Positions 1 through 64,000 of a stretch of 64,000 bases of DNA are shown here, in pieces. How positions within the stretch are numbered: position 1 is the first letter of the stretch; the number at the start of each line of letters is the position of its first letter. A program made the position numbers and the translations under genes. The stretch is from the sequence record LC727699.1. One strand, written 5' to 3'. The notes beneath the pieces were generated by a model that did not search any database, was not told the DNA's origin, and worked only from the letters and a program-made list of their open reading frames with translations.

Positions 1-288
1 GTCGATAATCTTGAGATCAACGATGGATGTAGCCAGAGTATAATCACCCATAGAAGTAATAACTTTGGAAAGATCATAAGTAACTACATCTCCTGGGTTT
101 AATGTACCAGTTTGAAATAGAATTGGTTTTAAACCAGTACTAGGACCTGGACCAGGGCCACCACCAGATTCTAGGATGGTTGTTACTTTGTCAACCCACC
201 TTAAAATCGCATTATACATTTCTTCACTGGTGGCTTCAGGCCCAAGAATAAGATCTTCACCAGTATTAGATGAATGTGGATCAGACAT
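1..288 (-). CDS. Hypothetical protein, partial (runs off the left edge)
   Basis: Own translation MSDPHSSNTGEDLILGPEATSEEMYNAILRWVDKVTTILESGGGPGPGPSTG..., open to position 1; AAGGAG RBS before ATG 288. Confidence 0.75.
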   Translation of the reverse strand, partial: MSDPHSSNTGEDLILGPEATSEEMYNAILRWVDKVTTILESGGGPGPGPSTGLKPILFQTGTLNPGDVVTYDLSKVITSMGDYTLATSIVDLKIID

Positions 289-299
289 TTCTGTCTCCT

Positions 300-2411
300 T
301 TAAAACCGCATATATGCGGGCTGATATGGTTTATACATACGTGTATCAAAGTCATTAAAATCAATTGCGATATCATACTTCTCAAATGATTCTTTTAGCA
401 TCTGATAAATGATTTTATTTTCATCAAAATTATTATTTTTATCAACATAACTTTCTAATGACTCTGTGATCTCAAATGGAGATTTAATACCCATAATAGC
501 TTCAACCATTGCCTGACTCCATTTTAGAATGTCATCTGACCTTGTTGAGATATTCGGTTCATCTTCTGTATCGAGAGTACATTGATATACGACTGTTTGT
601 GAATCCTGACCTTTACGGTAAATTCGAGCAATAGCTTGTTCTAGAATGTAATGCCTAAACGGTGAATTAATTGTCACCATAGTATCAGCCATCGTCATAC
701 GGACCGCTGTTGAAAGGGAAGCATATGTAGCTACCAATGGATTTAATTTAGGGTCTTTCTCAAATCTACTGATTATTTGAGGTAAATTGTCATTGGTTTT
801 ACCATACACCACCGCCGGATGCATACCTAATTTATTGGTGTACTTATCAACAGTATCAACAACCTCAACAAACGATGTAAATGCAATCGTTTTCTTCATA
901 GTTGATTCAGTGATACCAACCCAGTCAATATACGGTACCATGTCCACATGGCACTGAATGCGTTTAGCACCTAAAACCCTTCCCAAACATTCACCTTGTA
1001 TCTTTAGCATAACGTATTTTATAACTGATTTAATATCTCTAAAAGCAGCTATTTCATTACGAGGTAAAGTTGGCTCTATAAACATTTTTTCATATTGGTT
1101 AGATTCTTTAATTTCTTCACCAATGTATCGCGGGTCTTGATTCTTCTGAATTATTTTAATCAAATTCTTATAGCGAGCGAAACCATCTTTCTGCGCCTGG
1201 GTCTTAAGAGAGTTCTCGTGTATCGCCATTAGTTTAGCCCAATACTTCTCATCTTCTGGTCGGCGCGCAGCATAGAACTTTACACGTTCTCTAATAAAAG
1301 CTTCACAATCACGTTTAATGGCATTAAGAGTATACTGTGATCCATTTGGTATCTTGATACGATACGCTTTTATCCTCGGTGGTAAAACCTCAGTATCTTT
1401 CTTTTCAATGACGTACGCAATTAACCCAAAGCGATGTTGGACAATATCTAATCCTTTCTGTGTCTCTTTTCCAAATGCTTTCTTAAAACGTTCTTCAACC
1501 TCATTGGTGAAGAGATCGTCTAATACTCTTAATGCACTTACTAATTCAGAACCAAGTGCTTTAACAGGGGTACCTGACGCTAATAATCTGTTATTAGAGT
1601 TAGACATAAAACATATTTGCTGGAACTTAAGAGATTGTGCAGAATTAGGATCGTTCATATTGTGTGATTCATCCAGAATCACCGTAATGTTCTTACCTTT
1701 GAATATACCGCTTCTTAATAGATCAATTATTTTATCTTGCGCCTGGTAATGGGATATAAGTATTCTTTGACCGTTGTAGGCTTTATCATCAATGGTCGAC
1801 CATACTTTTTGTCTTTCCTTATACATCTCAATAATAGATGGCTTCCATATTAGATCAATAGACTTCTTTTCACAAACAACTATAATGATATCCGACTCAA
1901 CCATTTCAGCAATAGCCATCGTCATGAATGTCTTACCAGTACCAGGTTTACCTGCAACAATATCACCACGTAAACCATACTGGTCAATTCGATAATTATA
2001 ATTTTCAAAATAAGCTTTTTGAGACCCATCTGGTGTAAATGTCAATTTGTCTAACATCTTGAAATTGAGTCTACCTGGTACAGAGTTGGTATCTACAGGA
2101 CGAGTATTTTTTAACCAGGTATATTGAAGCATTGCTTCACGGATGGCATTAACAGTTTTAATAGAGATGTATCTACTTCTATAATTCTTTACTGCTTCTA
2201 GCATGTAATATATTTCAGGAGCAAAGAATTTATAAAATGAAATACTACGACGACTAACCGTGTTAAATAACTGCGTAGCTAATTTAGTGGTTCGCCAATA
2301 CTTGTTAATATCTCTAATGAATGCAGCACCATCAAAACCACTGATGATAATTTCTTGATCAGTTTCAGTAATTGATAGCGAGCCCATTATCTTCCTAAAT
2401 GAGTCTATCAT
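300..2411 (-). CDS. SF2 (SNF2-like) helicase
   Basis: Walker A GKPGTGKT, Walker B ILDESH, motif III ASGTP, motif VI EQAIARIYRKGQ. Confidence 0.9.
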   Translation of the reverse strand: MIDSFRKIMGSLSITETDQEIIISGFDGAAFIRDINKYWRTTKLATQLFNTVSRRSISFYKFFAPEIYYMLEAVKNYRSRYISIKTVNAIREAMLQYTWLKNTRPVDTNSVPGRLNFKMLDKLTFTPDGSQKAYFENYNYRIDQYGLRGDIVAGKPGTGKTFMTMAIAEMVESDIIIVVCEKKSIDLIWKPSIIEMYKERQKVWSTIDDKAYNGQRILISHYQAQDKIIDLLRSGIFKGKNITVILDESHNMNDPNSAQSLKFQQICFMSNSNNRLLASGTPVKALGSELVSALRVLDDLFTNEVEERFKKAFGKETQKGLDIVQHRFGLIAYVIEKKDTEVLPPRIKAYRIKIPNGSQYTLNAIKRDCEAFIRERVKFYAARRPEDEKYWAKLMAIHENSLKTQAQKDGFARYKNLIKIIQKNQDPRYIGEEIKESNQYEKMFIEPTLPRNEIAAFRDIKSVIKYVMLKIQGECLGRVLGAKRIQCHVDMVPYIDWVGITESTMKKTIAFTSFVEVVDTVDKYTNKLGMHPAVVYGKTNDNLPQIISRFEKDPKLNPLVATYASLSTAVRMTMADTMVTINSPFRHYILEQAIARIYRKGQDSQTVVYQCTLDTEDEPNISTRSDDILKWSQAMVEAIMGIKSPFEITESLESYVDKNNNFDENKIIYQMLKESFEKYDIAIDFNDFDTRMYKPYQPAYMRF

Positions 2412-2494
2412 TGCATTTTTCCTTAAGGGGTATGTAAATATAACTCTAAGTCATAAGATTAGCTAACGAATAAAAATACGCACAGTGCAATGAT

Positions 2495-2680
2495 ATAGAG
2501 CAAGGCAGTTTGCGTAAAACGCACTGCACTTTAAGGGGGTGATCCAGTCGTAAATAAACCGGGGTACTAAAGTATCGTCAGGAACGACACGAACCCCAAC
2601 TACGGTGCCTTGCTACTCACCGACCTCTAGATAGGGGTCGGACCTATTACATTAAAGGAGCCCACCAGGGGCTCCTTTAT
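2495..2680 (+). ncRNA. Candidate structured ncRNA, about 185 nt
   Basis: GC-rich ORF-less island with a 9-bp outer stem, nested arms, a hairpin and a terminator; G-U pairs favour the + strand. Confidence 0.5.
2654..2678. terminator. Intrinsic terminator, A- and T-tailed
   Basis: AAAGGAGCCC-ACCAG-GGGCTCCTTT. Confidence 0.8.
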
Positions 2681-2689
2681 GCCATTCAT

Positions 2690-2716
2690 TATAAATTAAT
2701 TTAAATCTATATTACA
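2690..2716 (+). promoter_or_regulatory. phiKZ-type early promoter (class B)
   Basis: TTTAAATC-TATATTAC, core at 2708-2715, upstream of the first + strand gene. Confidence 0.75.
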
Positions 2717-2761
2717 GGATTACCATAAAGATATTTATCCTTTTATAATGAGGAAAAGATT

Positions 2762-3157
2762 ATGTCCGATATTAATAGCACCAATGTAACAGATGAATTA
2801 GTACCTTATTTTCCATCGGCGGATGCCATTACTAGTTCTACTATTAGGGATGAAGTAATTCCTAATATTTTGTTATTCTACAAGAATGCTTTTAGTGACT
2901 TCCAACACGTTAGTAATATCACAGGTACTAACCAGATTGCATCAGGTTATTTACCAGGTGTAGGTTATTATTTCGAGTATAGTGTTACCGGTAATGCTAA
3001 TCTTATTCCACCTGAAGCAATTAAAGTATTACGTAATGTAATCACTAAAAATGGATATAAAGATGACATTACCATCACACCAAAAGGTTTTGGCCTAATC
3101 AATTGGTTCATTGTGAGAGTATACGTAGATGAGCAAATTAAGAAGACTACTCAATAA
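2762..3157 (+). CDS. Hypothetical protein
   Basis: 131-aa ORF with GAGG RBS, first gene after an early promoter. Confidence 0.8.
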   Translation: MSDINSTNVTDELVPYFPSADAITSSTIRDEVIPNILLFYKNAFSDFQHVSNITGTNQIASGYLPGVGYYFEYSVTGNANLIPPEAIKVLRNVITKNGYKDDITITPKGFGLINWFIVRVYVDEQIKKTTQ

Positions 3158-3305
3158 AGAATTAGAAAAAGAGTTAGTTAAAAAACTAGATTTTCTAGAA
3201 CGTGATTTTAGAGCTATAAAAGAAGTTATCAAAACTGGAAAATATCCTGATCCTGTTAATCCGAATCGCAGACAAAGTGATTATGATTTATCTTTTAATA
3301 ATTAA
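3129..3305 (+). CDS. Small hypothetical protein (58 aa, below track cutoff)
   Basis: MSKLRRLLNKELEKELVKKLDFLERDFRAIKEVIKTGKYPDPVNPNRRQSDYDLSFNN fills the gap between neighbours. Confidence 0.6.
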   Translation: MSKLRRLLNKELEKELVKKLDFLERDFRAIKEVIKTGKYPDPVNPNRRQSDYDLSFNN

Positions 3306-3321
3306 CCTATAAGAGGATGCT

Positions 3322-3723
3322 ATGGAAATCACATTTCCATCTGTAAAAGAAGTAATGACAACTGATCCAGCATTTATTGATTTGGTTCTGAAAAGTAAAT
3401 TACTTACTATCCGTAAAGCAATGATTGATGTTATTCGAAATATTGAGAATACATCACTAGCATCTAGTAGGCTTGTTAAACAGAAAAGCTATCCATATCA
3501 AACTACTTTCGAACTTGTATTTAACCCAAAGGTTTTTAAATGGTTTGATAAAACAGATGCTATCAATATTAAAAATATTCTTCATGCTGAAGTAGTTAAC
3601 CAGGATTGGGAGAGTATTGATATTTCTTATAATGGTAGGGATATACATGGTTTTGAAAAAGTGACTATTGTATTAACTCCTATGAAAGATGAAGCTATTA
3701 AATATGATCTTTCAAAAGCATGA
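3322..3723 (+). CDS. Hypothetical protein
   Basis: 133-aa ORF, GAGGA RBS, followed by a terminator. Confidence 0.8.
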   Translation: MEITFPSVKEVMTTDPAFIDLVLKSKLLTIRKAMIDVIRNIENTSLASSRLVKQKSYPYQTTFELVFNPKVFKWFDKTDAINIKNILHAEVVNQDWESIDISYNGRDIHGFEKVTIVLTPMKDEAIKYDLSKA

Positions 3724-3739
3724 ATTAAGATAACATATA

Positions 3740-3768
3740 CCCTCCCCTTTATTGGGGAGGGATTATTT
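3740..3768 (+). terminator. Intrinsic terminator
   Basis: CCCTCCCC-TTTATT-GGGGAGGG with AT/T tail. Confidence 0.75.
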
Positions 3769-3965
3769 ACTTATATGTTTAATAGAATAAGGACTCTACC
3801 TTGGAATAATGCTAATGCTCTTCACCAGAGAAAAGAGATATATAGATAGACGTATTACACATTATCAGGTTGAGTAGTAAATTAAAACAACCAATAATAC
3901 GTTATTCAATATTGAAATAGTTGTTATAAAACATTTATATTAATCTAATACAGGAAATAAAGAAA

Positions 3966-4676
3966 ATGGGTGATTATGTATATTTAGAAACTCAAGCTAA
4001 AGTAAATAATGAATGGATTGGTATCGAAGATATTGAACTAACACAGAATTATGATCTTTATGCATATCTACTTGATATTCGCAATTATTGGGATGTAAAA
4101 CCATTTGCTTACCATAATGGTGTTCCTGATGATCTGAAAAAGAAACCAGAATGGTGGAGTAGTTATGATGATGATCCACGCTGTGATGCATGGATTAGTG
4201 GTGAAGCTATTCTAAAAGGTATGAGTGAGCTTAAACCAGTTACTAAAACAGTATATATGAGTCTATATACTTATATGTCCTGGGATCGTATGTCAGAACC
4301 AGATTGCTATTCACGGTATAGCCCACGTCTTGTAACAGATGAACCAAAAATTAATAAAATCTCTCAAAAACAATTACAGTATTATAAGAATTTAACTGAA
4401 AGTTTTTATTCTCTAAACCTTAAAGCTAATTATGATTGGAAGGTTATCGACGGTCGGTTACAACGAGTCGGGCCTAAATGTGGTAAGAATCACCTACGTA
4501 ATCTACGTCGAGTATCGCGTTATCTATCTTTCTGCAATGTTCCTAATGAACCTATCAAAGTAACTTATACACTCACGGCTGATCAACAGCGAAAAGAATT
4601 TAAACCTTTTATTTATCAAGTCCGAAATGCCGTTCTTAAGTACGGTGATATCCGTCTTCTAATGAGGGTTAGATAA
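3966..4676 (+). CDS. Hypothetical phage protein
   Basis: 236-aa ORF with AGGA RBS; N-terminus MGDYVYLE...NYDLYAYL. Confidence 0.8.
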   Translation: MGDYVYLETQAKVNNEWIGIEDIELTQNYDLYAYLLDIRNYWDVKPFAYHNGVPDDLKKKPEWWSSYDDDPRCDAWISGEAILKGMSELKPVTKTVYMSLYTYMSWDRMSEPDCYSRYSPRLVTDEPKINKISQKQLQYYKNLTESFYSLNLKANYDWKVIDGRLQRVGPKCGKNHLRNLRRVSRYLSFCNVPNEPIKVTYTLTADQQRKEFKPFIYQVRNAVLKYGDIRLLMRVR

Positions 4677-5329
4677 TGGCAATGACAGCTATTGTCGGTA
4701 GTCGCTATGCCCCTACATGGGCCCTAGAATTGATGATACGCGCAGGAAGAACATTTGTTGATCTAGGTATAGGTATTTCATCAGGCGATGCATATGGATC
4801 AGATAGAGCTGGTTGGTATGGTGCAATTCAGTCTGATAAATGGGATACAGTAGAAAGTCGTATTTACATTATTCGAAATGGATTTCTTGGAAGACGAATT
4901 GAGAATCTAGCGTGGTTTCATGATGCCTCCGTATATACTGATACCATTCCCACAGCTATGGCAATGGCCTGTGCAGCTCGGGGAAGTTTCAATGGTTTAG
5001 GTAGAACAGGTATTGAACTACATACTCGTAATGTATTTCAAATTCATGGCCATACTTTACGTGAACCTGTTTCAACTATTATTGCATACGGTGAACAAAA
5101 GACACCAACCTCTGTAATTAGTGGTGGTACTAATACAGCGTGGCAGTTGGCATTAGATGCAAATGTGCCAACTATGTATAACCTATACTGGTCCGATGAT
5201 GTAAAGAGACTAGAAGAATGGTTAAATAAAAATGAATCTGATGAGCCATATATGCCAATTGATTGGTCTGAAATCTTAGATCCTAGAGATAGCCGTCTAC
5301 CTGAATTGATGGATGAATATAATAATTAA
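4676..5329 (+). CDS. SLOG/DprA-like Rossmann-fold protein
   Basis: AIVGSR, SSGDAYGSD and SGGTNTA motifs resemble the SLOG/DprA(Smf) superfamily. Confidence 0.65.
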   Translation: MAMTAIVGSRYAPTWALELMIRAGRTFVDLGIGISSGDAYGSDRAGWYGAIQSDKWDTVESRIYIIRNGFLGRRIENLAWFHDASVYTDTIPTAMAMACAARGSFNGLGRTGIELHTRNVFQIHGHTLREPVSTIIAYGEQKTPTSVISGGTNTAWQLALDANVPTMYNLYWSDDVKRLEEWLNKNESDEPYMPIDWSEILDPRDSRLPELMDEYNN

Positions 5330-5362
5330 TTTTCTCAAATGAATTAGTTATAATAGCCAAAA

Positions 5363-5390
5363 TAAACCCTCCTCTTAGTAGGAGGGTTTA
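5363..5390 (+). terminator. Intrinsic terminator
   Basis: TAAACCCTCCT-CTTAGT-AGGAGGGTTTA. Confidence 0.75.
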
Positions 5391-5432
5391 TATCGTCTCA
5401 AATTAGATTATCAATTAGAAAAGGAACATCAA

Positions 5433-6533
5433 ATGAATTATCGTAATAGCAAACTTACGTTAGTCCAGCAGAAGTGGATTGATCGTTTTATCTCCATTGC
5501 TATGGAGGTTGATAATGGCCGTGCAATTTCCAATGCATATCGCTATACTCTTAATGAACAGGGAATTAGTTCAGATAGTGAAGATCTACGTATTCACTAT
5601 CCTTTTGGAGTTGATAGAAAAGAATTCATCAAAGAACAAATTTACAAACTATGTGATGAAGTTATAAGCCCTTTAAATCTGAAAGCATTCAGAATTAGTG
5701 GTGGTTTTGCATTACTAGATGATGAAGGAATCATTGGTTTCCTAATGAATGGAATAGAAGGTACCACTAGTCAGAACTTTAGATTATACTCCAATGAAGA
5801 ACTGATCAAAGTATTTAAATTACGTTTTGAAGAAGTATTTGATCAGACTCGTCCACCTAGTATTAAAAGAATTCGGGTTAACTATCAAAATAATGAACTA
5901 TATAGCTTTAGTGAAGTTATTTCTGTTCGTAACTACAATCCAAATATGATGGAAATGTATCCATTCCTAGATCGATCTCCAGCTGAAATCTGGACTGAAT
6001 TCGCTGCATCTGAATCTAATGTTCTACTATTGATTGGTCCTCCTGGTACTGGTAAGTCTAATTATATCAATGAGATTATTCGGGCTCGTGGTTATAATGA
6101 TCGTAATGTGTATCTAGCTGATCAAGATGATGTACTTGGCCACGCCGGTTTGACTAATTTTATTCGTGGTGTTGAGGATAATTCACTCATTATTACAGAA
6201 GACTCTGATAAAATGGTGGCTAAACGTGTAGATGGTAATAGTAATATGTCAGGGCTATTAAATGCTACAGCTGGTCTAGTATCTACTAAGACCAAGATTA
6301 TCATTTCTACTAATCTTCCGACTCTTCGTGATGTTGATGAAGCTTTAGTTCGACCTGGCCGTGCTTTCGATATTCTTACCTTCAAAACACTTACTGCTGA
6401 ACAAGCGAATGCAGCTCGTTTAGCTAATGGTCTAGATCCAGTTGAGTTTGTCGGTAATAATCTTACTTTAGCTGAAGCATTGAATACTAGTTCTTGCAGT
6501 AGCCCACGCAAAGCAAGTCGTGTAGGTTTCTAA
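5433..6533 (+). CDS. AAA+ ATPase
   Basis: Walker A GPPGTGKS, Walker B IITED, second region of homology STN...DEALVRPGR. Confidence 0.9.
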   Translation: MNYRNSKLTLVQQKWIDRFISIAMEVDNGRAISNAYRYTLNEQGISSDSEDLRIHYPFGVDRKEFIKEQIYKLCDEVISPLNLKAFRISGGFALLDDEGIIGFLMNGIEGTTSQNFRLYSNEELIKVFKLRFEEVFDQTRPPSIKRIRVNYQNNELYSFSEVISVRNYNPNMMEMYPFLDRSPAEIWTEFAASESNVLLLIGPPGTGKSNYINEIIRARGYNDRNVYLADQDDVLGHAGLTNFIRGVEDNSLIITEDSDKMVAKRVDGNSNMSGLLNATAGLVSTKTKIIISTNLPTLRDVDEALVRPGRAFDILTFKTLTAEQANAARLANGLDPVEFVGNNLTLAEALNTSSCSSPRKASRVGF

Positions 6534-6640
6534 GGAAAAGTAAGCTGCTTTTAAACTAGCGAAGAAACATGAATTCCAACGTGTTATTTATAATCCTGAT
6601 GACCTTAAAGTAAAGCATTATTTCACATACGGAGATCAGC

Positions 6641-7243
6641 ATGCAGCGCAATAATGACCCGCAGCAAGTAATCATGTCGATTGAGATGTACAATAGCCTA
6701 CTGGCTATGGCTAATGATTCACCTCATTACACGACAAAACTTATCCAACGTCACGTGCGAAAGATGAATCCTTTTTTACAACCTGCACATCTAAAGAATG
6801 TCAGAACTAAGGAAGCTATTCGGTCCCAACGTATTCGTGAAGCTCGGGCTTTCTTCGAAGCCAATCATAGAAAAATTCTGTACGCAAAGGTTGATATGGG
6901 TAACTGTAAAAAAGGAGATGATCCGGTTTACTTCCCATGCATATCTGAACGTATTGCCAAGAATAGACAACTAATCCAAGTTCGTCATGCCAATGAAGTT
7001 GGTTATGGACGGTGCATCCGGTTGGTAGAGGCTAAATATCTCACAACCATTATTCCTGATGGATATATCCAAGGAACTGGGCCGTATAAAAAATATCTTG
7101 TTAAAGAGAATGGTCCTTACGATATCCGTGAACAAGAAGAAAAACGTAAACAAGCTTTTTCGAGTGAGATAGCTAAGAAGTTTGAGTTCAAACATGATTC
7201 TTACGATATGGATAATCTCAAAAAGAATTATTATACACAATGA
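6641..7243 (+). CDS. Hypothetical protein, paralogue of 31606..31989
   Basis: 200-aa ORF with GGAG RBS; N-terminal similarity to 31606. Confidence 0.75.
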   Translation: MQRNNDPQQVIMSIEMYNSLLAMANDSPHYTTKLIQRHVRKMNPFLQPAHLKNVRTKEAIRSQRIREARAFFEANHRKILYAKVDMGNCKKGDDPVYFPCISERIAKNRQLIQVRHANEVGYGRCIRLVEAKYLTTIIPDGYIQGTGPYKKYLVKENGPYDIREQEEKRKQAFSSEIAKKFEFKHDSYDMDNLKKNYYTQ

Positions 7244-7334
7244 GATTAGTATAAATGGACATTAGTTTATCTCCAGTATGAGTATTCCAACTTCTTAAAT
7301 ATTACTAAAGAGCAGACTATGAATATATCAGTGT

Positions 7335-7703
7335 TTGCTCTTTGGAGGTAATTACTCTGGAGCATCTAATATGTGTGCAATTCCTGTAATACCTGTATCA
7401 AATGACATCACTGTTATTAAGCCAGGTGATACAGTTTGGTCAACAGGTGTTCTCGGTATGAAAGCATCCTGTGAGCATCCACCAGCGCTATTCTGTATAC
7501 GGGGTGATGAACTTGAAGTTCTAGAAATTAGCCCTCCCACGGAATATGAGAAAAAAGCAATGTATAAGTGCCGCTTAAAAAGAGGCACTGGTCATTTCTG
7601 GATCTATCGTAGTGGGTTTACTAAAATAAAGCCATTTAATCACAATATGACTGGTTATGAGTTTTGGGATGGTGAGAAAATTAGAGAATATGGTGGGCAT
7701 TAG
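7335..7703 (+). CDS. Hypothetical protein, possible SH3/KOW-like beta domain (start uncertain)
   Basis: IKPGDTV...RGDELEVLEI pattern shared with 40831, 41142 and 43217. Confidence 0.6.
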   Translation: MLFGGNYSGASNMCAIPVIPVSNDITVIKPGDTVWSTGVLGMKASCEHPPALFCIRGDELEVLEISPPTEYEKKAMYKCRLKRGTGHFWIYRSGFTKIKPFNHNMTGYEFWDGEKIREYGGH

Positions 7704-7714
7704 AGTAAAAGAAA

Positions 7715-7840
7715 ATGGCTAGCGAAAATAATAAATCAGACATGCAACATGAACAAGAAGAACCACCCATATTCAAAATGCTTTTTCTAAGTGCAGTTAT
7801 AGGTGGATCATTATGGGAAATAATTAGACAGTGGTTTTAG
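7715..7840 (+). CDS. Small membrane protein (41 aa)
   Basis: MASENNKSDMQHEQEEPPIFKMLFLSAVIGGSLWEIIRQWF; ends within a terminator hairpin. Confidence 0.55.
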   Translation: MASENNKSDMQHEQEEPPIFKMLFLSAVIGGSLWEIIRQWF

Positions 7841-7852
7841 CCACTGTCTTTA
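7826..7852 (+). terminator. Intrinsic terminator
   Basis: AGACAGTGG-TTTTAG-CCACTGTCT followed by T residues. Confidence 0.6.
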
Positions 7853-7874
7853 TAATGTATTTTGAGTTATAAAA

Positions 7875-8039
7875 ATGTCCATAGAAAAAGCCTATTCCAA
7901 TTTAATAGCTTCAATTAAAACAGTTAGAAAACATTTTCCTAAATTAATTCAAGAGAAGAATTTAGATGAGGAATTACGACGGGAGTTTACGACTCCTATT
8001 CAATTCGACCCGACTAAGAAATCGGGAAACTCCTTTTGA
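7875..8039 (+). CDS. Small hypothetical protein (54 aa), possibly frameshift-linked to the next ORF
   Basis: MSIEKAYSNLIASIKTVRKHFPKLIQEKNLDEELRREFTTPIQFDPTKKSGNSF, ending TCC TTT TGA. Confidence 0.5.
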   Translation: MSIEKAYSNLIASIKTVRKHFPKLIQEKNLDEELRREFTTPIQFDPTKKSGNSF

Positions 8040-8223
8040 TAACGAACAGTCAGAAATGGATAAGTTAAAACCAATCGATGACTTTTGGAAAACTAAAACA
8101 ATTAAACCATCAGATGCTTATTTAGAAAGAAAGAATGAGCAACTAAAGATGATTAATCCGCATAAAGTTTATAATCCATTCAATGAAAAAGATACGGTAT
8201 TAAAACCTATTTCTAAATTATAA
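7966..8223 (+). CDS. Hypothetical protein (start uncertain)
   Basis: ORF track; weak RBS; overlaps 7875..8039 in the +1 frame. Confidence 0.5.
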   Translation: MRNYDGSLRLLFNSTRLRNRETPFDNEQSEMDKLKPIDDFWKTKTIKPSDAYLERKNEQLKMINPHKVYNPFNEKDTVLKPISKL

Positions 8224-8235
8224 AAAGGATTTACT

Positions 8236-8655
8236 ATGAAACAAGATCATCAATTCTGGCATGATAAACCATTTTCAGAAAATGAAGTTAGGAAGAAACT
8301 TGGCGGATCGTCATTATCCAAACTAAGTACAGAACAGATTTTAGAAGAGTGGCGAACAGAACATATTGAACGTAATACTCCTTTAAGTAAAAGGCTATAT
8401 GACATTCGTAATAAAGCCATCAATGATTACTCACTTACTGATAATCAACAAGTTAATAATTTGTTGCAATGTGCAGTGGATCAAGTCTTAGCAGATGTGA
8501 TCATTATGTTAGATGGTTCAGTGCCACATAAGCAATTTCAAATTTCTGAATATGAAATTGAAATGGACAGTAAGGAATTATCGATTAAAGAACATACTCG
8601 TCCAATAACTGAAGATCTACTAAAAAATTATTTTGAATTGGTGAATGGCAAATGA
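8236..8655 (+). CDS. Hypothetical protein
   Basis: 139 aa, AAGGA RBS, overlaps the next start. Confidence 0.8.
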   Translation: MKQDHQFWHDKPFSENEVRKKLGGSSLSKLSTEQILEEWRTEHIERNTPLSKRLYDIRNKAINDYSLTDNQQVNNLLQCAVDQVLADVIIMLDGSVPHKQFQISEYEIEMDSKELSIKEHTRPITEDLLKNYFELVNGK

Positions 8656-8996
8656 CTGAACGTATTCATTACTCAGATCGTAAGTTACCGCTGTGTTTTA
8701 AAGGTGTTTATGACATTCCAGTTGTAACCATCGAAAACTATTGTAAGTGGTATGGTCTTAATATTGTCTATCCAGATGGGCGTGTTGAATGGGTTGACAC
8801 TGATTTACTTGCTGAAATAGAACGGGAAAGCAAGTTCGCAGTAATGGGTGATCACAACTATCATCCAATTCTGCTGGACAAAGTAGCTGAGAAGATTGGC
8901 GGGGCGGCATGTGATGTTGCACGTGAGTTGATGACTGGCCGTTGGGTACTAGAGGTTATGGACGGTGAAATCCCTGGTCAAGAAAAATTCTGTTAA
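8652..8996 (+). CDS. Hypothetical protein
   Basis: 114 aa, ATGA-coupled to the previous stop. Confidence 0.8.
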   Translation: MTERIHYSDRKLPLCFKGVYDIPVVTIENYCKWYGLNIVYPDGRVEWVDTDLLAEIERESKFAVMGDHNYHPILLDKVAEKIGGAACDVARELMTGRWVLEVMDGEIPGQEKFC

Positions 8997-9009
8997 ATGG
9001 ATGATTAAA

Positions 9010-9549
9010 ATGGGTATTGATGTTTTCCCTGTAGTTACCAAACGTTCCACACGTTCTTCAGATGGTGCACGTGTACTTAAATTCATTGACATGCATACAT
9101 GCGAGGCTCTTAACTTTAGCCGTTGCTATTATCTTTGGGATTGGTTAACCGATAATAATGAGTATACCAACCGATTCTGTCGACCGACTCTTAAAGGCTG
9201 TGGATTTGGTACACTCGTCAGTGATGACTCGCATCCAGTATGGAACAACTTTGAAGGTCGCCTTTCACAAATTGTCAATTCCAAACAGGACAATCTAACA
9301 CCGTACGCCTATTATAGTGAAGATGGTTGGTACCCACTTACAATGATCTTCAATATGGAAGACCTCTGGAACTTCGATTATGATCAGAAGCCAACGATGT
9401 TCGATCAAGATGTTAATGGTGAAGTCATTTCGGAAAAAACCTATCGCCAGCTATTTTTGAGCAATGGTGTGGATGATGGTTATTTCAAGTTCCTGGAAGA
9501 AACTAAAAAGATGGAGTGTGTTCACTTCATCGCCCGATTCTGGGGATGA
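9010..9549 (+). CDS. Hypothetical protein (track ORF 8965; start re-called at MGIDV)
   Basis: GGATG before ATG 9010 avoids overlap with the upstream gene. Confidence 0.7.
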   Translation: MGIDVFPVVTKRSTRSSDGARVLKFIDMHTCEALNFSRCYYLWDWLTDNNEYTNRFCRPTLKGCGFGTLVSDDSHPVWNNFEGRLSQIVNSKQDNLTPYAYYSEDGWYPLTMIFNMEDLWNFDYDQKPTMFDQDVNGEVISEKTYRQLFLSNGVDDGYFKFLEETKKMECVHFIARFWG

Positions 9550-9572
9550 TTACTTAACAGGAAAAGTTAAAA

Positions 9573-10142
9573 ATGGCTATTCTATCTGATAAAACAATCA
9601 CTGACTTATCTAAAGGTCGTGAACCAATGATTACGGATTTCATTGGTCACCAGGTCCGTGAAAAAGATGGTAAAAAGATTATTAGTTATGGGCTTAGTTC
9701 ATATGGGTACGATGTAAGGCTAGCCCGTAATTTTAAGATCTTTTCTAATGTAACAAGTGCAGTTATTGACCCATTAGACCCTAGTGATGGATTCTTAGTA
9801 GATTGGACTGGTGATTATTGTATTATTCCACCTAACAGTTATATTCTTGGTCATACTGTAGAATCGTTTAATATTCCAGATGATGTCCTAGCTATTTGCA
9901 CAGGTAAATCAACCTATGCACGACTAGGTGCAATTGTTAATGTCACTCCTATTGAACCAGGTTTCAAAGGACAAGTCGTTATTGAGATTGCAAACTGCAC
10001 TACACTACCTCTAAAAATTTATGCTGATATGGGTATTGCTCAGTTTATGTTCTTTAGAGGTGATGCCCCATGTGAAGTTAGTTATGCAAAACGTAATGGT
10101 AAATATCAAAATCAAATTGGTATCACAACAGCGAGACTTTAA
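9573..10142 (+). CDS. dcd: dCTP deaminase
   Basis: ISYGLSSYGYD, GKSTYARLG, TPIEPGFKG, EIANCT, GIAQFMF and Y..R.GKYQNQ are canonical Dcd motifs. Confidence 0.95.
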   Translation: MAILSDKTITDLSKGREPMITDFIGHQVREKDGKKIISYGLSSYGYDVRLARNFKIFSNVTSAVIDPLDPSDGFLVDWTGDYCIIPPNSYILGHTVESFNIPDDVLAICTGKSTYARLGAIVNVTPIEPGFKGQVVIEIANCTTLPLKIYADMGIAQFMFFRGDAPCEVSYAKRNGKYQNQIGITTARL

Positions 10143-10144
10143 TA

Positions 10145-10381
10145 ATGCTTAGTCCTAACCAAGAAAAGTTTGTCAGTCGGCTAACTGAAATTACAAAGGC
10201 ATCTGATTCAGAACTTTGTGCAGTTAATGATACAATCTCATTTGATATTTCAACTGATAACATGCATGCTGAATTCTTTAATTTGGTTGCTGAACTGCAT
10301 TTTAAGATTGTTCATATGTTTCCAATTAACCAATATAACACTCGTTATCGGGTTGTTATTCATGAACCATTCTATCTATGA
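10145..10381 (+). CDS. Hypothetical protein
   Basis: 78 aa, directly after dcd. Confidence 0.7.
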   Translation: MLSPNQEKFVSRLTEITKASDSELCAVNDTISFDISTDNMHAEFFNLVAELHFKIVHMFPINQYNTRYRVVIHEPFYL

Positions 10382-10404
10382 TTGACCAACATAGTGGTTT
10401 ATAC

Positions 10405-10442
10405 ATTCAAAGCATTTTAAACAGTATATCACAAATGTGATA
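10405..10442 (+). promoter_or_regulatory. Early promoter (class A)
   Basis: AAAGCATTTTAAACAG-TATATCAC-AAATGTGATA, 33/34 identical to 36017-36050. Confidence 0.7.
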
Positions 10443-10471
10443 TAATCAACATATATAGGAGATTCTAATAC

Positions 10472-10948
10472 ATGTCACGCAATACTATTTCTTCCTGGAG
10501 TGAACTTGGTTCAATGCTGGGTGTACAGCCGAAGCCGGTTCAGAAGAAACAGAAAAATCGAGCTAAAAAGAATCATGAAGCTGCGGTTCGTAAAAATTCT
10601 AGGGAAACCTTTATGGACATTGCTGCAAAACAAACTAAATCAAGTCCTAACTTCCGTAAGAACAAACAAAAAGATGTTCGTCATTGCAGTGTATGTGATA
10701 ATATTAAACTAAAAGAAAATGGTATCGAAGAAGGACGGGCCAAACCAATTGGTATGACCGAATTAGCTAAGTTCAAAGTTGAGCTAGCAAAAAATGGTCT
10801 TGAGCTATTCGGTTGTGAAGTACGTAAGCAAGAATCTTTTGCAGATGCATTTTATGGTAATAATACCATTTGTGAAGAAACTGCAAAGCTGATTAAAGCA
10901 TACCAGGAAGAGTTTGATTCAGTCTTCCGCCGCGCTATTACTGCCTAA
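10472..10948 (+). CDS. Basic hypothetical protein with one CxxC
   Basis: 158 aa, Lys-rich, AGGAG RBS. Confidence 0.8.
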   Translation: MSRNTISSWSELGSMLGVQPKPVQKKQKNRAKKNHEAAVRKNSRETFMDIAAKQTKSSPNFRKNKQKDVRHCSVCDNIKLKENGIEEGRAKPIGMTELAKFKVELAKNGLELFGCEVRKQESFADAFYGNNTICEETAKLIKAYQEEFDSVFRRAITA

Positions 10949-11007
10949 CGATATAGGGGACCTTCTGGTCCCCTTAGTCATTATTATTTTTTTTTGGATT
11001 TTAGCTA

Positions 11008-11198
11008 TGGATGATATTGAAAAGAAAATAGCCAAAATGGAAGCTCTATTTAGGTACCATGGTATTACCGTTGATATTAACCATAAGTTGAAACCTAATG
11101 CTAAGACAAAATTAACTCGTGCGGAAATTAACCGATTACAAATACAATATGATAAGCTTTTAGCTGAACGCGAAGAAGCTTTAAAAGCAATTCCTTAA
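11008..11198 (+). CDS. Hypothetical protein (track ORF 10914; start uncertain)
   Basis: MDDIEKKIAKMEALFRYHG..., avoids overlap with the upstream gene. Confidence 0.6.
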
Positions 11199-11202
11199 AT
11201 TA

Positions 11203-11433
11203 TTGAGGATTTATAAAATGTTCAAGCGCGTTATGAGATATATTCGTGTTTTGAAATTAATTGTTATTTTCTATGTTAGGCGACAACTGGGTTTACACGA
11301 TTATTGTACACGAAAAAATACAATTGCATTAGATCGTGAAAATAATAAACGTGTTCAAATAAATGCTATTTCTCGTAAAGTCGAAGAAGCATTATTTAAA
11401 GTTGAACTAGCTGCGATAATGAGTAAGCGGTAA
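11203..11433 (+). CDS. Hypothetical protein (likely ATG at 11218)
   Basis: GAGGA RBS precedes ATG 11218. Confidence 0.65.
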   Translation: MRIYKMFKRVMRYIRVLKLIVIFYVRRQLGLHDYCTRKNTIALDRENNKRVQINAISRKVEEALFKVELAAIMSKR

Positions 11434-11445
11434 TGTTGTCATAAA

Positions 11446-11500
11446 GCCCTCCCTTCGGGGAGGGCTATTGCACTAAATTTTATTTGAGATCTACATTATA
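11446..11500 (+). promoter_or_regulatory. Terminator plus early-promoter cassette (class B, variant core TACATTAT)
   Basis: GCCCTCCC-TTCG-GGGAGGGC then CTAAATTTTATTTGAGATC; 45 bp identical to 26564-26608. Confidence 0.75.
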
Positions 11501-11543
11501 GATTAGCATATACTAATGGAAACATCTACATGAGGTAATTATC

Positions 11544-11843
11544 GTGAACGAAGCTATTATTTCACTGGACCGCAGAGGAGCCCATCATTTAGGATCTCGC
11601 GGTTATCCAATTAGATCAATTGGAGATGTTACAGTATTTGATTTGAATCATAATCAACTATATCCCAAAATCCATTCTCTTAAAGATCAAAATCATGATG
11701 GATGGCACTCCATTAGTGTTGATGATGAAAATGGAGTAACAGCATATACGTTTGTTTTGAATATGGATCTTAATCTAGGATGGCTAAGACCTAAGCAGCC
11801 TAATGTTGGTGGTGGATATATCAAAATCAAATTTGAACAATAA
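11544..11843 (+). CDS. Hypothetical protein
   Basis: 99 aa, GTG start with GAGGT RBS. Confidence 0.7.
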   Translation: MNEAIISLDRRGAHHLGSRGYPIRSIGDVTVFDLNHNQLYPKIHSLKDQNHDGWHSISVDDENGVTAYTFVLNMDLNLGWLRPKQPNVGGGYIKIKFEQ

Positions 11844-11866
11844 GCGGTGTGTACACCGCTTTTATT
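11842..11866 (+). terminator. Intrinsic terminator
   Basis: AAGCGGTG-TGTA-CACCGCTT followed by TTATT. Confidence 0.65.
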
Positions 11867-11892
11867 CCGTGTTTATACTCAAAAGGTAATTT

Positions 11893-13026
11893 ATGATTAT
11901 GTTTAAGTACTTAAAAAATGTTATTGATATTTTTAACAAACCAAAAAAGGTAGATACATTAGAACAAAAGATAGCTAATCTAAATGATAAATACATCAGA
12001 GAAAATGTAGATGTTGATCAAATTGATATTCTGTCAGGTTATTTCACAGGAATGCTATCTGGGAAATTACATGATCGAAGTTTAGTATGGGGTTATTATA
12101 CCAAAGAAACTAAGACATGGATGATTTATTTTGTTGAACAAAATTTTGATTCATTCATGTATAAAGTAACTAATAATTCATTAGATATTATTAATCTAAC
12201 TGATATAGAAGATCTTAAATTATTCTATTTCTCTAATGAACAATACATACCTGTAAATACACCAATCAATAGTGATCTAAATGTGGCTGTAATTTTCACA
12301 TCAAAACCACTCACTAAGGATTTCATTGATCCATCTTTAATAGATCAAGTTAAATCAGTTAATAGTAATTACAAGATTGTGATGGGTGGGTTATCTAATA
12401 ATTCCAAATTTGATAGTAACCCAATAACTCTAATTGTAGAGTCTTATGAAGCAGATGGTGATATCGTCGTAGTTGAACTAACTAATGGTACAACTGTGGC
12501 CATCAATAGAAAACTACTTAATATGTTTATGTATCAGTCAAGAATAGTTGATACATGTAATAACTCAAAAGTGCTTATAGATTTCAATGGACGGCTAAAG
12601 TTCACACCTATGGAGAATCATTTAGGTGGTATAAATAGTGCAATGCATTATTGGTCAAGTAATGGAATTATCAAAATTAGGTGTGACTATAGTATCATAT
12701 TAGATCTAGATAAGTTTCCAGAGATTGCTAATCATATTGGAAACTGGATACATATTGAAGCTAAGACAATTGCAAAAGTAATTGACTCGGTTGTGGTACC
12801 ATACTTAACAAATGGGGAGCTTAGTACGCTCATTGTTGATTTAGATAATATCGATATTCAGTATCGTGGTTTAACATTATCTGGTAATATCAGCTTGCGT
12901 GATCGTTTAGATAAATGCAAAATCAAACTGATAAATCCATCAACTGATCCATATGAGATACCTAGTCTAAATGGTAAACGTGATGTCCATGGTTTTTATA
13001 GAGTAGATGGAAGTTTATTAAAATGA
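11893..13026 (+). CDS. Hypothetical protein (377 aa)
   Basis: Long AT-rich ORF with AAGGT RBS; no motif recognised. Confidence 0.85.
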   Translation: MIMFKYLKNVIDIFNKPKKVDTLEQKIANLNDKYIRENVDVDQIDILSGYFTGMLSGKLHDRSLVWGYYTKETKTWMIYFVEQNFDSFMYKVTNNSLDIINLTDIEDLKLFYFSNEQYIPVNTPINSDLNVAVIFTSKPLTKDFIDPSLIDQVKSVNSNYKIVMGGLSNNSKFDSNPITLIVESYEADGDIVVVELTNGTTVAINRKLLNMFMYQSRIVDTCNNSKVLIDFNGRLKFTPMENHLGGINSAMHYWSSNGIIKIRCDYSIILDLDKFPEIANHIGNWIHIEAKTIAKVIDSVVVPYLTNGELSTLIVDLDNIDIQYRGLTLSGNISLRDRLDKCKIKLINPSTDPYEIPSLNGKRDVHGFYRVDGSLLK

Positions 13027-13493
13027 TTAAATTAGTGATTAGTCTTTTTTATAAAATAGTTAATGAAAAGATGTCTCCCACATATAAGAAATTAGTTACA
13101 TTAGATAGAAATGGGTACATTTTCAATAATAAACAAGATCTGTATTCGATTAATCTTTCACTCTATCTTGAACTCATTCATTCAGTGACGAATGACTATA
13201 TTGTTCAAGAAATTATAATGTGTCTAAGTTCTAAGCCACAAGCAGTGAAAGAACTATTCCTTGAAGACCTAAGTACTAATAATCAACTACATTATTCATT
13301 GTTAGCTTGTAAAATAATGAATGAGAGGAAAATCATTAATAAGAATATTAATAAAGCGTGTGCTAAAAATATGGCTACTTTTTTAAAGGGTTATTTCCCA
13401 AGAGACTACTTCACTTGGTATAGTTGTCTCTATTTAGCCCTATCGGCTAAAAATAAAGCTGAGAATAACAAAGTATCTGTTATTAATGAGTAA
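13023..13493 (+). CDS. Hypothetical protein
   Basis: 156 aa, ATGA-coupled. Confidence 0.75.
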   Translation: MIKLVISLFYKIVNEKMSPTYKKLVTLDRNGYIFNNKQDLYSINLSLYLELIHSVTNDYIVQEIIMCLSSKPQAVKELFLEDLSTNNQLHYSLLACKIMNERKIINKNINKACAKNMATFLKGYFPRDYFTWYSCLYLALSAKNKAENNKVSVINE

Positions 13494-13595
13494 ATACAAT
13501 ACTATGTAGTAGTATTTCTATTACGTACCTTTCGAGGCATATACTCCATGACTTATGTTGTGGGGTATATGTGTTATAATGTTTAAGAGGTTAAA

Positions 13596-13943
13596 ATGCA
13601 AAAGCAACTAAATTCTGATGATCTAGATGTTCTTGACTCCTTTAATGCAGCATGGGAAATTGTTAAGGAAGAACATACTGATCTATTCTCACGTATAGCG
13701 ATGATGGCTATTAATAAGTTAACTGATGATGATATCTCAGTCAATGATACTAAAGTAAGTATTCAACAAGTAGTTAATTTCCATGAGCGAATTCGAGATA
13801 TCATTCCTAGCTCTGAGATTGTTAATCTTACGATTGTTAAAACTATCTTAGGTGAAATGAATGGTTGGTTAGAATTTGATGAACTTAATGAAGAACTATT
13901 TACAGCTTTAGGCAAAGCTTATAGCACTGTTAACTTTAATTGA
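13596..13943 (+). CDS. Hypothetical helical protein
   Basis: 115 aa, GAGGT RBS. Confidence 0.8.
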   Translation: MQKQLNSDDLDVLDSFNAAWEIVKEEHTDLFSRIAMMAINKLTDDDISVNDTKVSIQQVVNFHERIRDIIPSSEIVNLTIVKTILGEMNGWLEFDELNEELFTALGKAYSTVNFN

Positions 13944-14011
13944 TCATTAATATGAAAATTAAAACAATATAAGTGAGGCATGTGCCTCACTACATAGTAG
14001 AGGACTAACAC

Positions 14012-14344
14012 ATGCAGATTCAATTAGATCCATTAATGGTTTACCATGGTAGTACTAGATCTTTATTTGATGAAGATTCTAGTTTAAATGTTGTCGATGT
14101 AAGAGGCATTCAATTAAATGCTGAAGGGATAGCTGATAACAAAAATTACTATTTTGATTATGGACGTAAGAAAGATGATGATGGTGAAATACTCACTGTT
14201 TACGTACATGATCGAAATGCAGCTAAAGATTTTATTGTACTGTACGTTGAATTCCATTTAGGCACACATAAATTTCATACGTATGTACATCCACAATATC
14301 GGCATAAATTTCCAGTATTAGTACTGGAGTTATTATTCGTTTAA
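14012..14344 (+). CDS. Hypothetical protein
   Basis: 110 aa, GAGGA RBS, followed by a terminator. Confidence 0.8.
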   Translation: MQIQLDPLMVYHGSTRSLFDEDSSLNVVDVRGIQLNAEGIADNKNYYFDYGRKKDDDGEILTVYVHDRNAAKDFIVLYVEFHLGTHKFHTYVHPQYRHKFPVLVLELLFV

Positions 14345-14349
14345 TATTA

Positions 14350-14380
14350 AGGGACTCTTAATGAGAGTCCCTATTTATTT
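14350..14380 (+). terminator. Intrinsic terminator
   Basis: AGGGACTCT-TAATG-AGAGTCCCT followed by ATTTATTT. Confidence 0.75.
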
Positions 14381-14532
14381 TGCGTAAGTGTATATATGAA
14401 AAAGAAAGCATTTATTGAAACTAGTCTAAAATATTCAAACACCAAATATAACAAAGCGATCATCTGTAATGAAATAAAATTCAAACGGTACTAAACATAC
14501 TAACCCTATGAATTAAAACGCACGGTGGTTGT

Positions 14533-14931
14533 ATGAAAATCTATGGTTCTTCTTTTCATGAGGTCACACTAGAATATGGAAAACCCTTTATACGCAATGG
14601 GGTTTTAAAACATTTACCTGATCTAGGTACACCAGACTTAGGATGGACTGATTTTAATATCCTTGAAATTATTCCAGGACCAGGTTATATCGATAAGAAT
14701 ACTCTAAACTTTTATAAAGAAAGAGATTGCTTATTTCCAGCAATCGTCAGGTTTACTGTATTTGAAGAAGAGCGTAATCGTATTATATCAACAATTAATG
14801 TTGATCTGGCGAAAAAGGAATTAGAGTGGAATAAGACTGATCGTTTTTGGGAAATCGAAAACTTTGCAATTAGATTCCAATTAACTCAAAATCCTTATTC
14901 AGTTTTATGGGCATCCAATGGATCACTATAG
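14533..14931 (+). CDS. Hypothetical protein
   Basis: 132 aa, GGTGG RBS. Confidence 0.75.
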   Translation: MKIYGSSFHEVTLEYGKPFIRNGVLKHLPDLGTPDLGWTDFNILEIIPGPGYIDKNTLNFYKERDCLFPAIVRFTVFEEERNRIISTINVDLAKKELEWNKTDRFWEIENFAIRFQLTQNPYSVLWASNGSL

Positions 14932-15352
14932 GTGTCATATGCTTACAATGGTTCCGTTATACCCTGGTGTGAGAGGATATCTTGAAGACTCGGTATTTTC
15001 AAAGAATGGGATTAATGATATTGGTTATCATAAATGGCTATCCCCTAAACGAGTGGTAGGTCCAGATGGACTAATCATTAGTGAGGTAAAGATAACTCCA
15101 CGTATAGCCAGAATGGAAGGCGAAGTAATTCTTAAAGTATGGGATAAATGGCGAAGAGCCCAGCCTAAGCTAGTTGCTACTGTGTATATTGATCCTAAAG
15201 ATAATTCATACAGGGTAGAAGTAGAGCCTTTTTATGCATGTCGTCGGATATTACTTGAAGTGGATTTATGGGCTCAAGTAATACCTGGTGACCGTGCACC
15301 ATTTGTAAATGACTCTGTAGATGGTACATGGGCATCAAGAGATATTATTTAA
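14918..15352 (+). CDS. Hypothetical protein
   Basis: 144 aa in an overlapping operon arrangement. Confidence 0.75.
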   Translation: MDHYRCHMLTMVPLYPGVRGYLEDSVFSKNGINDIGYHKWLSPKRVVGPDGLIISEVKITPRIARMEGEVILKVWDKWRRAQPKLVATVYIDPKDNSYRVEVEPFYACRRILLEVDLWAQVIPGDRAPFVNDSVDGTWASRDII

Positions 15353-15666
15353 TGCTTATACCAATTAAACTTCGTAAGACATTTAAAAGACTGGGCAAAA
15401 GACATTCTAAAAGAGTGTTGGCTGCCCAGTCATCTTTTCTGCCGTTTGGTGAATTAACGTTGAGGAAGCAAAGAATGCCTAAGAAAAATAAAGAATATAT
15501 TCTTGATGTTATTGATACTAATACTAAAGAACTACAGGCACAGATTAATACGTTAAGTGAACTTGTATGTGAACAACAGAAACAAATTAGTTTATTAAAC
15601 AGAACACTAGTTGAGTTACAAGATAATTTGAAAAAAAAGATAGGGATTAAAAATGAATGTAGTTGA
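15328..15666 (+). CDS. Hypothetical coiled-coil protein (start uncertain)
   Basis: Heptad-like C-terminus ELQAQINTLSELVCEQQKQISLLNRTLVELQDNL. Confidence 0.6.
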   Translation: MGIKRYYLMLIPIKLRKTFKRLGKRHSKRVLAAQSSFLPFGELTLRKQRMPKKNKEYILDVIDTNTKELQAQINTLSELVCEQQKQISLLNRTLVELQDNLKKKIGIKNECS

Positions 15667-15982
15667 TGAGTACCTACTTTTGACCTTATTCTGGATAGTT
15701 GTTTTATTTTCATTTATCCATGTATCGCAACGTTATAAACGAATTAAAGAAAAACGAAGAGTTGATTTTCTAGTTAAAAGAGAATTAGTATATAATTATT
15801 TCAAAGTAACAGATCCTTCTGAATTAACTAATGATTCTATAGAAAGTATTATACTTAAATTAATTGGTGATAATTATAGAAAATTAACAGATATGCAGAA
15901 ATTAGTAATTAGGGCAGCAGCAGGTCGTGGTTATATGTATAACCCTAACAGACCAATTGGCAAACATTTGAAATATATGTGA
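15653..15982 (+). CDS. Hypothetical membrane protein
   Basis: N-terminal hydrophobic stretch YLLLTLFWIVVLFSFIHV. Confidence 0.75.
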   Translation: MNVVDEYLLLTLFWIVVLFSFIHVSQRYKRIKEKRRVDFLVKRELVYNYFKVTDPSELTNDSIESIILKLIGDNYRKLTDMQKLVIRAAAGRGYMYNPNRPIGKHLKYM

Positions 15983-15991
15983 GTTATAAAA

Positions 15992-16507
15992 ATGTCAGAA
16001 AACCGCCCGTTATATATAGCTGCTATTAAAAAAGATCTTTTAAAAACAACAGGTTTGTATAAACCTTATAGTGATTCACCAATAGCTGTGGTTAGTAATG
16101 AAACCAGTAAGTGGCATGTAATGCTAAATATATTACGACATGGTTGGGAATGGATTGAAATACCTGAAGGTGAGATTAAACAACCGGAAAGTTACCATGA
16201 CTATGTTATTCTAGCATTAACCACTGTATTAACTGATACTTTAGATTATAAAAATGATCCAAACTCTGATAAATATATCAAGCAAATAATCTGTACTGAT
16301 ATAGCACTAAAAGTTGAATATGATAAATTAATCAATGTGCTAGAGACAAGTAACGAGTTAGATTTAGCTGATGAATACACCTTTACTAAACAAGGTAATC
16401 TCAGAGGATATTTCCATTATGATGAGTATTATGGTTTAGATGTACTGGCATGTGCATCTTATGTGATCTGTTCACATATCGAACTAACACCTAGAAATGT
16501 TAAATAA
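15992..16507 (+). CDS. Hypothetical protein
   Basis: 171 aa, in operon. Confidence 0.8.
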   Translation: MSENRPLYIAAIKKDLLKTTGLYKPYSDSPIAVVSNETSKWHVMLNILRHGWEWIEIPEGEIKQPESYHDYVILALTTVLTDTLDYKNDPNSDKYIKQIICTDIALKVEYDKLINVLETSNELDLADEYTFTKQGNLRGYFHYDEYYGLDVLACASYVICSHIELTPRNVK

Positions 16508-16519
16508 TAGGAACTACTG

Positions 16520-17119
16520 ATGAAAAAACGTACCGCTTATATCGATCGTGCTAAATTCCGAGATTTTCTAGCCGAGAAAAAAATTAGCGTAAGTAGCCGA
16601 CAGTGGATTGAAAAGAGCCACCCAGATCATAAAGAATATTACAAGGCAATCCTAGATTACGTCGTATCTAATGTAAAATTCAAAGAAGAACGTTATATTG
16701 AAAAGGCAAATGAGGTTATTATTAATGGGTGTATTCGATATCATCTACCCATTCACGCTCAACGTGCACTAACTGTAGTTGAAGAAGAATTCATTAATAA
16801 TGCTAGTCTTCAATTTACTTATCTGAATGATAATGATACTAATATTGCCAATATTAACTTTGAAGAAGTTCTTGATGCACAAGTAACTGAGAATGAAACT
16901 GAACTAAGACAAAGTTGGGAATATGTCAATTGTGATATCAACCCATCAGAATACTTTATTGATGTTGTTGATGTACCAGAAGAACTAATTCTTCGTCTAT
17001 CTGTATTCCGTTTTGTACACAGTATCAAGAAACTGGAAGTAAAAGATAAGTTAGATCTTGCCGATGTTGTAGGTAAAGATCTAGTTATTGAAGATGGTAA
17101 CGTTAAGGTTGTAGAATGA
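16520..17119 (+). CDS. Hypothetical protein
   Basis: 199 aa, AGGA RBS. Confidence 0.85.
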   Translation: MKKRTAYIDRAKFRDFLAEKKISVSSRQWIEKSHPDHKEYYKAILDYVVSNVKFKEERYIEKANEVIINGCIRYHLPIHAQRALTVVEEEFINNASLQFTYLNDNDTNIANINFEEVLDAQVTENETELRQSWEYVNCDINPSEYFIDVVDVPEELILRLSVFRFVHSIKKLEVKDKLDLADVVGKDLVIEDGNVKVVE

Positions 17120-17172
17120 TTTAAGGCTATTTTAGTAGCTTTATATTCTGATCTTAGCAACCTAGGTACAAC

Positions 17173-17541
17173 GTGATGCAATGTTTAACACACGTAATGA
17201 AGTTAGTGGCCGTATTAAGTACGTTGTTATACGTATCAAACCCACTAGCTGCATCGTTGGTAGTTGACGAGAATTACTGTAATGGTGTTGCACTTATAGC
17301 ACATGCCACAGCAGAAGCACGTCAGCGTAAAACACCCATTTTACAATGGGAAGAAAACCTACGATCCCTAAAAGGGTACGGCGTGAAGAACAAAGATAAC
17401 GTTCTTTACAATGTTCTCCCAGCAGCAATTAAAGAGGTGCACGTTGTGTATTCACGTAGACAAAGCCCACGTGATGCATACGTTACATCATTTAAAACCT
17501 GTATGGATAACAACTACGGTAAAGCTGTGGTTGTAAAATAA
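17173..17541 (+). CDS. Predicted exported two-Cys protein
   Basis: Signal-peptide-like MKLVAVLSTLLYVSNPLAA; ENYC...KTCM. Confidence 0.75.
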   Translation: MMQCLTHVMKLVAVLSTLLYVSNPLAASLVVDENYCNGVALIAHATAEARQRKTPILQWEENLRSLKGYGVKNKDNVLYNVLPAAIKEVHVVYSRRQSPRDAYVTSFKTCMDNNYGKAVVVK

Positions 17542-17543
17542 AT

Positions 17544-17569
17544 ACCAGCCCTTCGGGGCTGGTTTATTT
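17544..17569 (+). terminator. Intrinsic terminator
   Basis: ACCAGCCC-TTCG-GGGCTGGT followed by TTATTT. Confidence 0.85.
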
Positions 17570-17576
17570 CATCTAG

Positions 17577-17894
17577 ATGAGAATCTGTGGGTTGCAAATG
17601 TATAAAGTATTTGTTATATCAATGATAACACTAACGGCTATATCAACATGTGTAACTTTCATTATTAATATAAAAAATCATTATATTCACTGGATGGGTG
17701 TTTATAAGGTTAGATATGTATTAGATAAAATGCCCAATGGCATAAGTTATTTTTTCTATCAAAATGCTGTCCAAGACATTATAGATAAAGAATCATCTAA
17801 AATAACAAATCAACATATTTTTACATCTTTTATTTACGATATCAACTCATTGATTATATTAAAATGTAATAATAGGGAAACAGCAAATGAATGA
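17577..17894 (+). CDS. Hypothetical membrane protein
   Basis: N-terminal hydrophobic helix VFVISMITLTAISTCVTFII. Confidence 0.65.
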   Translation: MRICGLQMYKVFVISMITLTAISTCVTFIINIKNHYIHWMGVYKVRYVLDKMPNGISYFFYQNAVQDIIDKESSKITNQHIFTSFIYDINSLIILKCNNRETANE

Positions 17895-18177
17895 TATCAT
17901 GACAGTAATTATAGGTATTTTGTTTCTGATTATAATGATGGCTTTAATTAACTGGGGTTATTATGCCATCAAACACACGATAAAGTGTAACAGGCTTTAT
18001 AAAGAAGCACTATCAATTATTGACAATATGAGTGATGGTTTATCTGAATACCAGTATACAGTAGCTATTGGACGTTTACGTAAAAAGGCATACTCTATCG
18101 ACCATTTAACTGCTGTTAAAATGTTTGAAGCATTAGACTTAGTTATTAAAGATAAGTCAAGAAAGAAAAATAAATAA
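17887..18177 (+). CDS. Hypothetical membrane protein
   Basis: N-terminal hydrophobic helix IMTVIIGILFLIIMMALINW. Confidence 0.75.
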   Translation: MNDIMTVIIGILFLIIMMALINWGYYAIKHTIKCNRLYKEALSIIDNMSDGLSEYQYTVAIGRLRKKAYSIDHLTAVKMFEALDLVIKDKSRKKNK

Positions 18178-18185
18178 GCATAAAT

Positions 18186-18243
18186 AGGAGAGCTATTTAG
18201 CTCTCCTTTATTGCATTAAATTTTTTTTGAAATCTATATTACA
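18186..18243 (+). promoter_or_regulatory. Terminator plus early-promoter cassette (class B)
   Basis: AGGAGAGCT hairpin, then CATTAAATTTTTTTTGAAATC-TATATTAC-A; 30 bp identical to 33327-33356. Confidence 0.8.
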
Positions 18244-18278
18244 TATTTGGTCAAGTCATATCAAAATAGGTAGTTATA

Positions 18279-18452
18279 ATGCTAGCATTACATTCACTAC
18301 TATTATTAGTTATAGTGATTTGTTATATAATTCATAAGTGGTTGTGGTATACTTTCAATATGTTTAAACTAAAAGACATTATTAAAAATAAAGACAATTT
18401 AACTAATGATGAACTATTAAAATTACTCATTGATAAAATAAAGGCAACCTAA
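18279..18452 (+). CDS. Small membrane protein (57 aa)
   Basis: MLALHSLLLLVIVICYIIHKWLWYTF...; AGGT RBS; TAATG-coupled to the next gene. Confidence 0.7.
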   Translation: MLALHSLLLLVIVICYIIHKWLWYTFNMFKLKDIIKNKDNLTNDELLKLLIDKIKAT

Positions 18453-18919
18453 TGTATCCATTCTTTACAGGTAATGAGAAAGTTACTGTAGATGTTCTTG
18501 ATGATAAACATAATCTACATAGAAGTTGGACTGATTATAAACATCCCATCACGACGCGTGTGGACGGTAAACTAACCAATGTGTGGTATAAAGTTGAACC
18601 ACCGATGAGTGCTAAGGATATTGAAAATAACTTTACAATTGACAAAGATAAAGTTAAATTATCTAATCGTTTGCACCAAGCTTTAGATGCAACGTTGATT
18701 AAAAATGAATTAGAAGAGTTTAACAAATTAATTGATCTATGCGTAAAACATGTTAATTCAGTTAGTATTCATCTAGGTCTTACTATTTGGAAATTAGCAG
18801 ATACTGTAAAATATGAAAAAGCAGATTTAAAGAAACTATTTAATGCACATTATACCAAATCTACTGAACTTGTAAAAGAAAAGAATATAGTGCCCTCAGT
18901 AGAAGATATCTTCCTATAA
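18452..18919 (+). CDS. Hypothetical protein
   Basis: 155 aa, translationally coupled. Confidence 0.8.
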   Translation: MYPFFTGNEKVTVDVLDDKHNLHRSWTDYKHPITTRVDGKLTNVWYKVEPPMSAKDIENNFTIDKDKVKLSNRLHQALDATLIKNELEEFNKLIDLCVKHVNSVSIHLGLTIWKLADTVKYEKADLKKLFNAHYTKSTELVKEKNIVPSVEDIFL

Positions 18920-18941
18920 TTTATTTAAAGGTAATACAAAT

Positions 18942-19850
18942 ATGCTAAAGGTAAAATCATTACTCACTGGCCATATTCTTCGAGCTACCTATGATTGGTT
19001 TCTTGAGAATAACTTCAGAGATATTCTAATTGTAGCACATACTCAATTAGTACCTGATTTATCTGAGGTAGCTCTAAAGCATGCGAAAGAAGATCACACT
19101 ATCACTTTCAATATCCATCCACGCTGTGCAAAGAATTTTTATATCAGTGACGAATATATCTCTTTCAATGTAACAGTAAATGGAGTTGGGGTCAGTATTA
19201 AACTTCCTCTTTATGCAGTATTGGGTGTAGTTACACCTATTGATGATAATTCTAACGCATTCTTTGAAATGCCACTAGTAGATAGATATCTCAATGCAGA
19301 TACTATTCGTGCAACATTAGAAGGAACTGTTAATAATGTAGTTGACAAAAACCCAGTATTAACTACCGTAGGTAATGTCACTGAGGTTAATTTTAAAAAT
19401 AAAGCCGATACCACTAATGGTAAGTTAGTTGTAAGGAATACATCTGAGAATGAGCATGATCAGATGATTGAAAGCGCCATTAACAGAGTAACTGAATTTA
19501 GTAATCCAGAATTAGATGCACATATTAGAGTAGCGGTAACTGTAATTAAACAGAATGCACCAGAATTAATTATGGATTGGTGTGAGCGGGTTATTAATTG
19601 TACACGTAATGAAAACTATCAGGATAACATCAATGTACTTATGATGGAACTCCTCAGTTACCCTATTTCAAATGTGGTTAGTGAATCAACTGTGGACTCG
19701 GGTGATAATACATCTAATTCATTTGACAATGATGTAAATAAGATGGTTGAGGATTTCAATAATTCTTCCAATTCGCAGGTTATTATTAATAAACCTTCTC
19801 GTCCTACCGGTACACCAAAACTCACTGTTATTAAAGGTGGTAAGAAATGA
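18942..19850 (+). CDS. sspB: SspB-like ClpXP adaptor with central insertion
   Basis: LRATYDWFLEN...ITFNIHP...ISFNVTVNGVGVSIKLPLYAVLG aligns with E. coli SspB LLRAFYEWLLDN...IVLNIAP...VRFNARFGG...VSVPLAAVLA; C-terminus RPTGTPKLTVIKGGKK resembles the XB peptide RPALRVVK. Confidence 0.8.
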   Translation: MLKVKSLLTGHILRATYDWFLENNFRDILIVAHTQLVPDLSEVALKHAKEDHTITFNIHPRCAKNFYISDEYISFNVTVNGVGVSIKLPLYAVLGVVTPIDDNSNAFFEMPLVDRYLNADTIRATLEGTVNNVVDKNPVLTTVGNVTEVNFKNKADTTNGKLVVRNTSENEHDQMIESAINRVTEFSNPELDAHIRVAVTVIKQNAPELIMDWCERVINCTRNENYQDNINVLMMELLSYPISNVVSESTVDSGDNTSNSFDNDVNKMVEDFNNSSNSQVIINKPSRPTGTPKLTVIKGGKK

Positions 19851-20104
19851 ATGCAACTTTAGCAATTCTTTTTAGTAGTATCAGTATCGCTGGTTATCAA
19901 GCCAATGGTGCATCGCAGTCAACCGCTGAGTTCTCTGACATGGCTACTTGTTTTAGCGCGATTGAGCGCATTCAAAAACTAGCTAAAGCAAGTGCTATTC
20001 GTAATAATGTAGAGACTGTAAAAGTCAGTGATGGTGTTCTATTACGTTATTTTTCTTCTAGTACTAGTAAAGTAGAACATACTCTAATCTGTGTAAATAA
20101 ATAG
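19847..20104 (+). CDS. Small exported or membrane two-Cys protein
   Basis: Hydrophobic N-terminus; F.DMATC...LICVN pattern like 62279..62500. Confidence 0.7.
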   Translation: MNATLAILFSSISIAGYQANGASQSTAEFSDMATCFSAIERIQKLAKASAIRNNVETVKVSDGVLLRYFSSSTSKVEHTLICVNK

Positions 20105-20112
20105 GTACGGAT

Positions 20113-20820
20113 ATGTCTGAGAAAATGTATTTATCTTTTTCTGGAATTGGACACAATGACGTAATCAAACAAGATCTTAATGGATTCGTTCCAATGGATG
20201 TATCAACTATTGATAATGAAGTGGCTGATCGATTATTTTATACTCCATTCAATAGTTCTGAACCAGGTACCTCATTACCTAATGTTGCTAATGTGGTATT
20301 CAAGGTATTACCTATCCATATCGAGGATAACACTATCTGTGTTTTAGATAGTTGTTCTAGTACCGAATACTCATTGAATGACTTAGTTGATACCAGTGTC
20401 TCATCATTAGAAACATATGGCCCATTAATAGATTTACGTAGTAGTGATCCAATTGAGACATATGCTAATCAGGCAGTGTATACTTGGTTAAATAAGAATA
20501 TCTGTGATATCGAATTTGAAGTACATGGCGGGCTGCAAGTGCAACTAACTGCTGACCAAGTGCGTTCCAATGTTAATGCATTTGTAGCAGGTATTGATCT
20601 TGACATCGACGATAAATTGATGGTATATGTGGTGATTAAAATCAATGATCGTTTATACGATGCTTGGTCTAGTCAACATGTGGTGGAACCATTAACAATG
20701 TATCATGTGCAAGGTGGTCATGAGCCTATTGTCTATAGTGAGACCCATATTGAAAATAGCCTATTGCGATATGCTAAAGAGAAAGGTTGGGCTGAAATTT
20801 TGACTCGTATTGGTCTGTAA
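20113..20820 (+). CDS. Hypothetical protein
   Basis: 235 aa, AGGT RBS. Confidence 0.85.
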   Translation: MSEKMYLSFSGIGHNDVIKQDLNGFVPMDVSTIDNEVADRLFYTPFNSSEPGTSLPNVANVVFKVLPIHIEDNTICVLDSCSSTEYSLNDLVDTSVSSLETYGPLIDLRSSDPIETYANQAVYTWLNKNICDIEFEVHGGLQVQLTADQVRSNVNAFVAGIDLDIDDKLMVYVVIKINDRLYDAWSSQHVVEPLTMYHVQGGHEPIVYSETHIENSLLRYAKEKGWAEILTRIGL

Positions 20821-20884
20821 TAAAAATACTTCTTATAGACTAATAATATAGGTAAGATACTAGCCGATTGGTTAGTTGCGCTTA

Positions 20885-20904
20885 GGGAGTCCTTCGGGAC
20901 TCCC
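20885..20904 (+). terminator. UUCG hairpin (weak U-tract; terminator or stabiliser)
   Basis: GGGAGTCC-TTCG-GGACTCCC. Confidence 0.5.
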
Positions 20905-20925
20905 GTATATCGTCTAGGAGGTTTT

Positions 20926-21219
20926 ATGTATACAGTTACACTTGAACAAGTAGGACACCGTATACCGTCTAGTTTAAGTGCTTTTGTAATTAGACCGTTT
21001 GAAAATACCATTACGCATAATGATACGTCTTATTACTTGATCATGGGTAAAGATGATTTCGATAACATGCACATGGAATGGCGAGATGTAGCTGTAGTTG
21101 ATAGTCAAGCCGTTATAGTTGCTACATACACTCCATCGAAAAACTCATTTAATCTTGTAAAAAATGAATTAGGTATTCCAGTTAATATCAAATACAAACG
21201 GATAGAGGTTGATCTATGA
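20926..21219 (+). CDS. Hypothetical protein
   Basis: 97 aa, AGGAGG RBS. Confidence 0.8.
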   Translation: MYTVTLEQVGHRIPSSLSAFVIRPFENTITHNDTSYYLIMGKDDFDNMHMEWRDVAVVDSQAVIVATYTPSKNSFNLVKNELGIPVNIKYKRIEVDL

Positions 21220-21246
21220 TTACCAGTAAGGTTAGAGGAATGAAGT

Positions 21247-21447
21247 ATGGATCGTCTTGATGAAAGAATCGCATTCAGTGTAAAGTCGTACAAAATTTTC
21301 AATGCTCTCTCCCATGGCCGAGTTCGGGCATTGATTATTAACTTTAAAGATGGTAAGGGTACGATCGTATCTATTAGTGATGAGCGCCGCCATGATAAAC
21401 ATCTCTGGTTCAACTGTGGACTAGTAGACAATCCGAGGATCAAGTAA
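21247..21447 (+). CDS. Hypothetical protein
   Basis: 66 aa, TAATG-coupled to thyA. Confidence 0.7.
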   Translation: MDRLDERIAFSVKSYKIFNALSHGRVRALIINFKDGKGTIVSISDERRHDKHLWFNCGLVDNPRIK

Positions 21448-22913
21448 TGGAACAATATCTTAATTCAATCCGTTTAGTTAAAGAACACGGTGTACATAAA
21501 GGTGACCGTACTGGTACTGGTACTCAGAGCATGTTTGGTCAACAAGAACGTTATAGTCTGCGTAATAATCAGCTACCAGTTGTAACCACCAAGAAGATTC
21601 ATCTAGCTTCTGTAATTCATGAATTGTTCTGGATGCTGTCAGGTGATACTAAGGTGGATTACCTGATCGCTAATGGTGTACGCATCTGGAACGAGTGGGT
21701 TAAACCTGAAACCGCAGTATATGAGCCGATGACCGATGAGGCCGTTCTTAAAGCAGTAACTGCCCTCATTGGTGCCCCATTCGTAATGTACTTACATTGT
21801 ATGAACGATGACTCTACTCCATTCATTGAGACTGTAGCGGAATTCGAGTCGGGTATGACTCCAGAGACTATTCAGGCCTTCTGGGATGAATATCCAGTTA
21901 ACCGTGAGGAAATCCAATACATCATTGGAGTTAGCGTAACGTCGTGGAATAGGTTCGCTACTGAAGGGTTCGATGAAGCCAAAAATCCTGAAGGTATTCG
22001 TGCTGAATATAACAAGCGACTGTATCGTGCTTTGATGCATAAAGAACCAGAGCGTCTGGTCGGCGGCGATCTAGGTGCTGTTTACGGTAAGACATGGCGT
22101 AATCTTGAAGACACTCGTGTAATCCCTAAATATGAGTGGTTCGATTATGAGAAGCGTGGTTTTGACTTCGTGGCGGATATCCCAGGTACAACCATGGAAA
22201 CCGATAGATGCGTGGTTACTCGACGTATCGACCAAATCCAAGACATCATCGATCAACTTCGCACCAACCCGGATTCTCGTCGGATCATTGTTTGTGCATG
22301 GGCGCCACATCTTATTGATGAGCAGGCACTCCCACCTTGCCACGCATTTATTCAGTTCTGGACCCGTGAACTGACCGTAGATGAACGAGTGCAAGCTCTA
22401 GACCAAACCCAGTTCGAAGCTGATGCTTATCATGATAAGATTAGTGGTGAGATTACTCGTGGTCAACCTCCATTCGATAGTGCTGAGCAGGTTAAAGCAC
22501 TTCTGCGTGTCTGTCGTGGTTATGAAAAGGCTACAGATGAAGCAGTAGTAGAATGGCTGGATCAACATGGTGCTCCGAAACGAGCCATCAGTTGTCAACT
22601 CTATCAAAGATCTTGTGATACTTTCTTAGGAAAACCCTTTAACATCACATTCTATAGTCTGCTGACTCACATGTTAGCTAACCAAATGAATATGATTGCT
22701 GAAGAGTTTATCTGGACTGGTGGTGATGTACATATTTACTCTAATCACCAAGAACAGACTGATCTTCAATTAACTCGTGAACCGAAGGTTCTACCAACTA
22801 TTCGTTTCAAACAAGAAGCTATTGGTAAAGATATTCGGGAAATTGGTGTAGATGATTTTGTTATCGAAAACTACGAATATCATTCACACATTGCTGGTAA
22901 AGTTGCTGTCTAA
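21447..22913 (+). CDS. thyA: Thymidylate synthase with three in-frame insertions
   Basis: DRTGTGT, TTKK, ELFWMLSG, IWNEW, GDLGAVYG..WR, SRR, ALPPCH, LYQRSCD..LG.PFN and GDVHIYSNH. Confidence 0.95.
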   Translation: MEQYLNSIRLVKEHGVHKGDRTGTGTQSMFGQQERYSLRNNQLPVVTTKKIHLASVIHELFWMLSGDTKVDYLIANGVRIWNEWVKPETAVYEPMTDEAVLKAVTALIGAPFVMYLHCMNDDSTPFIETVAEFESGMTPETIQAFWDEYPVNREEIQYIIGVSVTSWNRFATEGFDEAKNPEGIRAEYNKRLYRALMHKEPERLVGGDLGAVYGKTWRNLEDTRVIPKYEWFDYEKRGFDFVADIPGTTMETDRCVVTRRIDQIQDIIDQLRTNPDSRRIIVCAWAPHLIDEQALPPCHAFIQFWTRELTVDERVQALDQTQFEADAYHDKISGEITRGQPPFDSAEQVKALLRVCRGYEKATDEAVVEWLDQHGAPKRAISCQLYQRSCDTFLGKPFNITFYSLLTHMLANQMNMIAEEFIWTGGDVHIYSNHQEQTDLQLTREPKVLPTIRFKQEAIGKDIREIGVDDFVIENYEYHSHIAGKVAV

Positions 22914-22920
22914 CATAAAT

Positions 22921-22945
22921 GCCTCCCTTTGGGGAGGCTTTATTT
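22921..22945 (+). terminator. Intrinsic terminator
   Basis: GCCTCCC-TTTG-GGGAGGC followed by TTTATTT. Confidence 0.85.
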
Positions 22946-23046
22946 CCCTATGGTTCATTTGGGATATTCAGCGAATACTACTATGCACAGACTCCTGCCT
23001 AGTGGACCGATGTAGTACGTAAATACAATACAAAGGAATTTGTCCT

Positions 23047-23454
23047 ATGAACAACACTGAACTGAAGCGTCAACTTGAAATGGTTATTGAACTGATGGGG
23101 GTCTTTCCTGATCCTCTCACGATCGGTATCGCCGGTAATAGAGTAACCAAAGAAACTCGCTGTAGCCTTTTTAACGGAAAAGATCCAGGTGAAGAGTTTA
23201 GTATTGGTCTTGGTATCAGTAGTCGCAAACAATGGTTGAAGCTTGCAGATCATGCACTGATTCTTACTAAGCCCGAGAAAGAGCCTATTGTCATCCCGTA
23301 CGAGGCTATATGCGAACTATCGGCACCACTGAAATTCGAAGAGGAACTTGTGAGCAAAGGTTGGTTTGTATACAACTTGCTGGGTACATCGATGTTCATG
23401 TATCTGGACACAGGTAAAGAAGAAAAACTCAAATTTGAAAAGGTTGGTGGATAA
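23047..23454 (+). CDS. Hypothetical protein
   Basis: 135 aa, AAGGA RBS, coupled to the next gene. Confidence 0.8.
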   Translation: MNNTELKRQLEMVIELMGVFPDPLTIGIAGNRVTKETRCSLFNGKDPGEEFSIGLGISSRKQWLKLADHALILTKPEKEPIVIPYEAICELSAPLKFEEELVSKGWFVYNLLGTSMFMYLDTGKEEKLKFEKVGG

Positions 23455-24287
23455 TGGATCCACGGCATCCAGTTAGCGACGAAATGCGCGCAATCATCGA
23501 TACTGAACTTAATCGCATCGAGAAGAAGTATGGTGTAAAAGTCATCTATGCCTGTGAGTCCGGTAGTCGCGGATGGGGCTTTGCTTCTATCAATAGTGAC
23601 TATGATGTTCGTTTCATTTATGTTAACCATCCGAGTCATTATGTTCGTGTGGATAATGAAGCACGTGATACTATTGAAGAGATGGTGTCTAAAGAACTAG
23701 ACCTAGCTGGTTGGAGTATCACTAAGACTCTTCAGCTTGCTTACAAGTCTAACCCCACTCTCTTGGAATGGCTAAACTCCCCAATCGTTTACCGTAAGGT
23801 TGATCGGGACTACAAGTTAATCCGTGATGCTGCGCTAAAGCACTTCATCCCTGAATCGAGTTACATGCATTATATCTCGATGGCCAAACAAACCAAAATG
23901 CGTTGGTTGTCAGATGAGAAAGTCCGGATGAAGAAATACTTCTATTCTCTTCGTCCTCTGTTGGCTGCAATTTGGGTCCGTGAAAGTCTGGAACATCCAC
24001 CGATGGTATTCCATGATCTACTGCCTCTTCTAACAGATCCTATCCTTTATAAACGTATCCAAGAACTGGTTAATGATAAGGTTGGGGCTACTGAACAGGA
24101 TCTGATAGATCGTTGCCCTATATTAGATCAGTTCATCGATTTTCAATTGAGTCGTGAGAAACCAAACTTCGGTAAATACGAACGTCCGGACATCTATGCA
24201 CTTACCGATCTAGCCTGGCATTTTGTTGACCAGTACAAGATCGACACATTCGCGAAACTACAGGGCATCGAACGAAGAAAATATTAG
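23454..24287 (+). CDS. YcgL/RlaP-family Pol-beta nucleotidyltransferase
   Basis: ESGSRGWGFASINSDYDVRFIY (GS-x-DxD), DLAGWS, SNPTLLEWL.SP and KKYFY.LRPLLA. Confidence 0.85.
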   Translation: MDPRHPVSDEMRAIIDTELNRIEKKYGVKVIYACESGSRGWGFASINSDYDVRFIYVNHPSHYVRVDNEARDTIEEMVSKELDLAGWSITKTLQLAYKSNPTLLEWLNSPIVYRKVDRDYKLIRDAALKHFIPESSYMHYISMAKQTKMRWLSDEKVRMKKYFYSLRPLLAAIWVRESLEHPPMVFHDLLPLLTDPILYKRIQELVNDKVGATEQDLIDRCPILDQFIDFQLSREKPNFGKYERPDIYALTDLAWHFVDQYKIDTFAKLQGIERRKY

Positions 24288-24336
24288 TCAATAAAGAAAA
24301 AAGTTTAATACCATCTTATTAAAAGGAAAATATTTT

Positions 24337-24837
24337 ATGCTATTTAAAGATGAACTATGCATCGAAAATATCTTAGTAAAAGAAAAACTATATCTAGTTA
24401 GAAATATTGGTAGGAATCGTGAGGTATATCCTAATCCAAAAGTAACATATAAAGATATTAAGGAATTCACTAAAATGTATGGTGTGATTCCAATGCAATT
24501 CTTAGGGCCGCTACTTCATGAAATCGTTGAACGAGAAGATTTCGCCTTAAAAGGAAAAGAAGCACAGAAATTCATTGATGATAATCCTTATACTTTAATT
24601 GAATATGGTAGCAGTTTTCATATTTACTACATTATTCGTAATTATATTATCCCAACTACTACTGATCCAGATTGTAATAAATTCACTATTAATCTTTATA
24701 AGTATAAAGAATTTCTAGAAGAGGTTACTAATAGGTTAAACATGCCACCTTTTTTGGACACCAGTGAACCTTATCGTAATTTCTTACTGACAATGCAAGA
24801 AAGTCTACGTACCATCCAGGATATTGTGGAAAATTAA
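24337..24837 (+). CDS. Hypothetical protein
   Basis: 166 aa, AAGGA RBS. Confidence 0.8.
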   Translation: MLFKDELCIENILVKEKLYLVRNIGRNREVYPNPKVTYKDIKEFTKMYGVIPMQFLGPLLHEIVEREDFALKGKEAQKFIDDNPYTLIEYGSSFHIYYIIRNYIIPTTTDPDCNKFTINLYKYKEFLEEVTNRLNMPPFLDTSEPYRNFLLTMQESLRTIQDIVEN

Positions 24838-24936
24838 TGAAGTTTAGAATGTTAAAAGTTAATGTATTAAATTTACTCTACTACATACTTTACCCTACTC
24901 CATATTGGGGTAGGGGTATTAAGGTGGAGTATAAAT

Positions 24937-25230
24937 ATGTCAAGCAACAAACTATCTGCACAACTTAATCGTCATCACAATACTCGTATAGTTAATTATT
25001 ATGTTTCACTAGCCGAGAGTCGTTATAATGACACTAATCCTTCAGCAAAGGCTAAAGGTAAATGGCGTAAACATAATCCGTTTAACTGCGGTAGGTCTCG
25101 TTGTATGCTATGTGGTAATCCGCGTAAACATTGGAATAGGATTACTCTTAATGAATTAAAAATAAATATTTCATTAAAAGAGCAACTCAATGATCTTTAT
25201 GTAGATTATACTACGCTGACTGAGGATTAA
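24937..25230 (+). CDS. Hypothetical Zn-binding phage protein
   Basis: HNPFNCGRSRCMLCGNPRK motif; GGAG RBS. Confidence 0.75.
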   Translation: MSSNKLSAQLNRHHNTRIVNYYVSLAESRYNDTNPSAKAKGKWRKHNPFNCGRSRCMLCGNPRKHWNRITLNELKINISLKEQLNDLYVDYTTLTED

Positions 25231-25301
25231 ATTATGCATGAAGAATATGAAGCAATTTAATAGTTTAGATTAACCATTTGAAATAAATTTGGAATTAGCA
25301 A

Positions 25302-25424
25302 ATGAAAGTTAAAAATAAGCAACAGCCTAAGTTTGTCAATCTAGCTACTATGCAAGCTGCTTGGCGGCTTAATAATGCAGAACTCAAAGCTAAACGTGAA
25401 GCTAAAGAAAAGCAAAAAGAATAA
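25302..25424 (+). CDS. Small basic protein (40 aa)
   Basis: MKVKNKQQPKFVNLATMQAAWRLNNAELKAKREAKEKQKE, followed by a terminator. Confidence 0.6.
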   Translation: MKVKNKQQPKFVNLATMQAAWRLNNAELKAKREAKEKQKE

Positions 25425-25440
25425 AACTATTTAGTTGCAT

Positions 25441-25471
25441 AAAGAGAGAGGAATTTATCCTCTCTCTTTTT
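25441..25471 (+). terminator. Intrinsic terminator
   Basis: AAAGAGAGAGGA-ATTTA-TCCTCTCTCTTT. Confidence 0.8.
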
Positions 25472-25565
25472 ATGTTGTTTTATAATTTGTATACTACAGG
25501 TATATTTCAATATGGAATCTTACTTACACGTACCATTCTAGATAGAAATATCCTAACTGATATGT

Positions 25566-26093
25566 TTGTTCTTTATTCTCGGATCACTGAACCTAAAGAG
25601 GATTTTTAAGATGGTTGAGCATTTAAATAAAGATAACTTCTTTTCATGGGGTGCTGTAGTAGGTGGTGCGCTATTACAGTATTTTGAAAATGGTAAACTT
25701 GAAGGTGGGTATGATATATTTAAATTCAGTGATGATGTCAACGGCCTAGTTATTACAGGTGGTATAACGCATCGAAAAAATATCGGGATCCTGAATGGTC
25801 AAGGTGATGATGAAGATCTGTTTTTAGTATTTGTCATAAGTAATACCAATAATCCATATGTCGTATGGTATTATGATATTTATAAAGATAATGAAGGTAT
25901 TTGTTTTACGAATGCTTCACCTACCAGTGGTCGTATTTTTAAATCAGATACTGATGAAAATAATGACCTGTCGATAAGTCAATTACTTAAAGTAGTTAAA
26001 TACCTAGTAGATGAACGAGTTCGTTTAAATAAAAATATAGTTAATTTACCAGGTTATGAAATCATTGAAGAAGATAAAGACTTTCAACTATAA
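25566..26093 (+). CDS. Hypothetical protein (start uncertain)
   Basis: ORF track; GAGGA lies before the internal MVEHL start. Confidence 0.7.
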   Translation: MFFILGSLNLKRIFKMVEHLNKDNFFSWGAVVGGALLQYFENGKLEGGYDIFKFSDDVNGLVITGGITHRKNIGILNGQGDDEDLFLVFVISNTNNPYVVWYYDIYKDNEGICFTNASPTSGRIFKSDTDENNDLSISQLLKVVKYLVDERVRLNKNIVNLPGYEIIEEDKDFQL

Positions 26094-26116
26094 TAAGTCT
26101 TTTACAAAGTCACCAT

Positions 26117-26190
26117 AAAGTCCTCCCTTCGGGGAGGCTTTATATTTTATTTTTTGTATTCAAACATATTTTAACAGTATATTACTAATG
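26117..26190 (+). promoter_or_regulatory. Terminator plus early-promoter cassette (class A)
   Basis: CCTCCC-TTCG-GGGAGG, then TTCAAACATATTTTAACAG-TATATTAC (core 26178-26185). Confidence 0.8.
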
Positions 26191-26221
26191 TGAATTCAAT
26201 CTTGAAAAAAGGAGATATGTC

Positions 26222-26551
26222 ATGAATATGTCAACTATTTCCACTGGTGTTCTGGTGCTTGGTGGTATTGCATTTGGTTACCATCTCTTTGATGGGGCAC
26301 GTTCCATTTATAAAGAATGGTCGATGGAATACATTTACAAAAAGCAAATGGCTAAGGTAAAGGAGCAGCTTACCGAATATGAAAACAAGTATGTTGAGAT
26401 TCCATCAATAGCTGAAATAAATATCTATATCGAACCAGTTCTAACTGAAGCTTTAAATAAACTTGATCGGTATAGTTACAACTGCTTCTTACATGATGTC
26501 GAACAGTACATCGAGTTTATTATTGATAATTATCGTGTAGTTAATCGATAA
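26222..26551 (+). CDS. Hypothetical membrane-anchored protein
   Basis: 109 aa, AAGGAG RBS, hydrophobic N-terminus; lone gene between two cassettes. Confidence 0.8.
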   Translation: MNMSTISTGVLVLGGIAFGYHLFDGARSIYKEWSMEYIYKKQMAKVKEQLTEYENKYVEIPSIAEINIYIEPVLTEALNKLDRYSYNCFLHDVEQYIEFIIDNYRVVNR

Positions 26552-26563
26552 TAAGAGCATATG

Positions 26564-26618
26564 GCCCTCCCTTCGGGGAGGGCTATTGCACTAAATTTTA
26601 TTTGAGATATATATTACA
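26564..26618 (+). promoter_or_regulatory. Terminator plus early-promoter cassette (class B)
   Basis: 45-bp repeat of 11446-11490, then TATATTAC at 26610-26617. Confidence 0.8.
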
Positions 26619-26662
26619 TGTATGTATTACAAAATCAAATTAATGTGTCGAGGTTTTAATAG

Positions 26663-27100
26663 ATGGACGTAGTTACTAACATTTGGGAGGACGTTCTTAC
26701 GAACGTGCATCACAAACTAAAGGTAATGGCCACTACTGCTGGCGATGTCATTCATATAGTGGAACCCAAATTAAATGAAATGATTAAATCGAATATTAAT
26801 CAACTACAGACAGAAAGGTATAGTCTTAGTTTAAACAAAACTAAAGACAATAAATACTACGCAAAATACCATGATAATCATCATGGCTGGGATGTTTATT
26901 TATTTGTTGAACAAACTAGGTATGGGGCTATTGTTGGTAGTGGATTACGCCATCGTGCTAAAGAAGCTTGGGGTCTTAATAAATTCAGAGAATATAATCT
27001 TATCAAAGTAAGGTGTACTCGACAAAATAGTGTTGTTGATAGTATTGTCTTCTTCGACGATCCATCTGAATATTTTCTTAGAACTGTAAATAAATTTTAA
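26663..27100 (+). CDS. Hypothetical protein
   Basis: 145 aa, GAGGT RBS. Confidence 0.8.
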   Translation: MDVVTNIWEDVLTNVHHKLKVMATTAGDVIHIVEPKLNEMIKSNINQLQTERYSLSLNKTKDNKYYAKYHDNHHGWDVYLFVEQTRYGAIVGSGLRHRAKEAWGLNKFREYNLIKVRCTRQNSVVDSIVFFDDPSEYFLRTVNKF

Positions 27101-27120
27101 ATTAACTAAAAGGTAAAAAA

Positions 27121-28020
27121 ATGAATAATCTACAAGTTAATACCACTATTAAAGAATTACATAAACTTCTAATCTGTAATATTATTGATGGTAAACTAAT
27201 TGAATATAATGACATTGTGAAAGAACTGAAAATTACTAATGATGAATTAGATAATCTACTAATAGCTATTTCAAAGCTATCTGATACACCAATTAATAAT
27301 ATCTTTAAATCACTTTCACTAGCAATTGATCTACGTACAATTACATCCGTCATTGAAAAACTTAGTAATTCTACGAAACTATCTAAAAAAGAAATCCAGC
27401 TAGATCTGTTAACTAGGTTAGGAATAAAAGATAATTATTTTTCGAATAGTTTTACTAATGTGTATCATGAACTAAGTGATATTATCAAAAAGCTTGAATA
27501 TAGTGATAAACTATATCAATCAGATTATCAAAACTTTATTATTGATAAAGTAACTAGTCATTTTAAAGATGTATTATATTCAGCTGGTTATGCAATCAAT
27601 GATATTTATAAGTACACTGATTCTAAAGTAGTTAATGTAGATAAAAATGGACTATTGGTAGGTATGAGTATTACCAATTATAGCTTCCATAATAAGGATG
27701 AACCAATTAGGACTATTGGTTTTTCATTAATTGATAAAACCGAGCGTTGTGTTGGAAAATCTGAAACTATTAAAAAGTTTGATGTTGAAGATTTTCTTAA
27801 TACAATGGATACTATCAATATTAATCATAATGATATTATGTTTTTCTCAAAGCAGTATCGAGAAAAAGACTTAGCCATTCATAATGCGATCATGAATGAA
27901 TTTAAGGTGAACAAGATTTCAAATGATACACGTGATAATATAATATCTTATCATATTGCCATGATGGGACATAACTGTATTATCTCATTTAATCACAGTG
28001 GGCTCCTATTAAAAATTTAA
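27121..28020 (+). CDS. Hypothetical protein (299 aa)
   Basis: AT-rich ORF with AAGGT RBS. Confidence 0.85.
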
Positions 28021-28077
28021 TAGAATATTAATTAAAAATCATCTTATGTAGTCAATCTAATTAAGGAAACAAAAAGA

Positions 28078-28434
28078 ATGCCAACTTATATTGAATTAAT
28101 CAATATTGTCAATGACGATACTCCTGAAGATGATGCAGTTATTAGTGATCTGATGAGCCAAATGAATGATAAACAAACTGTTCTTGACAGTTGTCGTATC
28201 AATCATAAAGGCTATGCTTATTTTAAGTTCCATGTTAAGGGATCAATTAGTAAGGATAAACTTAAGGCTCTAAATGAAACTTTAAAAGATTCTAATCTTG
28301 TTGTGACTGATGCTAGTACACAACGTGGTTTCATGCCACCTAATAAGTTTGATGATATCACTTATACTGAAGAGAGTGTTGGTTATAGGGCAATGGTCTG
28401 GACAAGCTTCACTATTGAAAAGCTACTTGTATAA
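28078..28434 (+). CDS. Hypothetical protein
   Basis: 118 aa, AAGGA RBS, TATG upstream and a terminator downstream. Confidence 0.85.
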   Translation: MPTYIELINIVNDDTPEDDAVISDLMSQMNDKQTVLDSCRINHKGYAYFKFHVKGSISKDKLKALNETLKDSNLVVTDASTQRGFMPPNKFDDITYTEESVGYRAMVWTSFTIEKLLV

Positions 28435-28435
28435 T

Positions 28436-28461
28436 AAGAGCCCTTCGGGGCTCTTTCTATT
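28436..28461 (+). terminator. Intrinsic terminator
   Basis: AAGAGCCC-TTCG-GGGCTCTT. Confidence 0.85.
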
Positions 28462-28484
28462 TCGCAATTAGGTATCTGTATTAA

Positions 28485-28919
28485 ATGGATAAGTATCCTA
28501 TTCTACAAGCTATGTCTAAAGAAGAGGCATTTAGACTTTTAGACATACAAGGTGAGTTTAGAAAAACTCAAATGAAAGAAAGGTATTGGAATGAGGAAAC
28601 TGGTCTATGGTGGTGGGAACAACATCCCGATGTGAAATTAAGGATAGTTGCCGCCTGCAATAGATGGAAGGATGTTTATTTCATTGCAGCGAGGCATTCA
28701 TCAATCATAATGACTCAACAACAGCTAATGTATGGTGGTCTTAAGGTATTGCATGAATATGCAGGAGATGATCATGAACAAGGTTTTATTGATCAGTATG
28801 AAAACTTCCACTCTAGGGAAGAAGCAGTAATTATCGCTAAGAATAATAATCAGTTATATCGAGCTGAATTAGAAAATAGATTAGTAACTAAATATTTATT
28901 TAGTGAAGACCTATATTAG
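28485..28919 (+). CDS. Conserved-type hypothetical phage protein
   Basis: RIVAA...RH...QGFIDQ...SREEA..IA...LFSEDLY pattern seen in many phage ORFs (recognition by eye). Confidence 0.75.
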   Translation: MDKYPILQAMSKEEAFRLLDIQGEFRKTQMKERYWNEETGLWWWEQHPDVKLRIVAACNRWKDVYFIAARHSSIIMTQQQLMYGGLKVLHEYAGDDHEQGFIDQYENFHSREEAVIIAKNNNQLYRAELENRLVTKYLFSEDLY

Positions 28920-28949
28920 GTTTCCAATAATTTAAATAGGAATATAGCT

Positions 28950-29606
28950 ATGCTAATGAATGAAATTATCGATATTCTAGAAGGAGGGAAAGAGAATATT
29001 CTCTTAACTAACCATCTAGGTAATGGCAAATATTCCAATGCGGGTAATGCAATGGCTGCATCATATGCCATTGCGGCACATACTGCTGTTGGTCAATTGC
29101 GAGATGGTTCAGGAAAACCTTACTGGCATCATTTATTACAAGTAGCTGAGATGGCGCAATTATTCGACCTATCTCACGCTGCTTATAAAGCAGCATGGTT
29201 ACATGATGTAATTGAGGATACTGCTGTAACTGCTTCTGATCTAACTAAACTATTCTCAATCCCTGTTGTTAATTTAGTAACTGAACTAACAAATGTAACT
29301 TACGAAGGTAATCGTAAAACTAGGATTAGTTTACAACATGAAAGACTTTCTCGCATTTCATGGAGTGGTCAATCTCTTAAGTTACTAGATTCCATTTCAA
29401 ACATGTGGTCGATTGTTAATGATAAGCCTGATTTTGCTGAACTGTATCTGACTGAGAAAGCTCAACTAATCAGTAAGTTAAATAATTGTCACCCCGCTAT
29501 TAAAGATCTGGCTATATCTGTTCTCTATGGCAGGTGTACTATGGTTGGTGGGGATGCACTAAAAGAATATAATAAACTATTTTCTGATAATGAAATTGTA
29601 TGTTAA
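28950..29606 (+). CDS. HD-domain (p)ppGpp-hydrolase-like protein (Mesh1/SAH type)
   Basis: AH..GQLRDGSGKPY.HH..QVA, AAWLHDVIEDT, V..LT and KLLD...N. Confidence 0.8.
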   Translation: MLMNEIIDILEGGKENILLTNHLGNGKYSNAGNAMAASYAIAAHTAVGQLRDGSGKPYWHHLLQVAEMAQLFDLSHAAYKAAWLHDVIEDTAVTASDLTKLFSIPVVNLVTELTNVTYEGNRKTRISLQHERLSRISWSGQSLKLLDSISNMWSIVNDKPDFAELYLTEKAQLISKLNNCHPAIKDLAISVLYGRCTMVGGDALKEYNKLFSDNEIVC

Positions 29607-29624
29607 AATAATTACTTAATATAC

Positions 29625-29695
29625 ACCCTCCCTTCGGGGAGGGTTTTATTTATCTTTTTTTGTATTTAAACTATTTAAAAAGCTATATTACAAAT
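29625..29695 (+). promoter_or_regulatory. Terminator plus early-promoter cassette (class A-like)
   Basis: ACCCTCCC-TTCG-GGGAGGGT, then TTTAAACTATTTAAAAAGC-TATATTAC (core 29684-29691). Confidence 0.8.
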
Positions 29696-29724
29696 ATGAA
29701 TTTAATAACCAAGAGGGCAATACA

Positions 29725-29988
29725 ATGACTGAACGTTTGAAATCCGTATGGTGCGCTTGCAGCTTACTGCGTGAACGCTGGAGACACATCCAAGACATTG
29801 CTGTCGGGGATGAACATCATGTCATAGTAAAAAACGATATGCTGATGGTGTTTCGTGGTCAAGTACCGGTAGGTAGCATGTACCGGGGTGACAGTGACCC
29901 ACTCATCTACGAGGGTGGTGCACTGGAAGAATTTACTAAAGTTGTATTGGATTTAGAATTCAATACTCGTGGTGAAACCAATAGTTAA
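29725..29988 (+). CDS. Hypothetical protein
   Basis: 87 aa, GAGGG RBS. Confidence 0.75.
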   Translation: MTERLKSVWCACSLLRERWRHIQDIAVGDEHHVIVKNDMLMVFRGQVPVGSMYRGDSDPLIYEGGALEEFTKVVLDLEFNTRGETNS

Positions 29989-30014
29989 TAAAATTAATTT
30001 TGAGGTAATTCATT

Positions 30015-30422
30015 ATGAAATATGTAATTGTATTTATGTTGTCTATTGTAACTATCACTGCTAACTCGGCTGTCATGTACACTAATCGTGATTCATGCAT
30101 CGAGTTTGTAAAACAGGCAGATGAATTGTTTGTAAAAGGTGCATCTGTAACTGAAGTGCAAATGAAGACTTATGAAAGGATTCATTATATCCTTAATAAC
30201 ACTAAAGATCTAAAGACCAACCAGTCTAAAGTTGAAGAACTCACTGGTCTATTTTACCTATGGTCTAAGGTAGATAAAATGGCAATTGAGGCAAGTTTGC
30301 CACGTGCAACAAATGCTGCTAAAGTCTATAAGACCACTCCTGAGAAATTCATCATTGATGGTTATTTCCAGCGTTGTGTAGCGGCAGGTGCGTTTGAAGC
30401 AAAACCACTTACTCTAAAATAA
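30015..30422 (+). CDS. Predicted exported two-Cys protein
   Basis: Signal MKYVIVFMLSIVTITANSA; RDSC...QRCV. Confidence 0.8.
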   Translation: MKYVIVFMLSIVTITANSAVMYTNRDSCIEFVKQADELFVKGASVTEVQMKTYERIHYILNNTKDLKTNQSKVEELTGLFYLWSKVDKMAIEASLPRATNAAKVYKTTPEKFIIDGYFQRCVAAGAFEAKPLTLK

Positions 30423-30434
30423 TGGAGGTACAAC

Positions 30435-30794
30435 ATGCTTAAGAATTGGCTATTATTCCTTTTCCTGCCAATCCTGTCCATTGCATGTCAGCCTGCCCAC
30501 GCTGTAGAAGTGGGTATTACTAAGAAATCATGTAATGTGGCAGTAAATCTTTCACAAAAAGCAACTGAGCTTTATGATAAGAACCTATCCCAATTTGAGA
30601 TAATGATGCAGTTAGATATGATCTCTCGTAAGGATATGGATGACTTAGAGTTCTATGCAGGTACCGTATATGCTAAATTAAACTTAGTTGATATTCGCGT
30701 AAATAAACGAAAAGGATTTACCAATGGAGCTATTCTAGATAGGCTAGCTGAAAACTGTGTTGAAGCAATTGGTACTAAATTTAACTTGGAGTAG
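30435..30794 (+). CDS. Predicted exported two-Cys protein
   Basis: Signal MLKNWLLFLFLPILSIACQPAHA; KKSC...ENCV. Confidence 0.8.
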   Translation: MLKNWLLFLFLPILSIACQPAHAVEVGITKKSCNVAVNLSQKATELYDKNLSQFEIMMQLDMISRKDMDDLEFYAGTVYAKLNLVDIRVNKRKGFTNGAILDRLAENCVEAIGTKFNLE

Positions 30795-30797
30795 AAT

Positions 30798-31592
30798 ATG
30801 GTTAGTATTTATATTGTCATTATACTCATGGCTATGCTAGCTGCATTGACATGTGGTAATTTGGTAGATAGCTGGGTAAGGCCAGCTATTCTAAAGTGGT
30901 TAAATGATGATGTCGCTATTCATTTCACCAATGCTACCTGGATGGTTGGGGGGATCCCTAATAGTGTTCCAATGCAACTAGGTAAAGCTGTTTGGTTACC
31001 CAAATACGTGGGTGACGGAATACGTCTTTATATCACGGCTGATGAAATAAAATTTGGATGGAATGGTAAAGAAAAAGATGCTTTAGCACGAGCCATTGTT
31101 GAAGTTATCTTTATTGGTAAAAATCCAAATAGTAAACTTCTTGAAGTAAGTATTAAACCTATTTGGTTACACCCTTCTATCCAAAAAGAAAGTTTCTATT
31201 TAATGTTTGATTGGGAAAAGCTTTATACAAAAAATGAAGAGATGCGTATTTGTTGGAAGACAATACGTCACACTTTTTTCTATGGATTCCTAGGTTTGCT
31301 ATTTGGCGGTAGTGCCAATGCAGATAACCTTGTATTAACTGAACGTGGATGTGACCAATATGAAGCAATGGTGAGAACTATTGCATCTAAAGCTTATATT
31401 GGATTAGATCCAGTTATGGGTAGGGAATTCATTATTAATGATCCTGATATGTTAAATGCCCGTGAGAAAGCACAACGTAATACCCGTATCATTATCGATA
31501 TGGTGGAAACTGGACAAGAACCCAAAGACATTGCATTATGGATGAATACTCAATGTAAACAAGAAGCAGTGTCAAATTTAATCAAACAGTGA
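30798..31592 (+). CDS. Membrane protein apparently fused to an exported two-Cys module (internal ATG 31242)
   Basis: N-terminal hydrophobic helix; internal MRICWKTIRHTFFYGFLGLLFGGSANA-D signal-like segment; ERGC...TQCK. Confidence 0.75.
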   Translation: MVSIYIVIILMAMLAALTCGNLVDSWVRPAILKWLNDDVAIHFTNATWMVGGIPNSVPMQLGKAVWLPKYVGDGIRLYITADEIKFGWNGKEKDALARAIVEVIFIGKNPNSKLLEVSIKPIWLHPSIQKESFYLMFDWEKLYTKNEEMRICWKTIRHTFFYGFLGLLFGGSANADNLVLTERGCDQYEAMVRTIASKAYIGLDPVMGREFIINDPDMLNAREKAQRNTRIIIDMVETGQEPKDIALWMNTQCKQEAVSNLIKQ

Positions 31593-31605
31593 AAAAGGCA
31601 TAGAT

Positions 31606-31989
31606 ATGAAAAGAAATTTTGAAGATGATCACGTGGTAATGGCAGTGGAAGTATATGAGAAACTGAAAGAAGCTGCTGCTTATTCATTACACTCTTCTGA
31701 AATTAGTAAGATCGAACGACATATGCGTAAGTTTAATCGTGTTCAACGCGATAAACATATTGAAAATATGCATATGGAAATGCTTGAGAAACGCGAGGCT
31801 ATTAGAAAAGCAAAATCTTTCTTTTCTCAAAATGCCGGTAAAATTGGTTGCGTAGTAGATAGGCTTGTCAAAGTATGTGAAGTGTATAAAATGGATAAGT
31901 CTATGGTGGTTGTTGAGTTTCTCCAACATAAATCTAAAATTAAAGTTCCAGTAAATCCTGAAAAAATTACTATTCTTACCATTAAATAA
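31606..31989 (+). CDS. Hypothetical protein, paralogue of 6641..7243
   Basis: MKRNFEDDHVVMAVEVYEKL...RHMRKFN...AKSFFSQN versus MQRNNDPQQVIMSIEMYNSL...RHVRKMN...ARAFFEAN. Confidence 0.8.
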   Translation: MKRNFEDDHVVMAVEVYEKLKEAAAYSLHSSEISKIERHMRKFNRVQRDKHIENMHMEMLEKREAIRKAKSFFSQNAGKIGCVVDRLVKVCEVYKMDKSMVVVEFLQHKSKIKVPVNPEKITILTIK

Positions 31990-32006
31990 ATGAAGAAGGA
32001 TTTAAA

Positions 32007-32462
32007 ATGAAAAATGTAATTGCAGCAGCTTTCGCTGGTCTCATTGCCATTACCGGTATCATGTTCAATACCGCAATGGCTGAAATCAAGATTGGTAAAA
32101 AAGATGCTCAACTCACTGTGCAGTCGTGTGCAATGGTTGAAACCATTACTAAACAAGCTGTATTTCGAATGAGTGAAGGTCATAGCGCAGATGAAGTTGG
32201 TGTGCTTATGCTCAACAACTCTGCTAAACTCAAAGATGAGTTGGATACCAATAATTGGATTGCGTTAACACTCGTATTCAATAGTCTTAATAAAATCAAT
32301 AATGACCTTAACAGTAAAGAGATCCATGATTATATCCGTAGTCAAGGTTACAATGTGACTACTCCTAATCTGGCAGCTTTTATCAGCGGGTATTATGGCA
32401 ATTACTGCATGAAGCATATTGGTGAGAAATTCACTCACATGGTAATTGTTGAACTCATTTAA
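32007..32462 (+). CDS. Predicted exported two-Cys protein
   Basis: Signal MKNVIAAAFAGLIAITGIMFNTAMA; VQSC...NYCM. Confidence 0.8.
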   Translation: MKNVIAAAFAGLIAITGIMFNTAMAEIKIGKKDAQLTVQSCAMVETITKQAVFRMSEGHSADEVGVLMLNNSAKLKDELDTNNWIALTLVFNSLNKINNDLNSKEIHDYIRSQGYNVTTPNLAAFISGYYGNYCMKHIGEKFTHMVIVELI

Positions 32463-32494
32463 TTCATATCGAATACTTTCAAAAGGAAAATAGG

Positions 32495-32872
32495 ATGAAA
32501 TACGTCTTCTCGCTCATTATCACTATGGTAGCAATGTCGGTTAATGCACAACCCGTAACCGTGTCATCTTGCTACGTGCTGCACAGCTTGGCAAAGAATA
32601 TGGTTCAATTCTACACTAATGGCGGTGAGCCATTGGAGATGTATGCAATACTGCAAGATGAACTATCCATTGCCATAGATAAAAACCAGAGTGATAAGGC
32701 ACTCGCTATTAATATCGCATTGGATAATGTCGATGTAATATACCAAAATCTCACTGATCCCGCACTTAAGCTTTTGGCAAAGAGCGAGGGAAGTGATCTT
32801 GGTGAGATGCTGACTGAAAAACTCAGTAATGGGTGTTTCAATATAGTCGGCGAGGAGTTGTATGATAACTAG
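32495..32872 (+). CDS. Predicted exported two-Cys protein
   Basis: Signal MKYVFSLIITMVAMSVNA; VSSC...NGCF. Confidence 0.8.
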   Translation: MKYVFSLIITMVAMSVNAQPVTVSSCYVLHSLAKNMVQFYTNGGEPLEMYAILQDELSIAIDKNQSDKALAINIALDNVDVIYQNLTDPALKLLAKSEGSDLGEMLTEKLSNGCFNIVGEELYDN

Positions 32873-33101
32873 AATCATCCTAATTGTTGCATGGGTATGG
32901 GTAATCTCTCTTATGGGAATGATTACGTATGTTCTTTATGATACGTATCAATTTCGTAAGAAATTAGAAATGCCTGTTGTAGAATGGGAAGATAAGGCGA
33001 AGGGCACTCCTATTAAGAAGTGTCCAGATGAAGTATTATTCGCCGAAGACCCAAAGGATGGCAAACTCAAAATGGGATGCCCTGAGAGTTATAAGAAATA
33101 A
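32862..33101 (+). CDS. Small membrane protein
   Basis: N-terminal hydrophobic helix; GGAG RBS. Confidence 0.75.
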   Translation: MITRIILIVAWVWVISLMGMITYVLYDTYQFRKKLEMPVVEWEDKAKGTPIKKCPDEVLFAEDPKDGKLKMGCPESYKK

Positions 33102-33103
33102 TT

Positions 33104-33128
33104 AGAGGACCTTCGGGTCCTCTTTTTA
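33104..33128 (+). terminator. Intrinsic terminator
   Basis: AGAGGACC-TTCG-GGTCCTCT followed by TTTT. Confidence 0.85.
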
Positions 33129-33183
33129 ACCGACTGGACGGTTAAAACTAGGTGGGATAAATTAAACTATTTGAGGAAATCTA

Positions 33184-33291
33184 ATGCAACTTAGTAATGA
33201 ACTTTTCTATGTGGGTATGGTAGCTGTATCAATGTCAATCGGTATGCTATTTAGCTATATTTACCACACTCATAAGAAAAAATATAAATAA
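33184..33291 (+). CDS. Small membrane peptide (35 aa)
   Basis: [35 protein letters not shown]; GAGGA RBS; lies between two terminators. Confidence 0.6.
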
Positions 33292-33297
33292 AGTCAT

Positions 33298-33356
33298 AAA
33301 CCCTCTCCCAAAGGAGAGGGCTTTTACATTAAATTTTTTTTGAAATCTATATTACA
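33298..33356 (+). promoter_or_regulatory. Terminator plus early-promoter cassette (class B)
   Basis: CCCTCTCC-CAAA-GGAGAGGG, then a 30-bp repeat ending TATATTAC-A (core 33348-33355). Confidence 0.8.
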
Positions 33357-33394
33357 CTAATACAACATTAAACTATTAAATAGGTAATTAAAAA

Positions 33395-33769
33395 ATGAAT
33401 GAAAATATTAAACGCTCATTTATTGGTATGCCACTGTCTATCAATATTGGTAAAGATATTGATTTATCAATGTATGAACGAATTGTATTTGTATCACAAG
33501 TAGATAAAAATGATATAAAATACTTTGTTTATAAATTAAATAAATCCAAATTTAAACATGAACCAAATGTAGTTAATTACGCCGAAACAGATAAGGATAT
33601 TATTATTTATCCCCCGCTTGATTTCATTCAGACAATTAATGAATATTATCGAGTATCATTGGAAAATGAATTTATGTGTCATCCTGTTATTCTAAAAGCA
33701 GATGATAGTAATAATCAAGAAGTATTTTTGAAAACTATTAAAATGGTACATGAGTATGTCGATGAATAA
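33395..33769 (+). CDS. Hypothetical protein
   Basis: 124 aa, AGGT RBS. Confidence 0.75.
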   Translation: MNENIKRSFIGMPLSINIGKDIDLSMYERIVFVSQVDKNDIKYFVYKLNKSKFKHEPNVVNYAETDKDIIIYPPLDFIQTINEYYRVSLENEFMCHPVILKADDSNNQEVFLKTIKMVHEYVDE

Positions 33770-34217
33770 CTGCGCATTTATTAATTTAAGGCAACGTTTA
33801 GTTAATGATAAACTAACCTATGTGATTCATCCCATAGTGAAGGTTTATGATTTCACTAGAAAGGCTATTAGACAATTAACTGATTTTGCTATTTTAGATA
33901 GTTATAACTTCCCAGAGGAAACTTCCAATATTAGTGTTCAGCCAACTATCACAGATGATACTAATAATAGAAATTCTTTGATACATCTTGGGGTTATAGA
34001 AGAGCCTGATTTTGGACCAACTAGATTATACGCCATCTTAGATAGAGAAATCAAAGATGATTCTAATCTAATTGAAACAACTGATGATGGCTGGTATACA
34101 TTGGATGAGTTAATTCTAGTTGAAGACGATATGGATGAATTCGCGCGACTTATTGTTCAGTACTTGCGAACTATTCCGAGGAAGCCACAATGGTTAACTT
34201 CGACAAAAGATGTTTAG
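33750..34217 (+). CDS. Hypothetical protein
   Basis: 155 aa in an overlapping operon. Confidence 0.75.
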   Translation: MSMSMNNCAFINLRQRLVNDKLTYVIHPIVKVYDFTRKAIRQLTDFAILDSYNFPEETSNISVQPTITDDTNNRNSLIHLGVIEEPDFGPTRLYAILDREIKDDSNLIETTDDGWYTLDELILVEDDMDEFARLIVQYLRTIPRKPQWLTSTKDV

Positions 34218-34420
34218 AAATAGAGCCTAATCAGTTAGGTTATGTATTTACAAAGATCGGTTGGGAAATATGTGTTACTATTGGCATACGACATATATGT
34301 GCTAAAACCTATTATACAGTGTATTCACTTAATGATAAATGCATTTATTACATTGAGCATTCAGCGCAATTTACTAAACGCATAAAACCAAACTATATAC
34401 AAAGGTTTCATGTTCTATGA
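34190..34420 (+). CDS. Hypothetical protein
   Basis: 76 aa, overlaps both neighbours. Confidence 0.55.
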   Translation: MVNFDKRCLEIEPNQLGYVFTKIGWEICVTIGIRHICAKTYYTVYSLNDKCIYYIEHSAQFTKRIKPNYIQRFHVL

Positions 34421-35103
34421 TCAATACAACCGATAAAACTATAGTTGGTATAGGATTTGAAACAAAGGTTTCAGATTCACCGATTGAACAACCTGTAAAG
34501 AAAACTAAGACTCCTAAGATAAATAAACAAAAAGAATGGGAGAAAGTAGATGATCCGAGAGAATATACAAAAGAGGAACAAACTTCTCTCTTTGTAAATT
34601 GGCTTCAAAGCACACGTAATTACTGGCATAAACAGTATACCGATACTCAAAATACAGATAAGGCACTATCTATCAGAGATATGCTTGATGGATTTATATA
34701 TAGCATCGCAGCTGGCCTAGATGGCAATGATCCAAATATACCCGGATTCAAACTTATACCTAATGTTACTCAAGAGGATATTGACTACCTAATAAGTATT
34801 GGTGAGAATTATTGGCCAGTAAACCCAGTTGAAAATTTAAAAGATAATATCCGTGCAAAGTGTGATGCAGTTGATATTTCTGGTAATCTACGTTATCAAG
34901 TTTCTAAGACATTTACGGAACCTTTCAAAGGACCACATGCACTATTGAACCATTTCCTTAGTTTAGCAGGTGAGAAACCTGTTAAGTATTACTCGGGTAA
35001 TTTTACGCAAGAGCAACTTGCTATGTTAGTAGAAAAAGCTAAAGAAAAAGCGGAAAAGATACAATCACAAATAGCTGATGATATCAGTCGAATAATGCGT
35101 TAA
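34417..35103 (+). CDS. Hypothetical protein sharing a domain with 35148..35522
   Basis: LDGNDPNIPGFKLIP...DISGNLR versus LDGNNDDCPAFHLIP...DLAGELR. Confidence 0.85.
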   Translation: MINTTDKTIVGIGFETKVSDSPIEQPVKKTKTPKINKQKEWEKVDDPREYTKEEQTSLFVNWLQSTRNYWHKQYTDTQNTDKALSIRDMLDGFIYSIAAGLDGNDPNIPGFKLIPNVTQEDIDYLISIGENYWPVNPVENLKDNIRAKCDAVDISGNLRYQVSKTFTEPFKGPHALLNHFLSLAGEKPVKYYSGNFTQEQLAMLVEKAKEKAEKIQSQIADDISRIMR

Positions 35104-35147
35104 TGAACTAATAAATTTATAAGCTACTGATAACAAGGTATGTAATT

Positions 35148-35522
35148 ATGATCTATTTTGAAGGCGATGGTAATGTTAAACCTGTAACACAGGAACAAGT
35201 TAAAGAACTATTTATTAGTAGTGTTGTCAATATGCGTGATAATGCTATCAATAACTCTAAACTTGATCAATTTACAGAGCCAGCTGATCGGGACAGGGCT
35301 GTAGCAGATAGTGTCATTACAGGCATGCTAGATATACTAGATGGCAATAATGACGATTGCCCAGCGTTTCATTTAATTCCAGCAGTTGGTGAGGAAGAAT
35401 ATTTAGCGGCTGTAGAAGCAGGTGCTGATTATATCCCTTATGATGATGGTAGTGATAATTATCAACCATTAGATTTAGCTGGTGAACTACGAGATTATTT
35501 TATCTTTGTTAATAGGGGTTAA
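35148..35522 (+). CDS. Hypothetical protein, paralogue of 34417 and of the remnant at 37456
   Basis: See the shared segments above; AAGGT RBS. Confidence 0.85.
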   Translation: MIYFEGDGNVKPVTQEQVKELFISSVVNMRDNAINNSKLDQFTEPADRDRAVADSVITGMLDILDGNNDDCPAFHLIPAVGEEEYLAAVEAGADYIPYDDGSDNYQPLDLAGELRDYFIFVNRG

Positions 35523-35524
35523 TA

Positions 35525-35959
35525 ATGGCTGATATAGTAATTGCACTAATCCTGTCAGCAATTATTGTTTATCTAATTAATATTTTTAAACACCCAAAAA
35601 TAATTTATGCCAATAGTGTAAATGATAATGTCTTCATTGTTACTGGTTGCTCTTATATATCTGAAAATAATGAAGATGGTACATTAACAACTTTTTCACC
35701 TAAATTAAATAATAGGTTAATAATTGATTTAACTAAAGGTCAACCCAATAAAGACTTTTATATTTCAGTATTAGATAACACACTTAAATTCCATCACACT
35801 GTTGATGAAATCATCACAGCTAATAAATGGGAAGCTTTATTTAAAATTAGCATAACCAAAGAGGATGTGTGTATCTCAGGAATACCTCTTAAAAATAAAA
35901 ATATAAAATGTAATTTACACTGGGTTATAGCACCAAGTAAAATGGTGAATAAATTGTAA
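35525..35959 (+). CDS. Hypothetical membrane-anchored protein
   Basis: N-terminal hydrophobic helix IVIALILSAIIVYLINIF. Confidence 0.75.
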   Translation: MADIVIALILSAIIVYLINIFKHPKIIYANSVNDNVFIVTGCSYISENNEDGTLTTFSPKLNNRLIIDLTKGQPNKDFYISVLDNTLKFHHTVDEIITANKWEALFKISITKEDVCISGIPLKNKNIKCNLHWVIAPSKMVNKL

Positions 35960-35972
35960 TAGTTATTATAAT

Positions 35973-36050
35973 GCCCTCCCATTGCGGGAGGGCTTATATT
36001 TTATTTTTTTGTATTTAAAGCATTTTAAACAGTATATTACAAATGTGATA
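35973..36050 (+). promoter_or_regulatory. Terminator plus early-promoter cassette (class A)
   Basis: GCCCTCCC-ATTGC-GGGAGGGC, then TTTAAAGCATTTTAAACAG-TATATTAC (core 36033-36040). Confidence 0.8.
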
Positions 36051-36083
36051 AAACTATCTAAATTTCAAATAGGTAAATCAATT

Positions 36084-36443
36084 ATGTTGGATTATGCTTT
36101 GGAAAAGTGTCGTGAAATCCCTTATGTAAAACATCGTCAACGTGTTTATTCAGTCATTACTGATAAACGTGGTAGGATCATTAGTGAAAGCCAAAATATG
36201 TATGGTAAAACACATCCTGTTCAGAAACGTTATTCTCTAAAAGCAGGATTGTCCGATCTACGTTGTGAGATGCATAGTGAGTTGCGCTCTATCATCCTCT
36301 CCAAGGGAAAAGGATATAGGATCTATGTTGCACGTGTCGGCGCTGATGGTAGGCCACTGGATGCATACCCATGCCCCACTTGTCAAATGGCAATTAATGA
36401 CCATGGCAAATTAAAAGAGGTAATTGTATCTATTGGTAAATAA
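36084..36443 (+). CDS. Zn-dependent cytidine/dCMP deaminase-fold protein (start re-called from 35982)
   Basis: HSE (HxE) and PCPTC (PCxxC) motifs; the track start would overlap the terminator and promoter; AGGT RBS before ATG 36084. Confidence 0.7.
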   Translation: MLDYALEKCREIPYVKHRQRVYSVITDKRGRIISESQNMYGKTHPVQKRYSLKAGLSDLRCEMHSELRSIILSKGKGYRIYVARVGADGRPLDAYPCPTCQMAINDHGKLKEVIVSIGK

Positions 36444-36488
36444 TAACACTATAGTTAATTTAATTATTTATTTAAAAAGGAAAATACA

Positions 36489-37019
36489 ATGCCTAATGAT
36501 TATTTAAATAATAAACCATCCAAATATCTTAGGAGGATTCACCTTACAGCAAATGGTACACTGACTACAACTGTAGAAGCATGCCTAGAATATCAACCAG
36601 TTAGTGATGTCCATAAGTTTTATCCTTACTTCAATTTTACACCAGCAGAACTTTGGAATATATTTTCTGAATCTAGTTCTAATGTATTAACTATTTTTGG
36701 TAAACCTGATACCAGTAAGTCAAACCTCACTAGAGAAATGCTGAATCATCGAGGCTGGGACGATAAAATTTATTTAGTTGATCGGTCTGATGTTTTAGAA
36801 CATCCTGAATTTGCTAATCTCATTAGAGATTTTCCAAATGGGTCTGTTATTATTGCCGAGGATGTTGATAACGTAGTGCGTACACGCACAGGTGGTAATG
36901 GTGTTATGGCAGCTATCCTTAATGCCAGTGAAGGAATTGCCAAACGTAATATCAAATTAGTCATCACCACTAGCCTACCAGTACTTAAGGATACTGATGT
37001 AGGTGTTTTGATGTTCTAG
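36489..37019 (+). pseudogene. Degenerate, truncated AAA+ paralogue of 5433..6533
   Basis: YPYFNFTPAELW...SNVLTIFGKPDTSKSN versus YPFLDRSPAEIW...SNVLLLIGPPGTGKSN; stops before RPGR. Confidence 0.6.
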
Positions 37020-37039
37020 AATTTAATTAGGATCAAACT

Positions 37040-37459
37040 ATGAAAAATAAACGTCTAGTTGAAGTAGCAAAATATGCTTATTGTCTGGTTGGTGGACTTC
37101 CTAAACCAGAAGAAATGGATGAGGCTGAAAAAGAGTATTGGGCATCTATACCAAGTGTGGATATTAAATTAGCTTCATATTGGAAAATGGTCCCACCACC
37201 ACTATATGACCTAGTGATGAAATATAGTGAAACTGATTACGAAAGGTTTTATCCTCATCCTGGTGGCCCTTCTCTTAACACTGATGAACTTGAAACATTC
37301 AGGATTCCAGGTGAAGATGAGGGCGCACTTATTTGGCGCGATGTCTGCATTACTTGGTATAAACGACCAGGGCGTTGCATGTGTGTTTCACGCGACATCA
37401 CAGATTATGAACTCGCGCAACTTGAATTGGAACTTATCAAGGCTATCGCAAAACCATGA
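37040..37459 (+). CDS. Hypothetical protein
   Basis: 139 aa, AGGA RBS. Confidence 0.8.
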   Translation: MKNKRLVEVAKYAYCLVGGLPKPEEMDEAEKEYWASIPSVDIKLASYWKMVPPPLYDLVMKYSETDYERFYPHPGGPSLNTDELETFRIPGEDEGALIWRDVCITWYKRPGRCMCVSRDITDYELAQLELELIKAIAKP

Positions 37460-37594
37460 CTGTATATTTCGAAGGCGCTGGTGAACCGCGTGCAGCCACA
37501 TTCAGTGAAGTACGTGATCTGTTTGTAGACGCGGTGAAAAGCAATCGATATTTCCGATGGATTAGTCGATTATTTCAAACTGGTGAATAGTTGA
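37456..37594 (+). pseudogene. Internally deleted remnant of a 35148-type gene
   Basis: Frame 1 MTVYFEGAGEPRAATFSEVRDLFV resembles MIYFEGDGNVKPVTQEQVKELFI; +1 frame AIDISDGLVDYFKLVNS* resembles PLDLAGELRDYFIFVNRG*. Confidence 0.6.
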
Positions 37595-37660
37595 TGAACT
37601 ACAGCATCATCTAAACTCCCATTCTTGTGAGGATATCTCTACGTTCGATAAGGTTAACAC

Positions 37661-37873
37661 ATGAATGACCAAGCTGATCTATTGATCGAGTATTATAAAT
37701 CACGTGGTCTTGGTGGCGTAATGGCTACTCATAACCTTCATACTCAGATCAATGAACATCACACTATCTATGGTGGTGGTTGGACTGAGGAAACAGAGAA
37801 GGCTGCCAAATCTATCCGCCGTCGGATGAACCGTAATTCCATCGTAGAAATAAACGTGTGGAAGAAGAAGTAA
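37661..37873 (+). CDS. Hypothetical protein
   Basis: 70 aa, AAGGT RBS. Confidence 0.7.
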   Translation: MNDQADLLIEYYKSRGLGGVMATHNLHTQINEHHTIYGGGWTEETEKAAKSIRRRMNRNSIVEINVWKKK

Positions 37874-37913
37874 TTTATTCATATTTTTTAATCCAACTAA
37901 AAGGAAATTGTAA

Positions 37914-38147
37914 ATGCAACATGTAACTGTAAAAACTATGAACTCTGGACTGAAAGTTATTGATCTGGATGGTATCCGACTCAAAGACAAAAATATTATC
38001 CAGCTACGTTCTATTATGAATCACGATGCTGCAAAGCAATCATCAGCTTTCATGCATCACGATAGCCAATTCAATAATGTACGTATTGAATTTTGGCGCG
38101 AACCATCAGCGCGAATTATCTCGCTGATTAAAGATGCGGTCGCATGA
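37914..38147 (+). CDS. Hypothetical protein
   Basis: 77 aa, AAGGA RBS. Confidence 0.75.
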   Translation: MQHVTVKTMNSGLKVIDLDGIRLKDKNIIQLRSIMNHDAAKQSSAFMHHDSQFNNVRIEFWREPSARIISLIKDAVA

Positions 38148-38174
38148 CCGCTTTCTTTCAAGAAGGTAACTAAT

Positions 38175-38453
38175 ATGTCTATCTCTGATGTAGTATTTGA
38201 AGCTGCTGTCAAAAGTGGCGTTAGTCTTGAACACCTTGATAAAGAAGAACCTATTCTAAAAATTCGCTCTGTTAAAGAAAGTGATGGATGGGATATCATC
38301 CTCTATTATCCTGGTAAGATTACTAAGACTGTAAAACTACCATCAAGTAATGTAGCTGAGTCAGATGCATCAAAGTTTATTGAACATGTATTTGGAGATG
38401 TTCAATTTGCTAAAGAAGCAGTACGCAATGCTGAAGGCATTGTAATAAAATAA
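38175..38453 (+). CDS. Hypothetical protein
   Basis: 92 aa, AAGGT RBS. Confidence 0.75.
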   Translation: MSISDVVFEAAVKSGVSLEHLDKEEPILKIRSVKESDGWDIILYYPGKITKTVKLPSSNVAESDASKFIEHVFGDVQFAKEAVRNAEGIVIK

Positions 38454-38478
38454 TCAATCTGGAAAAAAGGAAATATAA

Positions 38479-38898
38479 ATGTATATTGATGAAAAGTACT
38501 GGGCTCATTCTGTAAAAGCTATGGATAACAAACATCCAGTTTTGATGAATGTGCATGGTCTTCATTGGTGTTCACCATCTTTGGTTAATTGGAGCCTAAC
38601 TGCTGTCAAACGGGATGGGTCACTTTCATCAAAAGAAGTGTTTGATATCACTAGCAAATATGTCAGCCATCTCATTGATCATGAAGTTAAAATCGTTAAT
38701 GATCAATTGGTCTACCTGATCAAAAATAATCTGATTAGTGGCATTACTGAGCTTGATGATGGTTTCTTTGTATTTGCAAATATTGATGGCGAGTCATGGT
38801 CCATGCATGTTGTAATTGAATGCTTGATGGAACATGAAGAAAATTGGGAAAAACTCGCTGCCGTTAAGTGCAATGAGTTGACCATTTCTGCATTCTAA
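38479..38898 (+). CDS. Hypothetical protein
   Basis: 139 aa, AAGGA RBS. Confidence 0.8.
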   Translation: MYIDEKYWAHSVKAMDNKHPVLMNVHGLHWCSPSLVNWSLTAVKRDGSLSSKEVFDITSKYVSHLIDHEVKIVNDQLVYLIKNNLISGITELDDGFFVFANIDGESWSMHVVIECLMEHEENWEKLAAVKCNELTISAF

Positions 38899-38912
38899 TT
38901 AATTATGAAAAT

Positions 38913-38930
38913 GGGGGTCTAAAGACCCCC
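38913..38930 (+). terminator. Hairpin, likely terminator
   Basis: GGGGGTC-TAAA-GACCCCC. Confidence 0.55.
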
Positions 38931-38976
38931 TATCTATTTAATAGAATGAAACTAATCTTAATAATGGTGAATACTA

Positions 38977-39273
38977 ATGAATAAATATTACCATTTGAAG
39001 AAACAGAAGGATGCTACATGGACAATTGAATTTCTAGGAAAGATGCGTAATTTTAAATTCAACCATGTAACTAAAAATAAAAATAGTTGGGTTAGCATGG
39101 GTATTGAAGGTTATCCAGCACTTAAATTTAACTGTGATGGATTTGGTAGATTAGAAAGTATTCAACCCATTGATGATGATTTAACCATCGATGAAATATT
39201 TATTCCACGTAAACATTCTGTTTCACAGTGTATCGATATAACAACACTTTATATGGGTGGTCAATGTGACTGA
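38977..39273 (+). CDS. Hypothetical protein
   Basis: 98 aa, GGTGA RBS. Confidence 0.7.
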   Translation: MNKYYHLKKQKDATWTIEFLGKMRNFKFNHVTKNKNSWVSMGIEGYPALKFNCDGFGRLESIQPIDDDLTIDEIFIPRKHSVSQCIDITTLYMGGQCD

Positions 39274-39703
39274 GATAATATTAGTTATTTTATCATTGTT
39301 TGTTCTTTCAGTCATAACCGGCTATTGTATAACCCGGTTAGAGAAAACCGAAGATATAGCCTATTATGTTAAATCAATTACGTATTACTTAGGTGAACCC
39401 GGTGATACATTTTTTAATAGTGAACCCAAAGTAATACAGCTGGATAACCCTGTAAAACTAGTTTTCACTAATGAACCAGTTCAAATAAAAACACTTTATT
39501 TAGACCTAAATAAGAAAGAATTATACCTTAATCATCCCGAACATGCTTGTATTGTGATGCGTGTTATTTTCTTTTTAAATTATCATAACCAGAAAAAACT
39601 CATAGGTTATTCAGATGAATACTATCATGACAATGAGTATGTTGATAGTGAGTTTGATATGACCATAAAGAAAATTAGCGTAGAATGCTATAAAGGTTTA
39701 TAA
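39257..39703 (+). CDS. Hypothetical membrane-anchored protein
   Basis: N-terminal hydrophobic helix IILVILSLFVLSVITGYCI. Confidence 0.75.
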   Translation: MVNVTEIILVILSLFVLSVITGYCITRLEKTEDIAYYVKSITYYLGEPGDTFFNSEPKVIQLDNPVKLVFTNEPVQIKTLYLDLNKKELYLNHPEHACIVMRVIFFLNYHNQKKLIGYSDEYYHDNEYVDSEFDMTIKKISVECYKGL

Positions 39704-39739
39704 TGGTCAATTTTATAGACCATCAATCAGGAGTTAATA

Positions 39740-40171
39740 ATGAGTGTTCTACAACCGCTAGGAAGTTTCCCAGTATATAAGAAAACTATTGGTGAAACTC
39801 GATTTCTATTAGACCATGATGTTGCTATCAGTATGGTTACAACTGAGCAAGGTAGTTTTATGACAGCCCCACTGAAAACAGATGGGGTAGAGTTTAATCT
39901 ATCTGAAGTCTTTGGTGATTACAAAAAATTTGATAATGTGATTGTAGATAAACTCTACTATCGTGATTTATCTGGTAAAATGCAGTCAAAGGTAGTGCCA
40001 ACTATCCCTCAGCTTTATAAAGACATGGCTGTATTCAAAAGTGGTTATACCACTAAAATAAATAATCTCCGTTGGGGTTATTGTTTAACTATTAAAAATG
40101 ATGGTACTGCAAAAATTTGGACAGATGACAATAGTCCTATTTGTGGTGTGTCAATTCGTTTCACAATGTAA
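39740..40171 (+). CDS. Hypothetical protein
   Basis: 143 aa, AGGAG RBS. Confidence 0.8.
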   Translation: MSVLQPLGSFPVYKKTIGETRFLLDHDVAISMVTTEQGSFMTAPLKTDGVEFNLSEVFGDYKKFDNVIVDKLYYRDLSGKMQSKVVPTIPQLYKDMAVFKSGYTTKINNLRWGYCLTIKNDGTAKIWTDDNSPICGVSIRFTM

Positions 40172-40181
40172 CGTCATAATG

Positions 40182-40205
40182 GCCTCCCTTCGGGGAGGCT
40201 TTTAT
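40182..40205 (+). terminator. Intrinsic terminator
   Basis: GCCTCCC-TTCG-GGGAGGC followed by TTTT. Confidence 0.85.
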
Positions 40206-40233
40206 ATCCTTTTATATAAACAGGTATATTCAA

Positions 40234-40536
40234 ATGAAAATGAATGATAAGGTAATCAAATCGACTCAGTATATGTTGGATAATACTGATAAATTCATAA
40301 GTGCTGTTTTCTCTGGTGAGGATCGATACATTGATGCATGCGCTGGTCTGGTTGCTGCACATGGGGATAAAACTGAACAGTATCGTTATATCTGGGAAGA
40401 AGCTGGATTGGACTTTAACAAAGCCCAAGTAATATATTTTCTAACGTACACCAAATTACTAGGTGATACTCCTAAACATATGTCATGCCAATGGGTTATC
40501 GATAACTATAATAAATATAATAAACTATTACCTTAA
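40234..40536 (+). CDS. Hypothetical protein
   Basis: 100 aa, AGGT RBS. Confidence 0.75.
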   Translation: MKMNDKVIKSTQYMLDNTDKFISAVFSGEDRYIDACAGLVAAHGDKTEQYRYIWEEAGLDFNKAQVIYFLTYTKLLGDTPKHMSCQWVIDNYNKYNKLLP

Positions 40537-40621
40537 TACGGGGTAATAGTTTATTATAATAAAATTTAAAGTTATATAACAACCATGCCAAATAAAATAA
40601 ATATTATCTGAGGTATCACAA

Positions 40622-40774
40622 ATGGAAGGAATGAAATATGTAGCATTGTTTTTAGTTATAGCGGTTTTAGGTAGTACGCTAATTGGTATTAATAAAATTA
40701 TCAATATAGGTGATATCGATGGATACCGATCAGAAAAAGAAAGAATCACCGAAATTCAATCCTATCATAAATAG
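40622..40774 (+). CDS. Small membrane protein (50 aa)
   Basis: MEGMKYVALFLVIAVLGSTLIGINKII...; GAGGT RBS. Confidence 0.6.
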   Translation: MEGMKYVALFLVIAVLGSTLIGINKIINIGDIDGYRSEKERITEIQSYHK

Positions 40775-40830
40775 CATCTTTAACAAGTCATGGCTGACTG
40801 AAGAGAAGAGTTGTAAAGAGGTAAAAAGAA

Positions 40831-41133
40831 ATGAGTTCAACAGTGAGCTGTCTAGCAAACGCGCTAGCTAATGGTATTAGTCTTATCGCTAAGAATAAAG
40901 TTCAAGTTGGTATGATTCTACAAGCAACACAGGATATTTGGATCATGCGTACTTGTAAAAAGAATGGTTATCTAGAATGGAAGTTTGCCGATGAAGGAGA
41001 TGACCTAACCGTATTAGGCGTTGATGAGGGTAATCCCGAAGGCGGCTTTAGAGTTTTAAATGCCGACAATTATAATCAAATTGAAACTGTACAATGTACA
41101 GATATGGATGATATTCTTCACGCATATAACTGA
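40831..41133 (+). CDS. Hypothetical protein, SH3/KOW-like candidate
   Basis: VQVGMILQAT...EGDDLTVLGV. Confidence 0.7.
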   Translation: MSSTVSCLANALANGISLIAKNKVQVGMILQATQDIWIMRTCKKNGYLEWKFADEGDDLTVLGVDEGNPEGGFRVLNADNYNQIETVQCTDMDDILHAYN

Positions 41134-41141
41134 GGTGGTAT

Positions 41142-41354
41142 ATGTCAAATTCATTTAAAGCCGGTGACAAAGTTGTAGTCAATACAGATATTATTAATAG
41201 CACCGGTGAATGCGGTTATGATCTTACACTATGTAAAGCTGGTACTGTAGTTATAATCGAATCTGTTAATGGAGACCATCTGTTAGTTTATCCATCTAAT
41301 AGTGGTCCTAGTAATGGATTTTATGTTCATCTACATCAGGTTAATGCACAATGA
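41142..41354 (+). CDS. Hypothetical protein, SH3/KOW-like candidate
   Basis: FKAGDKVVVN...KAGTVVIIESV. Confidence 0.75.
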   Translation: MSNSFKAGDKVVVNTDIINSTGECGYDLTLCKAGTVVIIESVNGDHLLVYPSNSGPSNGFYVHLHQVNAQ

Positions 41355-41728
41355 AACTTGAATGCATAAGAGATACTGCACAGATCTTCTACAGTAAAAG
41401 AGCTTTTATAAAAGGTGATTATATTGGTAGCGAATATCATATTTACCAATTACTAACCCATCTTCATCATCGTATCGTTAATACACTTATTGAAATATAT
41501 GATGATGATTCACTAGCTGATGTGCTAAATAAAAGTCCTGATGATATTATCATCATGTTCTCTAAACATGCGACTAATGCGTATCAGCATTACAAAGTTC
41601 TTCGCCAAAATATAAATGCTAAGATTGAAGAAGTAAATGCATCACGAAATAGGTATACCCTGTGGTCTAACTTAGTAGAGGATATTCTTAAGTTTAGACT
41701 ATATTGCAGTAAACTAAAGGTGGGTTGA
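41351..41728 (+). CDS. Hypothetical protein
   Basis: 125 aa, ATGA-coupled. Confidence 0.75.
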   Translation: MKLECIRDTAQIFYSKRAFIKGDYIGSEYHIYQLLTHLHHRIVNTLIEIYDDDSLADVLNKSPDDIIIMFSKHATNAYQHYKVLRQNINAKIEEVNASRNRYTLWSNLVEDILKFRLYCSKLKVG

Positions 41729-41729
41729 G

Positions 41730-42092
41730 ATGATTGAATTTAATGCGACTGAAGTGGAAATGCTTGTTAAAACAGTTACTGGTGATTTATTTAACATCAC
41801 CTATGGCGCACATCCTGCTGAAATTAATTGGATGCTTAAAGCAGATGTTGCAATGTTGGATGCATGGTTTGCTAAGGTTTATCAGTTTGGTATGTCAAAG
41901 CAAATCCCATATGCCAGTATCCCATTTACCAATCTAGTGGATGTGTCAATTGAGTGGCTATTCCAATACATGGCCAATCTGGCAGCTAACCTAGGTGATT
42001 TTGAAGAGGTCCAAGAACCTATTTTCAATATCATCAATAAGATCCATTCAATGTGGTTAGTTTATGATAAGTATTCATGGACTGGTAGCTAA
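41730..42092 (+). CDS. Hypothetical protein
   Basis: 120 aa, in operon. Confidence 0.75.
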   Translation: MIEFNATEVEMLVKTVTGDLFNITYGAHPAEINWMLKADVAMLDAWFAKVYQFGMSKQIPYASIPFTNLVDVSIEWLFQYMANLAANLGDFEEVQEPIFNIINKIHSMWLVYDKYSWTGS

Positions 42093-42135
42093 TACTTGAC
42101 CGTCCAATTAGATAGTTATAGGACGGGAATTAACC

Positions 42136-42471
42136 ATGTTTATAGTTGATGATAAGTGTTATAGTTGGTCAAGTACTTCGCACGGTCGTGGGAAAAGAAG
42201 CGAAATAGTTGGAGCAGGTGTTTATGTTATTGAACACATTGCAACTGGGAAGTATTTGGTAGGGCTTTCAAAGACTGTTAGTAATGAAGTTGATAAACAT
42301 ATCGCTGCATTACGTAATAATAGTCATCAAAATAAGGCAATGTTAGGTTTAGTACATCGGGACATGGATTTACGTTTATTAGAATATCCCATTAGTAAGG
42401 TTAGTGATCAAAAAGCACTTATTGCTAAGATCCGAGCCACTACTAAACCTAAATATTTAATGCTTAATTAG
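42136..42471 (+). CDS. GIY-YIG-like domain protein, likely degenerate
   Basis: GVYVIEHIATGKYLVGLS...H...L..N.H.N; the usual catalytic Arg is not evident. Confidence 0.6.
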   Translation: MFIVDDKCYSWSSTSHGRGKRSEIVGAGVYVIEHIATGKYLVGLSKTVSNEVDKHIAALRNNSHQNKAMLGLVHRDMDLRLLEYPISKVSDQKALIAKIRATTKPKYLMLN

Positions 42472-42492
42472 GGAGGGTAATACCTCCCTTTT
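42470..42492 (+). terminator. Intrinsic terminator
   Basis: AGGGAGG-GTAATA-CCTCCCT followed by TTT. Confidence 0.7.
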
Positions 42493-42517
42493 CTTATATA
42501 AGAAAAGGAAATATACA

Positions 42518-43204
42518 ATGAGTAATCCATTAGTTATCAAATCGGCAAGTGATCTAGTAGAACCAAAAGAGATAGATTACAAAGCACCTATTTTTAAGGC
42601 CAGTCACGAATATGAATCTATTCGTGAGAATAGCAGACAGTTAATTGAAAAGCAAATGAAACTATCCAAAAAACCTTTTGCCGTGGTTGAACGAGAAGGT
42701 GATATTGGTTCCAATGTTGTTTATTACACGTGTGGATGTAATAAAGAAGATCCACTCTTTCCTGAACTGGTGATCACTGCCTGCATTACTAAGGAATCGG
42801 CAGTAAATACCTTTTACGCCATTTTTGAAAAATTAAAAGAAGTGAAACAGATCACGGGTGGCGTAGAGATTGCAGATTTACTGAGTGCATTTGAAGAAGA
42901 TCAACGGATGGGACGCCAACCTAAATTTGGTATTCGCCTAATTGATACTCGTCAATTTGTATATGGTTTTGGTGGTAAACTCCACGCATACTACAATATG
43001 GATGACTATTATAACCAATTGCCCATCTGGCAAATTCTCATCAGTGATATTGAAGGATTCCTACCCACTGATAGTGGTTATCTACAAACAGTTTGTCCGC
43101 AGTTTCTTCTAGCCGATAAACCTTTCGGACAAGCTGGTAATATCTATCCTACTGACATTTTTAAAACTATGAAATGTCGTCCTTCTGCAACAGTTATTCA
43201 TTAA
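42518..43204 (+). CDS. Hypothetical protein
   Basis: 228 aa, AAGGA RBS. Confidence 0.85.
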   Translation: MSNPLVIKSASDLVEPKEIDYKAPIFKASHEYESIRENSRQLIEKQMKLSKKPFAVVEREGDIGSNVVYYTCGCNKEDPLFPELVITACITKESAVNTFYAIFEKLKEVKQITGGVEIADLLSAFEEDQRMGRQPKFGIRLIDTRQFVYGFGGKLHAYYNMDDYYNQLPIWQILISDIEGFLPTDSGYLQTVCPQFLLADKPFGQAGNIYPTDIFKTMKCRPSATVIH

Positions 43205-43216
43205 GAGGTTAATATA

Positions 43217-43456
43217 ATGCGTGAGTTTCGTACTGGTCAATATTGTATTACTAAAATTGATATTCCTCATCCAAAACCCAATGCATTAACTGGCCCAACT
43301 TATTTAACAGCTGGACAGCAGTGCCAAATTATCGTTTATGATCCATCGAAAACACCTTCTACTGGTATTCGTAAAGAAGGTGAAAACTTTGCAATGGTTT
43401 ATGTAGACGAATCTGCACTAATTGCTGATCCATCAAAACCGGTTCCAACTCTATGA
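43217..43456 (+). CDS. Hypothetical protein, SH3/KOW-like candidate
   Basis: FRTGQYCIT...TAGQQCQII. Confidence 0.75.
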   Translation: MREFRTGQYCITKIDIPHPKPNALTGPTYLTAGQQCQIIVYDPSKTPSTGIRKEGENFAMVYVDESALIADPSKPVPTL

Positions 43457-43812
43457 TATTTAAATTCTTTGATGTTAATGGAGAGTATGATCCACGTAAC
43501 TTGTGGTTGCCCGCTGAACGTCAGCTATATATCTCTATTATTAATCCAGAGGGCCATGAGGTGCTCTGGTATGCTAGAAAACCAGGCACTAATGTAGCTA
43601 TGTTGACACCTAAGCGAGATGATTATGAACTTGTAAATTGTTCAAATATTCTGAAGGCTAGGGATGTTCTATTGGTTAATCATGAGGCTGGTTCAGTAGA
43701 AAAAGCATTACGTTATTTTGACTTACCTGTTAAAGGTAAATATAAATTAGCAAGTCGTACATGGGAATGTAGTGAACTATTCACTCTTCAATTTATTGAA
43801 TATAATTTTTAA
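43453..43812 (+). CDS. Hypothetical protein
   Basis: 119 aa, ATGA-coupled. Confidence 0.75.
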   Translation: MIFKFFDVNGEYDPRNLWLPAERQLYISIINPEGHEVLWYARKPGTNVAMLTPKRDDYELVNCSNILKARDVLLVNHEAGSVEKALRYFDLPVKGKYKLASRTWECSELFTLQFIEYNF

Positions 43813-43826
43813 ATAGGTAATTATAA

Positions 43827-44348
43827 ATGGCTCTTATTTGTGGATATGGTGAAAATGCCGTGCTATTTGGTGGCGATGTTGATGTAGTCGACTATGCGAT
43901 GTCTCAAAGAAAATATACCTTAGATAATAAATTCATTATCCGTGGTATTGCTGTTATGAGTGCTGATAAAGAAGCGCGACATAGTTTCTGCCGAGCTAAT
44001 AGTGAGCTGTTTCTTAGCCATCGCACAAAAGACTATAATGTAATCACACAACAATTCCAAGAATCGGTTAATAATTATAAAGTGATGGTTTACATTGTAT
44101 TCGATGACGAACTAGCCGTCTTTGTACCGAATACACCAATCACTGTACTGAATTATAAAAATAATCCAGATGGAGTTACTGTGATTAATAAAGGTTTCCG
44201 ATATAAACAAAGGGAGAGGCTTAAAGTTCTCATTAAAACATATCACGATGATCTATTGTTATTGGCTAAGAATATTGCAGATAATTCATTGAAAGATGTT
44301 AATCAACTAACTGTCTTTAAAGACGGAACTACCCAACGGTTTATTTAA
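43827..44348 (+). CDS. Hypothetical protein, weak Ntn-fold-like N-terminus
   Basis: MALICGYGENAVLFGGD resembles the HslV/proteasome strand 1-2 pattern but has no N-terminal Thr. Confidence 0.7.
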   Translation: MALICGYGENAVLFGGDVDVVDYAMSQRKYTLDNKFIIRGIAVMSADKEARHSFCRANSELFLSHRTKDYNVITQQFQESVNNYKVMVYIVFDDELAVFVPNTPITVLNYKNNPDGVTVINKGFRYKQRERLKVLIKTYHDDLLLLAKNIADNSLKDVNQLTVFKDGTTQRFI

Positions 44349-44359
44349 GGTATCTTTAC

Positions 44360-44659
44360 ATGACCACTAAACAACAGCGCATTACCTATCACTATCATTG
44401 TAAAGGTCTTAAACAGACATATCACCCAGTCATTGGTAAAGATGGGGAATTGAAACTGTCTGTACTTACACCTGATAATATTTATAGTCAATATCCATTA
44501 TACGAGGATGTAGAAGATGAAGCTATCGATAAATTATGCGATCAGGTAGAACTACTACTGAGAAAAGAACTTGTGGGTGTAATTGCTATTAAATATAATG
44601 TCGATTATCTAGCTACCCCTGGTGAGAAATTAAAAGAAGTATATAGACTCGTAATTTAA
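44360..44659 (+). CDS. Hypothetical protein
   Basis: 99 aa, AAGGT RBS. Confidence 0.75.
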   Translation: MTTKQQRITYHYHCKGLKQTYHPVIGKDGELKLSVLTPDNIYSQYPLYEDVEDEAIDKLCDQVELLLRKELVGVIAIKYNVDYLATPGEKLKEVYRLVI

Positions 44660-44672
44660 TAATGGTATAATT

Positions 44673-44698
44673 GCCCTCCTTCGGGAGGGCTTCTATTT
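44673..44698 (+). terminator. Intrinsic terminator
   Basis: GCCCTCC-TTCG-GGAGGGC. Confidence 0.8.
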
Positions 44699-44717
44699 CG
44701 TAAAAAGGAAAATACAA

Positions 44718-45158
44718 ATGAAAGCGTTCATCCCAAAATGGCGCCAAGACCCAAATAACGTTGACCATAAGTATGGTTATGAACTGAATGCATACACCTC
44801 TGTTTCTGGTACTCGCGTCTTCATCGAACGTCGTGTTGAATACTACAATAAGAAAAAGAAACAATGGTGCGATGAAACAATTCAAGTAATTCATCTTGGT
44901 AAACTGAATTGTTATATTTGGAAACACTATCCAGTTATCAGTTTCAGAGATGTTGGTGTAATCTACGGTCGGTTAGAATTTGATGAACTAAAGAAAGTAA
45001 ATAAACTTATTCAGAGTTCAAATTCCGTATCTATTGAACTGATGGAATCTATTTCAAAAGAATATCAGGTTTATATCACAGCTGTAATTAATAACATCAA
45101 ATATGTGTTCAGCCCTGAACGTACTTATGTATCTGATGAGGGTTACGTAGATGACTAA
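44718..45158 (+). CDS. Hypothetical protein
   Basis: 146 aa, AAGGA RBS. Confidence 0.8.
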   Translation: MKAFIPKWRQDPNNVDHKYGYELNAYTSVSGTRVFIERRVEYYNKKKKQWCDETIQVIHLGKLNCYIWKHYPVISFRDVGVIYGRLEFDELKKVNKLIQSSNSVSIELMESISKEYQVYITAVINNIKYVFSPERTYVSDEGYVDD

Positions 45159-45612
45159 AGCAACTACTAATATCGTAATACAAGAGAAGCTTAAAGAACT
45201 CCGTCATAATAGTGATTGGATGTATTACATGACTTCCCAGTTCACTAACTGGATGTCAATGACTCCAGGTGCACTGAATTATAAAAACAACATGACACCA
45301 GATGAGTATTACGAGCATCTGGTAACTTGGCGGGTGATGACTGAGGATCTAATCCGAGTTCGTAAATCAATTGGTATCAGTATGTCAGGTATGATTAGTG
45401 ATACACTAACACATCTTGATGTAAATGAAGTAATGTGTGAGTTCAGTGTATCAGCTAAACTACGTGTTCATCGCAATCATTGGAAAACCAATATGCTTTA
45501 CTTGGGTCTTGACTGCGGTGATCATCTATGGCGTCCTAAAGAACGAGTATTCGTAGTTGGTCAAACGGAATGGTCTCGTTTCCGCGATGCTATTGTCAAT
45601 GGTGTTTACTAA
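45151..45612 (+). CDS. Hypothetical protein
   Basis: 153 aa, overlaps the previous stop. Confidence 0.8.
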   Translation: MTKATTNIVIQEKLKELRHNSDWMYYMTSQFTNWMSMTPGALNYKNNMTPDEYYEHLVTWRVMTEDLIRVRKSIGISMSGMISDTLTHLDVNEVMCEFSVSAKLRVHRNHWKTNMLYLGLDCGDHLWRPKERVFVVGQTEWSRFRDAIVNGVY

Positions 45613-45644
45613 GTGATTCCTTTATGTATTTAGGATAATTAAAA

Positions 45645-46157
45645 ATGGCAAAAACACTCCGTGTAGTACGTGTCCGTGATGGGATCGTTGATAGTCTTAA
45701 TAACGATGGTCTATGGGTTAACAAACATACCTTTTGTATGGAAGAGGTATGGGAAGCCCACAAACAAACAACCCAATTCCAGTCTTACAACTGGGGGACT
45801 ATGTACTTCGTTAGTGAAAATGATGTAGCATGTAATCCATATCCTCATCATCAATACCGTGAAGTATGGATCTGTCAACGAGGTGTGCAACAAAAACTAG
45901 AACTATGTGAGGATTTAGAATCCGGTATAGTTGGGGATGATCATGTTGTAGTTATTATGACTACCACGGATGGATTAGATTATAGTTTTGTGAGTGGTGT
46001 GTATGGCGACCGTATTAACTACAGTCCTTACTATGGTGATGCCATTTCTATACCTTGTACCAATAATCAAGAAGCAGACGATGTCTATCATATTCTAGCT
46101 AAAATGGCTAATGGCATAAGTCTATCTGTTCCTCTAGTAATGAAGCTGATTAAATAA
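45645..46157 (+). CDS. Hypothetical protein
   Basis: 170 aa, AGGA RBS. Confidence 0.8.
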   Translation: MAKTLRVVRVRDGIVDSLNNDGLWVNKHTFCMEEVWEAHKQTTQFQSYNWGTMYFVSENDVACNPYPHHQYREVWICQRGVQQKLELCEDLESGIVGDDHVVVIMTTTDGLDYSFVSGVYGDRINYSPYYGDAISIPCTNNQEADDVYHILAKMANGISLSVPLVMKLIK

Positions 46158-46164
46158 AGGAGTA

Positions 46165-46530
46165 ATGATTATGGATTATAAATGGCATGATAAGTTCATT
46201 ATAGAAATTATTAGTAAAAGTTGTAAAAAAGATGGAATTGGTAAAAGTTACTTAGTGCGTAAAGATTGGAGAGATGTTAATCAGCGTGATTACGCCATTC
46301 TATCACGTATTGGTTTCCATGATGCTCTTTTGCTTGATGAACATGAAGTCGAATACTATTTGAACAATGTAGCATTTGATATCGCAAAGGCCGTATGGGA
46401 GTCTGAAGGTAAACCAAAAGATACTGATATGCATATTCGGGCATTGCGCGTAGATATGGATAGCCTATCTAATAGATTCAAGATATATACTGATATAAAA
46501 CTAGATATGGATAAGCACCGGAAATCGTAA
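46165..46530 (+). CDS. Hypothetical protein
   Basis: 121 aa, AAGGAG RBS. Confidence 0.8.
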   Translation: MIMDYKWHDKFIIEIISKSCKKDGIGKSYLVRKDWRDVNQRDYAILSRIGFHDALLLDEHEVEYYLNNVAFDIAKAVWESEGKPKDTDMHIRALRVDMDSLSNRFKIYTDIKLDMDKHRKS

Positions 46531-46570
46531 AAGATATCCATCGTATACATTTATTAATAGGAACCTACAA

Positions 46571-46927
46571 ATGCAACTAGATAAAGACAAATTGAAAGAA
46601 TTGGTAAATATCATTGAAGAGAATACACGCCTTAAAGGTAAAGTATTCCACCAGGAAACCTACTCCAGTATTCATGGTGAAATAGAGGTTCGCAGTTACG
46701 CTGGTAATTTCATTTTCTATAAAAATCATACTACTGAACAATATGCAATGTTCAATGTAGAGTTTGACACACATGGTAAGGTAGTTAGATTCATAGCACC
46801 TGCACTATTACGTGCGACTATTATTTGGGAATTGAACGAAGAACCAGAATACTACAAAATCAACATCGAGCAAATGCTGATCGAAGCAGTAACCAATCAC
46901 TTCAATACTGCCACACTACTACCTTGA
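46571..46927 (+). CDS. Hypothetical protein
   Basis: 118 aa, AGGA RBS. Confidence 0.8.
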   Translation: MQLDKDKLKELVNIIEENTRLKGKVFHQETYSSIHGEIEVRSYAGNFIFYKNHTTEQYAMFNVEFDTHGKVVRFIAPALLRATIIWELNEEPEYYKINIEQMLIEAVTNHFNTATLLP

Positions 46928-46961
46928 AGTTAATTGATAACCATAACTCTTATAAAGCATA

Positions 46962-47489
46962 GTGGATTTTATTATGAATAAACCAGAATTACTTTACCAT
47001 GGTTCTCTTTATAAACAAGATGAATTAATGCCAGGATTTAAAAGATCTGGTGAACTTGTTATGTGGGATGGTATTGAGTCTAACCAATACCTATATGCAA
47101 CGTCATCTGAAAAAGATGCATCTTATTTAGGTATTGGTAGCGCTATCGAAAAGTTATTTGATAGTGATAGATATGCTACTGTTGATAGGGATATTACAAT
47201 CTATTGTCAAAATAATATCGATAAAAGTGATATTTTAAAAATGGTTGTGTATGTTTATACCATTCCATTTAGGGACTCTGACAAATGGATTAAGAATAAT
47301 AATCCTCACAATAGCATTGATACTGAGTGGATTACGAAAAACACTATCCATGATGTTACTGTAAGGAAATTAGATATTGGTGAATTTTTAAAAGGTGCTC
47401 GCTTAACTGTCACTAAAGCACCAGTGGATGTTGATCCATTAAACATCATGTCACAATATCGTTCAGTAACAGAGCGTTATCTGTTTTAA
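46962..47489 (+). CDS. ADP-ribosyltransferase-fold candidate
   Basis: LYHGS...LMPG, YLYATS, VYVYTIP and TEW resemble the H-Y-E ART/Arr pattern. Confidence 0.5.
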   Translation: MDFIMNKPELLYHGSLYKQDELMPGFKRSGELVMWDGIESNQYLYATSSEKDASYLGIGSAIEKLFDSDRYATVDRDITIYCQNNIDKSDILKMVVYVYTIPFRDSDKWIKNNNPHNSIDTEWITKNTIHDVTVRKLDIGEFLKGARLTVTKAPVDVDPLNIMSQYRSVTERYLF

Positions 47490-47504
47490 TTAAATAGGTT
47501 AATT

Positions 47505-47969
47505 ATGTATCACATATCGACAGTATACCTTGGGGATTATGTTTTATTAAGGCCATATATTCCAAGTAATAGAGCTGATGGCGAAGACAGTGTAACCAAC
47601 CGTATATGTGTGGCCCCATCAGTTATTGAATGTATTGCAGCTAAAAGCGGGAGTTATGATATCGATCTTAATTTACTTGGTTCTAAATCAACTATTTACG
47701 CATACCGAAGTAATTCTACTGACTACATTATAGGAAATGTACCTGATCAAAAACAATATAGGGAACACTGGTATTTAAAACCAACTTTATTTGCGTATGT
47801 TGGCTCTCTGCAATTATTAGAGACTGGGGTGATTAAGGTAAGTAGTGAAGTCGATATGTATTCTAAATTAATGGTATCACATCGGTTAAACTACTTCAAT
47901 AATATTATTAGTAAAGAAGAACTAATACACCATTGGCATATAGAGGCTTTATCTATTTTAAATGGTTAG
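47505..47969 (+). CDS. ADP-ribosyltransferase-fold candidate
   Basis: MYHIS...LRPYIP...ED...RICVAPS...YAY...VPD...REHW pattern. Confidence 0.45.
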   Translation: MYHISTVYLGDYVLLRPYIPSNRADGEDSVTNRICVAPSVIECIAAKSGSYDIDLNLLGSKSTIYAYRSNSTDYIIGNVPDQKQYREHWYLKPTLFAYVGSLQLLETGVIKVSSEVDMYSKLMVSHRLNYFNNIISKEELIHHWHIEALSILNG

Positions 47970-47971
47970 AT

Positions 47972-47998
47972 CATAATTTATTTAAGATCTATATTACA
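47972..47998 (+). promoter_or_regulatory. Early promoter (class B)
   Basis: AATTTATTTAAGATC-TATATTAC (core 47990-47997). Confidence 0.75.
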
Positions 47999-48024
47999 AG
48001 TGTACTATCAATAAACTAATAGGA

Positions 48025-48387
48025 GTGATACAAGTGGATTTTATAATTGAAATTATCGATAATCCCAATAGTGATACTGCGTTGTATGTTTATGATTATT
48101 GGGGTACCCTAACTACGGTTGTGGGTAATGCAAAAACCCTGGCAGAAGCATATAGTTTTAAATATTCATCCATTGACAGCATTGAAAAATTAAAAGCTGT
48201 CATTGGTAAAAATATCGAATGCATTTTTAAAGAAATGCATGATCAATCGAATAAGGTAATTCGTGTTAATATCGTAAAAGTAGATCTAGAGAATAAGATT
48301 ATTAGTAAGCGCATCGAAATTGTAAAAAGCTATAGTGTTATCAATAGTGATGGTGAACTTATTCTAATCACAGATGTAGTACGGTAA
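48025..48387 (+). CDS. Hypothetical protein
   Basis: 120 aa, GTG start after AGGAG. Confidence 0.7.
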   Translation: MIQVDFIIEIIDNPNSDTALYVYDYWGTLTTVVGNAKTLAEAYSFKYSSIDSIEKLKAVIGKNIECIFKEMHDQSNKVIRVNIVKVDLENKIISKRIEIVKSYSVINSDGELILITDVVR

Positions 48388-48428
48388 TTGAATAAATAAT
48401 TCATTAATTTAACATAGGTGATATAACC

Positions 48429-49301
48429 ATGGCACGTCGTTCTAATAAAATTCGTATTGGTTTTAACGTATCGCTTAAAGCGCTTGAACGAAATGGATCT
48501 GATGTAATTAAACTACATGATGACATCATATCTTGTTTTAGTGAACTATATCAAAATTACGTAAAAATTGATACAACTACTGACAAAGATGACAAATCAC
48601 TAAAACAAGGCATTATTGATGTCGTGGTGTATGTCGATCTAAATACAGCGAACCAAGCCATTCGTTTTAAAGGTATTAGTGATCTGGTAAACCATCTACA
48701 GTTTAATGTAATGGCGAATGATGTTATCGTCGATACAAGTGAATATATTCAGCCTAGCCATATGTCATATATCGAAGATGGTCACCTGAATATGTTAGTG
48801 CGTCGAGAAGGTAAAGAGGTTATCAAAACCATTTTCACTGATGAATATGGTGTTGATCCACTAGTTAATAATGGATCAATAGGAGATGGATGTAGTGTTT
48901 CCGGGATCTATCTAATCGGTGAAGAAAATCGGGTTAATAAACTGGCACGTATTGTTTCTAACAACATTCGCAACGGAGAGTTTAATTTCAAGACCGAAAT
49001 AGGTATCCGTAAATTCTATTGGAGTGTACTCGGAAAACCAAGTGCGCAATTTAAGTATATCCACAGTGTGGTATTTAAGTACATCCACAATGAAATATGG
49101 AACCGTAATAGTTTCTATGTGGATACACTGATTAAGCTAACCAATGGCAAAGTTTATAGCTATGCTAAGAATGGTTTTGTTGGTGGACCTACTGAACTAG
49201 AATTCCATTATTATGGTGTAACTGATCGAGAAAATTGGGATAATGCGTCAGACAATTTCCTATATCAGGAATTCGAGCAAAGTTGGTCTGTAAAAATCTA
49301 A
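48429..49301 (+). CDS. Hypothetical protein, possible paralogue of the next gene
   Basis: 290 aa; GEENRVNKLARIV versus GERSKVNYVVKQV at similar positions. Confidence 0.85.
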   Translation: MARRSNKIRIGFNVSLKALERNGSDVIKLHDDIISCFSELYQNYVKIDTTTDKDDKSLKQGIIDVVVYVDLNTANQAIRFKGISDLVNHLQFNVMANDVIVDTSEYIQPSHMSYIEDGHLNMLVRREGKEVIKTIFTDEYGVDPLVNNGSIGDGCSVSGIYLIGEENRVNKLARIVSNNIRNGEFNFKTEIGIRKFYWSVLGKPSAQFKYIHSVVFKYIHNEIWNRNSFYVDTLIKLTNGKVYSYAKNGFVGGPTELEFHYYGVTDRENWDNASDNFLYQEFEQSWSVKI

Positions 49302-49306
49302 TACAT

Positions 49307-49335
49307 AAAGGGCTCTTCGGAGCCCTTTATTTTTT
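49307..49335 (+). terminator. Intrinsic terminator
   Basis: AAAGGGCTC-TTCG-GAGCCCTTT followed by ATTTTTT. Confidence 0.85.
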
Positions 49336-49357
49336 CTTTATTTGGCAGGAATATAAA

Positions 49358-50143
49358 ATGCATCGTCGAACTATGTACAGATTTAGCTTATCATATTCCA
49401 ATAAACTTATTAATAATAACCCACTTGGTTTTACAGTCGAGAGTTATCTTGAAAGCTGGTTTGACAAACTCAAGTGTCGATTAACTAAAGGTTATACCAA
49501 AAGCCATGCTATTCATTTTCGTGGAAGTTGGAAATACTTTGAATTAGATCAATATAAGAACAATGCTTTCTTCAATCAATATCACATGGTGATGCAGTCA
49601 CTAGAAGATCTAGAAAGAAAGATTAGTGGAGTGATTGGGTTAAGTATCAAAATCACTAAACCAGAACGACATTTATTTCATGTTCTATTTAACCATGAAA
49701 AGATTATTCTATCCCCTAATGGCATTATCTTTGATGTACGTGTTCCAAAACACACCGTGATAGCTAATCCTGATGTTATGGGATATCGTAATTGCAATGT
49801 AGATAAACTGACGGTATTTGGCGAGCGCTCTAAAGTTAACTATGTGGTTAAACAAGTACGTTATGCCTTAAAGCAGAAAGGGGTGACAACTGTTGCCAAT
49901 AGTTCAATGACTCGTTTTTTATATGACCTATTTCATCCAAAATACAGAGACAATCAAATTTATAACTACGGCATGACTATGTCTGATGTTTATGTAATGG
50001 CCGTATTCAAAAATGGGTATACGGAAATCTATGGTAAAGATGTAGGTGAAATATTTGAAAGTCATACTCTAGATTTTCTAGAACGTGAATACATGATCTG
50101 TGGACAATATTTTCCTAAGCTATCCAGAGGGATGCTAGTATGA
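49358..50143 (+). CDS. Hypothetical protein (start re-called from 49283)
   Basis: AGGA RBS before MHRRT; the track start lies upstream of the terminator. Confidence 0.8.
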   Translation: MHRRTMYRFSLSYSNKLINNNPLGFTVESYLESWFDKLKCRLTKGYTKSHAIHFRGSWKYFELDQYKNNAFFNQYHMVMQSLEDLERKISGVIGLSIKITKPERHLFHVLFNHEKIILSPNGIIFDVRVPKHTVIANPDVMGYRNCNVDKLTVFGERSKVNYVVKQVRYALKQKGVTTVANSSMTRFLYDLFHPKYRDNQIYNYGMTMSDVYVMAVFKNGYTEIYGKDVGEIFESHTLDFLEREYMICGQYFPKLSRGMLV

Positions 50144-51666
50144 TTATAGAAACCTTATTGCAATATTACGCCATGTTCATCGATATCTCTCAGAAGAATA
50201 TGGTTATGGGTGGAGCTATCGGAATGGCAATTGGTGGTTTATTCTGGACCACTCTAAGAGGCTTACCAAGTAAACTAGCTAGGTTCGCATTAAATCAGTT
50301 TACAGTTAGTCTACATATTACCAACATGGGTAATGGGCTGAACGAGAAGAACTTTGATTGTTTCATGGAATGGTATATTAAGCAGCCATTAGCTGGATTT
50401 AATCGACGTTTTTCAACTAATGTTGATGAGCAAAGTTATAGTGCAACTAAACAGAAAATTGGTGTTGGTTTTGGCTTACATTTCTTTCTGTTTAAAGGTA
50501 GGTTATTCTGGTTTGTAAAAGCACGCCGGGATAGTCAAAATGCCAGTCGAGATCAAATGGATATTACTATCCGTGGATTATCTAGGAGTAGTAAACTAAT
50601 TATTGATTTAGTAGATGCTTACCATTGGCGCCCAAATGAAAGGGGTCTGACTATTTCACATTGGGATGGTAACCGTTGGGGCAATGAGATTGAAGTTACT
50701 AAACGCGATATCAACACGGTGATTTTGCGTAAAGAGATCAAAGAAGAATTCCTTAATAAGATTGAAGAATTCTATTCTGATCGGAAATGGTACGATGATC
50801 GTGGACTACCCTATAAATTCACTTGTGTTCTAACAGGTCCTCCTGGTACTGGTAAAACCTCAATCAGTAAAGCGATTGCCTCACATTTTAATAAAAATGT
50901 TAGTGCACTGTCATTAGCCTCTATGACCAATGATAGTCTTAGGCGGGCATTTACTACACTACCTAAAGGTAATATTCTTCTAATTGAAGATTTCGATGAT
51001 ACCCCGGCAGTTAAAGATCGTGTTTTAAATGATCCTGTAAAACTAGATAAAGAGATAAAGGAATTAGAGAGGAAATATTCTTTTATTGATTTAATTGAAA
51101 AATATCCGTCTGCATGGGTTGATCTTAAAGATGACTATGAAGGATACTCTGTAGTTGGGTTTAATGACACCATCTATATCTTTGATGAAAATAGCGATGA
51201 TCAAGGTTTTGGGATAAGTGCTTATGCTATGGCTGAACTGGGTGTTTCAAAATGGGCCGATGAAAAAGATCCATTATTTACCACAATTCGCCGATGGTGG
51301 AAATTAAAGAAGTGCATGAAGAATGGAATCACGTATGAACAACCAGCTAGCGGATTAACTTTGTCAGCTCTATTAAATGGGCTAGATGGCATTGTTCCAC
51401 TAGATGAGACTATGACCATTCTAACTACAAACCATCCTGAGAATATTGATAAAGCACTTCTAAGGAAAGGTCGCGTTGATTACATGGTGGAGATTCCATA
51501 TCTACGAGATCAAGAAGTTAGGGAGTATATTAAACTAATGTTCCCTGACTTCGATATTCCTGAAGATATCAGATTTAAAGATCAGCCAGGGTGTGATGTA
51601 ATGGCGGCTTTTTCAAATAACCGTTATGACCCTAATGCTTTTATCAATAGTCTATTGAAATATTAA
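50140..51666 (+). CDS. BCS1-like membrane-anchored AAA+ ATPase
   Basis: N-terminal hydrophobic helix, GPPGTGKTS, LLIEDFD, TLSALLNGLDG and TTNHPENIDKALLRKGRVD. Confidence 0.85.
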   Translation: MIIETLLQYYAMFIDISQKNMVMGGAIGMAIGGLFWTTLRGLPSKLARFALNQFTVSLHITNMGNGLNEKNFDCFMEWYIKQPLAGFNRRFSTNVDEQSYSATKQKIGVGFGLHFFLFKGRLFWFVKARRDSQNASRDQMDITIRGLSRSSKLIIDLVDAYHWRPNERGLTISHWDGNRWGNEIEVTKRDINTVILRKEIKEEFLNKIEEFYSDRKWYDDRGLPYKFTCVLTGPPGTGKTSISKAIASHFNKNVSALSLASMTNDSLRRAFTTLPKGNILLIEDFDDTPAVKDRVLNDPVKLDKEIKELERKYSFIDLIEKYPSAWVDLKDDYEGYSVVGFNDTIYIFDENSDDQGFGISAYAMAELGVSKWADEKDPLFTTIRRWWKLKKCMKNGITYEQPASGLTLSALLNGLDGIVPLDETMTILTTNHPENIDKALLRKGRVDYMVEIPYLRDQEVREYIKLMFPDFDIPEDIRFKDQPGCDVMAAFSNNRYDPNAFINSLLKY

Positions 51667-51689
51667 TATACTAAAAAGGAATCTGTAAA

Positions 51690-51878
51690 ATGAGTCTACT
51701 CAACATTCTAAATACCGTTGCGGCTGCTAATGGTAGGGAAGTAGATGATTTTAATATCACCTATTTAAACGATACGGATGTGTCATCTAGTTATACCTCA
51801 TTTCGATATCGGTATGTTGATGAGGATCGTATTGCACATATTTTCATTGTTTCTGAAAAAATCGAACAGGTTCGCTAA
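51690..51878 (+). CDS. Small hypothetical protein
   Basis: 62 aa, AAGGA RBS. Confidence 0.6.
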   Translation: MSLLNILNTVAAANGREVDDFNITYLNDTDVSSSYTSFRYRYVDEDRIAHIFIVSEKIEQVR

Positions 51879-52026
51879 TTTGTATTGTTGGCAAAACTAA
51901 CTGGTTACAATGTAACTGTAAATACATGTATTTAATTTTGAAAACATACTGGAGTTATTGATGTATTGAGTTGAAACTCAATAATAACTCCTACTTTAAT
52001 TTAAAAAATACAAAAGGAATATTTCC

Positions 52027-52680
52027 ATGGCGTCAATCATTAGTCTACCTTTTATCAAACTAGTAATCAGCCGTAATAATAATTACACTGTTAACCATCA
52101 GTCAGGTGCTGATAATGTACCTCATCTATGTGTTAAAGTAAAACATTCTAACGGTTATGCCTGGTTCGGTATTATCATTGTTGATTATGAAAAACGTACC
52201 AGTGGTTGGACTGAAGAAGAATTCAATGCAGTTGTAACTCGTTTCCATGAAGCAATGAATTCTCAATGTGATATCCAACGATTAGAAACAGACATTAACC
52301 GACTAATGGATTCCATCCAAGATGTTGTTACTGGTCGGAAACGACCAACCCTATTCGGCGGTGATAGTAATGACTTCATTCAAATGCATCTTCAAAATAA
52401 TATCCAACTTGATATTTATCGGAATGAAATTAACGAAGATACTCTAACCTATGGTGGGTATCGTGGTAAAGTAAGTCTTCGCCATGGTTATGATGAATAC
52501 AGCTTCTTCCTGTATCATCGTGGTATTATTCTAAACCATTACATCGATGCAGAGATTGCTAAAGAGCTAATTGAAGATGCTCTTAATAAGACTTTCCCGG
52601 AGATTACTTATCTACCGCGAGCCACTGTCGAACCTACAGCAGTGGAACGCACTCGTAATAGACATCTGGATAAAAGTTAA
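52027..52680 (+). CDS. Hypothetical protein
   Basis: 217 aa, AAGGA RBS. Confidence 0.85.
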   Translation: MASIISLPFIKLVISRNNNYTVNHQSGADNVPHLCVKVKHSNGYAWFGIIIVDYEKRTSGWTEEEFNAVVTRFHEAMNSQCDIQRLETDINRLMDSIQDVVTGRKRPTLFGGDSNDFIQMHLQNNIQLDIYRNEINEDTLTYGGYRGKVSLRHGYDEYSFFLYHRGIILNHYIDAEIAKELIEDALNKTFPEITYLPRATVEPTAVERTRNRHLDKS

Positions 52681-52681
52681 A

Positions 52682-53095
52682 ATGACTAGTCAACTTATCG
52701 TAGTTGATTTACAAAACCCTAGAAATAAACATATATACAGTGAATTAACTCATGAACACCCTAGAACAATAACATCACATCTAGTTGAAGAATTAGATGA
52801 TTTTGATGTTCATCAATATTCATACCAAGCGGAGTATAAATCTGGGATTGATCTTAGATTAATATTCTTTTGGGATGGACCATACACTGAACCAAGAGAA
52901 GAAGGTTACGAACCAACTGATCTAGAGAAAAGGTGTGTGAAGTTGTGTAGGCAATATGAGGCTGCGATTAACGGGCAATTATCTGTAGTTGATCACTCTC
53001 GGTTCCGGACGGTGTGTACCTTCAGATCAGATAATAGTTTACCAACAACTTTAGACTGGATTCATAAAGAACCCCCATCTAAAGAGGTTGTGTAA
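52682..53095 (+). CDS. Hypothetical protein (start re-called from 52571)
   Basis: MTSQLIV begins immediately after the previous stop. Confidence 0.75.
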   Translation: MTSQLIVVDLQNPRNKHIYSELTHEHPRTITSHLVEELDDFDVHQYSYQAEYKSGIDLRLIFFWDGPYTEPREEGYEPTDLEKRCVKLCRQYEAAINGQLSVVDHSRFRTVCTFRSDNSLPTTLDWIHKEPPSKEVV

Positions 53096-53188
53096 AAAAT
53101 AGTAAAAGAAATACACTATTCTATGTAGTTCCTTTACGATTGCTCTTTTATCTTAGTTTCAGTTTTGCTGAAGAAGTACCAATGAGAT

Positions 53189-53215
53189 ACCCTCCCCTGA
53201 TCGGGGAGGGTTTTT
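53189..53215 (+). terminator. Intrinsic terminator
   Basis: ACCCTCCCC-TGATC-GGGGAGGGT followed by TTTT. Confidence 0.85.
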
Positions 53216-53236
53216 GACATCTAAGAGGAAAATATA

Positions 53237-53617
53237 ATGTGCAAACAACATCGTGTAGTATCTATGAAAGTTACATGCACGCAAGCTCGCTATCCGATCG
53301 GTCTGTGCGATCTCGGATTTGATAATGCTGCTGATGCTCGGCAATATCTACTAGATGTCGTCGAGTACAATATGGATCGTCTCCACCCACAACATGCTAA
53401 TACATTCCAGCTACAAAATCTACAAGACGGGTTCGTAGTATCCTACGATATCGAAAAAGATGGATCCGTTTATCTTCGGTTAACACTGGCGGCTGTAGCT
53501 TATCAATCAATCGATCTTGAGTTGGGGGTTACCGTTAAAGAAAATGAAGGGATCAGTGTTGTAATCAAAAATTGGATCAATGGTGATTATACTGCGGGGA
53601 ACAAATACTTACAGTAA
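53237..53617 (+). CDS. Hypothetical protein
   Basis: 126 aa, GAGGA RBS. Confidence 0.8.
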   Translation: MCKQHRVVSMKVTCTQARYPIGLCDLGFDNAADARQYLLDVVEYNMDRLHPQHANTFQLQNLQDGFVVSYDIEKDGSVYLRLTLAAVAYQSIDLELGVTVKENEGISVVIKNWINGDYTAGNKYLQ

Positions 53618-53622
53618 TACCA

Positions 53623-53747
53623 TATGTAAAGAATACCCAAATCGGGATCTCCCGGACTATCTCCCTTCAGCGTTCCCGTCCGCAAATGAAGGTGCCGCCG
53701 AGATCCCACCTATTGATAATGCCCTCCCTTCGGGGAGGGCATTATTT
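53623..53747 (+). ncRNA. Candidate pseudoknotted RNA or attenuator leader
   Basis: TATG start, 8-bp P1 enclosing an H-type pseudoknot, then a UUCG terminator. Confidence 0.5.
53717..53747 (+). terminator. Intrinsic terminator
   Basis: TAATGCCCTCCC-TTCG-GGGAGGGCATTA followed by TTT. Confidence 0.85.
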
Positions 53748-53783
53748 CGCTTAAGCCTATTTATTTTATTATAAGGAGTGAAA

Positions 53784-54515
53784 ATGACATATATCGTAAA
53801 TGATGGTAAAGTCATGATTGCAGACTGCCTATTAATTGAGCGGAATAATGCAACTGATAGCATTGGGCGACTTCCAGTATTAGATAACGGTTATATTGAT
53901 CTAACTGCTAAAGCTGAAGGTGTAGATGTATATTACAATGATTGCCACAAGATAATTTTTCATCCGACAGTTACTTGGCAAGGTAAACGTGTTAAAACTA
54001 TGGCTTTTGCTGGAACTATAGATAATGTTTATGATCTATTGAATGCCCTTACCGCAGGTGTTGATTTAGCTGATTGGTTTAAAGTTGAAGTAAATATCTT
54101 GCCAGTCATAGAACGCAGGTTGTTTAATGGTAATACTTCTATGATGTTCACTATGGAGAATGGTGACATATATACAGTTATTCTTAAAGACATGGGTATC
54201 AACATCACCAAGAAAGATTGGGCTCATTTGGGTAGTGGTGTAGATGCAGTTAATAGTGTACTTGAGTTTATCCCTAATTGTAATGATAATGGATCAACCA
54301 AACTAACTGCACTTGAAGCATTTGCTATTGCATGTGCACATACTACTACTGTAAGTCGTAAATTTGATTATTACATCCATGCTACAGGTGAGTACAAGCA
54401 AAATCAAGAACTATCAACTAAACAACTAAAATGGATACTAGCGCGCATTCAAAAGCGGATGGATCTTACCCGCATTTTCAATGACCGCGAATATGCCAAT
54501 AACATATGGGGTTGA
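53784..54515 (+). CDS. HslV/proteasome-beta-like Ntn-hydrolase
   Basis: ATG 53784 (AAGGAG RBS) gives an N-terminal Thr: M-TYIVNDGKVMIAD, HKI, MAFAG, HLGSG and LTALEA match HslV T1/D17/K33/GFAG/IGSG landmarks. Confidence 0.7.
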   Translation: MTYIVNDGKVMIADCLLIERNNATDSIGRLPVLDNGYIDLTAKAEGVDVYYNDCHKIIFHPTVTWQGKRVKTMAFAGTIDNVYDLLNALTAGVDLADWFKVEVNILPVIERRLFNGNTSMMFTMENGDIYTVILKDMGINITKKDWAHLGSGVDAVNSVLEFIPNCNDNGSTKLTALEAFAIACAHTTTVSRKFDYYIHATGEYKQNQELSTKQLKWILARIQKRMDLTRIFNDREYANNIWG

Positions 54516-55036
54516 TTTGTATGAGTGATTCTAATATGGATATGCTATATTACACTAATGTAAATTGGGAACAATATTTTCATCACGTGAAACAACGGGC
54601 AGATGATACTGTTAAAGTAATGTATAAACCTGAATATGAAGATCTTATTGATGAAGCATGTAGACCATTGATTAAATGGTTTAACCAATTCACCAATATT
54701 GCAACTATTTATTGCTGTTCAGGTCATGTTGATGAAGAAACTGGTGGTAGCCCTGGATACATTAGTATTTTATTTCAAGATACCAATGCAGAGAATTCTG
54801 TAATGCGTTTATTGCGTGAAGCAATGTGTAAGGGGCGTGAGTGTAAGATCCCATTCGAAATTGAACTGGGGGTTTATTTCGGGCATCTACATGAGACCAT
54901 TGATAAAAATCACTGGGTCGCCAATCTAATTATCCGCACCAATAGCTACAAACGTAAAAATACGTATGATCGCTATTGGCATCGTCTTTACAACATCATA
55001 ACAACATGTAATACTGAGGGTTTATACACCATCTAA
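54506..55036 (+). CDS. Hypothetical protein with TYW3-like N-terminal motif
   Basis: IDEACRPLIKWFN....ATIYCCSGH resembles TYW3/Taw3 D..I..L...IN.....T.SSCSG. Confidence 0.6.
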   Translation: MGLICMSDSNMDMLYYTNVNWEQYFHHVKQRADDTVKVMYKPEYEDLIDEACRPLIKWFNQFTNIATIYCCSGHVDEETGGSPGYISILFQDTNAENSVMRLLREAMCKGRECKIPFEIELGVYFGHLHETIDKNHWVANLIIRTNSYKRKNTYDRYWHRLYNIITTCNTEGLYTI

Positions 55037-55054
55037 AGAATCTGAGATAATTTA

Positions 55055-55204
55055 ATGAATGATATTAAAAATACATTATTAGTTAGATTAAAGAGGAAAC
55101 AAAAAGCTAAGCGTATAGATAAATTGCAAAGACTAGGTTTATGGTTTATTCTATTGCTATGTGTATCTAATCTATTTGTCCAATTAATAAAAGGTATATT
55201 CTAA
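55055..55204 (+). CDS. Small membrane protein (49 aa)
   Basis: Basic N-terminus plus C-terminal hydrophobic LGLWFILLLCVSNLFVQLI; abuts the next ATG. Confidence 0.6.
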   Translation: MNDIKNTLLVRLKRKQKAKRIDKLQRLGLWFILLLCVSNLFVQLIKGIF

Positions 55205-55885
55205 ATGGCAGAAAAGCTAAGTTTTGTTGATATATTTAAGATGGCTAAAGAGGAAAATGTTAAGCTTGAATTGCATTGTCTAATTGGTACTCGACCAGTT
55301 AGGGGTCTTATTAAAAGTTTAAACTTTAATCAAATCAGACCTGATATATACGAATCTGTTAATCTATATGTAGATGTATTTTCTAAAGTAGTAGAGACTA
55401 GAGTAGATCTATCGAGTACTACTGCTGATTATGGTTGCTGGAGAATGACACCAGAAACTAAGAATTATGTAGATAGTAAATATAACTTACCAGTAAAAAT
55501 GGATATCACTAATCCAGATATCGTTAGGAGTAATATTAATTATTATCTCAGTTTACCTACTCAGGAACGCATTGAATTATTTAATAAAATAAATAATCCT
55601 AATGTCATTGAGGCGATAAACAAAGAATGGTCTAAGATGGTTGTAGAATATTATCAATCTGAGATCGATTTGTTTATTGGATTAATTGATTTCGATCATG
55701 TCCTTATCAATAAGTTCATGGCATTTAACTGGATGGACGATTTATTTGAGTATGCTTTAAATATCCCATTAAAACAAACCAATACAGTAAATGAAGGCAC
55801 CTGTTGCTTACTGGTTCACAAAGATAAAAAGGCAACATATACCCATCTCACTGATATTAAAAATCTTATCAAAGTGAGTGTATAA
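55205..55885 (+). CDS. Hypothetical protein
   Basis: 226 aa, last gene of the + block. Confidence 0.85.
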   Translation: MAEKLSFVDIFKMAKEENVKLELHCLIGTRPVRGLIKSLNFNQIRPDIYESVNLYVDVFSKVVETRVDLSSTTADYGCWRMTPETKNYVDSKYNLPVKMDITNPDIVRSNINYYLSLPTQERIELFNKINNPNVIEAINKEWSKMVVEYYQSEIDLFIGLIDFDHVLINKFMAFNWMDDLFEYALNIPLKQTNTVNEGTCCLLVHKDKKATYTHLTDIKNLIKVSV

Positions 55886-55897
55886 TTACGGCATAAA

Positions 55898-55919
55898 CCC
55901 CTCTCCGCATGGAGAGGGG
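55898..55919. terminator. Terminator at the convergence of the + and - blocks
   Basis: CCCCTCTCC-GCAT-GGAGAGGGG between convergent stops. Confidence 0.8.
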
Positions 55920-55946
55920 CTATGTCTTTATTTTCTTTATTTAAAC

Positions 55947-56336
55947 TCACTTAGAATAATCTTCTACTGGAATATCATCTAGCCAATCATTAAGTAGTTT
56001 AAATTGTTGAGGGTGTTGCATCTTAGTTACTTTACCGTATTTAACACTAATAGCGTAACCACCAGATACTGCAAGATCCACTAGTTTGCGTTCATATGCA
56101 TTAAATTCATCATACCAACGGGTATGAATAAGTTTTGCTAAGCGTGCATATGCAGTCTTACGATATTGATCTTCCTGTTCCCGACGTAGGACTTCAAGTA
56201 GTTCTTTCTGACGCTGCTTCTGCTGGCGTTTCTCTTCTTCCTTTTTCTCTTTCTCCAGTCGTTTTTTCTCAGCAATGTGTGATAGAATGGGTAGCTTGAA
56301 AAGCAGACTTAGAATTAGTTGAAAGAATTGTTTCAT
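55947..56336 (-). CDS. Hypothetical protein with charged coiled coil (start re-called from 56381)
   Basis: GAGGA RBS before MKQFFQL; EKKRLEKEKKEEEKRQQKQRQKE. Confidence 0.8.
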   Translation of the reverse strand: MKQFFQLILSLLFKLPILSHIAEKKRLEKEKKEEEKRQQKQRQKELLEVLRREQEDQYRKTAYARLAKLIHTRWYDEFNAYERKLVDLAVSGGYAISVKYGKVTKMQHPQQFKLLNDWLDDIPVEDYSK

Positions 56337-56416
56337 TAGTATTTCCTCAGTTTGATTAAATAGATAATTTACAAATGGCAATCCGCCTAGTTACATACTA
56401 GATAGCTGTAAGTATT

Positions 56417-56827
56417 TTAATCCGTTACAATATCTGGATAACGTTCATCAATTAATGATTTCCTATATGCAAACTCACGTACCTCTACTTCTAACTTTTC
56501 TTTAGTTGCATATGTAGTGCCGATTACAATAATTGAATCATTATTAATTGATAACTCTACATCATTATCTTTTCCAAATACTAATTTAAAAACAGTATTT
56601 AATTCATCTAATTGATTTTGAATGGACACTGTATCATCATGGATTGCCCTAGATGGCTCTTCTAATAAACCCTCTAGTACTTTATAAGACTTTATAAAAA
56701 GAGTATCATTAAAATCTTCTTTTAGCCATGCTAATTCAAGTGTATATAAATCAACTACTCTATTAAGATTTGAAGTAGTTATATCTGTTTTCCATTCATA
56801 ACCTAGATAGTTAGTTTCATTACTCAT
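56417..56827 (-). CDS. Hypothetical protein
   Basis: 136 aa, AAGGAG RBS. Confidence 0.8.
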   Translation of the reverse strand: MSNETNYLGYEWKTDITTSNLNRVVDLYTLELAWLKEDFNDTLFIKSYKVLEGLLEEPSRAIHDDTVSIQNQLDELNTVFKLVFGKDNDVELSINNDSIIVIGTTYATKEKLEVEVREFAYRKSLIDERYPDIVTD

Positions 56828-56869
56828 TATAAACTCCTTTGATCAATACATATTAAATAATCTGGAGTA

Positions 56870-57046
56870 TTATTTCTTTGTAATTCGATAACCAACTGAC
56901 CATAAATCTACACGGACGAAACCTTTTCCATCATGTTGACCGTATACACATACACGTAACATTCTATTGCCTGTCTTCATGTCAATTCGTGTTATCTCAA
57001 ATTTATTAGTAATATATTCTTGGATGATAAATAATAGATGACTCAT
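56870..57046 (-). CDS. Small hypothetical protein (58 aa)
   Basis: MSHLLFIIQEYITNKFEITRIDMKTGNRMLRVCVYGQHDGKGFVRVDLWSVGYRITKK; AGGA RBS. Confidence 0.7.
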   Translation of the reverse strand: MSHLLFIIQEYITNKFEITRIDMKTGNRMLRVCVYGQHDGKGFVRVDLWSVGYRITKK

Positions 57047-57077
57047 TTTATATTTTCCTGATTAATGACAAACATAA

Positions 57078-57097
57078 GCCCCTCCATATGGAGGGGC
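57078..57097 (-). terminator. Terminator after tRNA-Thr
   Basis: GCCCCTCC-ATAT-GGAGGGGC with TTATGTTT tail on the - strand. Confidence 0.75.
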
Positions 57098-57175
57098 AAT
57101 ATGATTTACTGAGTCTTTCGCGTTCAATCCCATCCTAACTAATATATTTAAGAATAGTTTAAACCTCAGTAAATT

Positions 57176-57252
57176 TGGTGCCGCCACTCCGAATCGAACG
57201 GAGGACCTACGCATTACAAGTGCGTTGCTCTACCTAGCTGAGCTATAGCGGC
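57176..57252 (-). tRNA. tRNA-Thr(UGU)
   Basis: GCCGCTATAGCTCAG...CTTGTAA...GTTCGATT...GCGGCACCA; cloverleaf with encoded CCA. Confidence 0.95.
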
Positions 57253-57315
57253 GGAATCTTCTACATATAGTGTATATGAAAGTATTATTTTATTTATTAT
57301 AATAAATAAAGTTAT

Positions 57316-57345
57316 ATTCAAACATATTTAAACAGTATATCATTA
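57316..57345 (+). promoter_or_regulatory. Early promoter (class A, variant core TATATCAT)
   Basis: TTCAAACATATTTAAACAG-TATATCAT, near-identical to the 26158 cassette. Confidence 0.65.
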
Positions 57346-57399
57346 ACTTGATATTACTAAAAGTAATATTTTCTATTAATTGTAAATAGGAAACTAAAT

Positions 57400-57537
57400 A
57401 TGAATATCGACCCAAAAACTCTTGGCATTATTATTAGCACCACTATTGGCGCCGTAGGTGCTCTTATTCTTACGTATGGTATTGTGAGAGCAGTACGTGG
57501 GAATAATAAACCTGATGTAAAAGATGTAGCAGAGTAA
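57400..57537 (+). CDS. Lone + strand small membrane protein (45 aa)
   Basis: MNIDPKTLGIIISTTIGAVGALILTYGIVRAVRGNNKPDVKDVAE; AGGA RBS, own promoter and terminator. Confidence 0.75.
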   Translation: MNIDPKTLGIIISTTIGAVGALILTYGIVRAVRGNNKPDVKDVAE

Positions 57538-57545
57538 GATAACAT

Positions 57546-57572
57546 AGAGCTAGCCCATTAGGGGCTAGCTCT
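57546..57572. terminator. Terminator between convergent genes
   Basis: AGAGCTAGCCC-ATTAG-GGGCTAGCTCT. Confidence 0.8.
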
Positions 57573-57594
57573 TATATTTATTTTTTTATTTGTT

Positions 57595-58224
57595 TTAACT
57601 TGGGGTACTATAATAAATAAATTTAGTTAATTCATCTTGTTGTTCTTTGATTATATTATTTTTCGTTTGTTTAACATTAATGTAATATTCAATAAATAAC
57701 CAACGTCTATCATGTTTGGCTAAGTCTTTGAATTCAATTTTCTCAAATCGCCATGACTGTACAGTAGTCCTAATGAGATTACCGGATTTATTGATAATGT
57801 ACCCTTGCATGGCGTTAATGTGATCATCGATAGTAGATGTTGGTAAAAATATCAAATAAACACCATCTGTATTTTTAGTGTGCATACTTTTTAATTTATA
57901 CATCATTGGGTTAAAGTATTCATCACTTTTATGATAATCGCTTAATTCTAACACAGCATCAATCATCATTTTAGCGCTTTCAGTAACACCAACATTTAGT
58001 AAATAATCATTAAGCTCTTTTAATGAATTATCTGTAAGTGATGCATCTATGTGTTCTTCACTTATAGGTTCATTATAAACTAGTTTATTAATAGTTGAAT
58101 TAACAATATTTAGCCTATCGATATCATAAACTGCTAGTGTTTGTTTACCAACATTTATTTTTAAGTCTTTACCTGATTCATTGATAAAATCATTTAAATC
58201 TACTTCAGTAAAATGAAAAGCCAT
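57595..58224 (-). CDS. Hypothetical protein
   Basis: 209 aa, AAGGTG RBS. Confidence 0.85.
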   Translation of the reverse strand: MAFHFTEVDLNDFINESGKDLKINVGKQTLAVYDIDRLNIVNSTINKLVYNEPISEEHIDASLTDNSLKELNDYLLNVGVTESAKMMIDAVLELSDYHKSDEYFNPMMYKLKSMHTKNTDGVYLIFLPTSTIDDHINAMQGYIINKSGNLIRTTVQSWRFEKIEFKDLAKHDRRWLFIEYYINVKQTKNNIIKEQQDELTKFIYYSTPS

Positions 58225-58383
58225 TTTTATACACCTTTATGTTTTCCGTAGTGTTAAATTTTATTAACACCCGGTTTCAAGTTGAGTTATGTGTAGAACT
58301 AATCTACAAATAATATTAACTCTATGTATAATTTTACTTATAAATAGACCACTCTATATAGAGGGGTATTAAGTCATATAAAG

Positions 58384-58479
58384 TTATTTTAGTGTGGGTC
58401 TAAATACAAACATTACGTCTACTTCATCAGTTGGGTCGACATCATATTCTGTCCCAGTATTATCAATCGCAACCAACAT
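58384..58479 (-). CDS. Possible acidic microprotein (31 aa)
   Basis: MLVAIDNTGTEYDVDPTDEVDVMFVFRPTLK; GAGGA upstream. Confidence 0.4.
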   Translation of the reverse strand: MLVAIDNTGTEYDVDPTDEVDVMFVFRPTLK

Positions 58480-58695
58480 TCTCACATTCCTCGGTAAAGG
58501 GCTTTATGTGATTTAGATAGGCGAGTGATAAAATACCTAAATGCACTGAGATATTCTCTGATAAATCCTTTACCTTTATTAAAATTATCACCTACATGGA
58601 CCATTCAATCACTTTTATGTAGCTTGATTTCAATCAATTAAAGGGTATAACGAATGTAATGTATTTATACACGAATATAGTTATCATAAGCTCAA

Positions 58696-58986
58696 CTACT
58701 TGGGGTAAAAGAGTGGACGGAGATCAGTCTCATGGTATTCATCTTTGATATGGGAAAAGTACTTATTGAAATTATCCACACTATACGAAGTTCTAAGCCC
58801 ATTTGGCCAAATCACTAACATGTCACCAACTTCGAATGCCGTGATCATAGCCTCAAAGTCTTTTATGTTTACATGATCATTACCAAGTTTCACGAATCGA
58901 CATGCACGGAAACCACATTCCCAGTCAGACGACATCCATTGACCAGCTTCAGTAATCAGCTTTGCACGAACTAATGTCTTAGCCAT
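58696..58986 (-). CDS. Hypothetical protein
   Basis: 96 aa, overlaps the upstream stop. Confidence 0.8.
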   Translation of the reverse strand: MAKTLVRAKLITEAGQWMSSDWECGFRACRFVKLGNDHVNIKDFEAMITAFEVGDMLVIWPNGLRTSYSVDNFNKYFSHIKDEYHETDLRPLFYPK

Positions 58987-59164
58987 ACTTGGTACCCCAG
59001 TTTATCGTTTTGTCGAGAAGAGCTTGACTAGGTCGTTTATTACGAATCTGATTCTTAATAGACTCATTTAGCTCTTCCATCGTTTTCCGAACTTTAACTA
59101 ATCGTTCCTTTTGTTCATTTGTAGGAACACTACTAACTATATCTTGCAATGCTTTAAGTGACAT
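58979..59164 (-). CDS. Hypothetical protein
   Basis: 61 aa, AGGGT RBS. Confidence 0.7.
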   Translation of the reverse strand: MSLKALQDIVSSVPTNEQKERLVKVRKTMEELNESIKNQIRNKRPSQALLDKTINWGTKYG

Positions 59165-59226
59165 GTCTTTACCCTATTTGTATTCAGCTATAAGATTCAA
59201 CTACTGGGTACTTTTACAAGACGACA

Positions 59227-59250
59227 TAAAGGCAGCATTAGCTGCCTTTA
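59227..59250. terminator. Terminator after tRNA-Asn copy 1
   Basis: TAAAGGCAGC-ATTA-GCTGCCTTTA. Confidence 0.7.
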
Positions 59251-59295
59251 TAGTTTACATAGTAGTGAAATATAACTAAATCTAAAACTATGAAT

Positions 59296-59371
<76 letters not shown>

Positions 59372-59532
59372 AGAATTATGGCGATTTTATATTAGAGATG
59401 AGTTACTGACAACCTAATATAGATATGTAATAACTACATATTATTACAATCTGAGTATTATTTATTTCTTGTTATGACATTATGTAAATAACGTGTAGTT
59501 AATCTTATTAGAAACTATCAAAGTTACTAATT

Positions 59533-60045
59533 CTAACTAAAACGAACCACCATTACCTCTGTACCAAAAGTATCTGCAACCCACTGGTTAAATTCTTTAT
59601 CAGTGATACCGCGTAGGTTCAGATTAAATGAGGCATTGTCAACAAGAATATATTTTACAGACGATATTAATTCTTCTTTAATATCTTTTTGAATAGATGA
59701 TTCCTCAGGTTGATGAATATATTTACGGAGTTGGTGTGTAATTAAACAAGAAACAATATTATCTTTAGCATTCTGGAACTTAGCCAGTACAGCCTGTTTA
59801 ATTTTATCTTCTACAAATACAGCTAGACATTCGCCAGGATGACGATTAGCAAACTCAATCAATGCAGTTGTACTACCACATTGCCGACCTACAAATAATC
59901 CAACAGTCCTGTATTCACGAATAACAATATGACCAATAGAATTAGATCGATAATTAACCCAGTTCTCATTCGTTTTTTGAATTAAAGCATCTAGGATATC
60001 TTGGTACTTTACAATAGTTCTTACAAACTGATTAGAGTTAGTCAT
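59533..60045 (-). CDS. Hypothetical protein with degenerate P-loop
   Basis: GLFVGRQCGSTTALI resembles RQxGKT with Lys replaced by Ser; AAGGAG RBS. Confidence 0.75.
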   Translation of the reverse strand: MTNSNQFVRTIVKYQDILDALIQKTNENWVNYRSNSIGHIVIREYRTVGLFVGRQCGSTTALIEFANRHPGECLAVFVEDKIKQAVLAKFQNAKDNIVSCLITHQLRKYIHQPEESSIQKDIKEELISSVKYILVDNASFNLNLRGITDKEFNQWVADTFGTEVMVVRFS

Positions 60046-60169
60046 AATAGACTCCTTTATTACAATGTAGCATAGATTCAGTTTTTTAACTGGAATTAAA
60101 TGCCGATTTTGAAAAGGTGATAAAACCTTTTCTCATCTATAAATGAATTTATAATAGTAACAATGAATA

Positions 60170-60280
60170 TAACCAGGGGTGGCAAACCCCTGGCATTTAG
60201 ACACACTCTATAATAAGTTCTACCACCGAGTGTGTTTAGTGGATAGATTTAAGAATACTTTATTATAGTACTCTTACATA
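60170..60280 (-). ncRNA. Candidate three-hairpin sRNA, about 110 nt
   Basis: TATG at 60280, two stems, then the CCAGGGGT/ACCCCTGG terminator; no ORF. Confidence 0.4.
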
Positions 60281-60329
60281 ATATCATCGTGCCAGTATAA
60301 TTATCTAAATAGTTATAAATATTATTATT

Positions 60330-61337
60330 TTAATCAATGATTAATGGTGCTAGTTTTACCTGATAGATACCTGATAACAATTGGCTTTTCAACATATATG
60401 CTCCACCACCAACTGGCATTTTAGATCCACCTACAATGATCATGCTATTATCCGGACCTTTAGCTATAGATGAAATATTAAGGAATCCGATACCTAGTTC
60501 AAATGGTTCAGCCCATTTCCGGCGCCTAATATTAAAACGTTGTGCAAACATTTTAGTTACACCGCCGACATCAACAGCGTTAAGGTAATTAAAATAGTCC
60601 CCATCTACATAACCATTACCTTGCCAGATTGTTCCTTTATCAGCAGGTATAATCATCCAAGGTGTTTGCTCCCATATTAAGGTAGTTGCATTATATCGAT
60701 AAACTTCAAGATTAGGTATGTTCTTTGTATTATCCCAACCACCAAAATGGTAAAAGTAACCATTATAAAAGAATAACTGTTGACCTGAACGAGCACCACC
60801 TGAATAGTCTTGCCCGCTAAGCCAAGACTTACTTGATGGTTTTAATCGCATTGCGTTTACGCCAATTGGGTTAACGCATAGAATAAGATCATTACCATCT
60901 GATGCGGAGGCTGTGCCCCAAAGTGGTACGGGACCACTATATCGCTCAACCCTATTGCCTGTAGCTATATCAAAATGTTGTATAAAGTTAGATGTTCCCG
61001 TACCACCATTACCAGCCGAGTTCCATCCAGTAATACCACCATAAACAATAAAGTTATTCTTATGTAATGTCCCAAATCCTAAAGATACCCCTGGTAAGAA
61101 TGTTCCAGAAGCAGTTGCACCTATATCGGCAAATGGCGATATGGTAAAACGTCTGAACACAGTTGCAGCTGTTTGTCCTTCAGTATGATGACCAGATCCA
61201 ACATACAGTGTATTTCCATCCACATATGACATTGTACCAGCTAACGCTACAGGTAGATCACCTAATTTAATAATTTCATTAAATCCAACCAAGGGTAACT
61301 CTTCGCCTATATCTGGTGATAATAGTAATTCAAACAT
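60330..61337 (-). CDS. Kelch-repeat beta-propeller protein
   Basis: Repeats such as LHKNNFIVYGG, FYNGYFYHFGG.....VYRYN....W and DNSMIIVGG. Confidence 0.75.
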   Translation of the reverse strand: MFELLLSPDIGEELPLVGFNEIIKLGDLPVALAGTMSYVDGNTLYVGSGHHTEGQTAATVFRRFTISPFADIGATASGTFLPGVSLGFGTLHKNNFIVYGGITGWNSAGNGGTGTSNFIQHFDIATGNRVERYSGPVPLWGTASASDGNDLILCVNPIGVNAMRLKPSSKSWLSGQDYSGGARSGQQLFFYNGYFYHFGGWDNTKNIPNLEVYRYNATTLIWEQTPWMIIPADKGTIWQGNGYVDGDYFNYLNAVDVGGVTKMFAQRFNIRRRKWAEPFELGIGFLNISSIAKGPDNSMIIVGGSKMPVGGGAYMLKSQLLSGIYQVKLAPLIID

Positions 61338-61391
61338 GAGTGTGCTCTCAAGTAAATCATTTTAATTCATAAGATAACCCATGGCAACATA

Positions 61392-61415
61392 AAAGAGTAG
61401 CCGAAGCTACTCTTT
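61392..61415 (-). terminator. Terminator after the Asp-Asn tRNA pair
   Basis: AAAGAGTAGC-TTCG-GCTACTCTTT on the - strand. Confidence 0.85.
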
Positions 61416-61421
61416 AGAATA

Positions 61422-61497
<76 letters not shown>

Positions 61498-61503
61498 ATT
61501 AAA

Positions 61504-61580
61504 TGGCGCGCCCAAGGGGACTCGAACCCCTGACCACCCGCGTGACAGGCGGGTATTCTAACCAACTGAACTATGAGCGC
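61504..61580 (-). tRNA. tRNA-Asp(GUC)
   Basis: GCGCTCATAGTTCAG...CCCGC-CTGTCAC-GCGGG...GGTTCGAGTCC...GCGCGCCA. Confidence 0.95.
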
Positions 61581-61603
61581 AAACGTATGGACATGACTTC
61601 CTA

Positions 61604-61617
61604 CATAGTATTACATA
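61604..61617 (-). promoter_or_regulatory. Late-type TATG start (tandem, 10 nt apart) for the tRNA Asp-Asn unit
   Basis: TATGTAATACTATGTAG; similar TATG contexts at 57267, 59440, 60280, 63139 and 63833 (-) and at 13503, 22982, 53122 and 53623 (+); a 4-nt motif is weak evidence alone. Confidence 0.45.
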
Positions 61618-61632
61618 ACCAGTAATATTTTA

Positions 61633-61980
61633 TTACGGGCGATCAGTCCAGTGCTTGAAATAGTTACCATCCTTGGGACGATCGTACTTAGCAAGAATAT
61701 TTTTAAGTTCTTCGCCGGACAACTTAATACTATCGCCTACTGGGCTATCCAGTTCAGGGAAAGGTTCAGTTTTACGTGTAATGATTAAATTATCAGTCCC
61801 ATCTTTGAAGATAAAGATAAACTGCGTTTCATTAGCACTAATCTTTTTCTTAACGCAATGCTTTACTTCTGGATGTTTCTTGTGGATCGCTACAAAAGAT
61901 TCAACAAGAGTTAGCTTTATAAACTCAGGGCTAATAAATGTGAAATATACAGCGCTCTGCGTTGGGGTTAGATGATCCAT
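61633..61980 (-). CDS. Hypothetical protein
   Basis: 115 aa, GGAG RBS. Confidence 0.8.
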   Translation of the reverse strand: MDHLTPTQSAVYFTFISPEFIKLTLVESFVAIHKKHPEVKHCVKKKISANETQFIFIFKDGTDNLIITRKTEPFPELDSPVGDSIKLSGEELKNILAKYDRPKDGNYFKHWTDRP

Positions 61981-61982
61981 AT

Positions 61983-62270
61983 TTACTCCGTATGTTTGAG
62001 ATAGGCTTTAACTGCTTTAAGACCTTTATTAAAGAACATAGCTTCAACATAAGTAATGTTACTTACATCCTCGCCGATAAGTTCCCATTTGATGCAACGT
62101 GTAACAGCGTTGATTGTAATATCTAATCCGTTTGGGAATAGGGTTACTTCATCGGTCAGGTGAATCCAATCGGGAACCTTCGCTCCATTACGTAAACGGG
62201 GACTAAAAGTAAGATTATAAAGTGTTTGTAATGGTTGTCTCAATAGTTCTTTTTGTTCTTGATGTTCCAT
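61983..62270 (-). CDS. Hypothetical protein (start re-called from 62288)
   Basis: AGGA RBS before MEHQEQK. Confidence 0.75.
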   Translation of the reverse strand: MEHQEQKELLRQPLQTLYNLTFSPRLRNGAKVPDWIHLTDEVTLFPNGLDITINAVTRCIKWELIGEDVSNITYVEAMFFNKGLKAVKAYLKHTE

Positions 62271-62278
62271 GTATTTTC

Positions 62279-62500
62279 CTAGAGACATTTAAAAATATAA
62301 ATAGAATGGTTATCTCTTTCGGTTATCTTTAGAGTATTCTCATTTCGAATAACTTCAAGAGACTTGTATTTATGTTCCAGAATATCCAGATGAGAAATAC
62401 ACTGTTCCCTATTTTCAAATAGGATATTACTTTCATTAGTCGAAATGAAACCAAATAATCCAACTTTGATAGATAATACCAACATTATTACTGTATTCAT
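62279..62500 (-). CDS. Small exported or membrane two-Cys protein (start re-called from 62536)
   Basis: GAGGA RBS before MNTVIMLVLSI; FENREQC...IFKCL like 19847..20104. Confidence 0.7.
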   Translation of the reverse strand: MNTVIMLVLSIKVGLFGFISTNESNILFENREQCISHLDILEHKYKSLEVIRNENTLKITERDNHSIYIFKCL

Positions 62501-62526
62501 GTTTTCCTCAATGAGACAGTATAAAA

Positions 62527-62544
62527 CCTCCCCCAAGTGGGAGG
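62527..62544 (-). terminator. Terminator after the CAU tRNA
   Basis: CCTCCC/GGGAGG stem with TTTTAT tail on the - strand. Confidence 0.7.
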
Positions 62545-62552
62545 CTAGTATA

Positions 62553-62629
62553 TGGTGGGCCCAGCAGGACTTGAACCTGCGACCAAGCGATTATGAGTCG
62601 CCTGCTCTAACCAACTGAGCTATAGGCCC
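62553..62629 (-). tRNA. tRNA with CAU anticodon, most likely tRNA-Ile2 (lysidine, reads AUA)
   Basis: Anticodon arm GGCGACTCATAATCGCTTGGTCGC matches E. coli ileX as recalled; C4-G69 and C5-G68 TilS determinants; no initiator features. Confidence 0.9.
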
Positions 62630-62636
62630 TTTTTAT

Positions 62637-62930
62637 TTATTCTGGTAAGAATGTTCCATCTTTTTCACGGACTAATACACCTGACCATTTGAATGTATTT
62701 GTATCACTAACAGGGCACTCTCTAATTACATTGGTTCTAAATGTGCCATGTGGATAGGTTACAGTGAATGTAATATGATTATTACAAACATGCAATACAG
62801 AAGACTTTGCTTCTGTTAGATAGTGTAAGCCTTGAGCTAATTGAATATTAGTTAATTCAGGGTCACTAATAATAGCGTAAAGAGCTGTTCCTATAATTTG
62901 ATGTTCCCATGATATCCATTTATTATCCAT
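62637..62930 (-). CDS. Hypothetical protein
   Basis: 97 aa, lies between tRNAs. Confidence 0.75.
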   Translation of the reverse strand: MDNKWISWEHQIIGTALYAIISDPELTNIQLAQGLHYLTEAKSSVLHVCNNHITFTVTYPHGTFRTNVIRECPVSDTNTFKWSGVLVREKDGTFLPE

Positions 62931-62951
62931 CCTATTTACCTATTATTAAAA

Positions 62952-63027
62952 TGGTCGGAGTGGGGAGACTCGAACTCCCGACATCCTGCTCCCAAAGCAG
63001 GTGCGCTACCAACTGCGCTACACTCCG
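62952..63027 (-). tRNA. tRNA-Pro(UGG)
   Basis: CGGAGTGTAGCGCAG...CCTGC-TTTGGGA-GCAGG...GTTCGAGT...CTCCGACCA. Confidence 0.95.
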
Positions 63028-63036
63028 TATTTAAAT

Positions 63037-63121
63037 TGGTGCCCGAAGTCGGATTCGAACCGACAAGACCGTAGCCGGAAGATTTTAAGTCTTCTGTGTT
63101 TACCAATTTCACCATTCGGGC
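63037..63121 (-). tRNA. tRNA-Leu(UAA)
   Basis: 85 nt with long variable arm; GAAGA-CTTAAAA-TCTTC; ends GGGCACCA. Confidence 0.95.
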
Positions 63122-63179
63122 ATTGTGCTTCAATACATAACATGTAATACTAGGTATTTTATTACAACTTATTTTAAAT

Positions 63180-63632
63180 TCAACGTGGCCATTGTAAAGA
63201 AGTTATCTTATTACCATTAATGTAGACATCGGTCACTTCGCACCAATCATTAATTCTGTGCTCAATAATTGGCACATCATTTCGGCCAGCCACTCCAATC
63301 ATATTCCATTTAACATAAATATTCATTAGATCAATTGTTAATTTCTCTTTTATGAGTTTAGGAGAAATTAATTTAATATTATTAATGTTAAAGAAGTAAT
63401 TATTAACTTCTTCTAAATATTCATTAGTATTAGTAGTACTAACTTTACCTTCATGTTCAAGTGAAGATGGTTTATTTTGATTTACAATATTATTCACTAG
63501 ACTTCTTAAAACGGCGCTTGCCCTACCAGCTTCACGTCTTTTATATTTATCATAGTCTTTTACATTAGCTGCAATTTTATCAAATTCTTTTTGGGCATAG
63601 ATTAACCCTGGTAAAAGTTCATTCTTAATCAT
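63180..63632 (-). CDS. Hypothetical protein
   Basis: 150-aa ORF; no motif recognised. Confidence 0.75.
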   Translation of the reverse strand: MIKNELLPGLIYAQKEFDKIAANVKDYDKYKRREAGRASAVLRSLVNNIVNQNKPSSLEHEGKVSTTNTNEYLEEVNNYFFNINNIKLISPKLIKEKLTIDLMNIYVKWNMIGVAGRNDVPIIEHRINDWCEVTDVYINGNKITSLQWPR

Positions 63633-63689
63633 TTTATAATTACTCTATGTTATTTGTACATATTTTAACATACTCACGTAAAAACAAAA

Positions 63690-63833
63690 TATAAAGCCTC
63701 CCCGAAGGGAGGCGATATATCGTCATTAATGCCCAGCAAAGAGTTTTACTCTCTGGGAGCCAGTTGGAAGGGGGACTGGCTCCGATTTATTATGACTAAT
63801 GTAGAAACGAGGGGGAGGGATCATTTCTACATA
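63690..63833 (-). ncRNA. Candidate sRNA with two C-rich (anti-SD-like) loops, about 145 nt
   Basis: TATG start, two perfect 9-bp stems with C-rich loops, a third stem and a UUCG terminator with T tail. Confidence 0.6.
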
Positions 63834-63852
63834 TCATTACATACTCAGTAAG

Positions 63853-64000
63853 TTATTCTTCAATACCAATGACCGTATTGCGTTCATTGGTGTTCTCTAC
63901 GGTTGAACCACTTGGGAAGCTACTGACAGATGCTTGCATTAGTTTCAACATGTCGATAGCAAATACTCGATATGTAGATTCAACCTTAGCGTCGTCGTAC
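63853..64000 (-). CDS. Hypothetical protein, partial C-terminus
   Basis: ...YDDAKVESTYRVFAIDMLKLMQASVSSFPSGSTVENTNERNTVIGIEE*. Confidence 0.65.
   Translation of the reverse strand, partial: YDDAKVESTYRVFAIDMLKLMQASVSSFPSGSTVENTNERNTVIGIEE

Follow-up and report, generated by a model that had tools for sequence, protein, structure and literature searches.

Introduction

The 6S RNA of bacteria (RF00013) is an abundant, structured RNA of 150-190 nt that holds RNA polymerase by mimicking an open promoter, and it folds into a rod with a central bubble. On the ribosome, the Shine-Dalgarno (SD) sites of mRNAs, extended ones included, pair with the 3' tail of the 16S rRNA over 4-9 positions. In the late 1970s, short oligonucleotides that pair with the 16S 3' end were found to block the formation of initiation complexes in vitro, and synthetic oligonucleotides or PNAs placed on this end block mRNA binding and initiation in vitro. 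SD-like GGA motifs are also displayed by the Rsm/Csr sponge RNAs (RsmY, RsmZ, CsrB), which carry them as decoys in many loops and bind protein, GGA being the motif bound by RsmA/RsmN. Small ribosome-associated ncRNAs that damp translation have been described in Haloferax (Val-tRF; PMC11009984) and in yeast (an 18-mer; PMC3988847). In phage phiKZ, a Grad-seq screen sought RNAs that do not co-migrate with ribosomes (Gerovac, 2021, PMC8545117), and a 30S binder would have been missed because of that target.

The window analysed here, a stretch of 64,000 nucleotides from record LC727699.1, belongs to the giant Pseudomonas phage phiKZ and differs from NC_004629 by indels. Between gp203 and gp204 it holds the gene of an ncRNA that is absent from the accessible portions of the phiKZ ncRNA lists of PMC8545117 and PMC10914365, where it is represented by its 3' end alone (entry T095). 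With the published candidates it shares the phage and the terminator type, and with the 141-nt ncRNA upstream of PHIKZ302 also the kind of promoter. The ncRNA resembles 6S RNA in being abundant, structured and of similar size, and it too would imitate the substrate of a core gene-expression machine and hold that machine; it is, however, a three-way junction with a strand like a ribosome-binding site (RBS), and it would hold the 30S subunit. With mRNA SD sites it shares the partner and the pairing register on the 16S tail, whereas it offers 14-21 contiguous pairs (-20 kcal/mol against a median of -5.6 kcal/mol for phiKZ genes), lacks a start codon or ORF and embeds the block in a conserved, structured RNA. 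The synthetic oligonucleotides and PNAs have the same target sequence but are artificial and unstructured, and the ncRNA would be their natural, virus-encoded and structured counterpart. Val-tRF and the yeast 18-mer, unlike the phiKZ ncRNA, are pieces of the cell's own tRNA or mRNA, act by routes other than the anti-SD tail and are not phage-encoded, and the Rsm/Csr sponges differ from its single long block, whose conservation tracks the 16S rRNA beyond GGA.

Results

The transcript, its ends and its putative promoter

The features of the locus are as follows.

2452-2463, minus strand: late promoter and start site of gp203 (TSS 2452; P107 of Putzeys et al., TSS 212808), outside the ncRNA
2477-2496, plus strand: putative promoter of the ncRNA, with TAC at 2477-2479, a spacer and TGCAATGATAT at 2486-2496; start at A2497
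2497-2646, plus strand (NC_004629 212,853-213,002): mature ncRNA of about 150 nt, from ONT cDNA ends
2653-2682, plus strand: phiKZ-type terminator, with an 11-bp stem (2653-2663/2669-2679), loop ACCAG and then TTTATG
2706-2715, plus strand: early-promoter-like TCTATATTAC, serving gp204 and outside the ncRNA, a string that we take to be the phiKZ early-promoter consensus

Evidence for the transcript came from public long-read cDNA (ONT run X12) and from an Illumina run (X9), both as contigs without fraction information. In X12 the 5' adapter junction lies at 2497 in three contigs, and one more carries the adapter followed by AGAGC, while the junction with the added poly(A) tail places the 3' end at 2646; a further adapter junction at 2452 falls on the gp203 TSS. 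Word depth in X12 was 1200-7700 over 2489-2656, against 138 at the 5' end of gp203 and 20 in gp204, which places the ncRNA 10-50x above gp203 and about 60-380x above gp204. The 3' end coincides with terminator site T095 at 213001 (Putzeys et al., PMC10914365). The main species thus ends upstream of the canonical terminator, and the depth is 0 at 2657-2677, over the terminator hairpin. The earlier note, made from the letters alone, had proposed an RNA of about 180-186 nt that included this hairpin; its arms exist where they were placed, but the hairpin lies outside the main species, which is some 150 nt long. A longer form may also exist, since a contig of X9 spans 2474-2683, and the 5' end could be a product of processing instead of a primary end, because the authors of the ONT-cappable-seq study list no TSS there (Putzeys et al., 2024, PMC10914365). 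No plus-strand ORF of at least 20 aa was found within 2412-2761, in agreement with the earlier note.

The 20 nt upstream of the start are very similar to those of a promoter whose TSS has been published. The arrangement TAC-N7-TGTAATGATAT(G) is common to the ncRNA and to the published 141-nt phiKZ ncRNA at 63.8 kb, where it also precedes the start; the motif TGCAATGATAT recurs there as TGTAATGATATG at 63829-63840 on the minus strand (ten-base core TAATGATATG at 63830-63839), a likeness that the earlier note had already remarked upon. The block is kept in all homologues (alignment A1). Compared with the TATG type of the phiKZ non-virion RNA polymerase, it has TATA with +1 at A2497 instead of TATG with +1 at G, the late TATG promoters having +1 at their last base (Putzeys supplement, PMC10914365). 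This likeness suggests that 2477-2496 acts as a phage-type promoter of the ncRNA. The phiKZ early promoters are described as bearing an AT-rich consensus element, and the motif seen at 2706-2715 also lies 3' of the ncRNA element in Phabio, L261, L265 and Psa21. The hairpin at 2653-2679 has the form of phiKZ terminators, whose motif is a GC-rich stem-loop with TTAT after it (Putzeys et al., 2024, PMC10914365); a generic terminator scan made no call there because the T-run is short.

Homologues and their neighbourhood

Homologues were identified in phiKZ-like phages of Pseudomonas from eight or more genera or lineages (phiKZ relatives, PA1C/phiHQ/PS119XW/BRkr, PhiPA3, Phabio, 201phi2-1, Viktualia, Psa21 and Noxifer) and in four uncultured contigs, three from IMG/VR and one from a metagenome. 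In the one metagenome scanned, with a loosened pattern that also matched genuine 16S genes, the sole real homologue was L301. A loose pattern scan returned about 80 chance loci, none of which fitted the RNA model, and a search for related loci with gp203 recovered only phiKZ itself. Searches by the models R1 and R2, and by GRGGTGATCC as a motif, gave no members in OBP, EL, Ralstonia RP12, Xanthomonas RTH11, Erwinia pEa_SNUABM_54, Serratia 2050HW or Aeromonas D3, the weak matches in these phages falling within coding sequence; absence by R1 is no proof, because this model also missed the genuine member Noxifer. The ncRNA motif occurs as well in a leader RNA of an unrelated Pseudomonas phage (PAK_P3) and in coliphage Goslar, there in a non-coding spacer for which no relatives for comparison were found. 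For 201phi2-1, a list of 11 sRNAs has been published, three of them intergenic, and the homologue in that phage may be among them.

The surroundings of the element bear on whether it could be a cis-acting leader of gp204 (an attenuator, a ribosome standby site or a mini-ORF) or a stable degradation remnant of a longer transcript. The element does lie upstream of gp204 on a common strand, the form at 2474-2683 in X9 could be such a transcript, its TSS is missing from the list of the ONT study (PMC10914365), and many phiKZ 'ncRNA candidates' derive from 5'UTRs (Putzeys et al., 2024, PMC10914365). We nevertheless consider this explanation highly improbable: the early-type promoter at 2706-2715 intervenes before gp204, whose depth is 60-380x below that of the ncRNA; the adapter-tagged 5' ends fall exactly at +1 of the conserved promoter-like motif; and the SD-like block has no start codon after it. 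The next gene and its strand also vary, the gene downstream of the element being on the opposite strand in PA1C and phiHQ, and the downstream genes of PhiPA3, Phabio and 201phi2-1 being different ones, so that the arrangement expected of a leader, riboswitch or attenuator, a constant downstream gene on a shared transcript with an expression platform overlapping the structure, was not found.

A three-way junction maintained by compensatory changes

Comparison of the homologues supports a fold in which P1, P2 and P3/P3b meet in a three-way junction, followed by a 3' hairpin. Its parts, all on the plus strand, are listed below.

2499-2504, plus strand: 5' strand of P1, AGCAAG, paired with 2609-2614
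2505-2527, plus strand: P2 hairpin, with outer helix GCAG 2505-2508/CUGC 2524-2527, bulge UU, inner helix UGCG 2511-2514/CGCA 2520-2523 and loop UAAAA
2532-2552, plus strand: junction strand J2/3, unpaired in the conserved fold, the 21-nt complement of the 16S 3' end
2561-2597, plus strand: P3 domain, GGGGU 2561-2565/ACCCC 2593-2597, enclosing P3b
2575-2587, plus strand: P3b hairpin, UCGU 2575-2578/ACGA 2584-2587, loop CAGGA
2598-2608, plus strand: junction strand J3/1, AACUACGGUGC, conserved and unpaired (alignments A1 and A2)
2609-2614, plus strand: 3' strand of P1, CUUGCU, paired with 2499-2504
2620-2641, plus strand: 3' hairpin HP2, 9 bp including one U-G pair, loop AGAU; 4-5 nt further on is the mature 3' end

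P1 occurs in nine sequence versions in 12 homologues, pairs in every one and in several reaches the extreme 5' end of the RNA. The outer helix of P2 is swapped for GAUA/UAUC in L261, GGUA/UAUC in L265 and L301, GGU/ACC in Psa21 and GCUAC/GUAGC in Noxifer, and the inner helix has six versions. P3 and P3b have eight versions each and pair in all, every one of their nine pairs being changed on both sides in alignment A3; the P3b loop is GNRA in most homologues. Hairpins at the position of HP2 are present in PA1C, PhiPA3, Phabio, 201phi2-1, Viktualia and L191 also, and compensatory changes separate those of 201phi2-1 and Viktualia. Over the whole of alignment A3, 81% of the cells pair against 70% in shuffles, a value reached by none of 500 shuffles; pairs changed on both sides number 12 of 23, and slid controls reach at most 0.16 against 0.305. 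In the hand-curated helices, 5-9 versions each were counted, with pairing throughout. RNAalifold run on the MAFFT alignment paired AAGG of the SD-like block with CCUU; this pairing was dropped for P1, which is preferred because its distal pairs covary. Conservation with compensatory changes, like the transcript itself, goes beyond what chance gives.

The stems described in the earlier note are all present at their places, among them TGCGT/ACGCA (2511-2523), CCGACCTCTA/TAGGGGTCGG (2620-2641) and GGTAC/GTATC, as are the strings of its long arm (GGGGT 2536-2540, ACCCC 2593-2597, GTCGT 2547-2551, ACGAC 2584-2588). The closing stem AGCAAGGCA (2499-2507)/TGCCTTGCT (2606-2614) is indeed a perfect 9-bp match, but in the conserved structure it is the 6-bp P1 followed by the outer P2, GCAG/CTGC, a pairing that had been given merely as an alternative. 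The long arm from GGGGT (2536) to ACCCC (2597), enclosing GTCGT/ACGAC, is peculiar to phiKZ, the conserved partner of ACCCC being the second GGGGT at 2561-2565. Instead of a rod with bubbles the homologues have a junction in which 2532-2552 is single-stranded, and neither sequence nor fold bears out a likeness to 6S or SRP RNA: a long rod with a central asymmetric bubble was not found, and covariation backs P1, P2 and P3. Rfam agrees with the note's statement that no family could be recognised, as only tRNAs match its covariance models across the window; at E <=10, the region 2380-2780 gave four chance-level matches, all on the minus strand and none over 2497-2646. The central claim of the note, a stand-alone plus-strand phage ncRNA with its own promoter, had been staked on a discrete transcript and on homologues with compensatory changes; both were looked for and both are present, the transcript being abundant as well.

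Folding of the plus strand gives -71.2 kcal/mol (z -4.75 against shuffles) and that of the minus strand a z of -4.6, so nearly equal that the strand cannot be chosen by folding energy alone. This equality, together with the position of the element as a GC-rich island at a divergence point of an AT-rich genome, could point to an element acting as DNA, that is, a replication, packaging or protein-binding site whose transcript is incidental. We give this almost no credence, since the G-U pairs in HP2 and, in several homologues, in P1 function only in plus-strand RNA (the U-G pair of HP2, as the earlier note had seen, is A-C on the other strand), RNA helices are preserved by compensatory changes, expression is very high with discrete ends, and in PhiPA3 the element has the opposite orientation with respect to the helicase gene and is otherwise intact.

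Complementarity to the 3' end of the 16S rRNA

The main feature of the ncRNA, which the earlier note missed, is a complement of the 16S 3' end. Positions 2532-2552 are its most conserved stretch and an uninterrupted 21-nt complement of 16S nt 1522-1542 (18 Watson-Crick and 3 G-U pairs), a target that comprises the free 3' tail with the whole anti-SD and the 3' strand of helix 45. The 16S 3' end was read from Pseudomonas putida and other Pseudomonas species, with which that of P. aeruginosa is presumably identical. Among the 128,000 positions of the 64 kb, the 21-nt run is the longest complement of the 16S tail, the next having 12 nt. The complement is kept at 14-21 nt in all homologues, and when the block was compared with the entire 16S rRNA, the best duplex fell on the 3' terminus in 12 of 12 homologues, at -27 to -38 kcal/mol (z -3.5 to -9.2) and with limits running, by homologue, from 1514-1528 to 1540-1542; the Noxifer block reaches 1514 only via a 7-nt internal loop. 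The variable positions of the block switch only between A and G opposite U1537 and between C and U opposite G1526 (in Noxifer alone also opposite G1525), so that 16S pairing is kept. Duplexes of the block with the 13-nt free tail have energies of -20 to -22 kcal/mol, reduced to between -13 and -17 once the cost of opening the block is deducted, while the SDs of 99 phiKZ genes have a median of -5.6 and a best value of -12.2 kcal/mol. The predicted probability of being unpaired is 0.30-0.54 for the block and 0.34-0.50 for the whole RNA, so the ensemble predicts no extra openness.

The block is not the ribosome-binding site of a coding gene. Of the seven common bacterial start triplets (AUG, GUG, UUG, CUG, AUU, AUC and AUA), none begins 5-12 nt past GGRGG in any homologue, and the combination of a start 4-12 nt downstream of the SD with an ORF was likewise not found. 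GGRGG is followed by the conserved UGAUCCAG(Y)C; a GUG overlapping the GGRGG core and an AUC 3 nt past it are both too close to serve as starts. By its long, conserved and exceptional complementarity, the RNA is a candidate for a proposed class, antisense RNA to the 16S 3' end, whose members would also associate physically with 30S or 16S in infected cells.

A real RNA whose conserved G-rich strand has a partner other than 16S is an alternative that we regard as rather unlikely. The partner could be a protein (a phage RNA-binding protein, S1, Hfq or RsmA/RsmN), and the SD-like GGA motifs of the Rsm/Csr sponges, together with the CAGGA loop of P3b in phiKZ, fit such a role. Conservation nevertheless runs through GUGAUCCAG, which is meaningless to a GGA-binding protein but tracks 16S 1527-1534 exactly; moreover, each RNA has just one or two GGA motifs, where a sponge would have several, and the loop motif is not conserved, GGA being missing from P3b in 201phi2-1, L191 and L261. 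Alternatively, the partner could be a C/U-rich stretch of another transcript, such as the loop UGAUCCCUCCCCCU of the phiKZ 141-nt ncRNA at 63.8 kb, itself similar to the 16S tail. This loop pairs with the block at -16.9 kcal/mol, and the antisense of the loop ranks second among the anti-SD binders of the window; the pairing was matched or beaten by 85 of 1000 shuffles, however, and was set aside as not significant.

The second junction strand raises a different explanation, in which the ncRNA would be a bipartite antisense RNA that works like a guide on the 3' minor domain of 16S, with J2/3 on 1522-1542 and J3/1 plus the 3' strand of P1 on 1494-1514, leaving the helix-45 loop (GGAA, with two dimethyl-adenosines) exposed for cleavage, modification or a block of late 30S maturation. 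Two arms do flank the P3 stem, a topology known from bipartite guides (H/ACA-like); CUACGG, CCUUG and, in Noxifer, UACCUUG exactly complement 1509-1514, 1501-1505 and 1501-1507; GCC before CUUG is conserved even where it is unable to pair within P1 (L261); and a duplex of 19-21 bp is long enough to be cut by RNase III. On 16S, the second arm has its best site at 1492-1519 in phiKZ, PA1C and PhiPA3, and at 1498-1536, across a 15-nt internal loop, in L191. The best site nonetheless lies outside 1492-1519 in 7 of 12 homologues, being elsewhere in 16S in Phabio, 201phi2-1, Viktualia, L261, L265 and Psa21 and partly overlapping in Noxifer (1510-1530), and in comparison with shuffles the second arm reaches no significance (z +1.0 to -3.3). 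J3/1 resembles the complement of 1504-1514, but this pairing is without statistical support. Its CCUUG is already accounted for by P1, no conserved enzyme gene adjoins the element, and helix 45 is buried in mature subunits. We therefore judge a guide function improbable.

Discussion

To judge from the letters of the two partners, the ncRNA probably grips the small ribosomal subunit as an mRNA does, without coding for anything. In the conserved fold, P1 closes the 5' and 3' ends, with the P2 hairpin, P3 with its GNRA-type hairpin and the 3' hairpin after the junction, while the strand between P2 and P3 is left unpaired and offers a 14-21-nt complement of the tail and a few bases of helix 45. 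We hypothesize that the ncRNA docks on free 30S subunits like the RBS of an mRNA but holds them much more tightly; lacking a start codon downstream, it would occupy the anti-SD tail, so that the bound subunits would be withheld or marked; the logic would be that of a '6S RNA for the ribosome'. The full reading, a stand-alone, highly expressed, non-coding phage RNA made from its own putative phage-type promoter and acting as a start-codon-less RBS mimic on the anti-SD tail of the 30S subunit, stands at about an even chance in our estimate.

Several points weigh on the RBS-mimic reading. Full-length pairing would require helix 45 to be opened in the folded 30S for the last 6-8 of the 21 pairs, and the RNA, made inside the phage nucleus, would need export. 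A selective shut-off of the host that spares SD-less phage genes was rejected, as 63 of 99 phiKZ genes have an SD core (counted on the reference NC_004629), and for the same reason a global anti-SD blocker would harm the phage too unless limited in dose, timing or location; the benefit that the phage would draw from anti-SD blocking is unexplained.

How giant nucleus-forming phages take over translation is the question on which the ncRNA bears, and to our knowledge only proteins of these phages have so far been found on host ribosomes (e.g., phiKZ gp014 on the 50S). Here is an abundant, conserved, non-coding RNA bearing the strongest possible ribosome-binding sequence. As a broader proposal, which we advance tentatively and hold slightly less likely to be right than wrong, nucleus-forming Pseudomonas phages may encode a dedicated structured antisense RNA against the host 16S 3' end, a viral RNA that would work on the ribosome directly through base pairing and which would cap the anti-SD tail, possibly invade helix 45 and thereby re-program, sequester or cleave 30S subunits in infection. 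The PAK_P3 leader and the Goslar spacer give a hint that phage 'anti-tail' RNAs form a wider class, so far unrecognised. Even without a role on 16S, the ncRNA, found in a model phage and with four covarying helices, represents a new family of structured RNAs and merits annotation. If the proposed role is true, it would be, by our literature search and general knowledge, the first known natural trans-acting RNA of bacteria or their viruses aimed at the anti-SD; it would represent a new mode of initiation control, explain how the ncRNA escaped a Grad-seq screen for non-ribosomal sedimentation, and provide a compact natural scaffold for the display of anti-ribosome sequences.

Genomic setting and ends of the RNA

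The DNA analyzed here is that of Pseudomonas phage phiKZ, or of a strain nearly identical to it, with window position 1 corresponding to about position 210,357 of NC_004629. The two sequences are not identical: annotated CDS starts slip progressively out of register along the window, which implies indels in the window, and base 2390 is T in the window and G in the RNA-seq strains. The RNA of interest lies in a spacer that contains no + strand ORF of at least 20 aa.

Features of the locus
Up to 2411, - strand: PHIKZ203 (gp203), SNF2/DEAD-type helicase, end at 2411
Between PHIKZ203 and PHIKZ204: spacer of 350 bp holding the RNA
From 2762, + strand: start of PHIKZ204 (gp204)

Public RNA runs were aligned to positions 2300-2900. 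In X12, a Nanopore cDNA run, word depth was 1200-7700 over 2489-2656, compared with 138 at the gp203 start and 20 over gp204; these contig-based depths are crude, though the contrast is large. The strand-switching adapter was joined at 2497 in three contigs, one further contig read adapter and then AGAGC, and the in-vitro poly(A) tail was joined at 2646. These junctions define an RNA of about 150 nt, 2497-2646 on the + strand. The stand-alone ncRNA proposed in an earlier note is thus borne out as a discrete transcript and an independent conserved unit, shorter than the 180 nt suggested there and ending before the terminator. Its 3' end falls 4-5 nt past the hairpin 2620-2641 and before a canonical phiKZ-type terminator (2653-2679, plus TTTATG) with zero depth in X12, and is the same site as terminator T095, which Putzeys et al. 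(2024; PMC10914365) list at 213001 (+) in their supplement. An Illumina contig from a separate study covers 2474-2683, so that a longer, rarer form may exist. The same RNA data confirmed the late start site of gp203 at 2452, - strand.

Directly upstream of the 5' end, all homologues carry TAC followed, after 6-9 nt, by (T/C)AATGATAT or a closely similar sequence. The same 20-nt pattern precedes the 141-nt phiKZ ncRNA encoded at 63.8 kb on the - strand, a published, northern-validated RNA whose first base is the G of TATG (Putzeys et al., PMC10914365); A2497 is the counterpart of this G. The resemblance noted earlier between TGCAATGATATAG and TGTAATGATATG of the 63.8-kb sRNA is therefore real, and reflects a common putative promoter, not a common RNA. 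The promoter is predicted to be of the middle/late, non-virion polymerase type. Since the ONT-cappable-seq authors list no TSS at 2497 (Putzeys et al., PMC10914365), the 5' end may be processed rather than primary.

A conserved RNA family

Homologues were collected by blastn, pattern scans and two covariance models. They occur in all phiKZ-like isolates, in PA1C, phiHQ, PS119XW and BRkr, in PhiPA3, Phabio, 201phi2-1, Viktualia, Psa21 and Noxifer, and in three uncultured viral contigs (307-317 kb) and one metagenome contig. No homologue was found in OBP, EL or the chimalliviruses of Ralstonia, Xanthomonas, Erwinia, Serratia and Aeromonas, in a search of limited sensitivity whose first model also missed Noxifer. 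No Rfam family matched, even at E <=10, in agreement with the earlier note. The element sits mostly near the SNF2 helicase gene, yet in either orientation and with varying downstream genes, and by this placement it is an independent unit. The gp203 homologues of PhiPA3, PA1C, PS119XW and SL2 (L002, L005, H114-H117) match in two pieces over ~2.9-3.2 kb versus 2.1 kb, and the PA1C helicase is annotated as two CDS, which suggests an insertion (intron, intein or split gene).

All stems listed in the earlier note are present where it had placed them. The long arm of its rod shape, GGGGT(2536)/ACCCC and GTCGT/ACGAC, is also predicted by RNAfold for phiKZ alone; these pairings have no counterpart in the other homologues, whose fold, judged from the compared sequences, is a three-way junction.

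Helices of the RNA (+ strand, phiKZ coordinates)
P1, AGCAAG 2499-2504 / CUUGCU 2609-2614: pairs the 5' end with the 3' part of the RNA; nine versions
P2, hairpin: outer helix GCAG/CUGC; inner helix in six versions
P3, GGGGU 2561-2565 / ACCCC 2593-2597
P3b, hairpin on P3: GNRA loop in most homologues
HP2, 2620-2641: hairpin 3' of P1 in most members

P1 reaches the first nucleotide of the RNA in several phages. In divergent members the outer helix of P2 becomes GAUA/UAUC, GGUA/UAUC, GGU/ACC or GCUAC/GUAGC. In other homologues P3 is represented by GAUAC/GUAUC, GGUAC/GUACC, AGCGA/UCGCU, AGGU/ACCU and GAGCUGC/GCAGCUC; HP2 covaries between 201phi2-1 and Viktualia. These helix versions were counted by hand and lean to the model; counts from A3, the covariance-model-derived alignment, are more neutral, though A3 was fitted to the supplied structure. 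In A3, 81% of paired cells were complementary versus 70% in shuffles (0/500 shuffles), the covariation score was 0.305 versus 0.153 in shuffles and at most 0.16 with slid partners, and both sides had changed in 12 of 23 pairs, among them every one of the nine P3 and P3b pairs. The compensatory changes sought by the earlier note are thus found. Both strands fold well beyond shuffles (z -4.75 for +, -4.6 for -), and folding energy by itself thus leaves the strand undecided; the G-U pairs of HP2 and P1 are compatible with the + strand alone, in line with the note's observation that G-U pairs occur only on the + reading. We hardly doubt that this is a genuine structured ncRNA. HP2 loops have in common a pyrimidine-rich motif resembling CU(A/C)U(C/U)UAAU (L002 ~1645-1660, L004 ~1650-1665, L006 and L007 ~1630-1645), and a similar GACCUCU(A/G)(A/U)U precedes the terminator in Psa21 and two uncultured or metagenome homologues (L261, L265).

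Complementarity to the 16S rRNA 3' end

The earlier note had found a real, interesting RNA gene but missed its complement to the 16S rRNA 3' end. Conservation within the family is highest in the block AGGRGGUGAUCCA, which the fold model leaves unpaired between P2 and P3. This block is the reverse complement of the 16S end, which was taken from Pseudomonas genomes (pattern matches in many species; in P. putida locus L059, 16S at 1408-2944 by Rfam). In phiKZ, 2532-2552 forms 21 uninterrupted pairs (3 G-U) with 16S 1522-1542, covering the whole single-stranded tail 1530-1542 with the anti-SD and continuing into the 3' strand of helix 45. On either strand of the 64-kb window, no run complementary to the final 23 nt of 16S is longer than this 21-mer, the second being 12 nt. 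Against the entire 16S, the best duplex of the block lay at the 3' terminus in 12 of 12 homologues (-27 to -38 kcal/mol; z -3.5 to -9.2 versus shuffles). The block varies only at A/G opposite U1537 and C/U opposite G1526 (plus G1525 in Noxifer), and every variant keeps the pairing. With the 13-nt free tail alone it yields -20 to -22 kcal/mol, or -13 to -17 once the energy predicted for opening it is deducted, and in the thermodynamic ensemble the block is not predicted to be unusually open; SD duplexes of 99 annotated phiKZ genes have a median of -5.6 and a strongest value of -12.2 kcal/mol. In the whole of NC_004629, GGTGATCC shows a mild excess (16 copies versus 6 of the reversed control), and the extended form G(A/G)GGTGATCC occurs only in the copy within this RNA.

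A ribosome-binding site of a gene was rejected, as no homologue has a usual start triplet 5-12 nt past the SD-like core or an ORF after it. A minority rival is a bipartite guide, in which J2/3 (2532-2552) and the strand after P3 would flank P3 and expose the helix-45 loop. That second strand (AACUACGGUGC, then CUUG...) looks like a complement of 16S 1494-1514, its best 16S site in phiKZ, PA1C and PhiPA3; however, its energies are no better than shuffles, 7 of 12 homologues prefer other 16S sites, the uncultured/metagenome homologue L191 additionally gets there only through a large internal loop, and its CCUUG is already required by P1.

Previous reports and related phage sequences

The RNA is absent from the two phiKZ candidates of Gerovac et al. 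(2021; PMC8545117), from the 17 of Table S7 in Putzeys et al. (PMC10914365) and from Wicke et al. (2020/21); among these studies only its 3' end had been tabulated, as T095. The Grad-seq screen of Gerovac et al. was aimed at phage RNAs sedimenting apart from ribosomes, and would therefore hide a 30S-bound RNA. A 201phi2-1 study reports 11 sRNAs, 3 of them intergenic, and the homologue may already be listed there without a 16S interpretation. A full-text literature search returned no phage RNA complementary to the anti-SD.

The 63.8-kb sRNA candidate (63690-63840, - strand) is the published ncRNA upstream of PHIKZ302 (Putzeys TU237/T131). The loop of its 5' hairpin, UGAUCCCUCCCCCU, resembles the 16S tail GGAUCACCUCCUUA, and among anti-SD binders in the window its antisense ranks second (-17.3 kcal/mol); its own pairing with block 2532-2552 (-16.9 kcal/mol) was matched by 85 of 1000 shuffles and is not significant. 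Aeromonas phage AP1 (L283:1265-1527) carries in sense the 3'-terminal 27 nt of a 16S gene (25/27 as in the Pseudomonas query), then tRNA-Ile and tRNA-Ala, and this looks like a piece of host rrn operon captured by a T4-like phage. A 21-nt stretch in the scaffolding gene of LUZ19-like phages (e.g., NC_010326 23906-23926; 20/21 complementary to 16S 1516-1536; E ~4) is probably a chance match amplified by many related genomes.

Two other matches hint at a wider class. In PAK_P3, an unrelated Pseudomonas myovirus, AGAGGAGGUGAUCCAGC, complementary to the 16S tail over 16-17 nt, lies in an 80-nt leader RNA, not strongly structured (z -0.23), upstream of a tRNA cluster (L441:838-920; KC862299 85937-86019); ARAGORN also found an unannotated tRNA-Asn (GTT) at L441:983-1059. 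In coliphage Goslar, GUAGGAGGUGAUCC follows a hairpin in the non-coding gp077-gp076 spacer (L281:1390-1600, - strand; NC_048170 ~87,250-87,460), which ends in a CTTTATGCCG-type chimallivirus terminator and is a possible analogue of the phiKZ RNA.

Possible role in translation

We give even chances to a mechanism based on 16S pairing. The RNA would dock on 30S subunits as a super-RBS without a start codon, and the anti-SD tail would thereby be occupied. Oligonucleotides complementary to the 16S 3'-end sequence block initiation in vitro. A simple selective host shut-off is unlikely, because phiKZ's own genes carry SDs (63 of 99, versus 7 of 99 internal controls), and the dose, timing or location of the RNA may matter. 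The logic would be like that of 6S RNA, which holds on to a machine by mimicking its substrate; for this phage RNA the machine would be the small ribosomal subunit.

Follow-up and report, generated by a model that had tools for sequence, protein, structure and literature searches.

A run of early-type genes in the giant Pseudomonas phage phiKZ, together with one outlying gene, encodes small proteins with predicted export signals and a conserved pair of cysteines; their probable site of action is the cell envelope during early infection. Our tentative reading is that this accessory operon and the outlier gp229 supply exported envelope binders, which would change the envelope so that later phages are excluded. 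Superinfection exclusion, or the blocking of an envelope target, is plausible by analogy with known phage systems; the targets and the exclusion role themselves are guesses.

The window, i.e. the whole stretch of 64,000 nucleotides from record LC727699.1 that was analysed, contains all six reading frames that a first-pass annotation, made from the letters alone, had placed there. They correspond to PHIKZ229, 247, 248, 249, 251 and 252 of phiKZ, all annotated as hypothetical (Table 1), and across its 3.6 kb the cluster shows 100% identity with Pseudomonas phage sp. LC and 99.9% with phiKZ. PHIKZ229 stands apart from the cluster, 12.5 kb upstream in a transcription unit of its own; a Shine-Dalgarno sequence stands before 17173/17176 and none before 17197. 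Within the array, PHIKZ250 is the fastest-evolving gene (60% identity with the diverged relative L014, from which PHIKZ246.1 is missing). The mature part of PHIKZ252 is very acidic.

Table 1. Features of the two loci. For proteins with a predicted signal, the residues at the predicted cleavage site are given, followed by the distance of the first Cys past that site and of the last Cys before the C-terminus (Cys +/-).
Feature	Coordinates	Strand	Description
PHIKZ229, 121 aa	17176-17541	+	Signal-like residues 1-26 (17176-17253); LAA; Cys +9/-12; mature ~95 aa, pI 9.4
Terminator-like hairpin and T run	29625-29644	+	Closes the upstream unit, 3' of gp246 (HD phosphohydrolase)
Early-promoter-like AT-rich motif	29650-29691	+	Ends in the 8-mer 29684-29691
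PHIKZ246.1, 87 aa	29725-29988	+	Opens the unit; lacks a signal
PHIKZ247, 135 aa	30015-30422	+	Predicted signal residues 1-18 (30015-30068); ANS; Cys 28 and 121 (+10/-14); mature 117 aa, pI 8.8
PHIKZ248, 119 aa	30435-30794	+	AHA; Cys 33 and 108 (+10/-11); mature ~96-102 aa, pI 5.5
PHIKZ249, 264 aa, one protein	30798-31592	+	Two hydrophobic segments and a C-terminal two-Cys module
gp249 N-terminal hydrophobic segment	30798-30857	+	
gp249 internal signal-like segment	31242-31322	+	Basic n-region; ANA
gp249 C-terminal two-Cys module, 89 aa	31323-31589	+	Cys +10/-11; pI 4.9
PHIKZ250, 127 aa	31606-31989	+	Basic (pI 9.5), no signal; breaks up the array
PHIKZ251, 151 aa	32007-32462	+	Predicted signal residues 1-25 (32007-32081); AMA; Cys 41 and 134 (+16/-17); mature 126 aa
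PHIKZ252, 125 aa	32495-32872	+	Predicted signal residues 1-18 (32495-32548); VNA; Cys 26 and 114 (+8/-11); mature 107 aa, pI 4.2
PHIKZ253, 79 aa	32862-33101	+	N-terminal hydrophobic segment; two conserved Cys in the C-terminal tail
Palindromic G+C-rich hairpin	33104-33123	.	T run after it on the + strand
PHIKZ253.1, 35 aa	33184-33291	+	Hydrophobic
Second terminator hairpin	33301-33320	+	3' of PHIKZ253.1; followed by an early-type motif at 33348

The proposed clustering behind an early promoter is borne out, as the array forms one promoter-to-terminator unit after an early-type motif. Terminators flank this operon: PHIKZ253, whose L005 homologue has both cysteines, is the final gene before the first downstream terminator, and the hairpin at 33104 is likely the end of the unit. 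The extended AT-rich motif at the operon's head occurs in eight intergenic copies (the others at 2708, 18235, 26178, 26610, 33348, 36033 and 47990), most of which stand directly 3' of a terminator-like hairpin. In PhiPA3 and two relatives from metagenomes (L005 and L014), the homologous genes are likewise preceded by this motif. The literature describes an AT-rich consensus for phiKZ early promoters, and we infer with good support from the motif that the operon is transcribed early.

Signals were called by our own hydropathy and cleavage-site heuristic, backed by their persistence in orthologues. The features of a Sec signal of the signal peptidase I type are present, namely a basic n-region, an h-region of about 10–15 residues, small residues at –3 and –1 and a polar mature part. 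As first described, signals ending in small residues are seen in all six proteins, that of gp249 being internal, and six of six have one Cys 8–16 residues past the predicted cleavage site and another near the C-terminus (11–17 residues from the end). Both cysteines are invariant across all homologues recovered, and signals and cysteines persist in homologues of identity down to 20–40% from five further phage genera or contigs. This Cys placement occurs in eight of the 62 window ORFs of 90–170 aa; a hydrophobic N-terminus is found in six of the eight (the five full-length ORFs flagged initially and gp230) and is absent in two. The combination of signal and Cys pattern is rarer than chance expectation. 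For five signal-bearing proteins within a run of eight genes, the corrected P value is about 0.002–0.02 when 8–12 of 121 ORFs are taken as signal-like, and the clustering is not significant when all 18 heuristic hits among the 121 ORFs are counted. Export and disulfide formation are well-supported predictions from these features.

It is very improbable that the hydrophobic segments are instead uncleaved anchors, which would keep the proteins attached to the inner membrane, or to the lipid vesicle around the injected genome, rather than free in the periplasm. Such anchoring would accord with the clearly membrane-bound nature of gp249, gp253, gp253.1 and gp230, which are encoded alongside, and with the building of a vesicle early in phiKZ infection out of lipids and proteins of the host inner membrane. 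However, the h-regions are short (about 10–14 residues), every orthologue read has a canonical small-x-small site or, in most gp248-type proteins, a lipobox-like Cys, and exactly two conserved cysteines per mature part suit an oxidising compartment.

At the level of sequence profiles, gp248, gp251 and gp252 demonstrably form one family. Using hhalign, the gp251 subfamily matched the gp252 subfamily at 90.6% over the full length, and the gp248 and gp251 subfamilies matched at 43.6% and then 84.9%, both over the full length. Comparison of gp252 with gp251 gave a shuffle z of 6.65, and the core members found one another in reciprocal HMM searches with E values of 1e-4 to 2e-2 (among 257 and 425 ORFs), with P0008 and P0009 as linking sequences. 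gp251 also matches PHROG 15284, the group of gp248 and PhiPA3 gp303 (E 0.0036). The mature part of gp251 was modelled by AlphaFold2 with a pLDDT of 94.9 and a pTM of 0.87. The first-pass annotation had called these proteins helical, and the gp251 model is indeed mostly so, with five helices, yet it also contains an N-terminal and a C-terminal strand, which bracket the two Cys-bearing helices. The fold sharing that it anticipated appears between the gp251 model and predicted structures from Pseudomonas jumbo phages (a gp229 orthologue, a gp248 orthologue and a gp247-like protein) but not with any PDB structure: among the 50 Foldseek matches to the PDB that were listed, the best E value was 0.42 and the TM score did not exceed 0.32. 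The predicted fold was matched only in Pseudomonas jumbo phages.

The gp248 type has the closest relatives elsewhere. PhiPA3 gp303, whose record already notes the similarity, shares 39.6% identity with gp248 (tblastn, E 8e-16) and was recovered by the gp248-family HMM (E 1e-18), as was PS119XW gp300 (E 7e-14); Phabio gp362 matches gp248 with an E value of 1e-40. The signal of gp248 contains a lipobox-like Cys18 followed by Q-P, as well as the AHA site at residue 23. In PhiPA3 gp303, PS119XW gp300, Phabio gp362 and P0008, the hydrophobic segment is closed by G-C-Q-P-S. The residues leading up to the Cys read S-I-A-C in phiKZ (atypical at –3), F-V-G-C in PhiPA3 and Phabio and F-T-G-C in PS119XW and P0008, and the relative P0006 has a plain signal with no lipobox-like Cys. 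The UniRef cluster of gp248 is named 'Lipoprotein', and this label and the lipobox-like Cys suggest that gp248 may be lipidated.

The earlier idea of a single family may extend to gp229 and gp247, indirectly and solely through the predicted structures of their orthologues (TM 0.53–0.60). Against the family's subfamilies gp247 had an hhalign probability below 1%, and it was the best non-member match of the core HMM (E 0.02–0.03). Its full-length, colinear BLASTP match to PS119XW gp302 is weak (E 0.024), and the predicted structure of gp302 aligns with the gp251 model at a TM score of 0.53 (probability 0.92). Profile comparison of gp229 with the core family found no similarity. gp229 has orthologues of 42–60% identity in PS119XW, BRkr, PA1C, D6, Phabio, PhiPA3 (gp269) and 201phi2-1 (gp343), and the signal and both cysteines are present in those read (P0023–25, PS119XW, 201phi2-1 and Phabio). 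For the PS119XW orthologue (52.6% identity), comparison of its predicted structure with the gp251 model gave TM scores of 0.60/0.63 and a probability of 0.97, but an E value of 0.51.

The module at 31242–31592, initially read as a protein of its own, is instead the C-terminal domain of the membrane protein gp249. A separate ORF starting at 31242 was ruled out, as this start has a poor Shine-Dalgarno sequence and the internal Met is missing in a 30%-identical homologue (P0033/P0034) that keeps the whole 252-aa architecture. The stretch between the N-terminal and internal hydrophobic segments is a domain of some 130 aa without cysteines. We also rejected the C-terminal module as a member of the core family: its hhalign probability against every subfamily was below 7%, and the L005 relative lacks the C-terminal strand, because its chain stops two residues past the second Cys.

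The two-segment topology of gp249 suits a protein that connects compartments, which bears on an improbable alternative: that the set controls the timing of lysis, as periplasmic sensors or antiholin-like proteins comparable to T4 RI that read the envelope state or phage arrival and delay lysis, with gp249 coupling its periplasmic module to its cytoplasmic domain. Small secreted early proteins do serve lysis inhibition in T4. However, the phiKZ lysis cassette is located elsewhere (genes 141–144) and the paper describing it is silent on these genes; the operon is headed by an early-type promoter motif, and the proteins resemble neither RI nor holin families.

Homologous genes also lie downstream of the HD phosphohydrolase gene in PhiPA3 and PS119XW. 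At this locus PhiPA3 and Phabio have one paralogue each, PS119XW has three and phiKZ four to five; the single one in PhiPA3 is of the gp248 type. The genes are under purifying selection, with dN/dS values of 0.03–0.16 for the four exported-protein genes with estimable dS (dS was saturated for gp251). Since dN of the mature domains is not clearly above that of neighbouring genes, it does not suggest an arms-race interface. The supplement of a transposon study reports tolerated insertions from PHIKZ246.1 to 251, and a viable insertion in orf252 was sequenced; by the TnSeq authors' account, the orf184–304 arm is largely non-essential and probably serves host interaction or defence. Plaque formation in the laboratory host does not require the genes, which fits an accessory role without identifying it. 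Our literature search found no experiment on any of these phiKZ proteins.

Location within this arm, the very different charges of the paralogues, which suggest several targets, and the variable presence by genus would all suit counter-measures against envelope threats other than like phages, by inhibition of host periplasmic or outer-membrane defence, of competitor weapons working via the envelope (tailocins and contact-dependent systems), or of host periplasmic proteases or nucleases. We consider this explanation unlikely. PADLOC, Pfam and NCBIfam models gave no match for the proteins, and the fold matched no known periplasmic anti-defence protein. Moreover, the gp229 and gp248 types span phages of P. 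aeruginosa, P. fluorescens, P. chlororaphis and P. syringae, which argues for a general rather than a strain-specific target.

Under the envelope-binder proposal, export of these small proteins past the inner membrane would rely on the host Sec pathway. gp247, gp251, gp252 and gp229 would reside in the periplasm in soluble form, gp248 would be a lipoprotein and gp249 a membrane protein displaying its two-Cys module in the periplasm. In the modelled gp251 domain of about 100 residues, the C-terminal strand pairs with the N-terminal strand, with five helices between them. One Cys opens helix 1 and the other closes helix 5; a disulfide between the two would lock the domain, as periplasmic oxidation would lead one to expect. 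The paralogues would present widely different surfaces (pI 4.2 to 9.4) on a common scaffold. A kept scaffold with diverse surfaces makes stoichiometric binding most likely, each paralogue perhaps binding a different envelope component. Candidate targets are receptor organelles (type IV pili and flagella), peptidoglycan enzymes and parts of the incoming phage. The net outcome would be an envelope altered early, with later-arriving phages excluded or adsorbing unproductively. Chimalliviruses are reported to co-infect a single cell, and any exclusion therefore cannot be absolute.

When comparing the phiKZ set with known exclusion proteins, neither fold nor sequence gave a match, and the resemblances are architectural. 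T4 Spackle (gp61.3) inhibits the gp5 tail lysozyme in the periplasm; it is helical and has a C29–C81 disulfide. As predicted for the phiKZ proteins, it is made from an early gene, loses an export signal by cleavage and is then small and mostly helical, and a Cys just past the signal pairs with one near the C-terminus of its 97 residues. Whereas the Spackle domain has 75 aa, those of phiKZ are larger (96–126 aa), have terminal β-strands and occur as several paralogues. A relation to Spackle is not supported beyond this general architecture: a search of the family profile against all PDB chains at E values up to 10 returned four chance-level matches, Spackle not among them; Spackle is likewise not among the 50 listed PDB matches of the gp251 model, and Pfam and PHROGs gave no Spackle similarity for the phiKZ proteins. 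phiKZ gp181 is annotated as a tail-associated endolysin.

T4 RI resembles the set in being small and early and in joining an N-terminal signal or anchor to a helical domain in the periplasm; similarity was not detected, and nothing ties the phiKZ set to the phiKZ lysis genes. T5 Llp is an early lipoprotein with an intramolecular disulfide that acts on the outer membrane from within the periplasm, where it blocks the receptor; the Cor lipoproteins also exclude phages by blocking receptors. gp248-type proteins are reminiscent of Llp and Cor in their small size, conserved lipobox-like Cys and Cys pair, and the phiKZ proteins gave no Pfam, PHROG or NCBIfam match to either. However, gp248 has about 100 residues rather than about 60, and its gene adjoins those of the HD phosphohydrolase and hypothetical early proteins, not a receptor-binding protein gene. 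The receptors also differ, since pili or flagella serve a Phikzvirus in place of a TonB-dependent transporter. The true relatives of the set are the uncharacterised proteins PhiPA3 gp303, 201phi2-1 gp367, Phabio gp362 and PS119XW gp300–302, which share the predicted fold.

Over the 3.6 kb around the cluster, identity is 100% to Pseudomonas phage sp. LC and 99.9% to phiKZ, and the flagged ORFs correspond to PHIKZ247, 248, 249, 251 and 252 of the reference annotation, with PHIKZ229 as the outlier at 17173. All six are annotated as hypothetical, and a literature search by locus tag and by phiKZ gp number returned no mention of them. Translation bore out every element of the exported two-cysteine pattern proposed in the first-pass annotation, in all six proteins. 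Their N-termini pass from a short basic stretch through a hydrophobic run of 10–15 residues to a small-x-small site; gp249 differs from the other flagged proteins in that its signal-like stretch is internal. The first cysteine follows this site by 8–16 residues, the last lies 11–17 residues from the C-terminus, and each mature part contains exactly two. A hydropathy and cleavage-site heuristic flagged 18 of the 121 ORFs in a greedy gene set, about 8–10 of which resemble real signals. Five such signals fall between 30015 and 32872, a clustering with a position-corrected P of ~0.002–0.02 when 8–12 ORFs are counted as signal-like, but without significance when all 18 are counted. The cysteine placement occurs in eight of the 62 ORFs of 90–170 amino acids, six of which also have a hydrophobic N-terminus; the ORFs at 40234 and 40831, which have the placement without such an N-terminus, look like chance occurrences.

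Terminator-like hairpins stand on either side of the unit, and an AT-rich motif found 3' of the first hairpin recurs at 33348, past the closing ones (see table). The eight copies of this motif have ~35 bases in common and an identical terminal 8-mer, and most lie directly 3' of a terminator-like hairpin. Together they delimit successive short transcription units of the early type. In PhiPA3, a member of another genus, and in two relatives known from metagenomes, this motif likewise separates the HD phosphohydrolase gene from the homologous genes. The terminal 8-mer is the putative core of the phiKZ early promoter, and we infer, on good grounds, that the operon is expressed early. Published work on phiKZ lists 32 early promoters whose AT-rich consensus is best kept near -10, -20 and -30.

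Features of the exported-protein locus, of other small proteins in the window and of the protein models
Feature	Position	Strand	Remark
G+C-rich hairpin with T run	29625-29644		end of the gp246 unit
AT-rich motif, 3' of this hairpin	ends at 29691
Closing hairpins of the unit	33104-33123 and 33301-33320
AT-rich motif copies (n=8)	2708, 18235, 26178, 26610, 29684, 33348, 36033, 47990	+	intergenic
gp230	17577-17894	+	adjoins gp229
85-aa ORF	19847-20104	+	intact
gp250	31606-31989	+	basic
gp253	32862-33101		small membrane protein
PHIKZ300 (73 aa)	62279-62500	-
gp249, domain order			N-terminal hydrophobic segment; ~130-residue Cys-free domain; second hydrophobic segment; two-Cys module
gp251 model, strands	residues 2-10 and 116-125		predicted
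gp251 model, helices	residues 13-31, 36-49, 56-76, 79-87 and 94-110		predicted

A purine-rich, Shine-Dalgarno-like stretch with normal spacing precedes every gene. Compared with contig L014, which has diverged to 60–94% protein identity but retains the gene order, all genes from gp244 to gp255 have dN/dS values of 0.03–0.23, which indicates that they are functional and under purifying selection. The genes for the exported proteins, at 0.03–0.16 in the four with an estimable dS (that of gp251 being saturated), are similar to their neighbours, and rapid evolution of the arms-race type is not supported. Within the operon, gp250 evolves fastest (60% identity, dN/dS 0.23); its product is the sole signal-less protein inside the array and matches a second PHROG, 18482, over its first 80 residues (E 7e-13). 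In a phage TnSeq study, PHIKZ246.1 to 251 carried 4–33 insertions per gene and a viable insertion in orf252 was sequenced; the authors regard the arm holding the operon genes as largely non-essential and probably host-interacting.

In the gp248 types of phiKZ, PhiPA3, PS119XW, Phabio and the relative protein P0008, a cysteine followed by Q-P closes the hydrophobic segment, preceded by a good lipobox in four of the five, and UniRef automatically names the gp248 cluster 'Lipoprotein'. We regard gp248 as a candidate lipoprotein, with lipidation likely; one gp248-type relative has a plain signal in place of the lipobox-like cysteine. For gp249, the whole 264-residue architecture is kept in a relative at 30% identity. 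The methionine at 31242, considered as the start of a separate secreted protein, is missing from this relative and has a poor ribosome-binding site, so that the two-cysteine module has to be regarded as a domain of gp249 and not as a gene. Basic residues precede the second hydrophobic segment and a small-x-small site follows it. The charge distribution suggests a cytoplasmic middle domain and a periplasmic module, which might perhaps be freed by signal peptidase.

Sequence comparisons show that gp248, gp251 and gp252 are related. The kinship of gp251 and gp252 is evident from a shuffle z of 6.65 and an hhalign value of 90.6% over the full length; for gp248 against the gp251 subfamily, hhalign gave 43.6%, which rose to 84.9% once orthologues were added. 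Among 257 window ORFs, gp248 gave reciprocal HMM matches to this core family with E values of 1e-4 to 2e-2, and the bridging sequences P0008 and P0009 from relatives match several paralogues. The core alignment contains two invariant cysteines and an invariant glycine five residues past the second. Outside the family, gp247 scored best against the core HMM (E 0.02–0.03). Profile comparison linked gp229 and the C-terminal module of gp249 neither to the core nor to one another. No further paralogues were found in 160 kb of phiKZ (1–50 kb and 170–280 kb).

Mature gp251 was modelled with AlphaFold2 from a nine-sequence alignment (pLDDT 94.9, pTM 0.87). In the model, Cys 16 and Cys 109 (mature numbering) lie a single turn away from the junctions of strand and helix, and the two would be neighbours if the terminal strands pair. 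Foldseek found no match to this model in the PDB (best E 0.42, TM at most 0.32), and sequence searches of the PDB with profiles of the family and of gp249, and with gp229 and gp247, found nothing either. Among predicted viral structures, the model matched uncharacterised proteins of Phabio (TM 0.76), 201phi2-1 (0.70, 0.52), Psa21 (0.58, 0.50), PhiPA3 (gp303, 0.52) and PS119XW (0.53, 0.60). Exact-sequence look-up identified the PS119XW matches as gp302, which is gp247-like, and gp264, the gp229 orthologue, and the PhiPA3 match as the gp248 orthologue. According to the predicted models, one fold is thus plausibly common to four of the six. For gp247 and gp229 this amounts to moderate rather than strong evidence.

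All relatives found came from Pseudomonas jumbo phages or phiKZ-like metagenomic contigs. With a four-paralogue profile, HMMER recovered from 1.84 billion representatives only the proteins themselves, fragments, and the relatives P0006 and P0008, which belong to phiKZ-like phages by genome context. Searching 50,697 phage records by tblastn with gp251 and the relative proteins P0009 and P0030 gave nothing past their own genus even at E 10, and an IMG/VR scan with gp251 returned a phiKZ-type contig only. Pfam, PHROGs, NCBIfam and PADLOC yielded only self-PHROGs and chance matches for all nine operon proteins. The short records labelled 'Klebsiella' and 'P. aeruginosa' represent either tiny contigs or stretches of phage DNA within assemblies of bacteria. 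Several partial proteins on 200–600 bp contigs labelled Klebsiella pneumoniae by NCBI share 90%-identity clusters with gp229, gp248, gp251 and gp252 or have strong profile scores, and probably represent phage or cross-sample DNA in assemblies.

Within this range, the position of the genes is conserved. The metagenomic contig L005 encodes, in order, an HD phosphohydrolase, a DNA ligase, a 112-residue protein, homologues of gp248 and gp249 and, beyond two unrelated genes, a protein of the gp251 type and a gp253 homologue; its homologues retain all signals and cysteine pairs. In PS119XW, three consecutive signal-bearing two-cysteine proteins (gp248-type, gp251-type and gp247-like) lie just downstream of the HD gene, with one small hydrophobic protein between. 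The gp248 type is retained in PhiPA3 and Phabio, and gp229 is the most widely conserved: at least seven further Pseudomonas jumbo phages carry it at 42–60% identity. The locus is also plastic: the ligase gene of L005, which is NAD-dependent (5504–7510), separates the HD gene from the cluster, unrelated genes replace gp250 in the same contig, and gp246.1 is missing from L014 (1861–1994).

Other small cysteine-containing proteins were seen in the window. The 85-residue ORF at 19847 has a signal-like N-terminus and cysteines at 35 and 82; the same 258 bases of the phiKZ reference differ at two positions, contain one in-frame stop and are annotated as two small ORFs, PHIKZ232.1 and 232.2. PHIKZ300, also with a signal-like N-terminus (Cys 34 and 72), is related to this ORF in its mature part (shuffle z 4.5), and by sequence the two look like a second, smaller exported two-cysteine family. 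Small single-pass membrane proteins with conserved cysteine pairs are encoded close downstream of the exported proteins, such as gp253 and its L005 homologue; PS119XW and Phabio (contig positions L007 9252–9422 and L013 4357–4512) have a different protein of 51–56 residues with a common C-x-x-Y-P-L-x-C motif. With its long hydrophobic N-terminus and the family's cysteine placement (25 and 97 of 105 residues), gp230 is probably a membrane protein, and similarity to the family was not detectable. The window and the phiKZ reference differ in length by ~318 bp within 15.6–25.5 kb and, as estimated from the PHIKZ300 reference coordinates, by a few hundred bp more within 33–62 kb.

The sequences of these proteins are already public, and a GenBank record notes one pairwise similarity, between gp248, PhiPA3 gp303 and 201phi2-1 gp367. 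We found no earlier description of an exported two-cysteine multi-paralogue family with its own fold, of its conserved position and promoter motif, or of a membrane-tethered gp249 encoded within the array. Early exported accessory proteins of phages are an already known kind. Studies of jumbo phages that form a nucleus have mainly dealt with cytoplasmic events, namely the vesicle, nucleus, spindle and protein import, and the literature searched contained nothing on their effects on the envelope after entry. Our results suggest that a small, conserved, disulfide-locked set is exported by phiKZ and by its relatives among Pseudomonas phages, seemingly within minutes of the start of infection. We are fairly confident in describing the phiKZ proteins as an exported, disulfide-locked, early accessory family, which offers putative binders of ~100 residues for P. 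aeruginosa envelope targets. Dispensable genes and existing insertion mutants make the question amenable to study.

What such proteins would do can be read in several ways. Less probable rival readings are that they act in counter-defence at the envelope, set the timing of lysis, or are anchored to a membrane or vesicle. The vesicle around the injected jumbo-phage genome consists of inner-membrane lipids and host membrane proteins; delivery into or onto it by the Sec-type signals is a very improbable additional role. If it did occur, and if the lumen is periplasm-like in topology, proteins would have a way of entering the earliest compartment of the phage ahead of the protein nucleus. The mature domains span a pI range of 4.2 to 9.4, which suggests differing partners, and a Phikzvirus uses as receptors type IV pili or flagella, machines with periplasmic parts. 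Together with the precedents of T4 and T5, this leads us to favour exported binders, which would alter the envelope early in infection and most likely bring about exclusion or the masking of receptors; exclusion itself is a tentative assignment that we would put at somewhat below even. Blocking of receptors or of incoming phages, if true, would bear on co-infection and speciation of these phages, and on the behaviour of phiKZ-like phages when they share a cocktail with phages that depend on pili or flagella. T4 Spackle, named as an analogue in the first-pass annotation, has neither sequence nor fold in common with the phiKZ proteins by PDB searches and Foldseek, and T5 Llp likewise differs in both. 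What the phiKZ proteins have in common with Spackle, a periplasmic inhibitor of the tail lysozyme, and with Llp, an early receptor-blocking lipoprotein, is their architecture, and these two remain the closest functional precedents.

Follow-up and report, generated by a model that had tools for sequence, protein, structure and literature searches.

A long SspB-like protein with a putative ClpX-docking tail in phiKZ-type Pseudomonas jumbo phages

Described SspB proteins and the gp232 locus

Bacterial SspB proteins (from E. coli and H. influenzae, 1OX9, 1OU9, 8ET3, and from Pseudomonas) are 126-165 aa long and consist of a folded domain, a flexible region, and a short ClpX-docking peptide. High conservation in SspB has been found only at the dimer interface and in the ssrA-binding groove (PMC9963277). 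SspB-like proteins are also encoded by phages. The first to be reported was gp18 of Pseudomonas phage pf16 (PMC5587285), a recent host-like copy of 128 aa that is about 55-68% identical to Pseudomonas SspB and has a canonical XB tail (KKPTLRVVK). [quoted passage not shown] A comparable SspB-like gene (00157) is present in the Erwinia amylovora jumbo phage pEa_SNUABM_54; its product is a short protein of 147 aa with a plain XB motif (…PKLTIVK) at the C-terminus.

We analyzed a window of 64,000 nucleotides (sequence record LC727699.1), which is DNA of a phiKZ-type Pseudomonas aeruginosa jumbo phage. The product of one of its ORFs (gp232, Table 1) was 100% identical to PHIKZ232 (AAL83133.1) of phage phiKZ and relatives, and over window bases 18000-21000 the identity was 100% with phage 'sp. 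LC' and 99.9% with phiKZ. The family to which gp232 itself belongs is PHROG 25970. The gene is labeled 'hypothetical protein' in most records and 'stringent starvation protein B' in two phiKZ-like records (Bobae and Churi). The likeness to SspB itself is thus already known from annotations, from PHROGs, and from one paper on a related phage (PMC10299810). A literature search found no functional study of PHIKZ232, RAY gp039, or pf16 gp18.

The N-terminal fold of gp232 is common to bacterial SspB (TM about 0.8), and gp232 is predicted to have the SspB layout as well, with a flexible region joining the folded domain to the short ClpX-docking peptide. Unlike bacterial SspB, gp232 is the product of a lytic jumbo phage and is about twice as long; the initial annotation had given 302 aa against 165 aa, and both lengths agree with the translated ORF and the full-length E. 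coli chain 8et3_Y.

Table 1. Features of gp232 and their positions in the window
Feature	Window position	Strand	Basis
PHIKZ232 (gp232)	18942..19850	+	ORF list; ATG start; 302 aa plus stop codon
SspB-like substrate-binding domain, residues 1-130	18942..19331	+	PDB, NCBIfam, AF2, Foldseek
Low-confidence linker, residues 131-168, N/T/K-rich	19332..19445	+	AF2 pLDDT 39-54
Four-helix module, residues 169-238	19446..19655	+	AF2 pLDDT about 90 (full model)
Second low-confidence linker, residues 239-266	19656..19739	+	AF2 pLDDT 45-58
Upstream tail motif KMVEDFN, residues 267-273	19740..19760	+	Aligns with KPLL[DN]FG (alignment A1)
XB-like putative ClpX-docking core RPTGTPKLTVIK, residues 287-298	19800..19835	+	Match to cellular and Pseudomonas tails
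C-terminal extension GGKK, residues 299-302	19836..19847	+	G299 and G300 invariant (alignment A1)

The gp232 gene is placed within a run of same-strand genes. Terminator-like hairpins were found at 17544-17563 and 22921-22938, the second directly past the thymidylate synthase gene gp235. A sigma-70 promoter scan gave fewer hits than in shuffled sequences and was uninformative for phiKZ. phiKZ, PS119XW, and a metagenomic phage contig share a gene order in which the SspB-like gene is followed by an overlapping ORF of 80-85 aa, by an ORF of 235-250 aa and, further on, by thyA. In the D6/Psa21/RVTF4 clade, the SspB-like gene is followed by an ORF of 224-241 aa and then by a gene for a BCS1-like AAA+ ATPase.

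The overlapping ORF in the window (19847-20104, +) encodes 85 aa, and its own ATG overlaps the gp232 stop codon. Its N-terminus is hydrophobic and signal-like, and it has two conserved cysteines. Homologs that likewise overlap the end of the SspB-like gene were found in PS119XW (E 2e-10) and in the metagenomic phage contig L010. The ORF is intact in the window; in the phiKZ reference it is interrupted by a single in-frame stop and appears in the annotation as two CDS, 232.1 and 232.2. The following ORF, gp233 (20113-20820, +; 235 aa), has no family. It showed weak collinear similarity to the ORF after the SspB-like gene in D6, Psa21, and RVTF4 (BLASTP E 0.001 over 63 residues; hhalign probability 4%), and gp233 and the SspB-like gene may be a conserved gene pair. 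The phiKZ homolog of the BCS1-like ATPase of D6, Psa21, and RVTF4 is encoded at 50140-51666 (+). This 508-aa protein (Pfam BCS1_N plus AAA) has an insertion of about 110 residues within the AAA domain relative to the Psa21 homolog, and its homologs are widespread among jumbo phages. The G+C content of the window is about 30-38% throughout. The thymidylate synthase gene gp235 (21447-22913, +) encodes an unusually long protein (488 aa) and forms a local G+C peak (0.43 versus about 0.33), and the terminator-like hairpin downstream of it is strong. Farther along the window, seven tRNA genes (Thr, Asn x2, Asp, Met, Pro, and Leu) are clustered on the minus strand at 57176-63121, and the GC skew changes sign at this cluster.

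The SspB domain and its conserved surface

Residues 1-130 of gp232 are a true SspB domain. The SspB fold had been proposed for the first 115 aa or so, and PDB, NCBIfam, AF2, and Foldseek all agreed on SspB. Residues 11-110 matched the crystal structures of E. coli and H. influenzae SspB (E 1.4e-8). Several NCBIfam models named 'ClpXP protease specificity-enhancing factor' matched gp232 (best E 4e-13), all far below their equivalog cut-offs, and the match to Pfam PF04386 (E 6e-5, 23.5 bits) was slightly short of the gathering cut-off of 27. PHROG 8945 ('SspB-like') was matched at E 2e-4. In the full-length AF2 model, which was built on an alignment of 81 sequences, pLDDT was above 90 across residues 1-130, and 13 of the 13 best Foldseek matches in the PDB were SspB (E 3e-8 to 5e-7; TM 0.74-0.83, normalized to the target). 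An exhaustive HMMER search of 1.84 billion representatives gave only 89 matches at E ≤ 1e-3, nearly all of which were SspB-sized, XB-tailed, and aligned over residues 5-125. The identity of gp232 to cellular SspB is only about 25-30%; with pf16 gp18 it is 29%, over the N-domain only. A weak Pfam match to FUR (E 0.0076) was set aside.

To examine the cargo site, we aligned 186 cellular SspBs with the phage proteins and defined conserved columns as those at least 70% identical among the cellular SspBs (n=46). At these columns gp232 has 17 matches, 2 similar residues, and 27 differences, counted as columns rather than placed residue by residue on the structure, in an alignment that is uncertain at about 25% identity. 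The retained columns include W19, N57, F75, G81, and P89, and the 27 changed columns are mostly changed in other phage members too. With 17 of 46 columns kept, gp232 lacks much of the conservation, attributed to the ssrA groove and dimer interface, that marks the SspB family. This comparison suggests that gp232 has kept the SspB scaffold and lost much of the conserved functional surface. Since gp232 is changed at over half of the positions that cellular SspBs conserve, a new cargo is favored over ssrA. Thus, ssrA binding by gp232 is doubtful and its cargo is probably not the ssrA tag, and dimerization is possibly altered as well.

The middle region, the tail, and the long SspB-like family

Between the SspB domain and the tail, an extra internal helical segment had been predicted in the initial annotation. 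The segment is real and small (about 70 aa): AF2 placed four helices in it (residues 169-184, 189-205, 207-218, and 226-238), and when the module was modeled alone, from three sequences, the mean pLDDT was 80 and the pTM was 0.70. Bacterial SspB has no such folded module within its leash. Searches with the module found nothing in Pfam, no fold in the PDB (best E 1.5), and only its own orthologue in BFVD. A weak match to PHROG 20304 (E 0.049) was uninformative as to relatives of the module. The module occurs only in phiKZ-type proteins and in P0002, a metagenomic relative of 61% identity, and is absent from the other family members in alignment A1. Therefore, it is a clade-specific insertion into the leash, made in the phiKZ clade, and not a feature of the family. 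The third helix contains Cys 212 and Cys 218 (C-x5-C; window 19575-19597), which are conserved in P0002.

In the full AF2 model, pLDDT stayed under 55 across residues 131-168 and about 240-258. The linker in front of the module is probably disordered, judging from this model, and its conservation is limited to the close relatives P0002-P0004. Residues about 129-197 (window 19326-19532), which comprise the AF2-disordered region and the first module helix, weakly resemble SSL7/exotoxin-1 (NCBIfam E 5e-6; PDB E 4e-4). Kinship with SSL7/exotoxin 1 (staphylococcal superantigen-like protein 7) was rejected, as the region is rich in N, K, and T and the scores fell far short of the family cut-offs. 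The likeness is probably compositional.

The tail of gp232, SRPTGTPKLTVIK, had been read as an XB-type ClpX-docking peptide, and its core, PKLTVIK, fits the C-terminal pattern of cellular SspBs at every position. We searched with pf16 gp18, which matched 7,292 SspBs, and took the cellular tails from the 120 matches listed; all 120 of these end in [RK]-P-x-L-[KRT]-[VI]-[VI]-K. When hits from the representative search and earlier searches were examined, 45 of 88 ended exactly in [LFM][RKTS][VIL][VIL][KRQ], a pattern that was seen a single time among 10,985 positions within the protein bodies. The likeness is closest to the Pseudomonas SspB tail, PRPSGRPSLKVVK, which was taken at genus level, as the named matches carry no P. 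aeruginosa label. It spans 13 residues: named Pseudomonas SspBs end in P-R-P-S-G-R-P-S-L-K-V-V-K, and gp232 has S-R-P-T-G-T-P-K-L-T-V-I-K, then G-G-K-K. Seven of the 13 residues are identical and two more are conservative, and the two tails agree beyond the core (R-P-[ST]-G-x-P-x-L-x-V-[VI]-K). In the six-frame translation of the whole window, P.L[RKT][VI][VI]K occurs a single time, at the gp232 tail. Its composition-based chance is about 1e-6 per position, and that of the longer Pseudomonas-like tail pattern is about 3e-11. The tail alone gave no SspB match when searched against PDB sequences, being too short a peptide for phmmer.

Unlike in bacterial SspB, the XB-like core of gp232 is not at the extreme C-terminus; an invariant GG[KR], with one more residue in gp232, follows it, and an additional conserved motif lies upstream. 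All 22 phage-type members have GG[KR] after the XB core, as against none of the 120 cellular SspBs among the matches listed. Fusions of the XB-GGS-bait type bind ClpX at about 70 nM, and the ClpX zinc-binding domain reportedly engages the XB motif whatever the position of the motif in the polypeptide (PMC12373786), and thus the GGKK extension is compatible with ClpX docking. The invariant GGK and the upstream motif imply a function beyond the canonical XB contact.

These features define a family of long SspB-like proteins (196-318 aa), which we assembled from alignment A1, a profile search, and phage records, and which comprises at least 22 clusters or records. Its members have an SspB-like N-domain, a very variable middle, the motif K-P-L-L-[DN]-F-G, a spacer of about 15-20 residues in which a basic residue (R287) is conserved, and a terminal motif, P-x-[LW]-x-[VL]-I-x-G-G-[KR], with 0-2 residues after it. 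In the phiKZ clade the upstream motif takes a degenerate form (K-M-V-E-D-F-N), and Trp replaces the key tail Leu in one sub-clade. Alignment A1 shows no variation at R287, P292, L294, I297, G299, or G300. gp232 can be aligned with every member and has the plan of the family. Identity among the N-domains is only about 24%, and the middles cannot be aligned. The orthologue in PS119XW (Pawinskivirus; 265 aa, syntenic) has the same last 11 residues as gp232, yet its N-domain is 24% identical and its middle is not alignable. Conservation of the tail despite divergence of the N-domain is the strongest argument for reading the gp232 tail as a docking peptide.

All named members come from Pseudomonas chimalliviruses: the phiKZ-like phages, PS119XW/PA1C and relatives, D6, Psa21, RVTF4, and Phabio. 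The SspB-like protein of Ralstonia phage FLC4-3B (135 aa) has a plain C-terminal XB motif, and those of Xanthomonas phage LucasX and Pseudomonas phage Noxifer have no C-terminal XB motif. The pEa_SNUABM_54 protein, unlike gp232, has no GGK extension, PLLDFG motif, or helical module, and it was missed by the gp232 searches and thus belongs to a separate lineage. In the literature searched, we found no description of the long SspB-like family of Pseudomonas chimalliviruses, of its bipartite tail, in which an invariant GGK follows the XB core, of the contrast with the plain-tailed SspBs of Erwinia and Ralstonia jumbo phages, of the orphan helical insertion specific to phiKZ, or of a loss of most conserved SspB positions as in gp232.

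Possible roles of gp232 in host ClpXP proteolysis

Tagged PHIKZ232 was diffuse outside the phage nucleus, while SEC-MS put PHIKZ232 in the shell-enriched, virion-absent set; the SEC-MS supplement records its detection and gives no partner (PMC10449902). Since PHIKZ232 and RAY gp039 are both outside the phage nucleus, they are in the same compartment as ClpXP. As far as can be judged from its sequence, gp232 probably lets the phage steer or block host ClpXP, which agrees with the retargeting or interference proposed in the initial annotation. In the explanation that we prefer, and to which we give nearly an even chance, gp232 is a cytoplasmic adaptor that sits on host ClpX via a host-mimicking tail and presents cargo other than ssrA-tagged proteins. 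The C-terminal peptide SRPTGTPKLTVIK-GGKK would mimic the Pseudomonas SspB tail that docks on the zinc-binding N-domain of ClpX, and gp232 would be tethered to host ClpXP through its long flexible linkers. The remodeled binding surface of the SspB-fold domain would hold the cargo, and the phiKZ-type four-helix module may supply a further surface. The local concentration of the cargo at the ClpX pore would thereby be raised, and the cargo would be degraded. All 22 family members retain the tail and all named members infect Pseudomonas, which argues for an adaptor, and the persistence of the N-domain in all members, although it diverges fast, argues that this domain has a function. Several observations do not fit as well. 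The cellular XB motif is strictly C-terminal (120 of 120 listed), while in gp232 the invariant GG[KR] follows it; this extension and the upstream PLLDFG-type motif have no counterpart in SspB, and thus the tail partner may be different or additional. The Leu to Trp change in one sub-clade, the enrichment in the SEC-MS shell fraction, a possible effect of the lost positions on dimerization, and the uncertain alignment at about 25% identity also count against it.

The tail evidence would equally support docking without delivery. As a decoy for the ClpX N-domain, with a host-like, bipartite, and possibly higher-affinity tail, gp232 would deliver nothing and would displace host SspB and other N-domain clients. 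Host proteolysis would be altered, for example by shielding phage proteins or by blocking ssrA-SspB delivery. The tail is far better conserved than the N-domain, gp232 has lost most of the positions that SspB conserves in its ssrA groove and dimer interface, and the second conserved tail motif could raise affinity, all of which would suit a decoy. However, a pure decoy would have no need of a folded SspB domain, which is kept in all members (W19, N57, F75, G81, P89), and the phiKZ-clade proteins have even gained a folded module; we regard a decoy as rather unlikely. The opposite possibility, that gp232 is an extra SspB copy supplied by the phage to do the ordinary job of delivering ssrA-tagged proteins and to clear more products of stalled translation, would account for the SspB fold and the XB-like tail, and host-like phage copies such as pf16 gp18 do exist. 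Yet the conserved positions of SspB are those of the groove and dimer interface, and the 27 of 46 columns that differ in gp232, mostly in its phage relatives too, together with the low identity to cellular SspB, make this improbable.

A further possibility is that the likeness to the SspB tail was inherited but the tail now serves a different partner, for instance a component of the phage-nucleus shell or the BCS1-like AAA+ ATPase that the phage encodes. In its favor, the invariant GG[KR] and the PLLDFG-type motif are missing from cellular SspBs. In D6, Psa21, and RVTF4, a BCS1-like gene is the second gene after the SspB-like one, and it has a homolog in phiKZ; the SEC-MS enrichment would fit a shell partner. 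However, this adjacency is seen in one clade only, and about 31 kb separate the two genes in phiKZ. Many jumbo phages with a BCS1-like gene were not among the matches of the SspB-like searches, and thus there is no apparent co-distribution. Moreover, the gp232 tail closely tracks the Pseudomonas SspB tail, and tagged PHIKZ232 was diffuse in the cytoplasm and off the shell. We consider such a partner improbable. An adaptor that tethers non-ssrA cargo to host ClpX remains our preferred explanation.

Phages inhibit or evade host AAA+ proteases, and to our knowledge no phage-encoded adaptor that redirects ClpXP has been demonstrated experimentally. In nucleus-forming phages the DNA is shielded, and thus the cytoplasm is the meeting place of host and phage proteins; a ClpX-tethered adaptor in this compartment would directly remove host factors. 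The family offers several handles for structural and proteomic description: its bipartite tail is conserved, its cargo side is variable, and one clade has a module of its own. The XB docking peptide already serves as an anchor in engineered bacterial protein degraders, and the tails of this family may reveal natural variants of it. More tentatively, and as a broader idea that we consider possible rather than probable, the Pseudomonas nucleus-forming phages might have a dedicated, fast-evolving family of adaptors that hijack host ClpXP with an upgraded bipartite docking tail and swappable cargo modules and so destroy particular host proteins. The docking tail would be made up of the XB core, the invariant GGK, and the PLLDFG-type motif, and the cargo modules would be the remodeled SspB groove and the phiKZ-specific four-helix module. 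The targets would be cytoplasmic host proteins, for example defense or stress-response factors. [quoted passage not shown]
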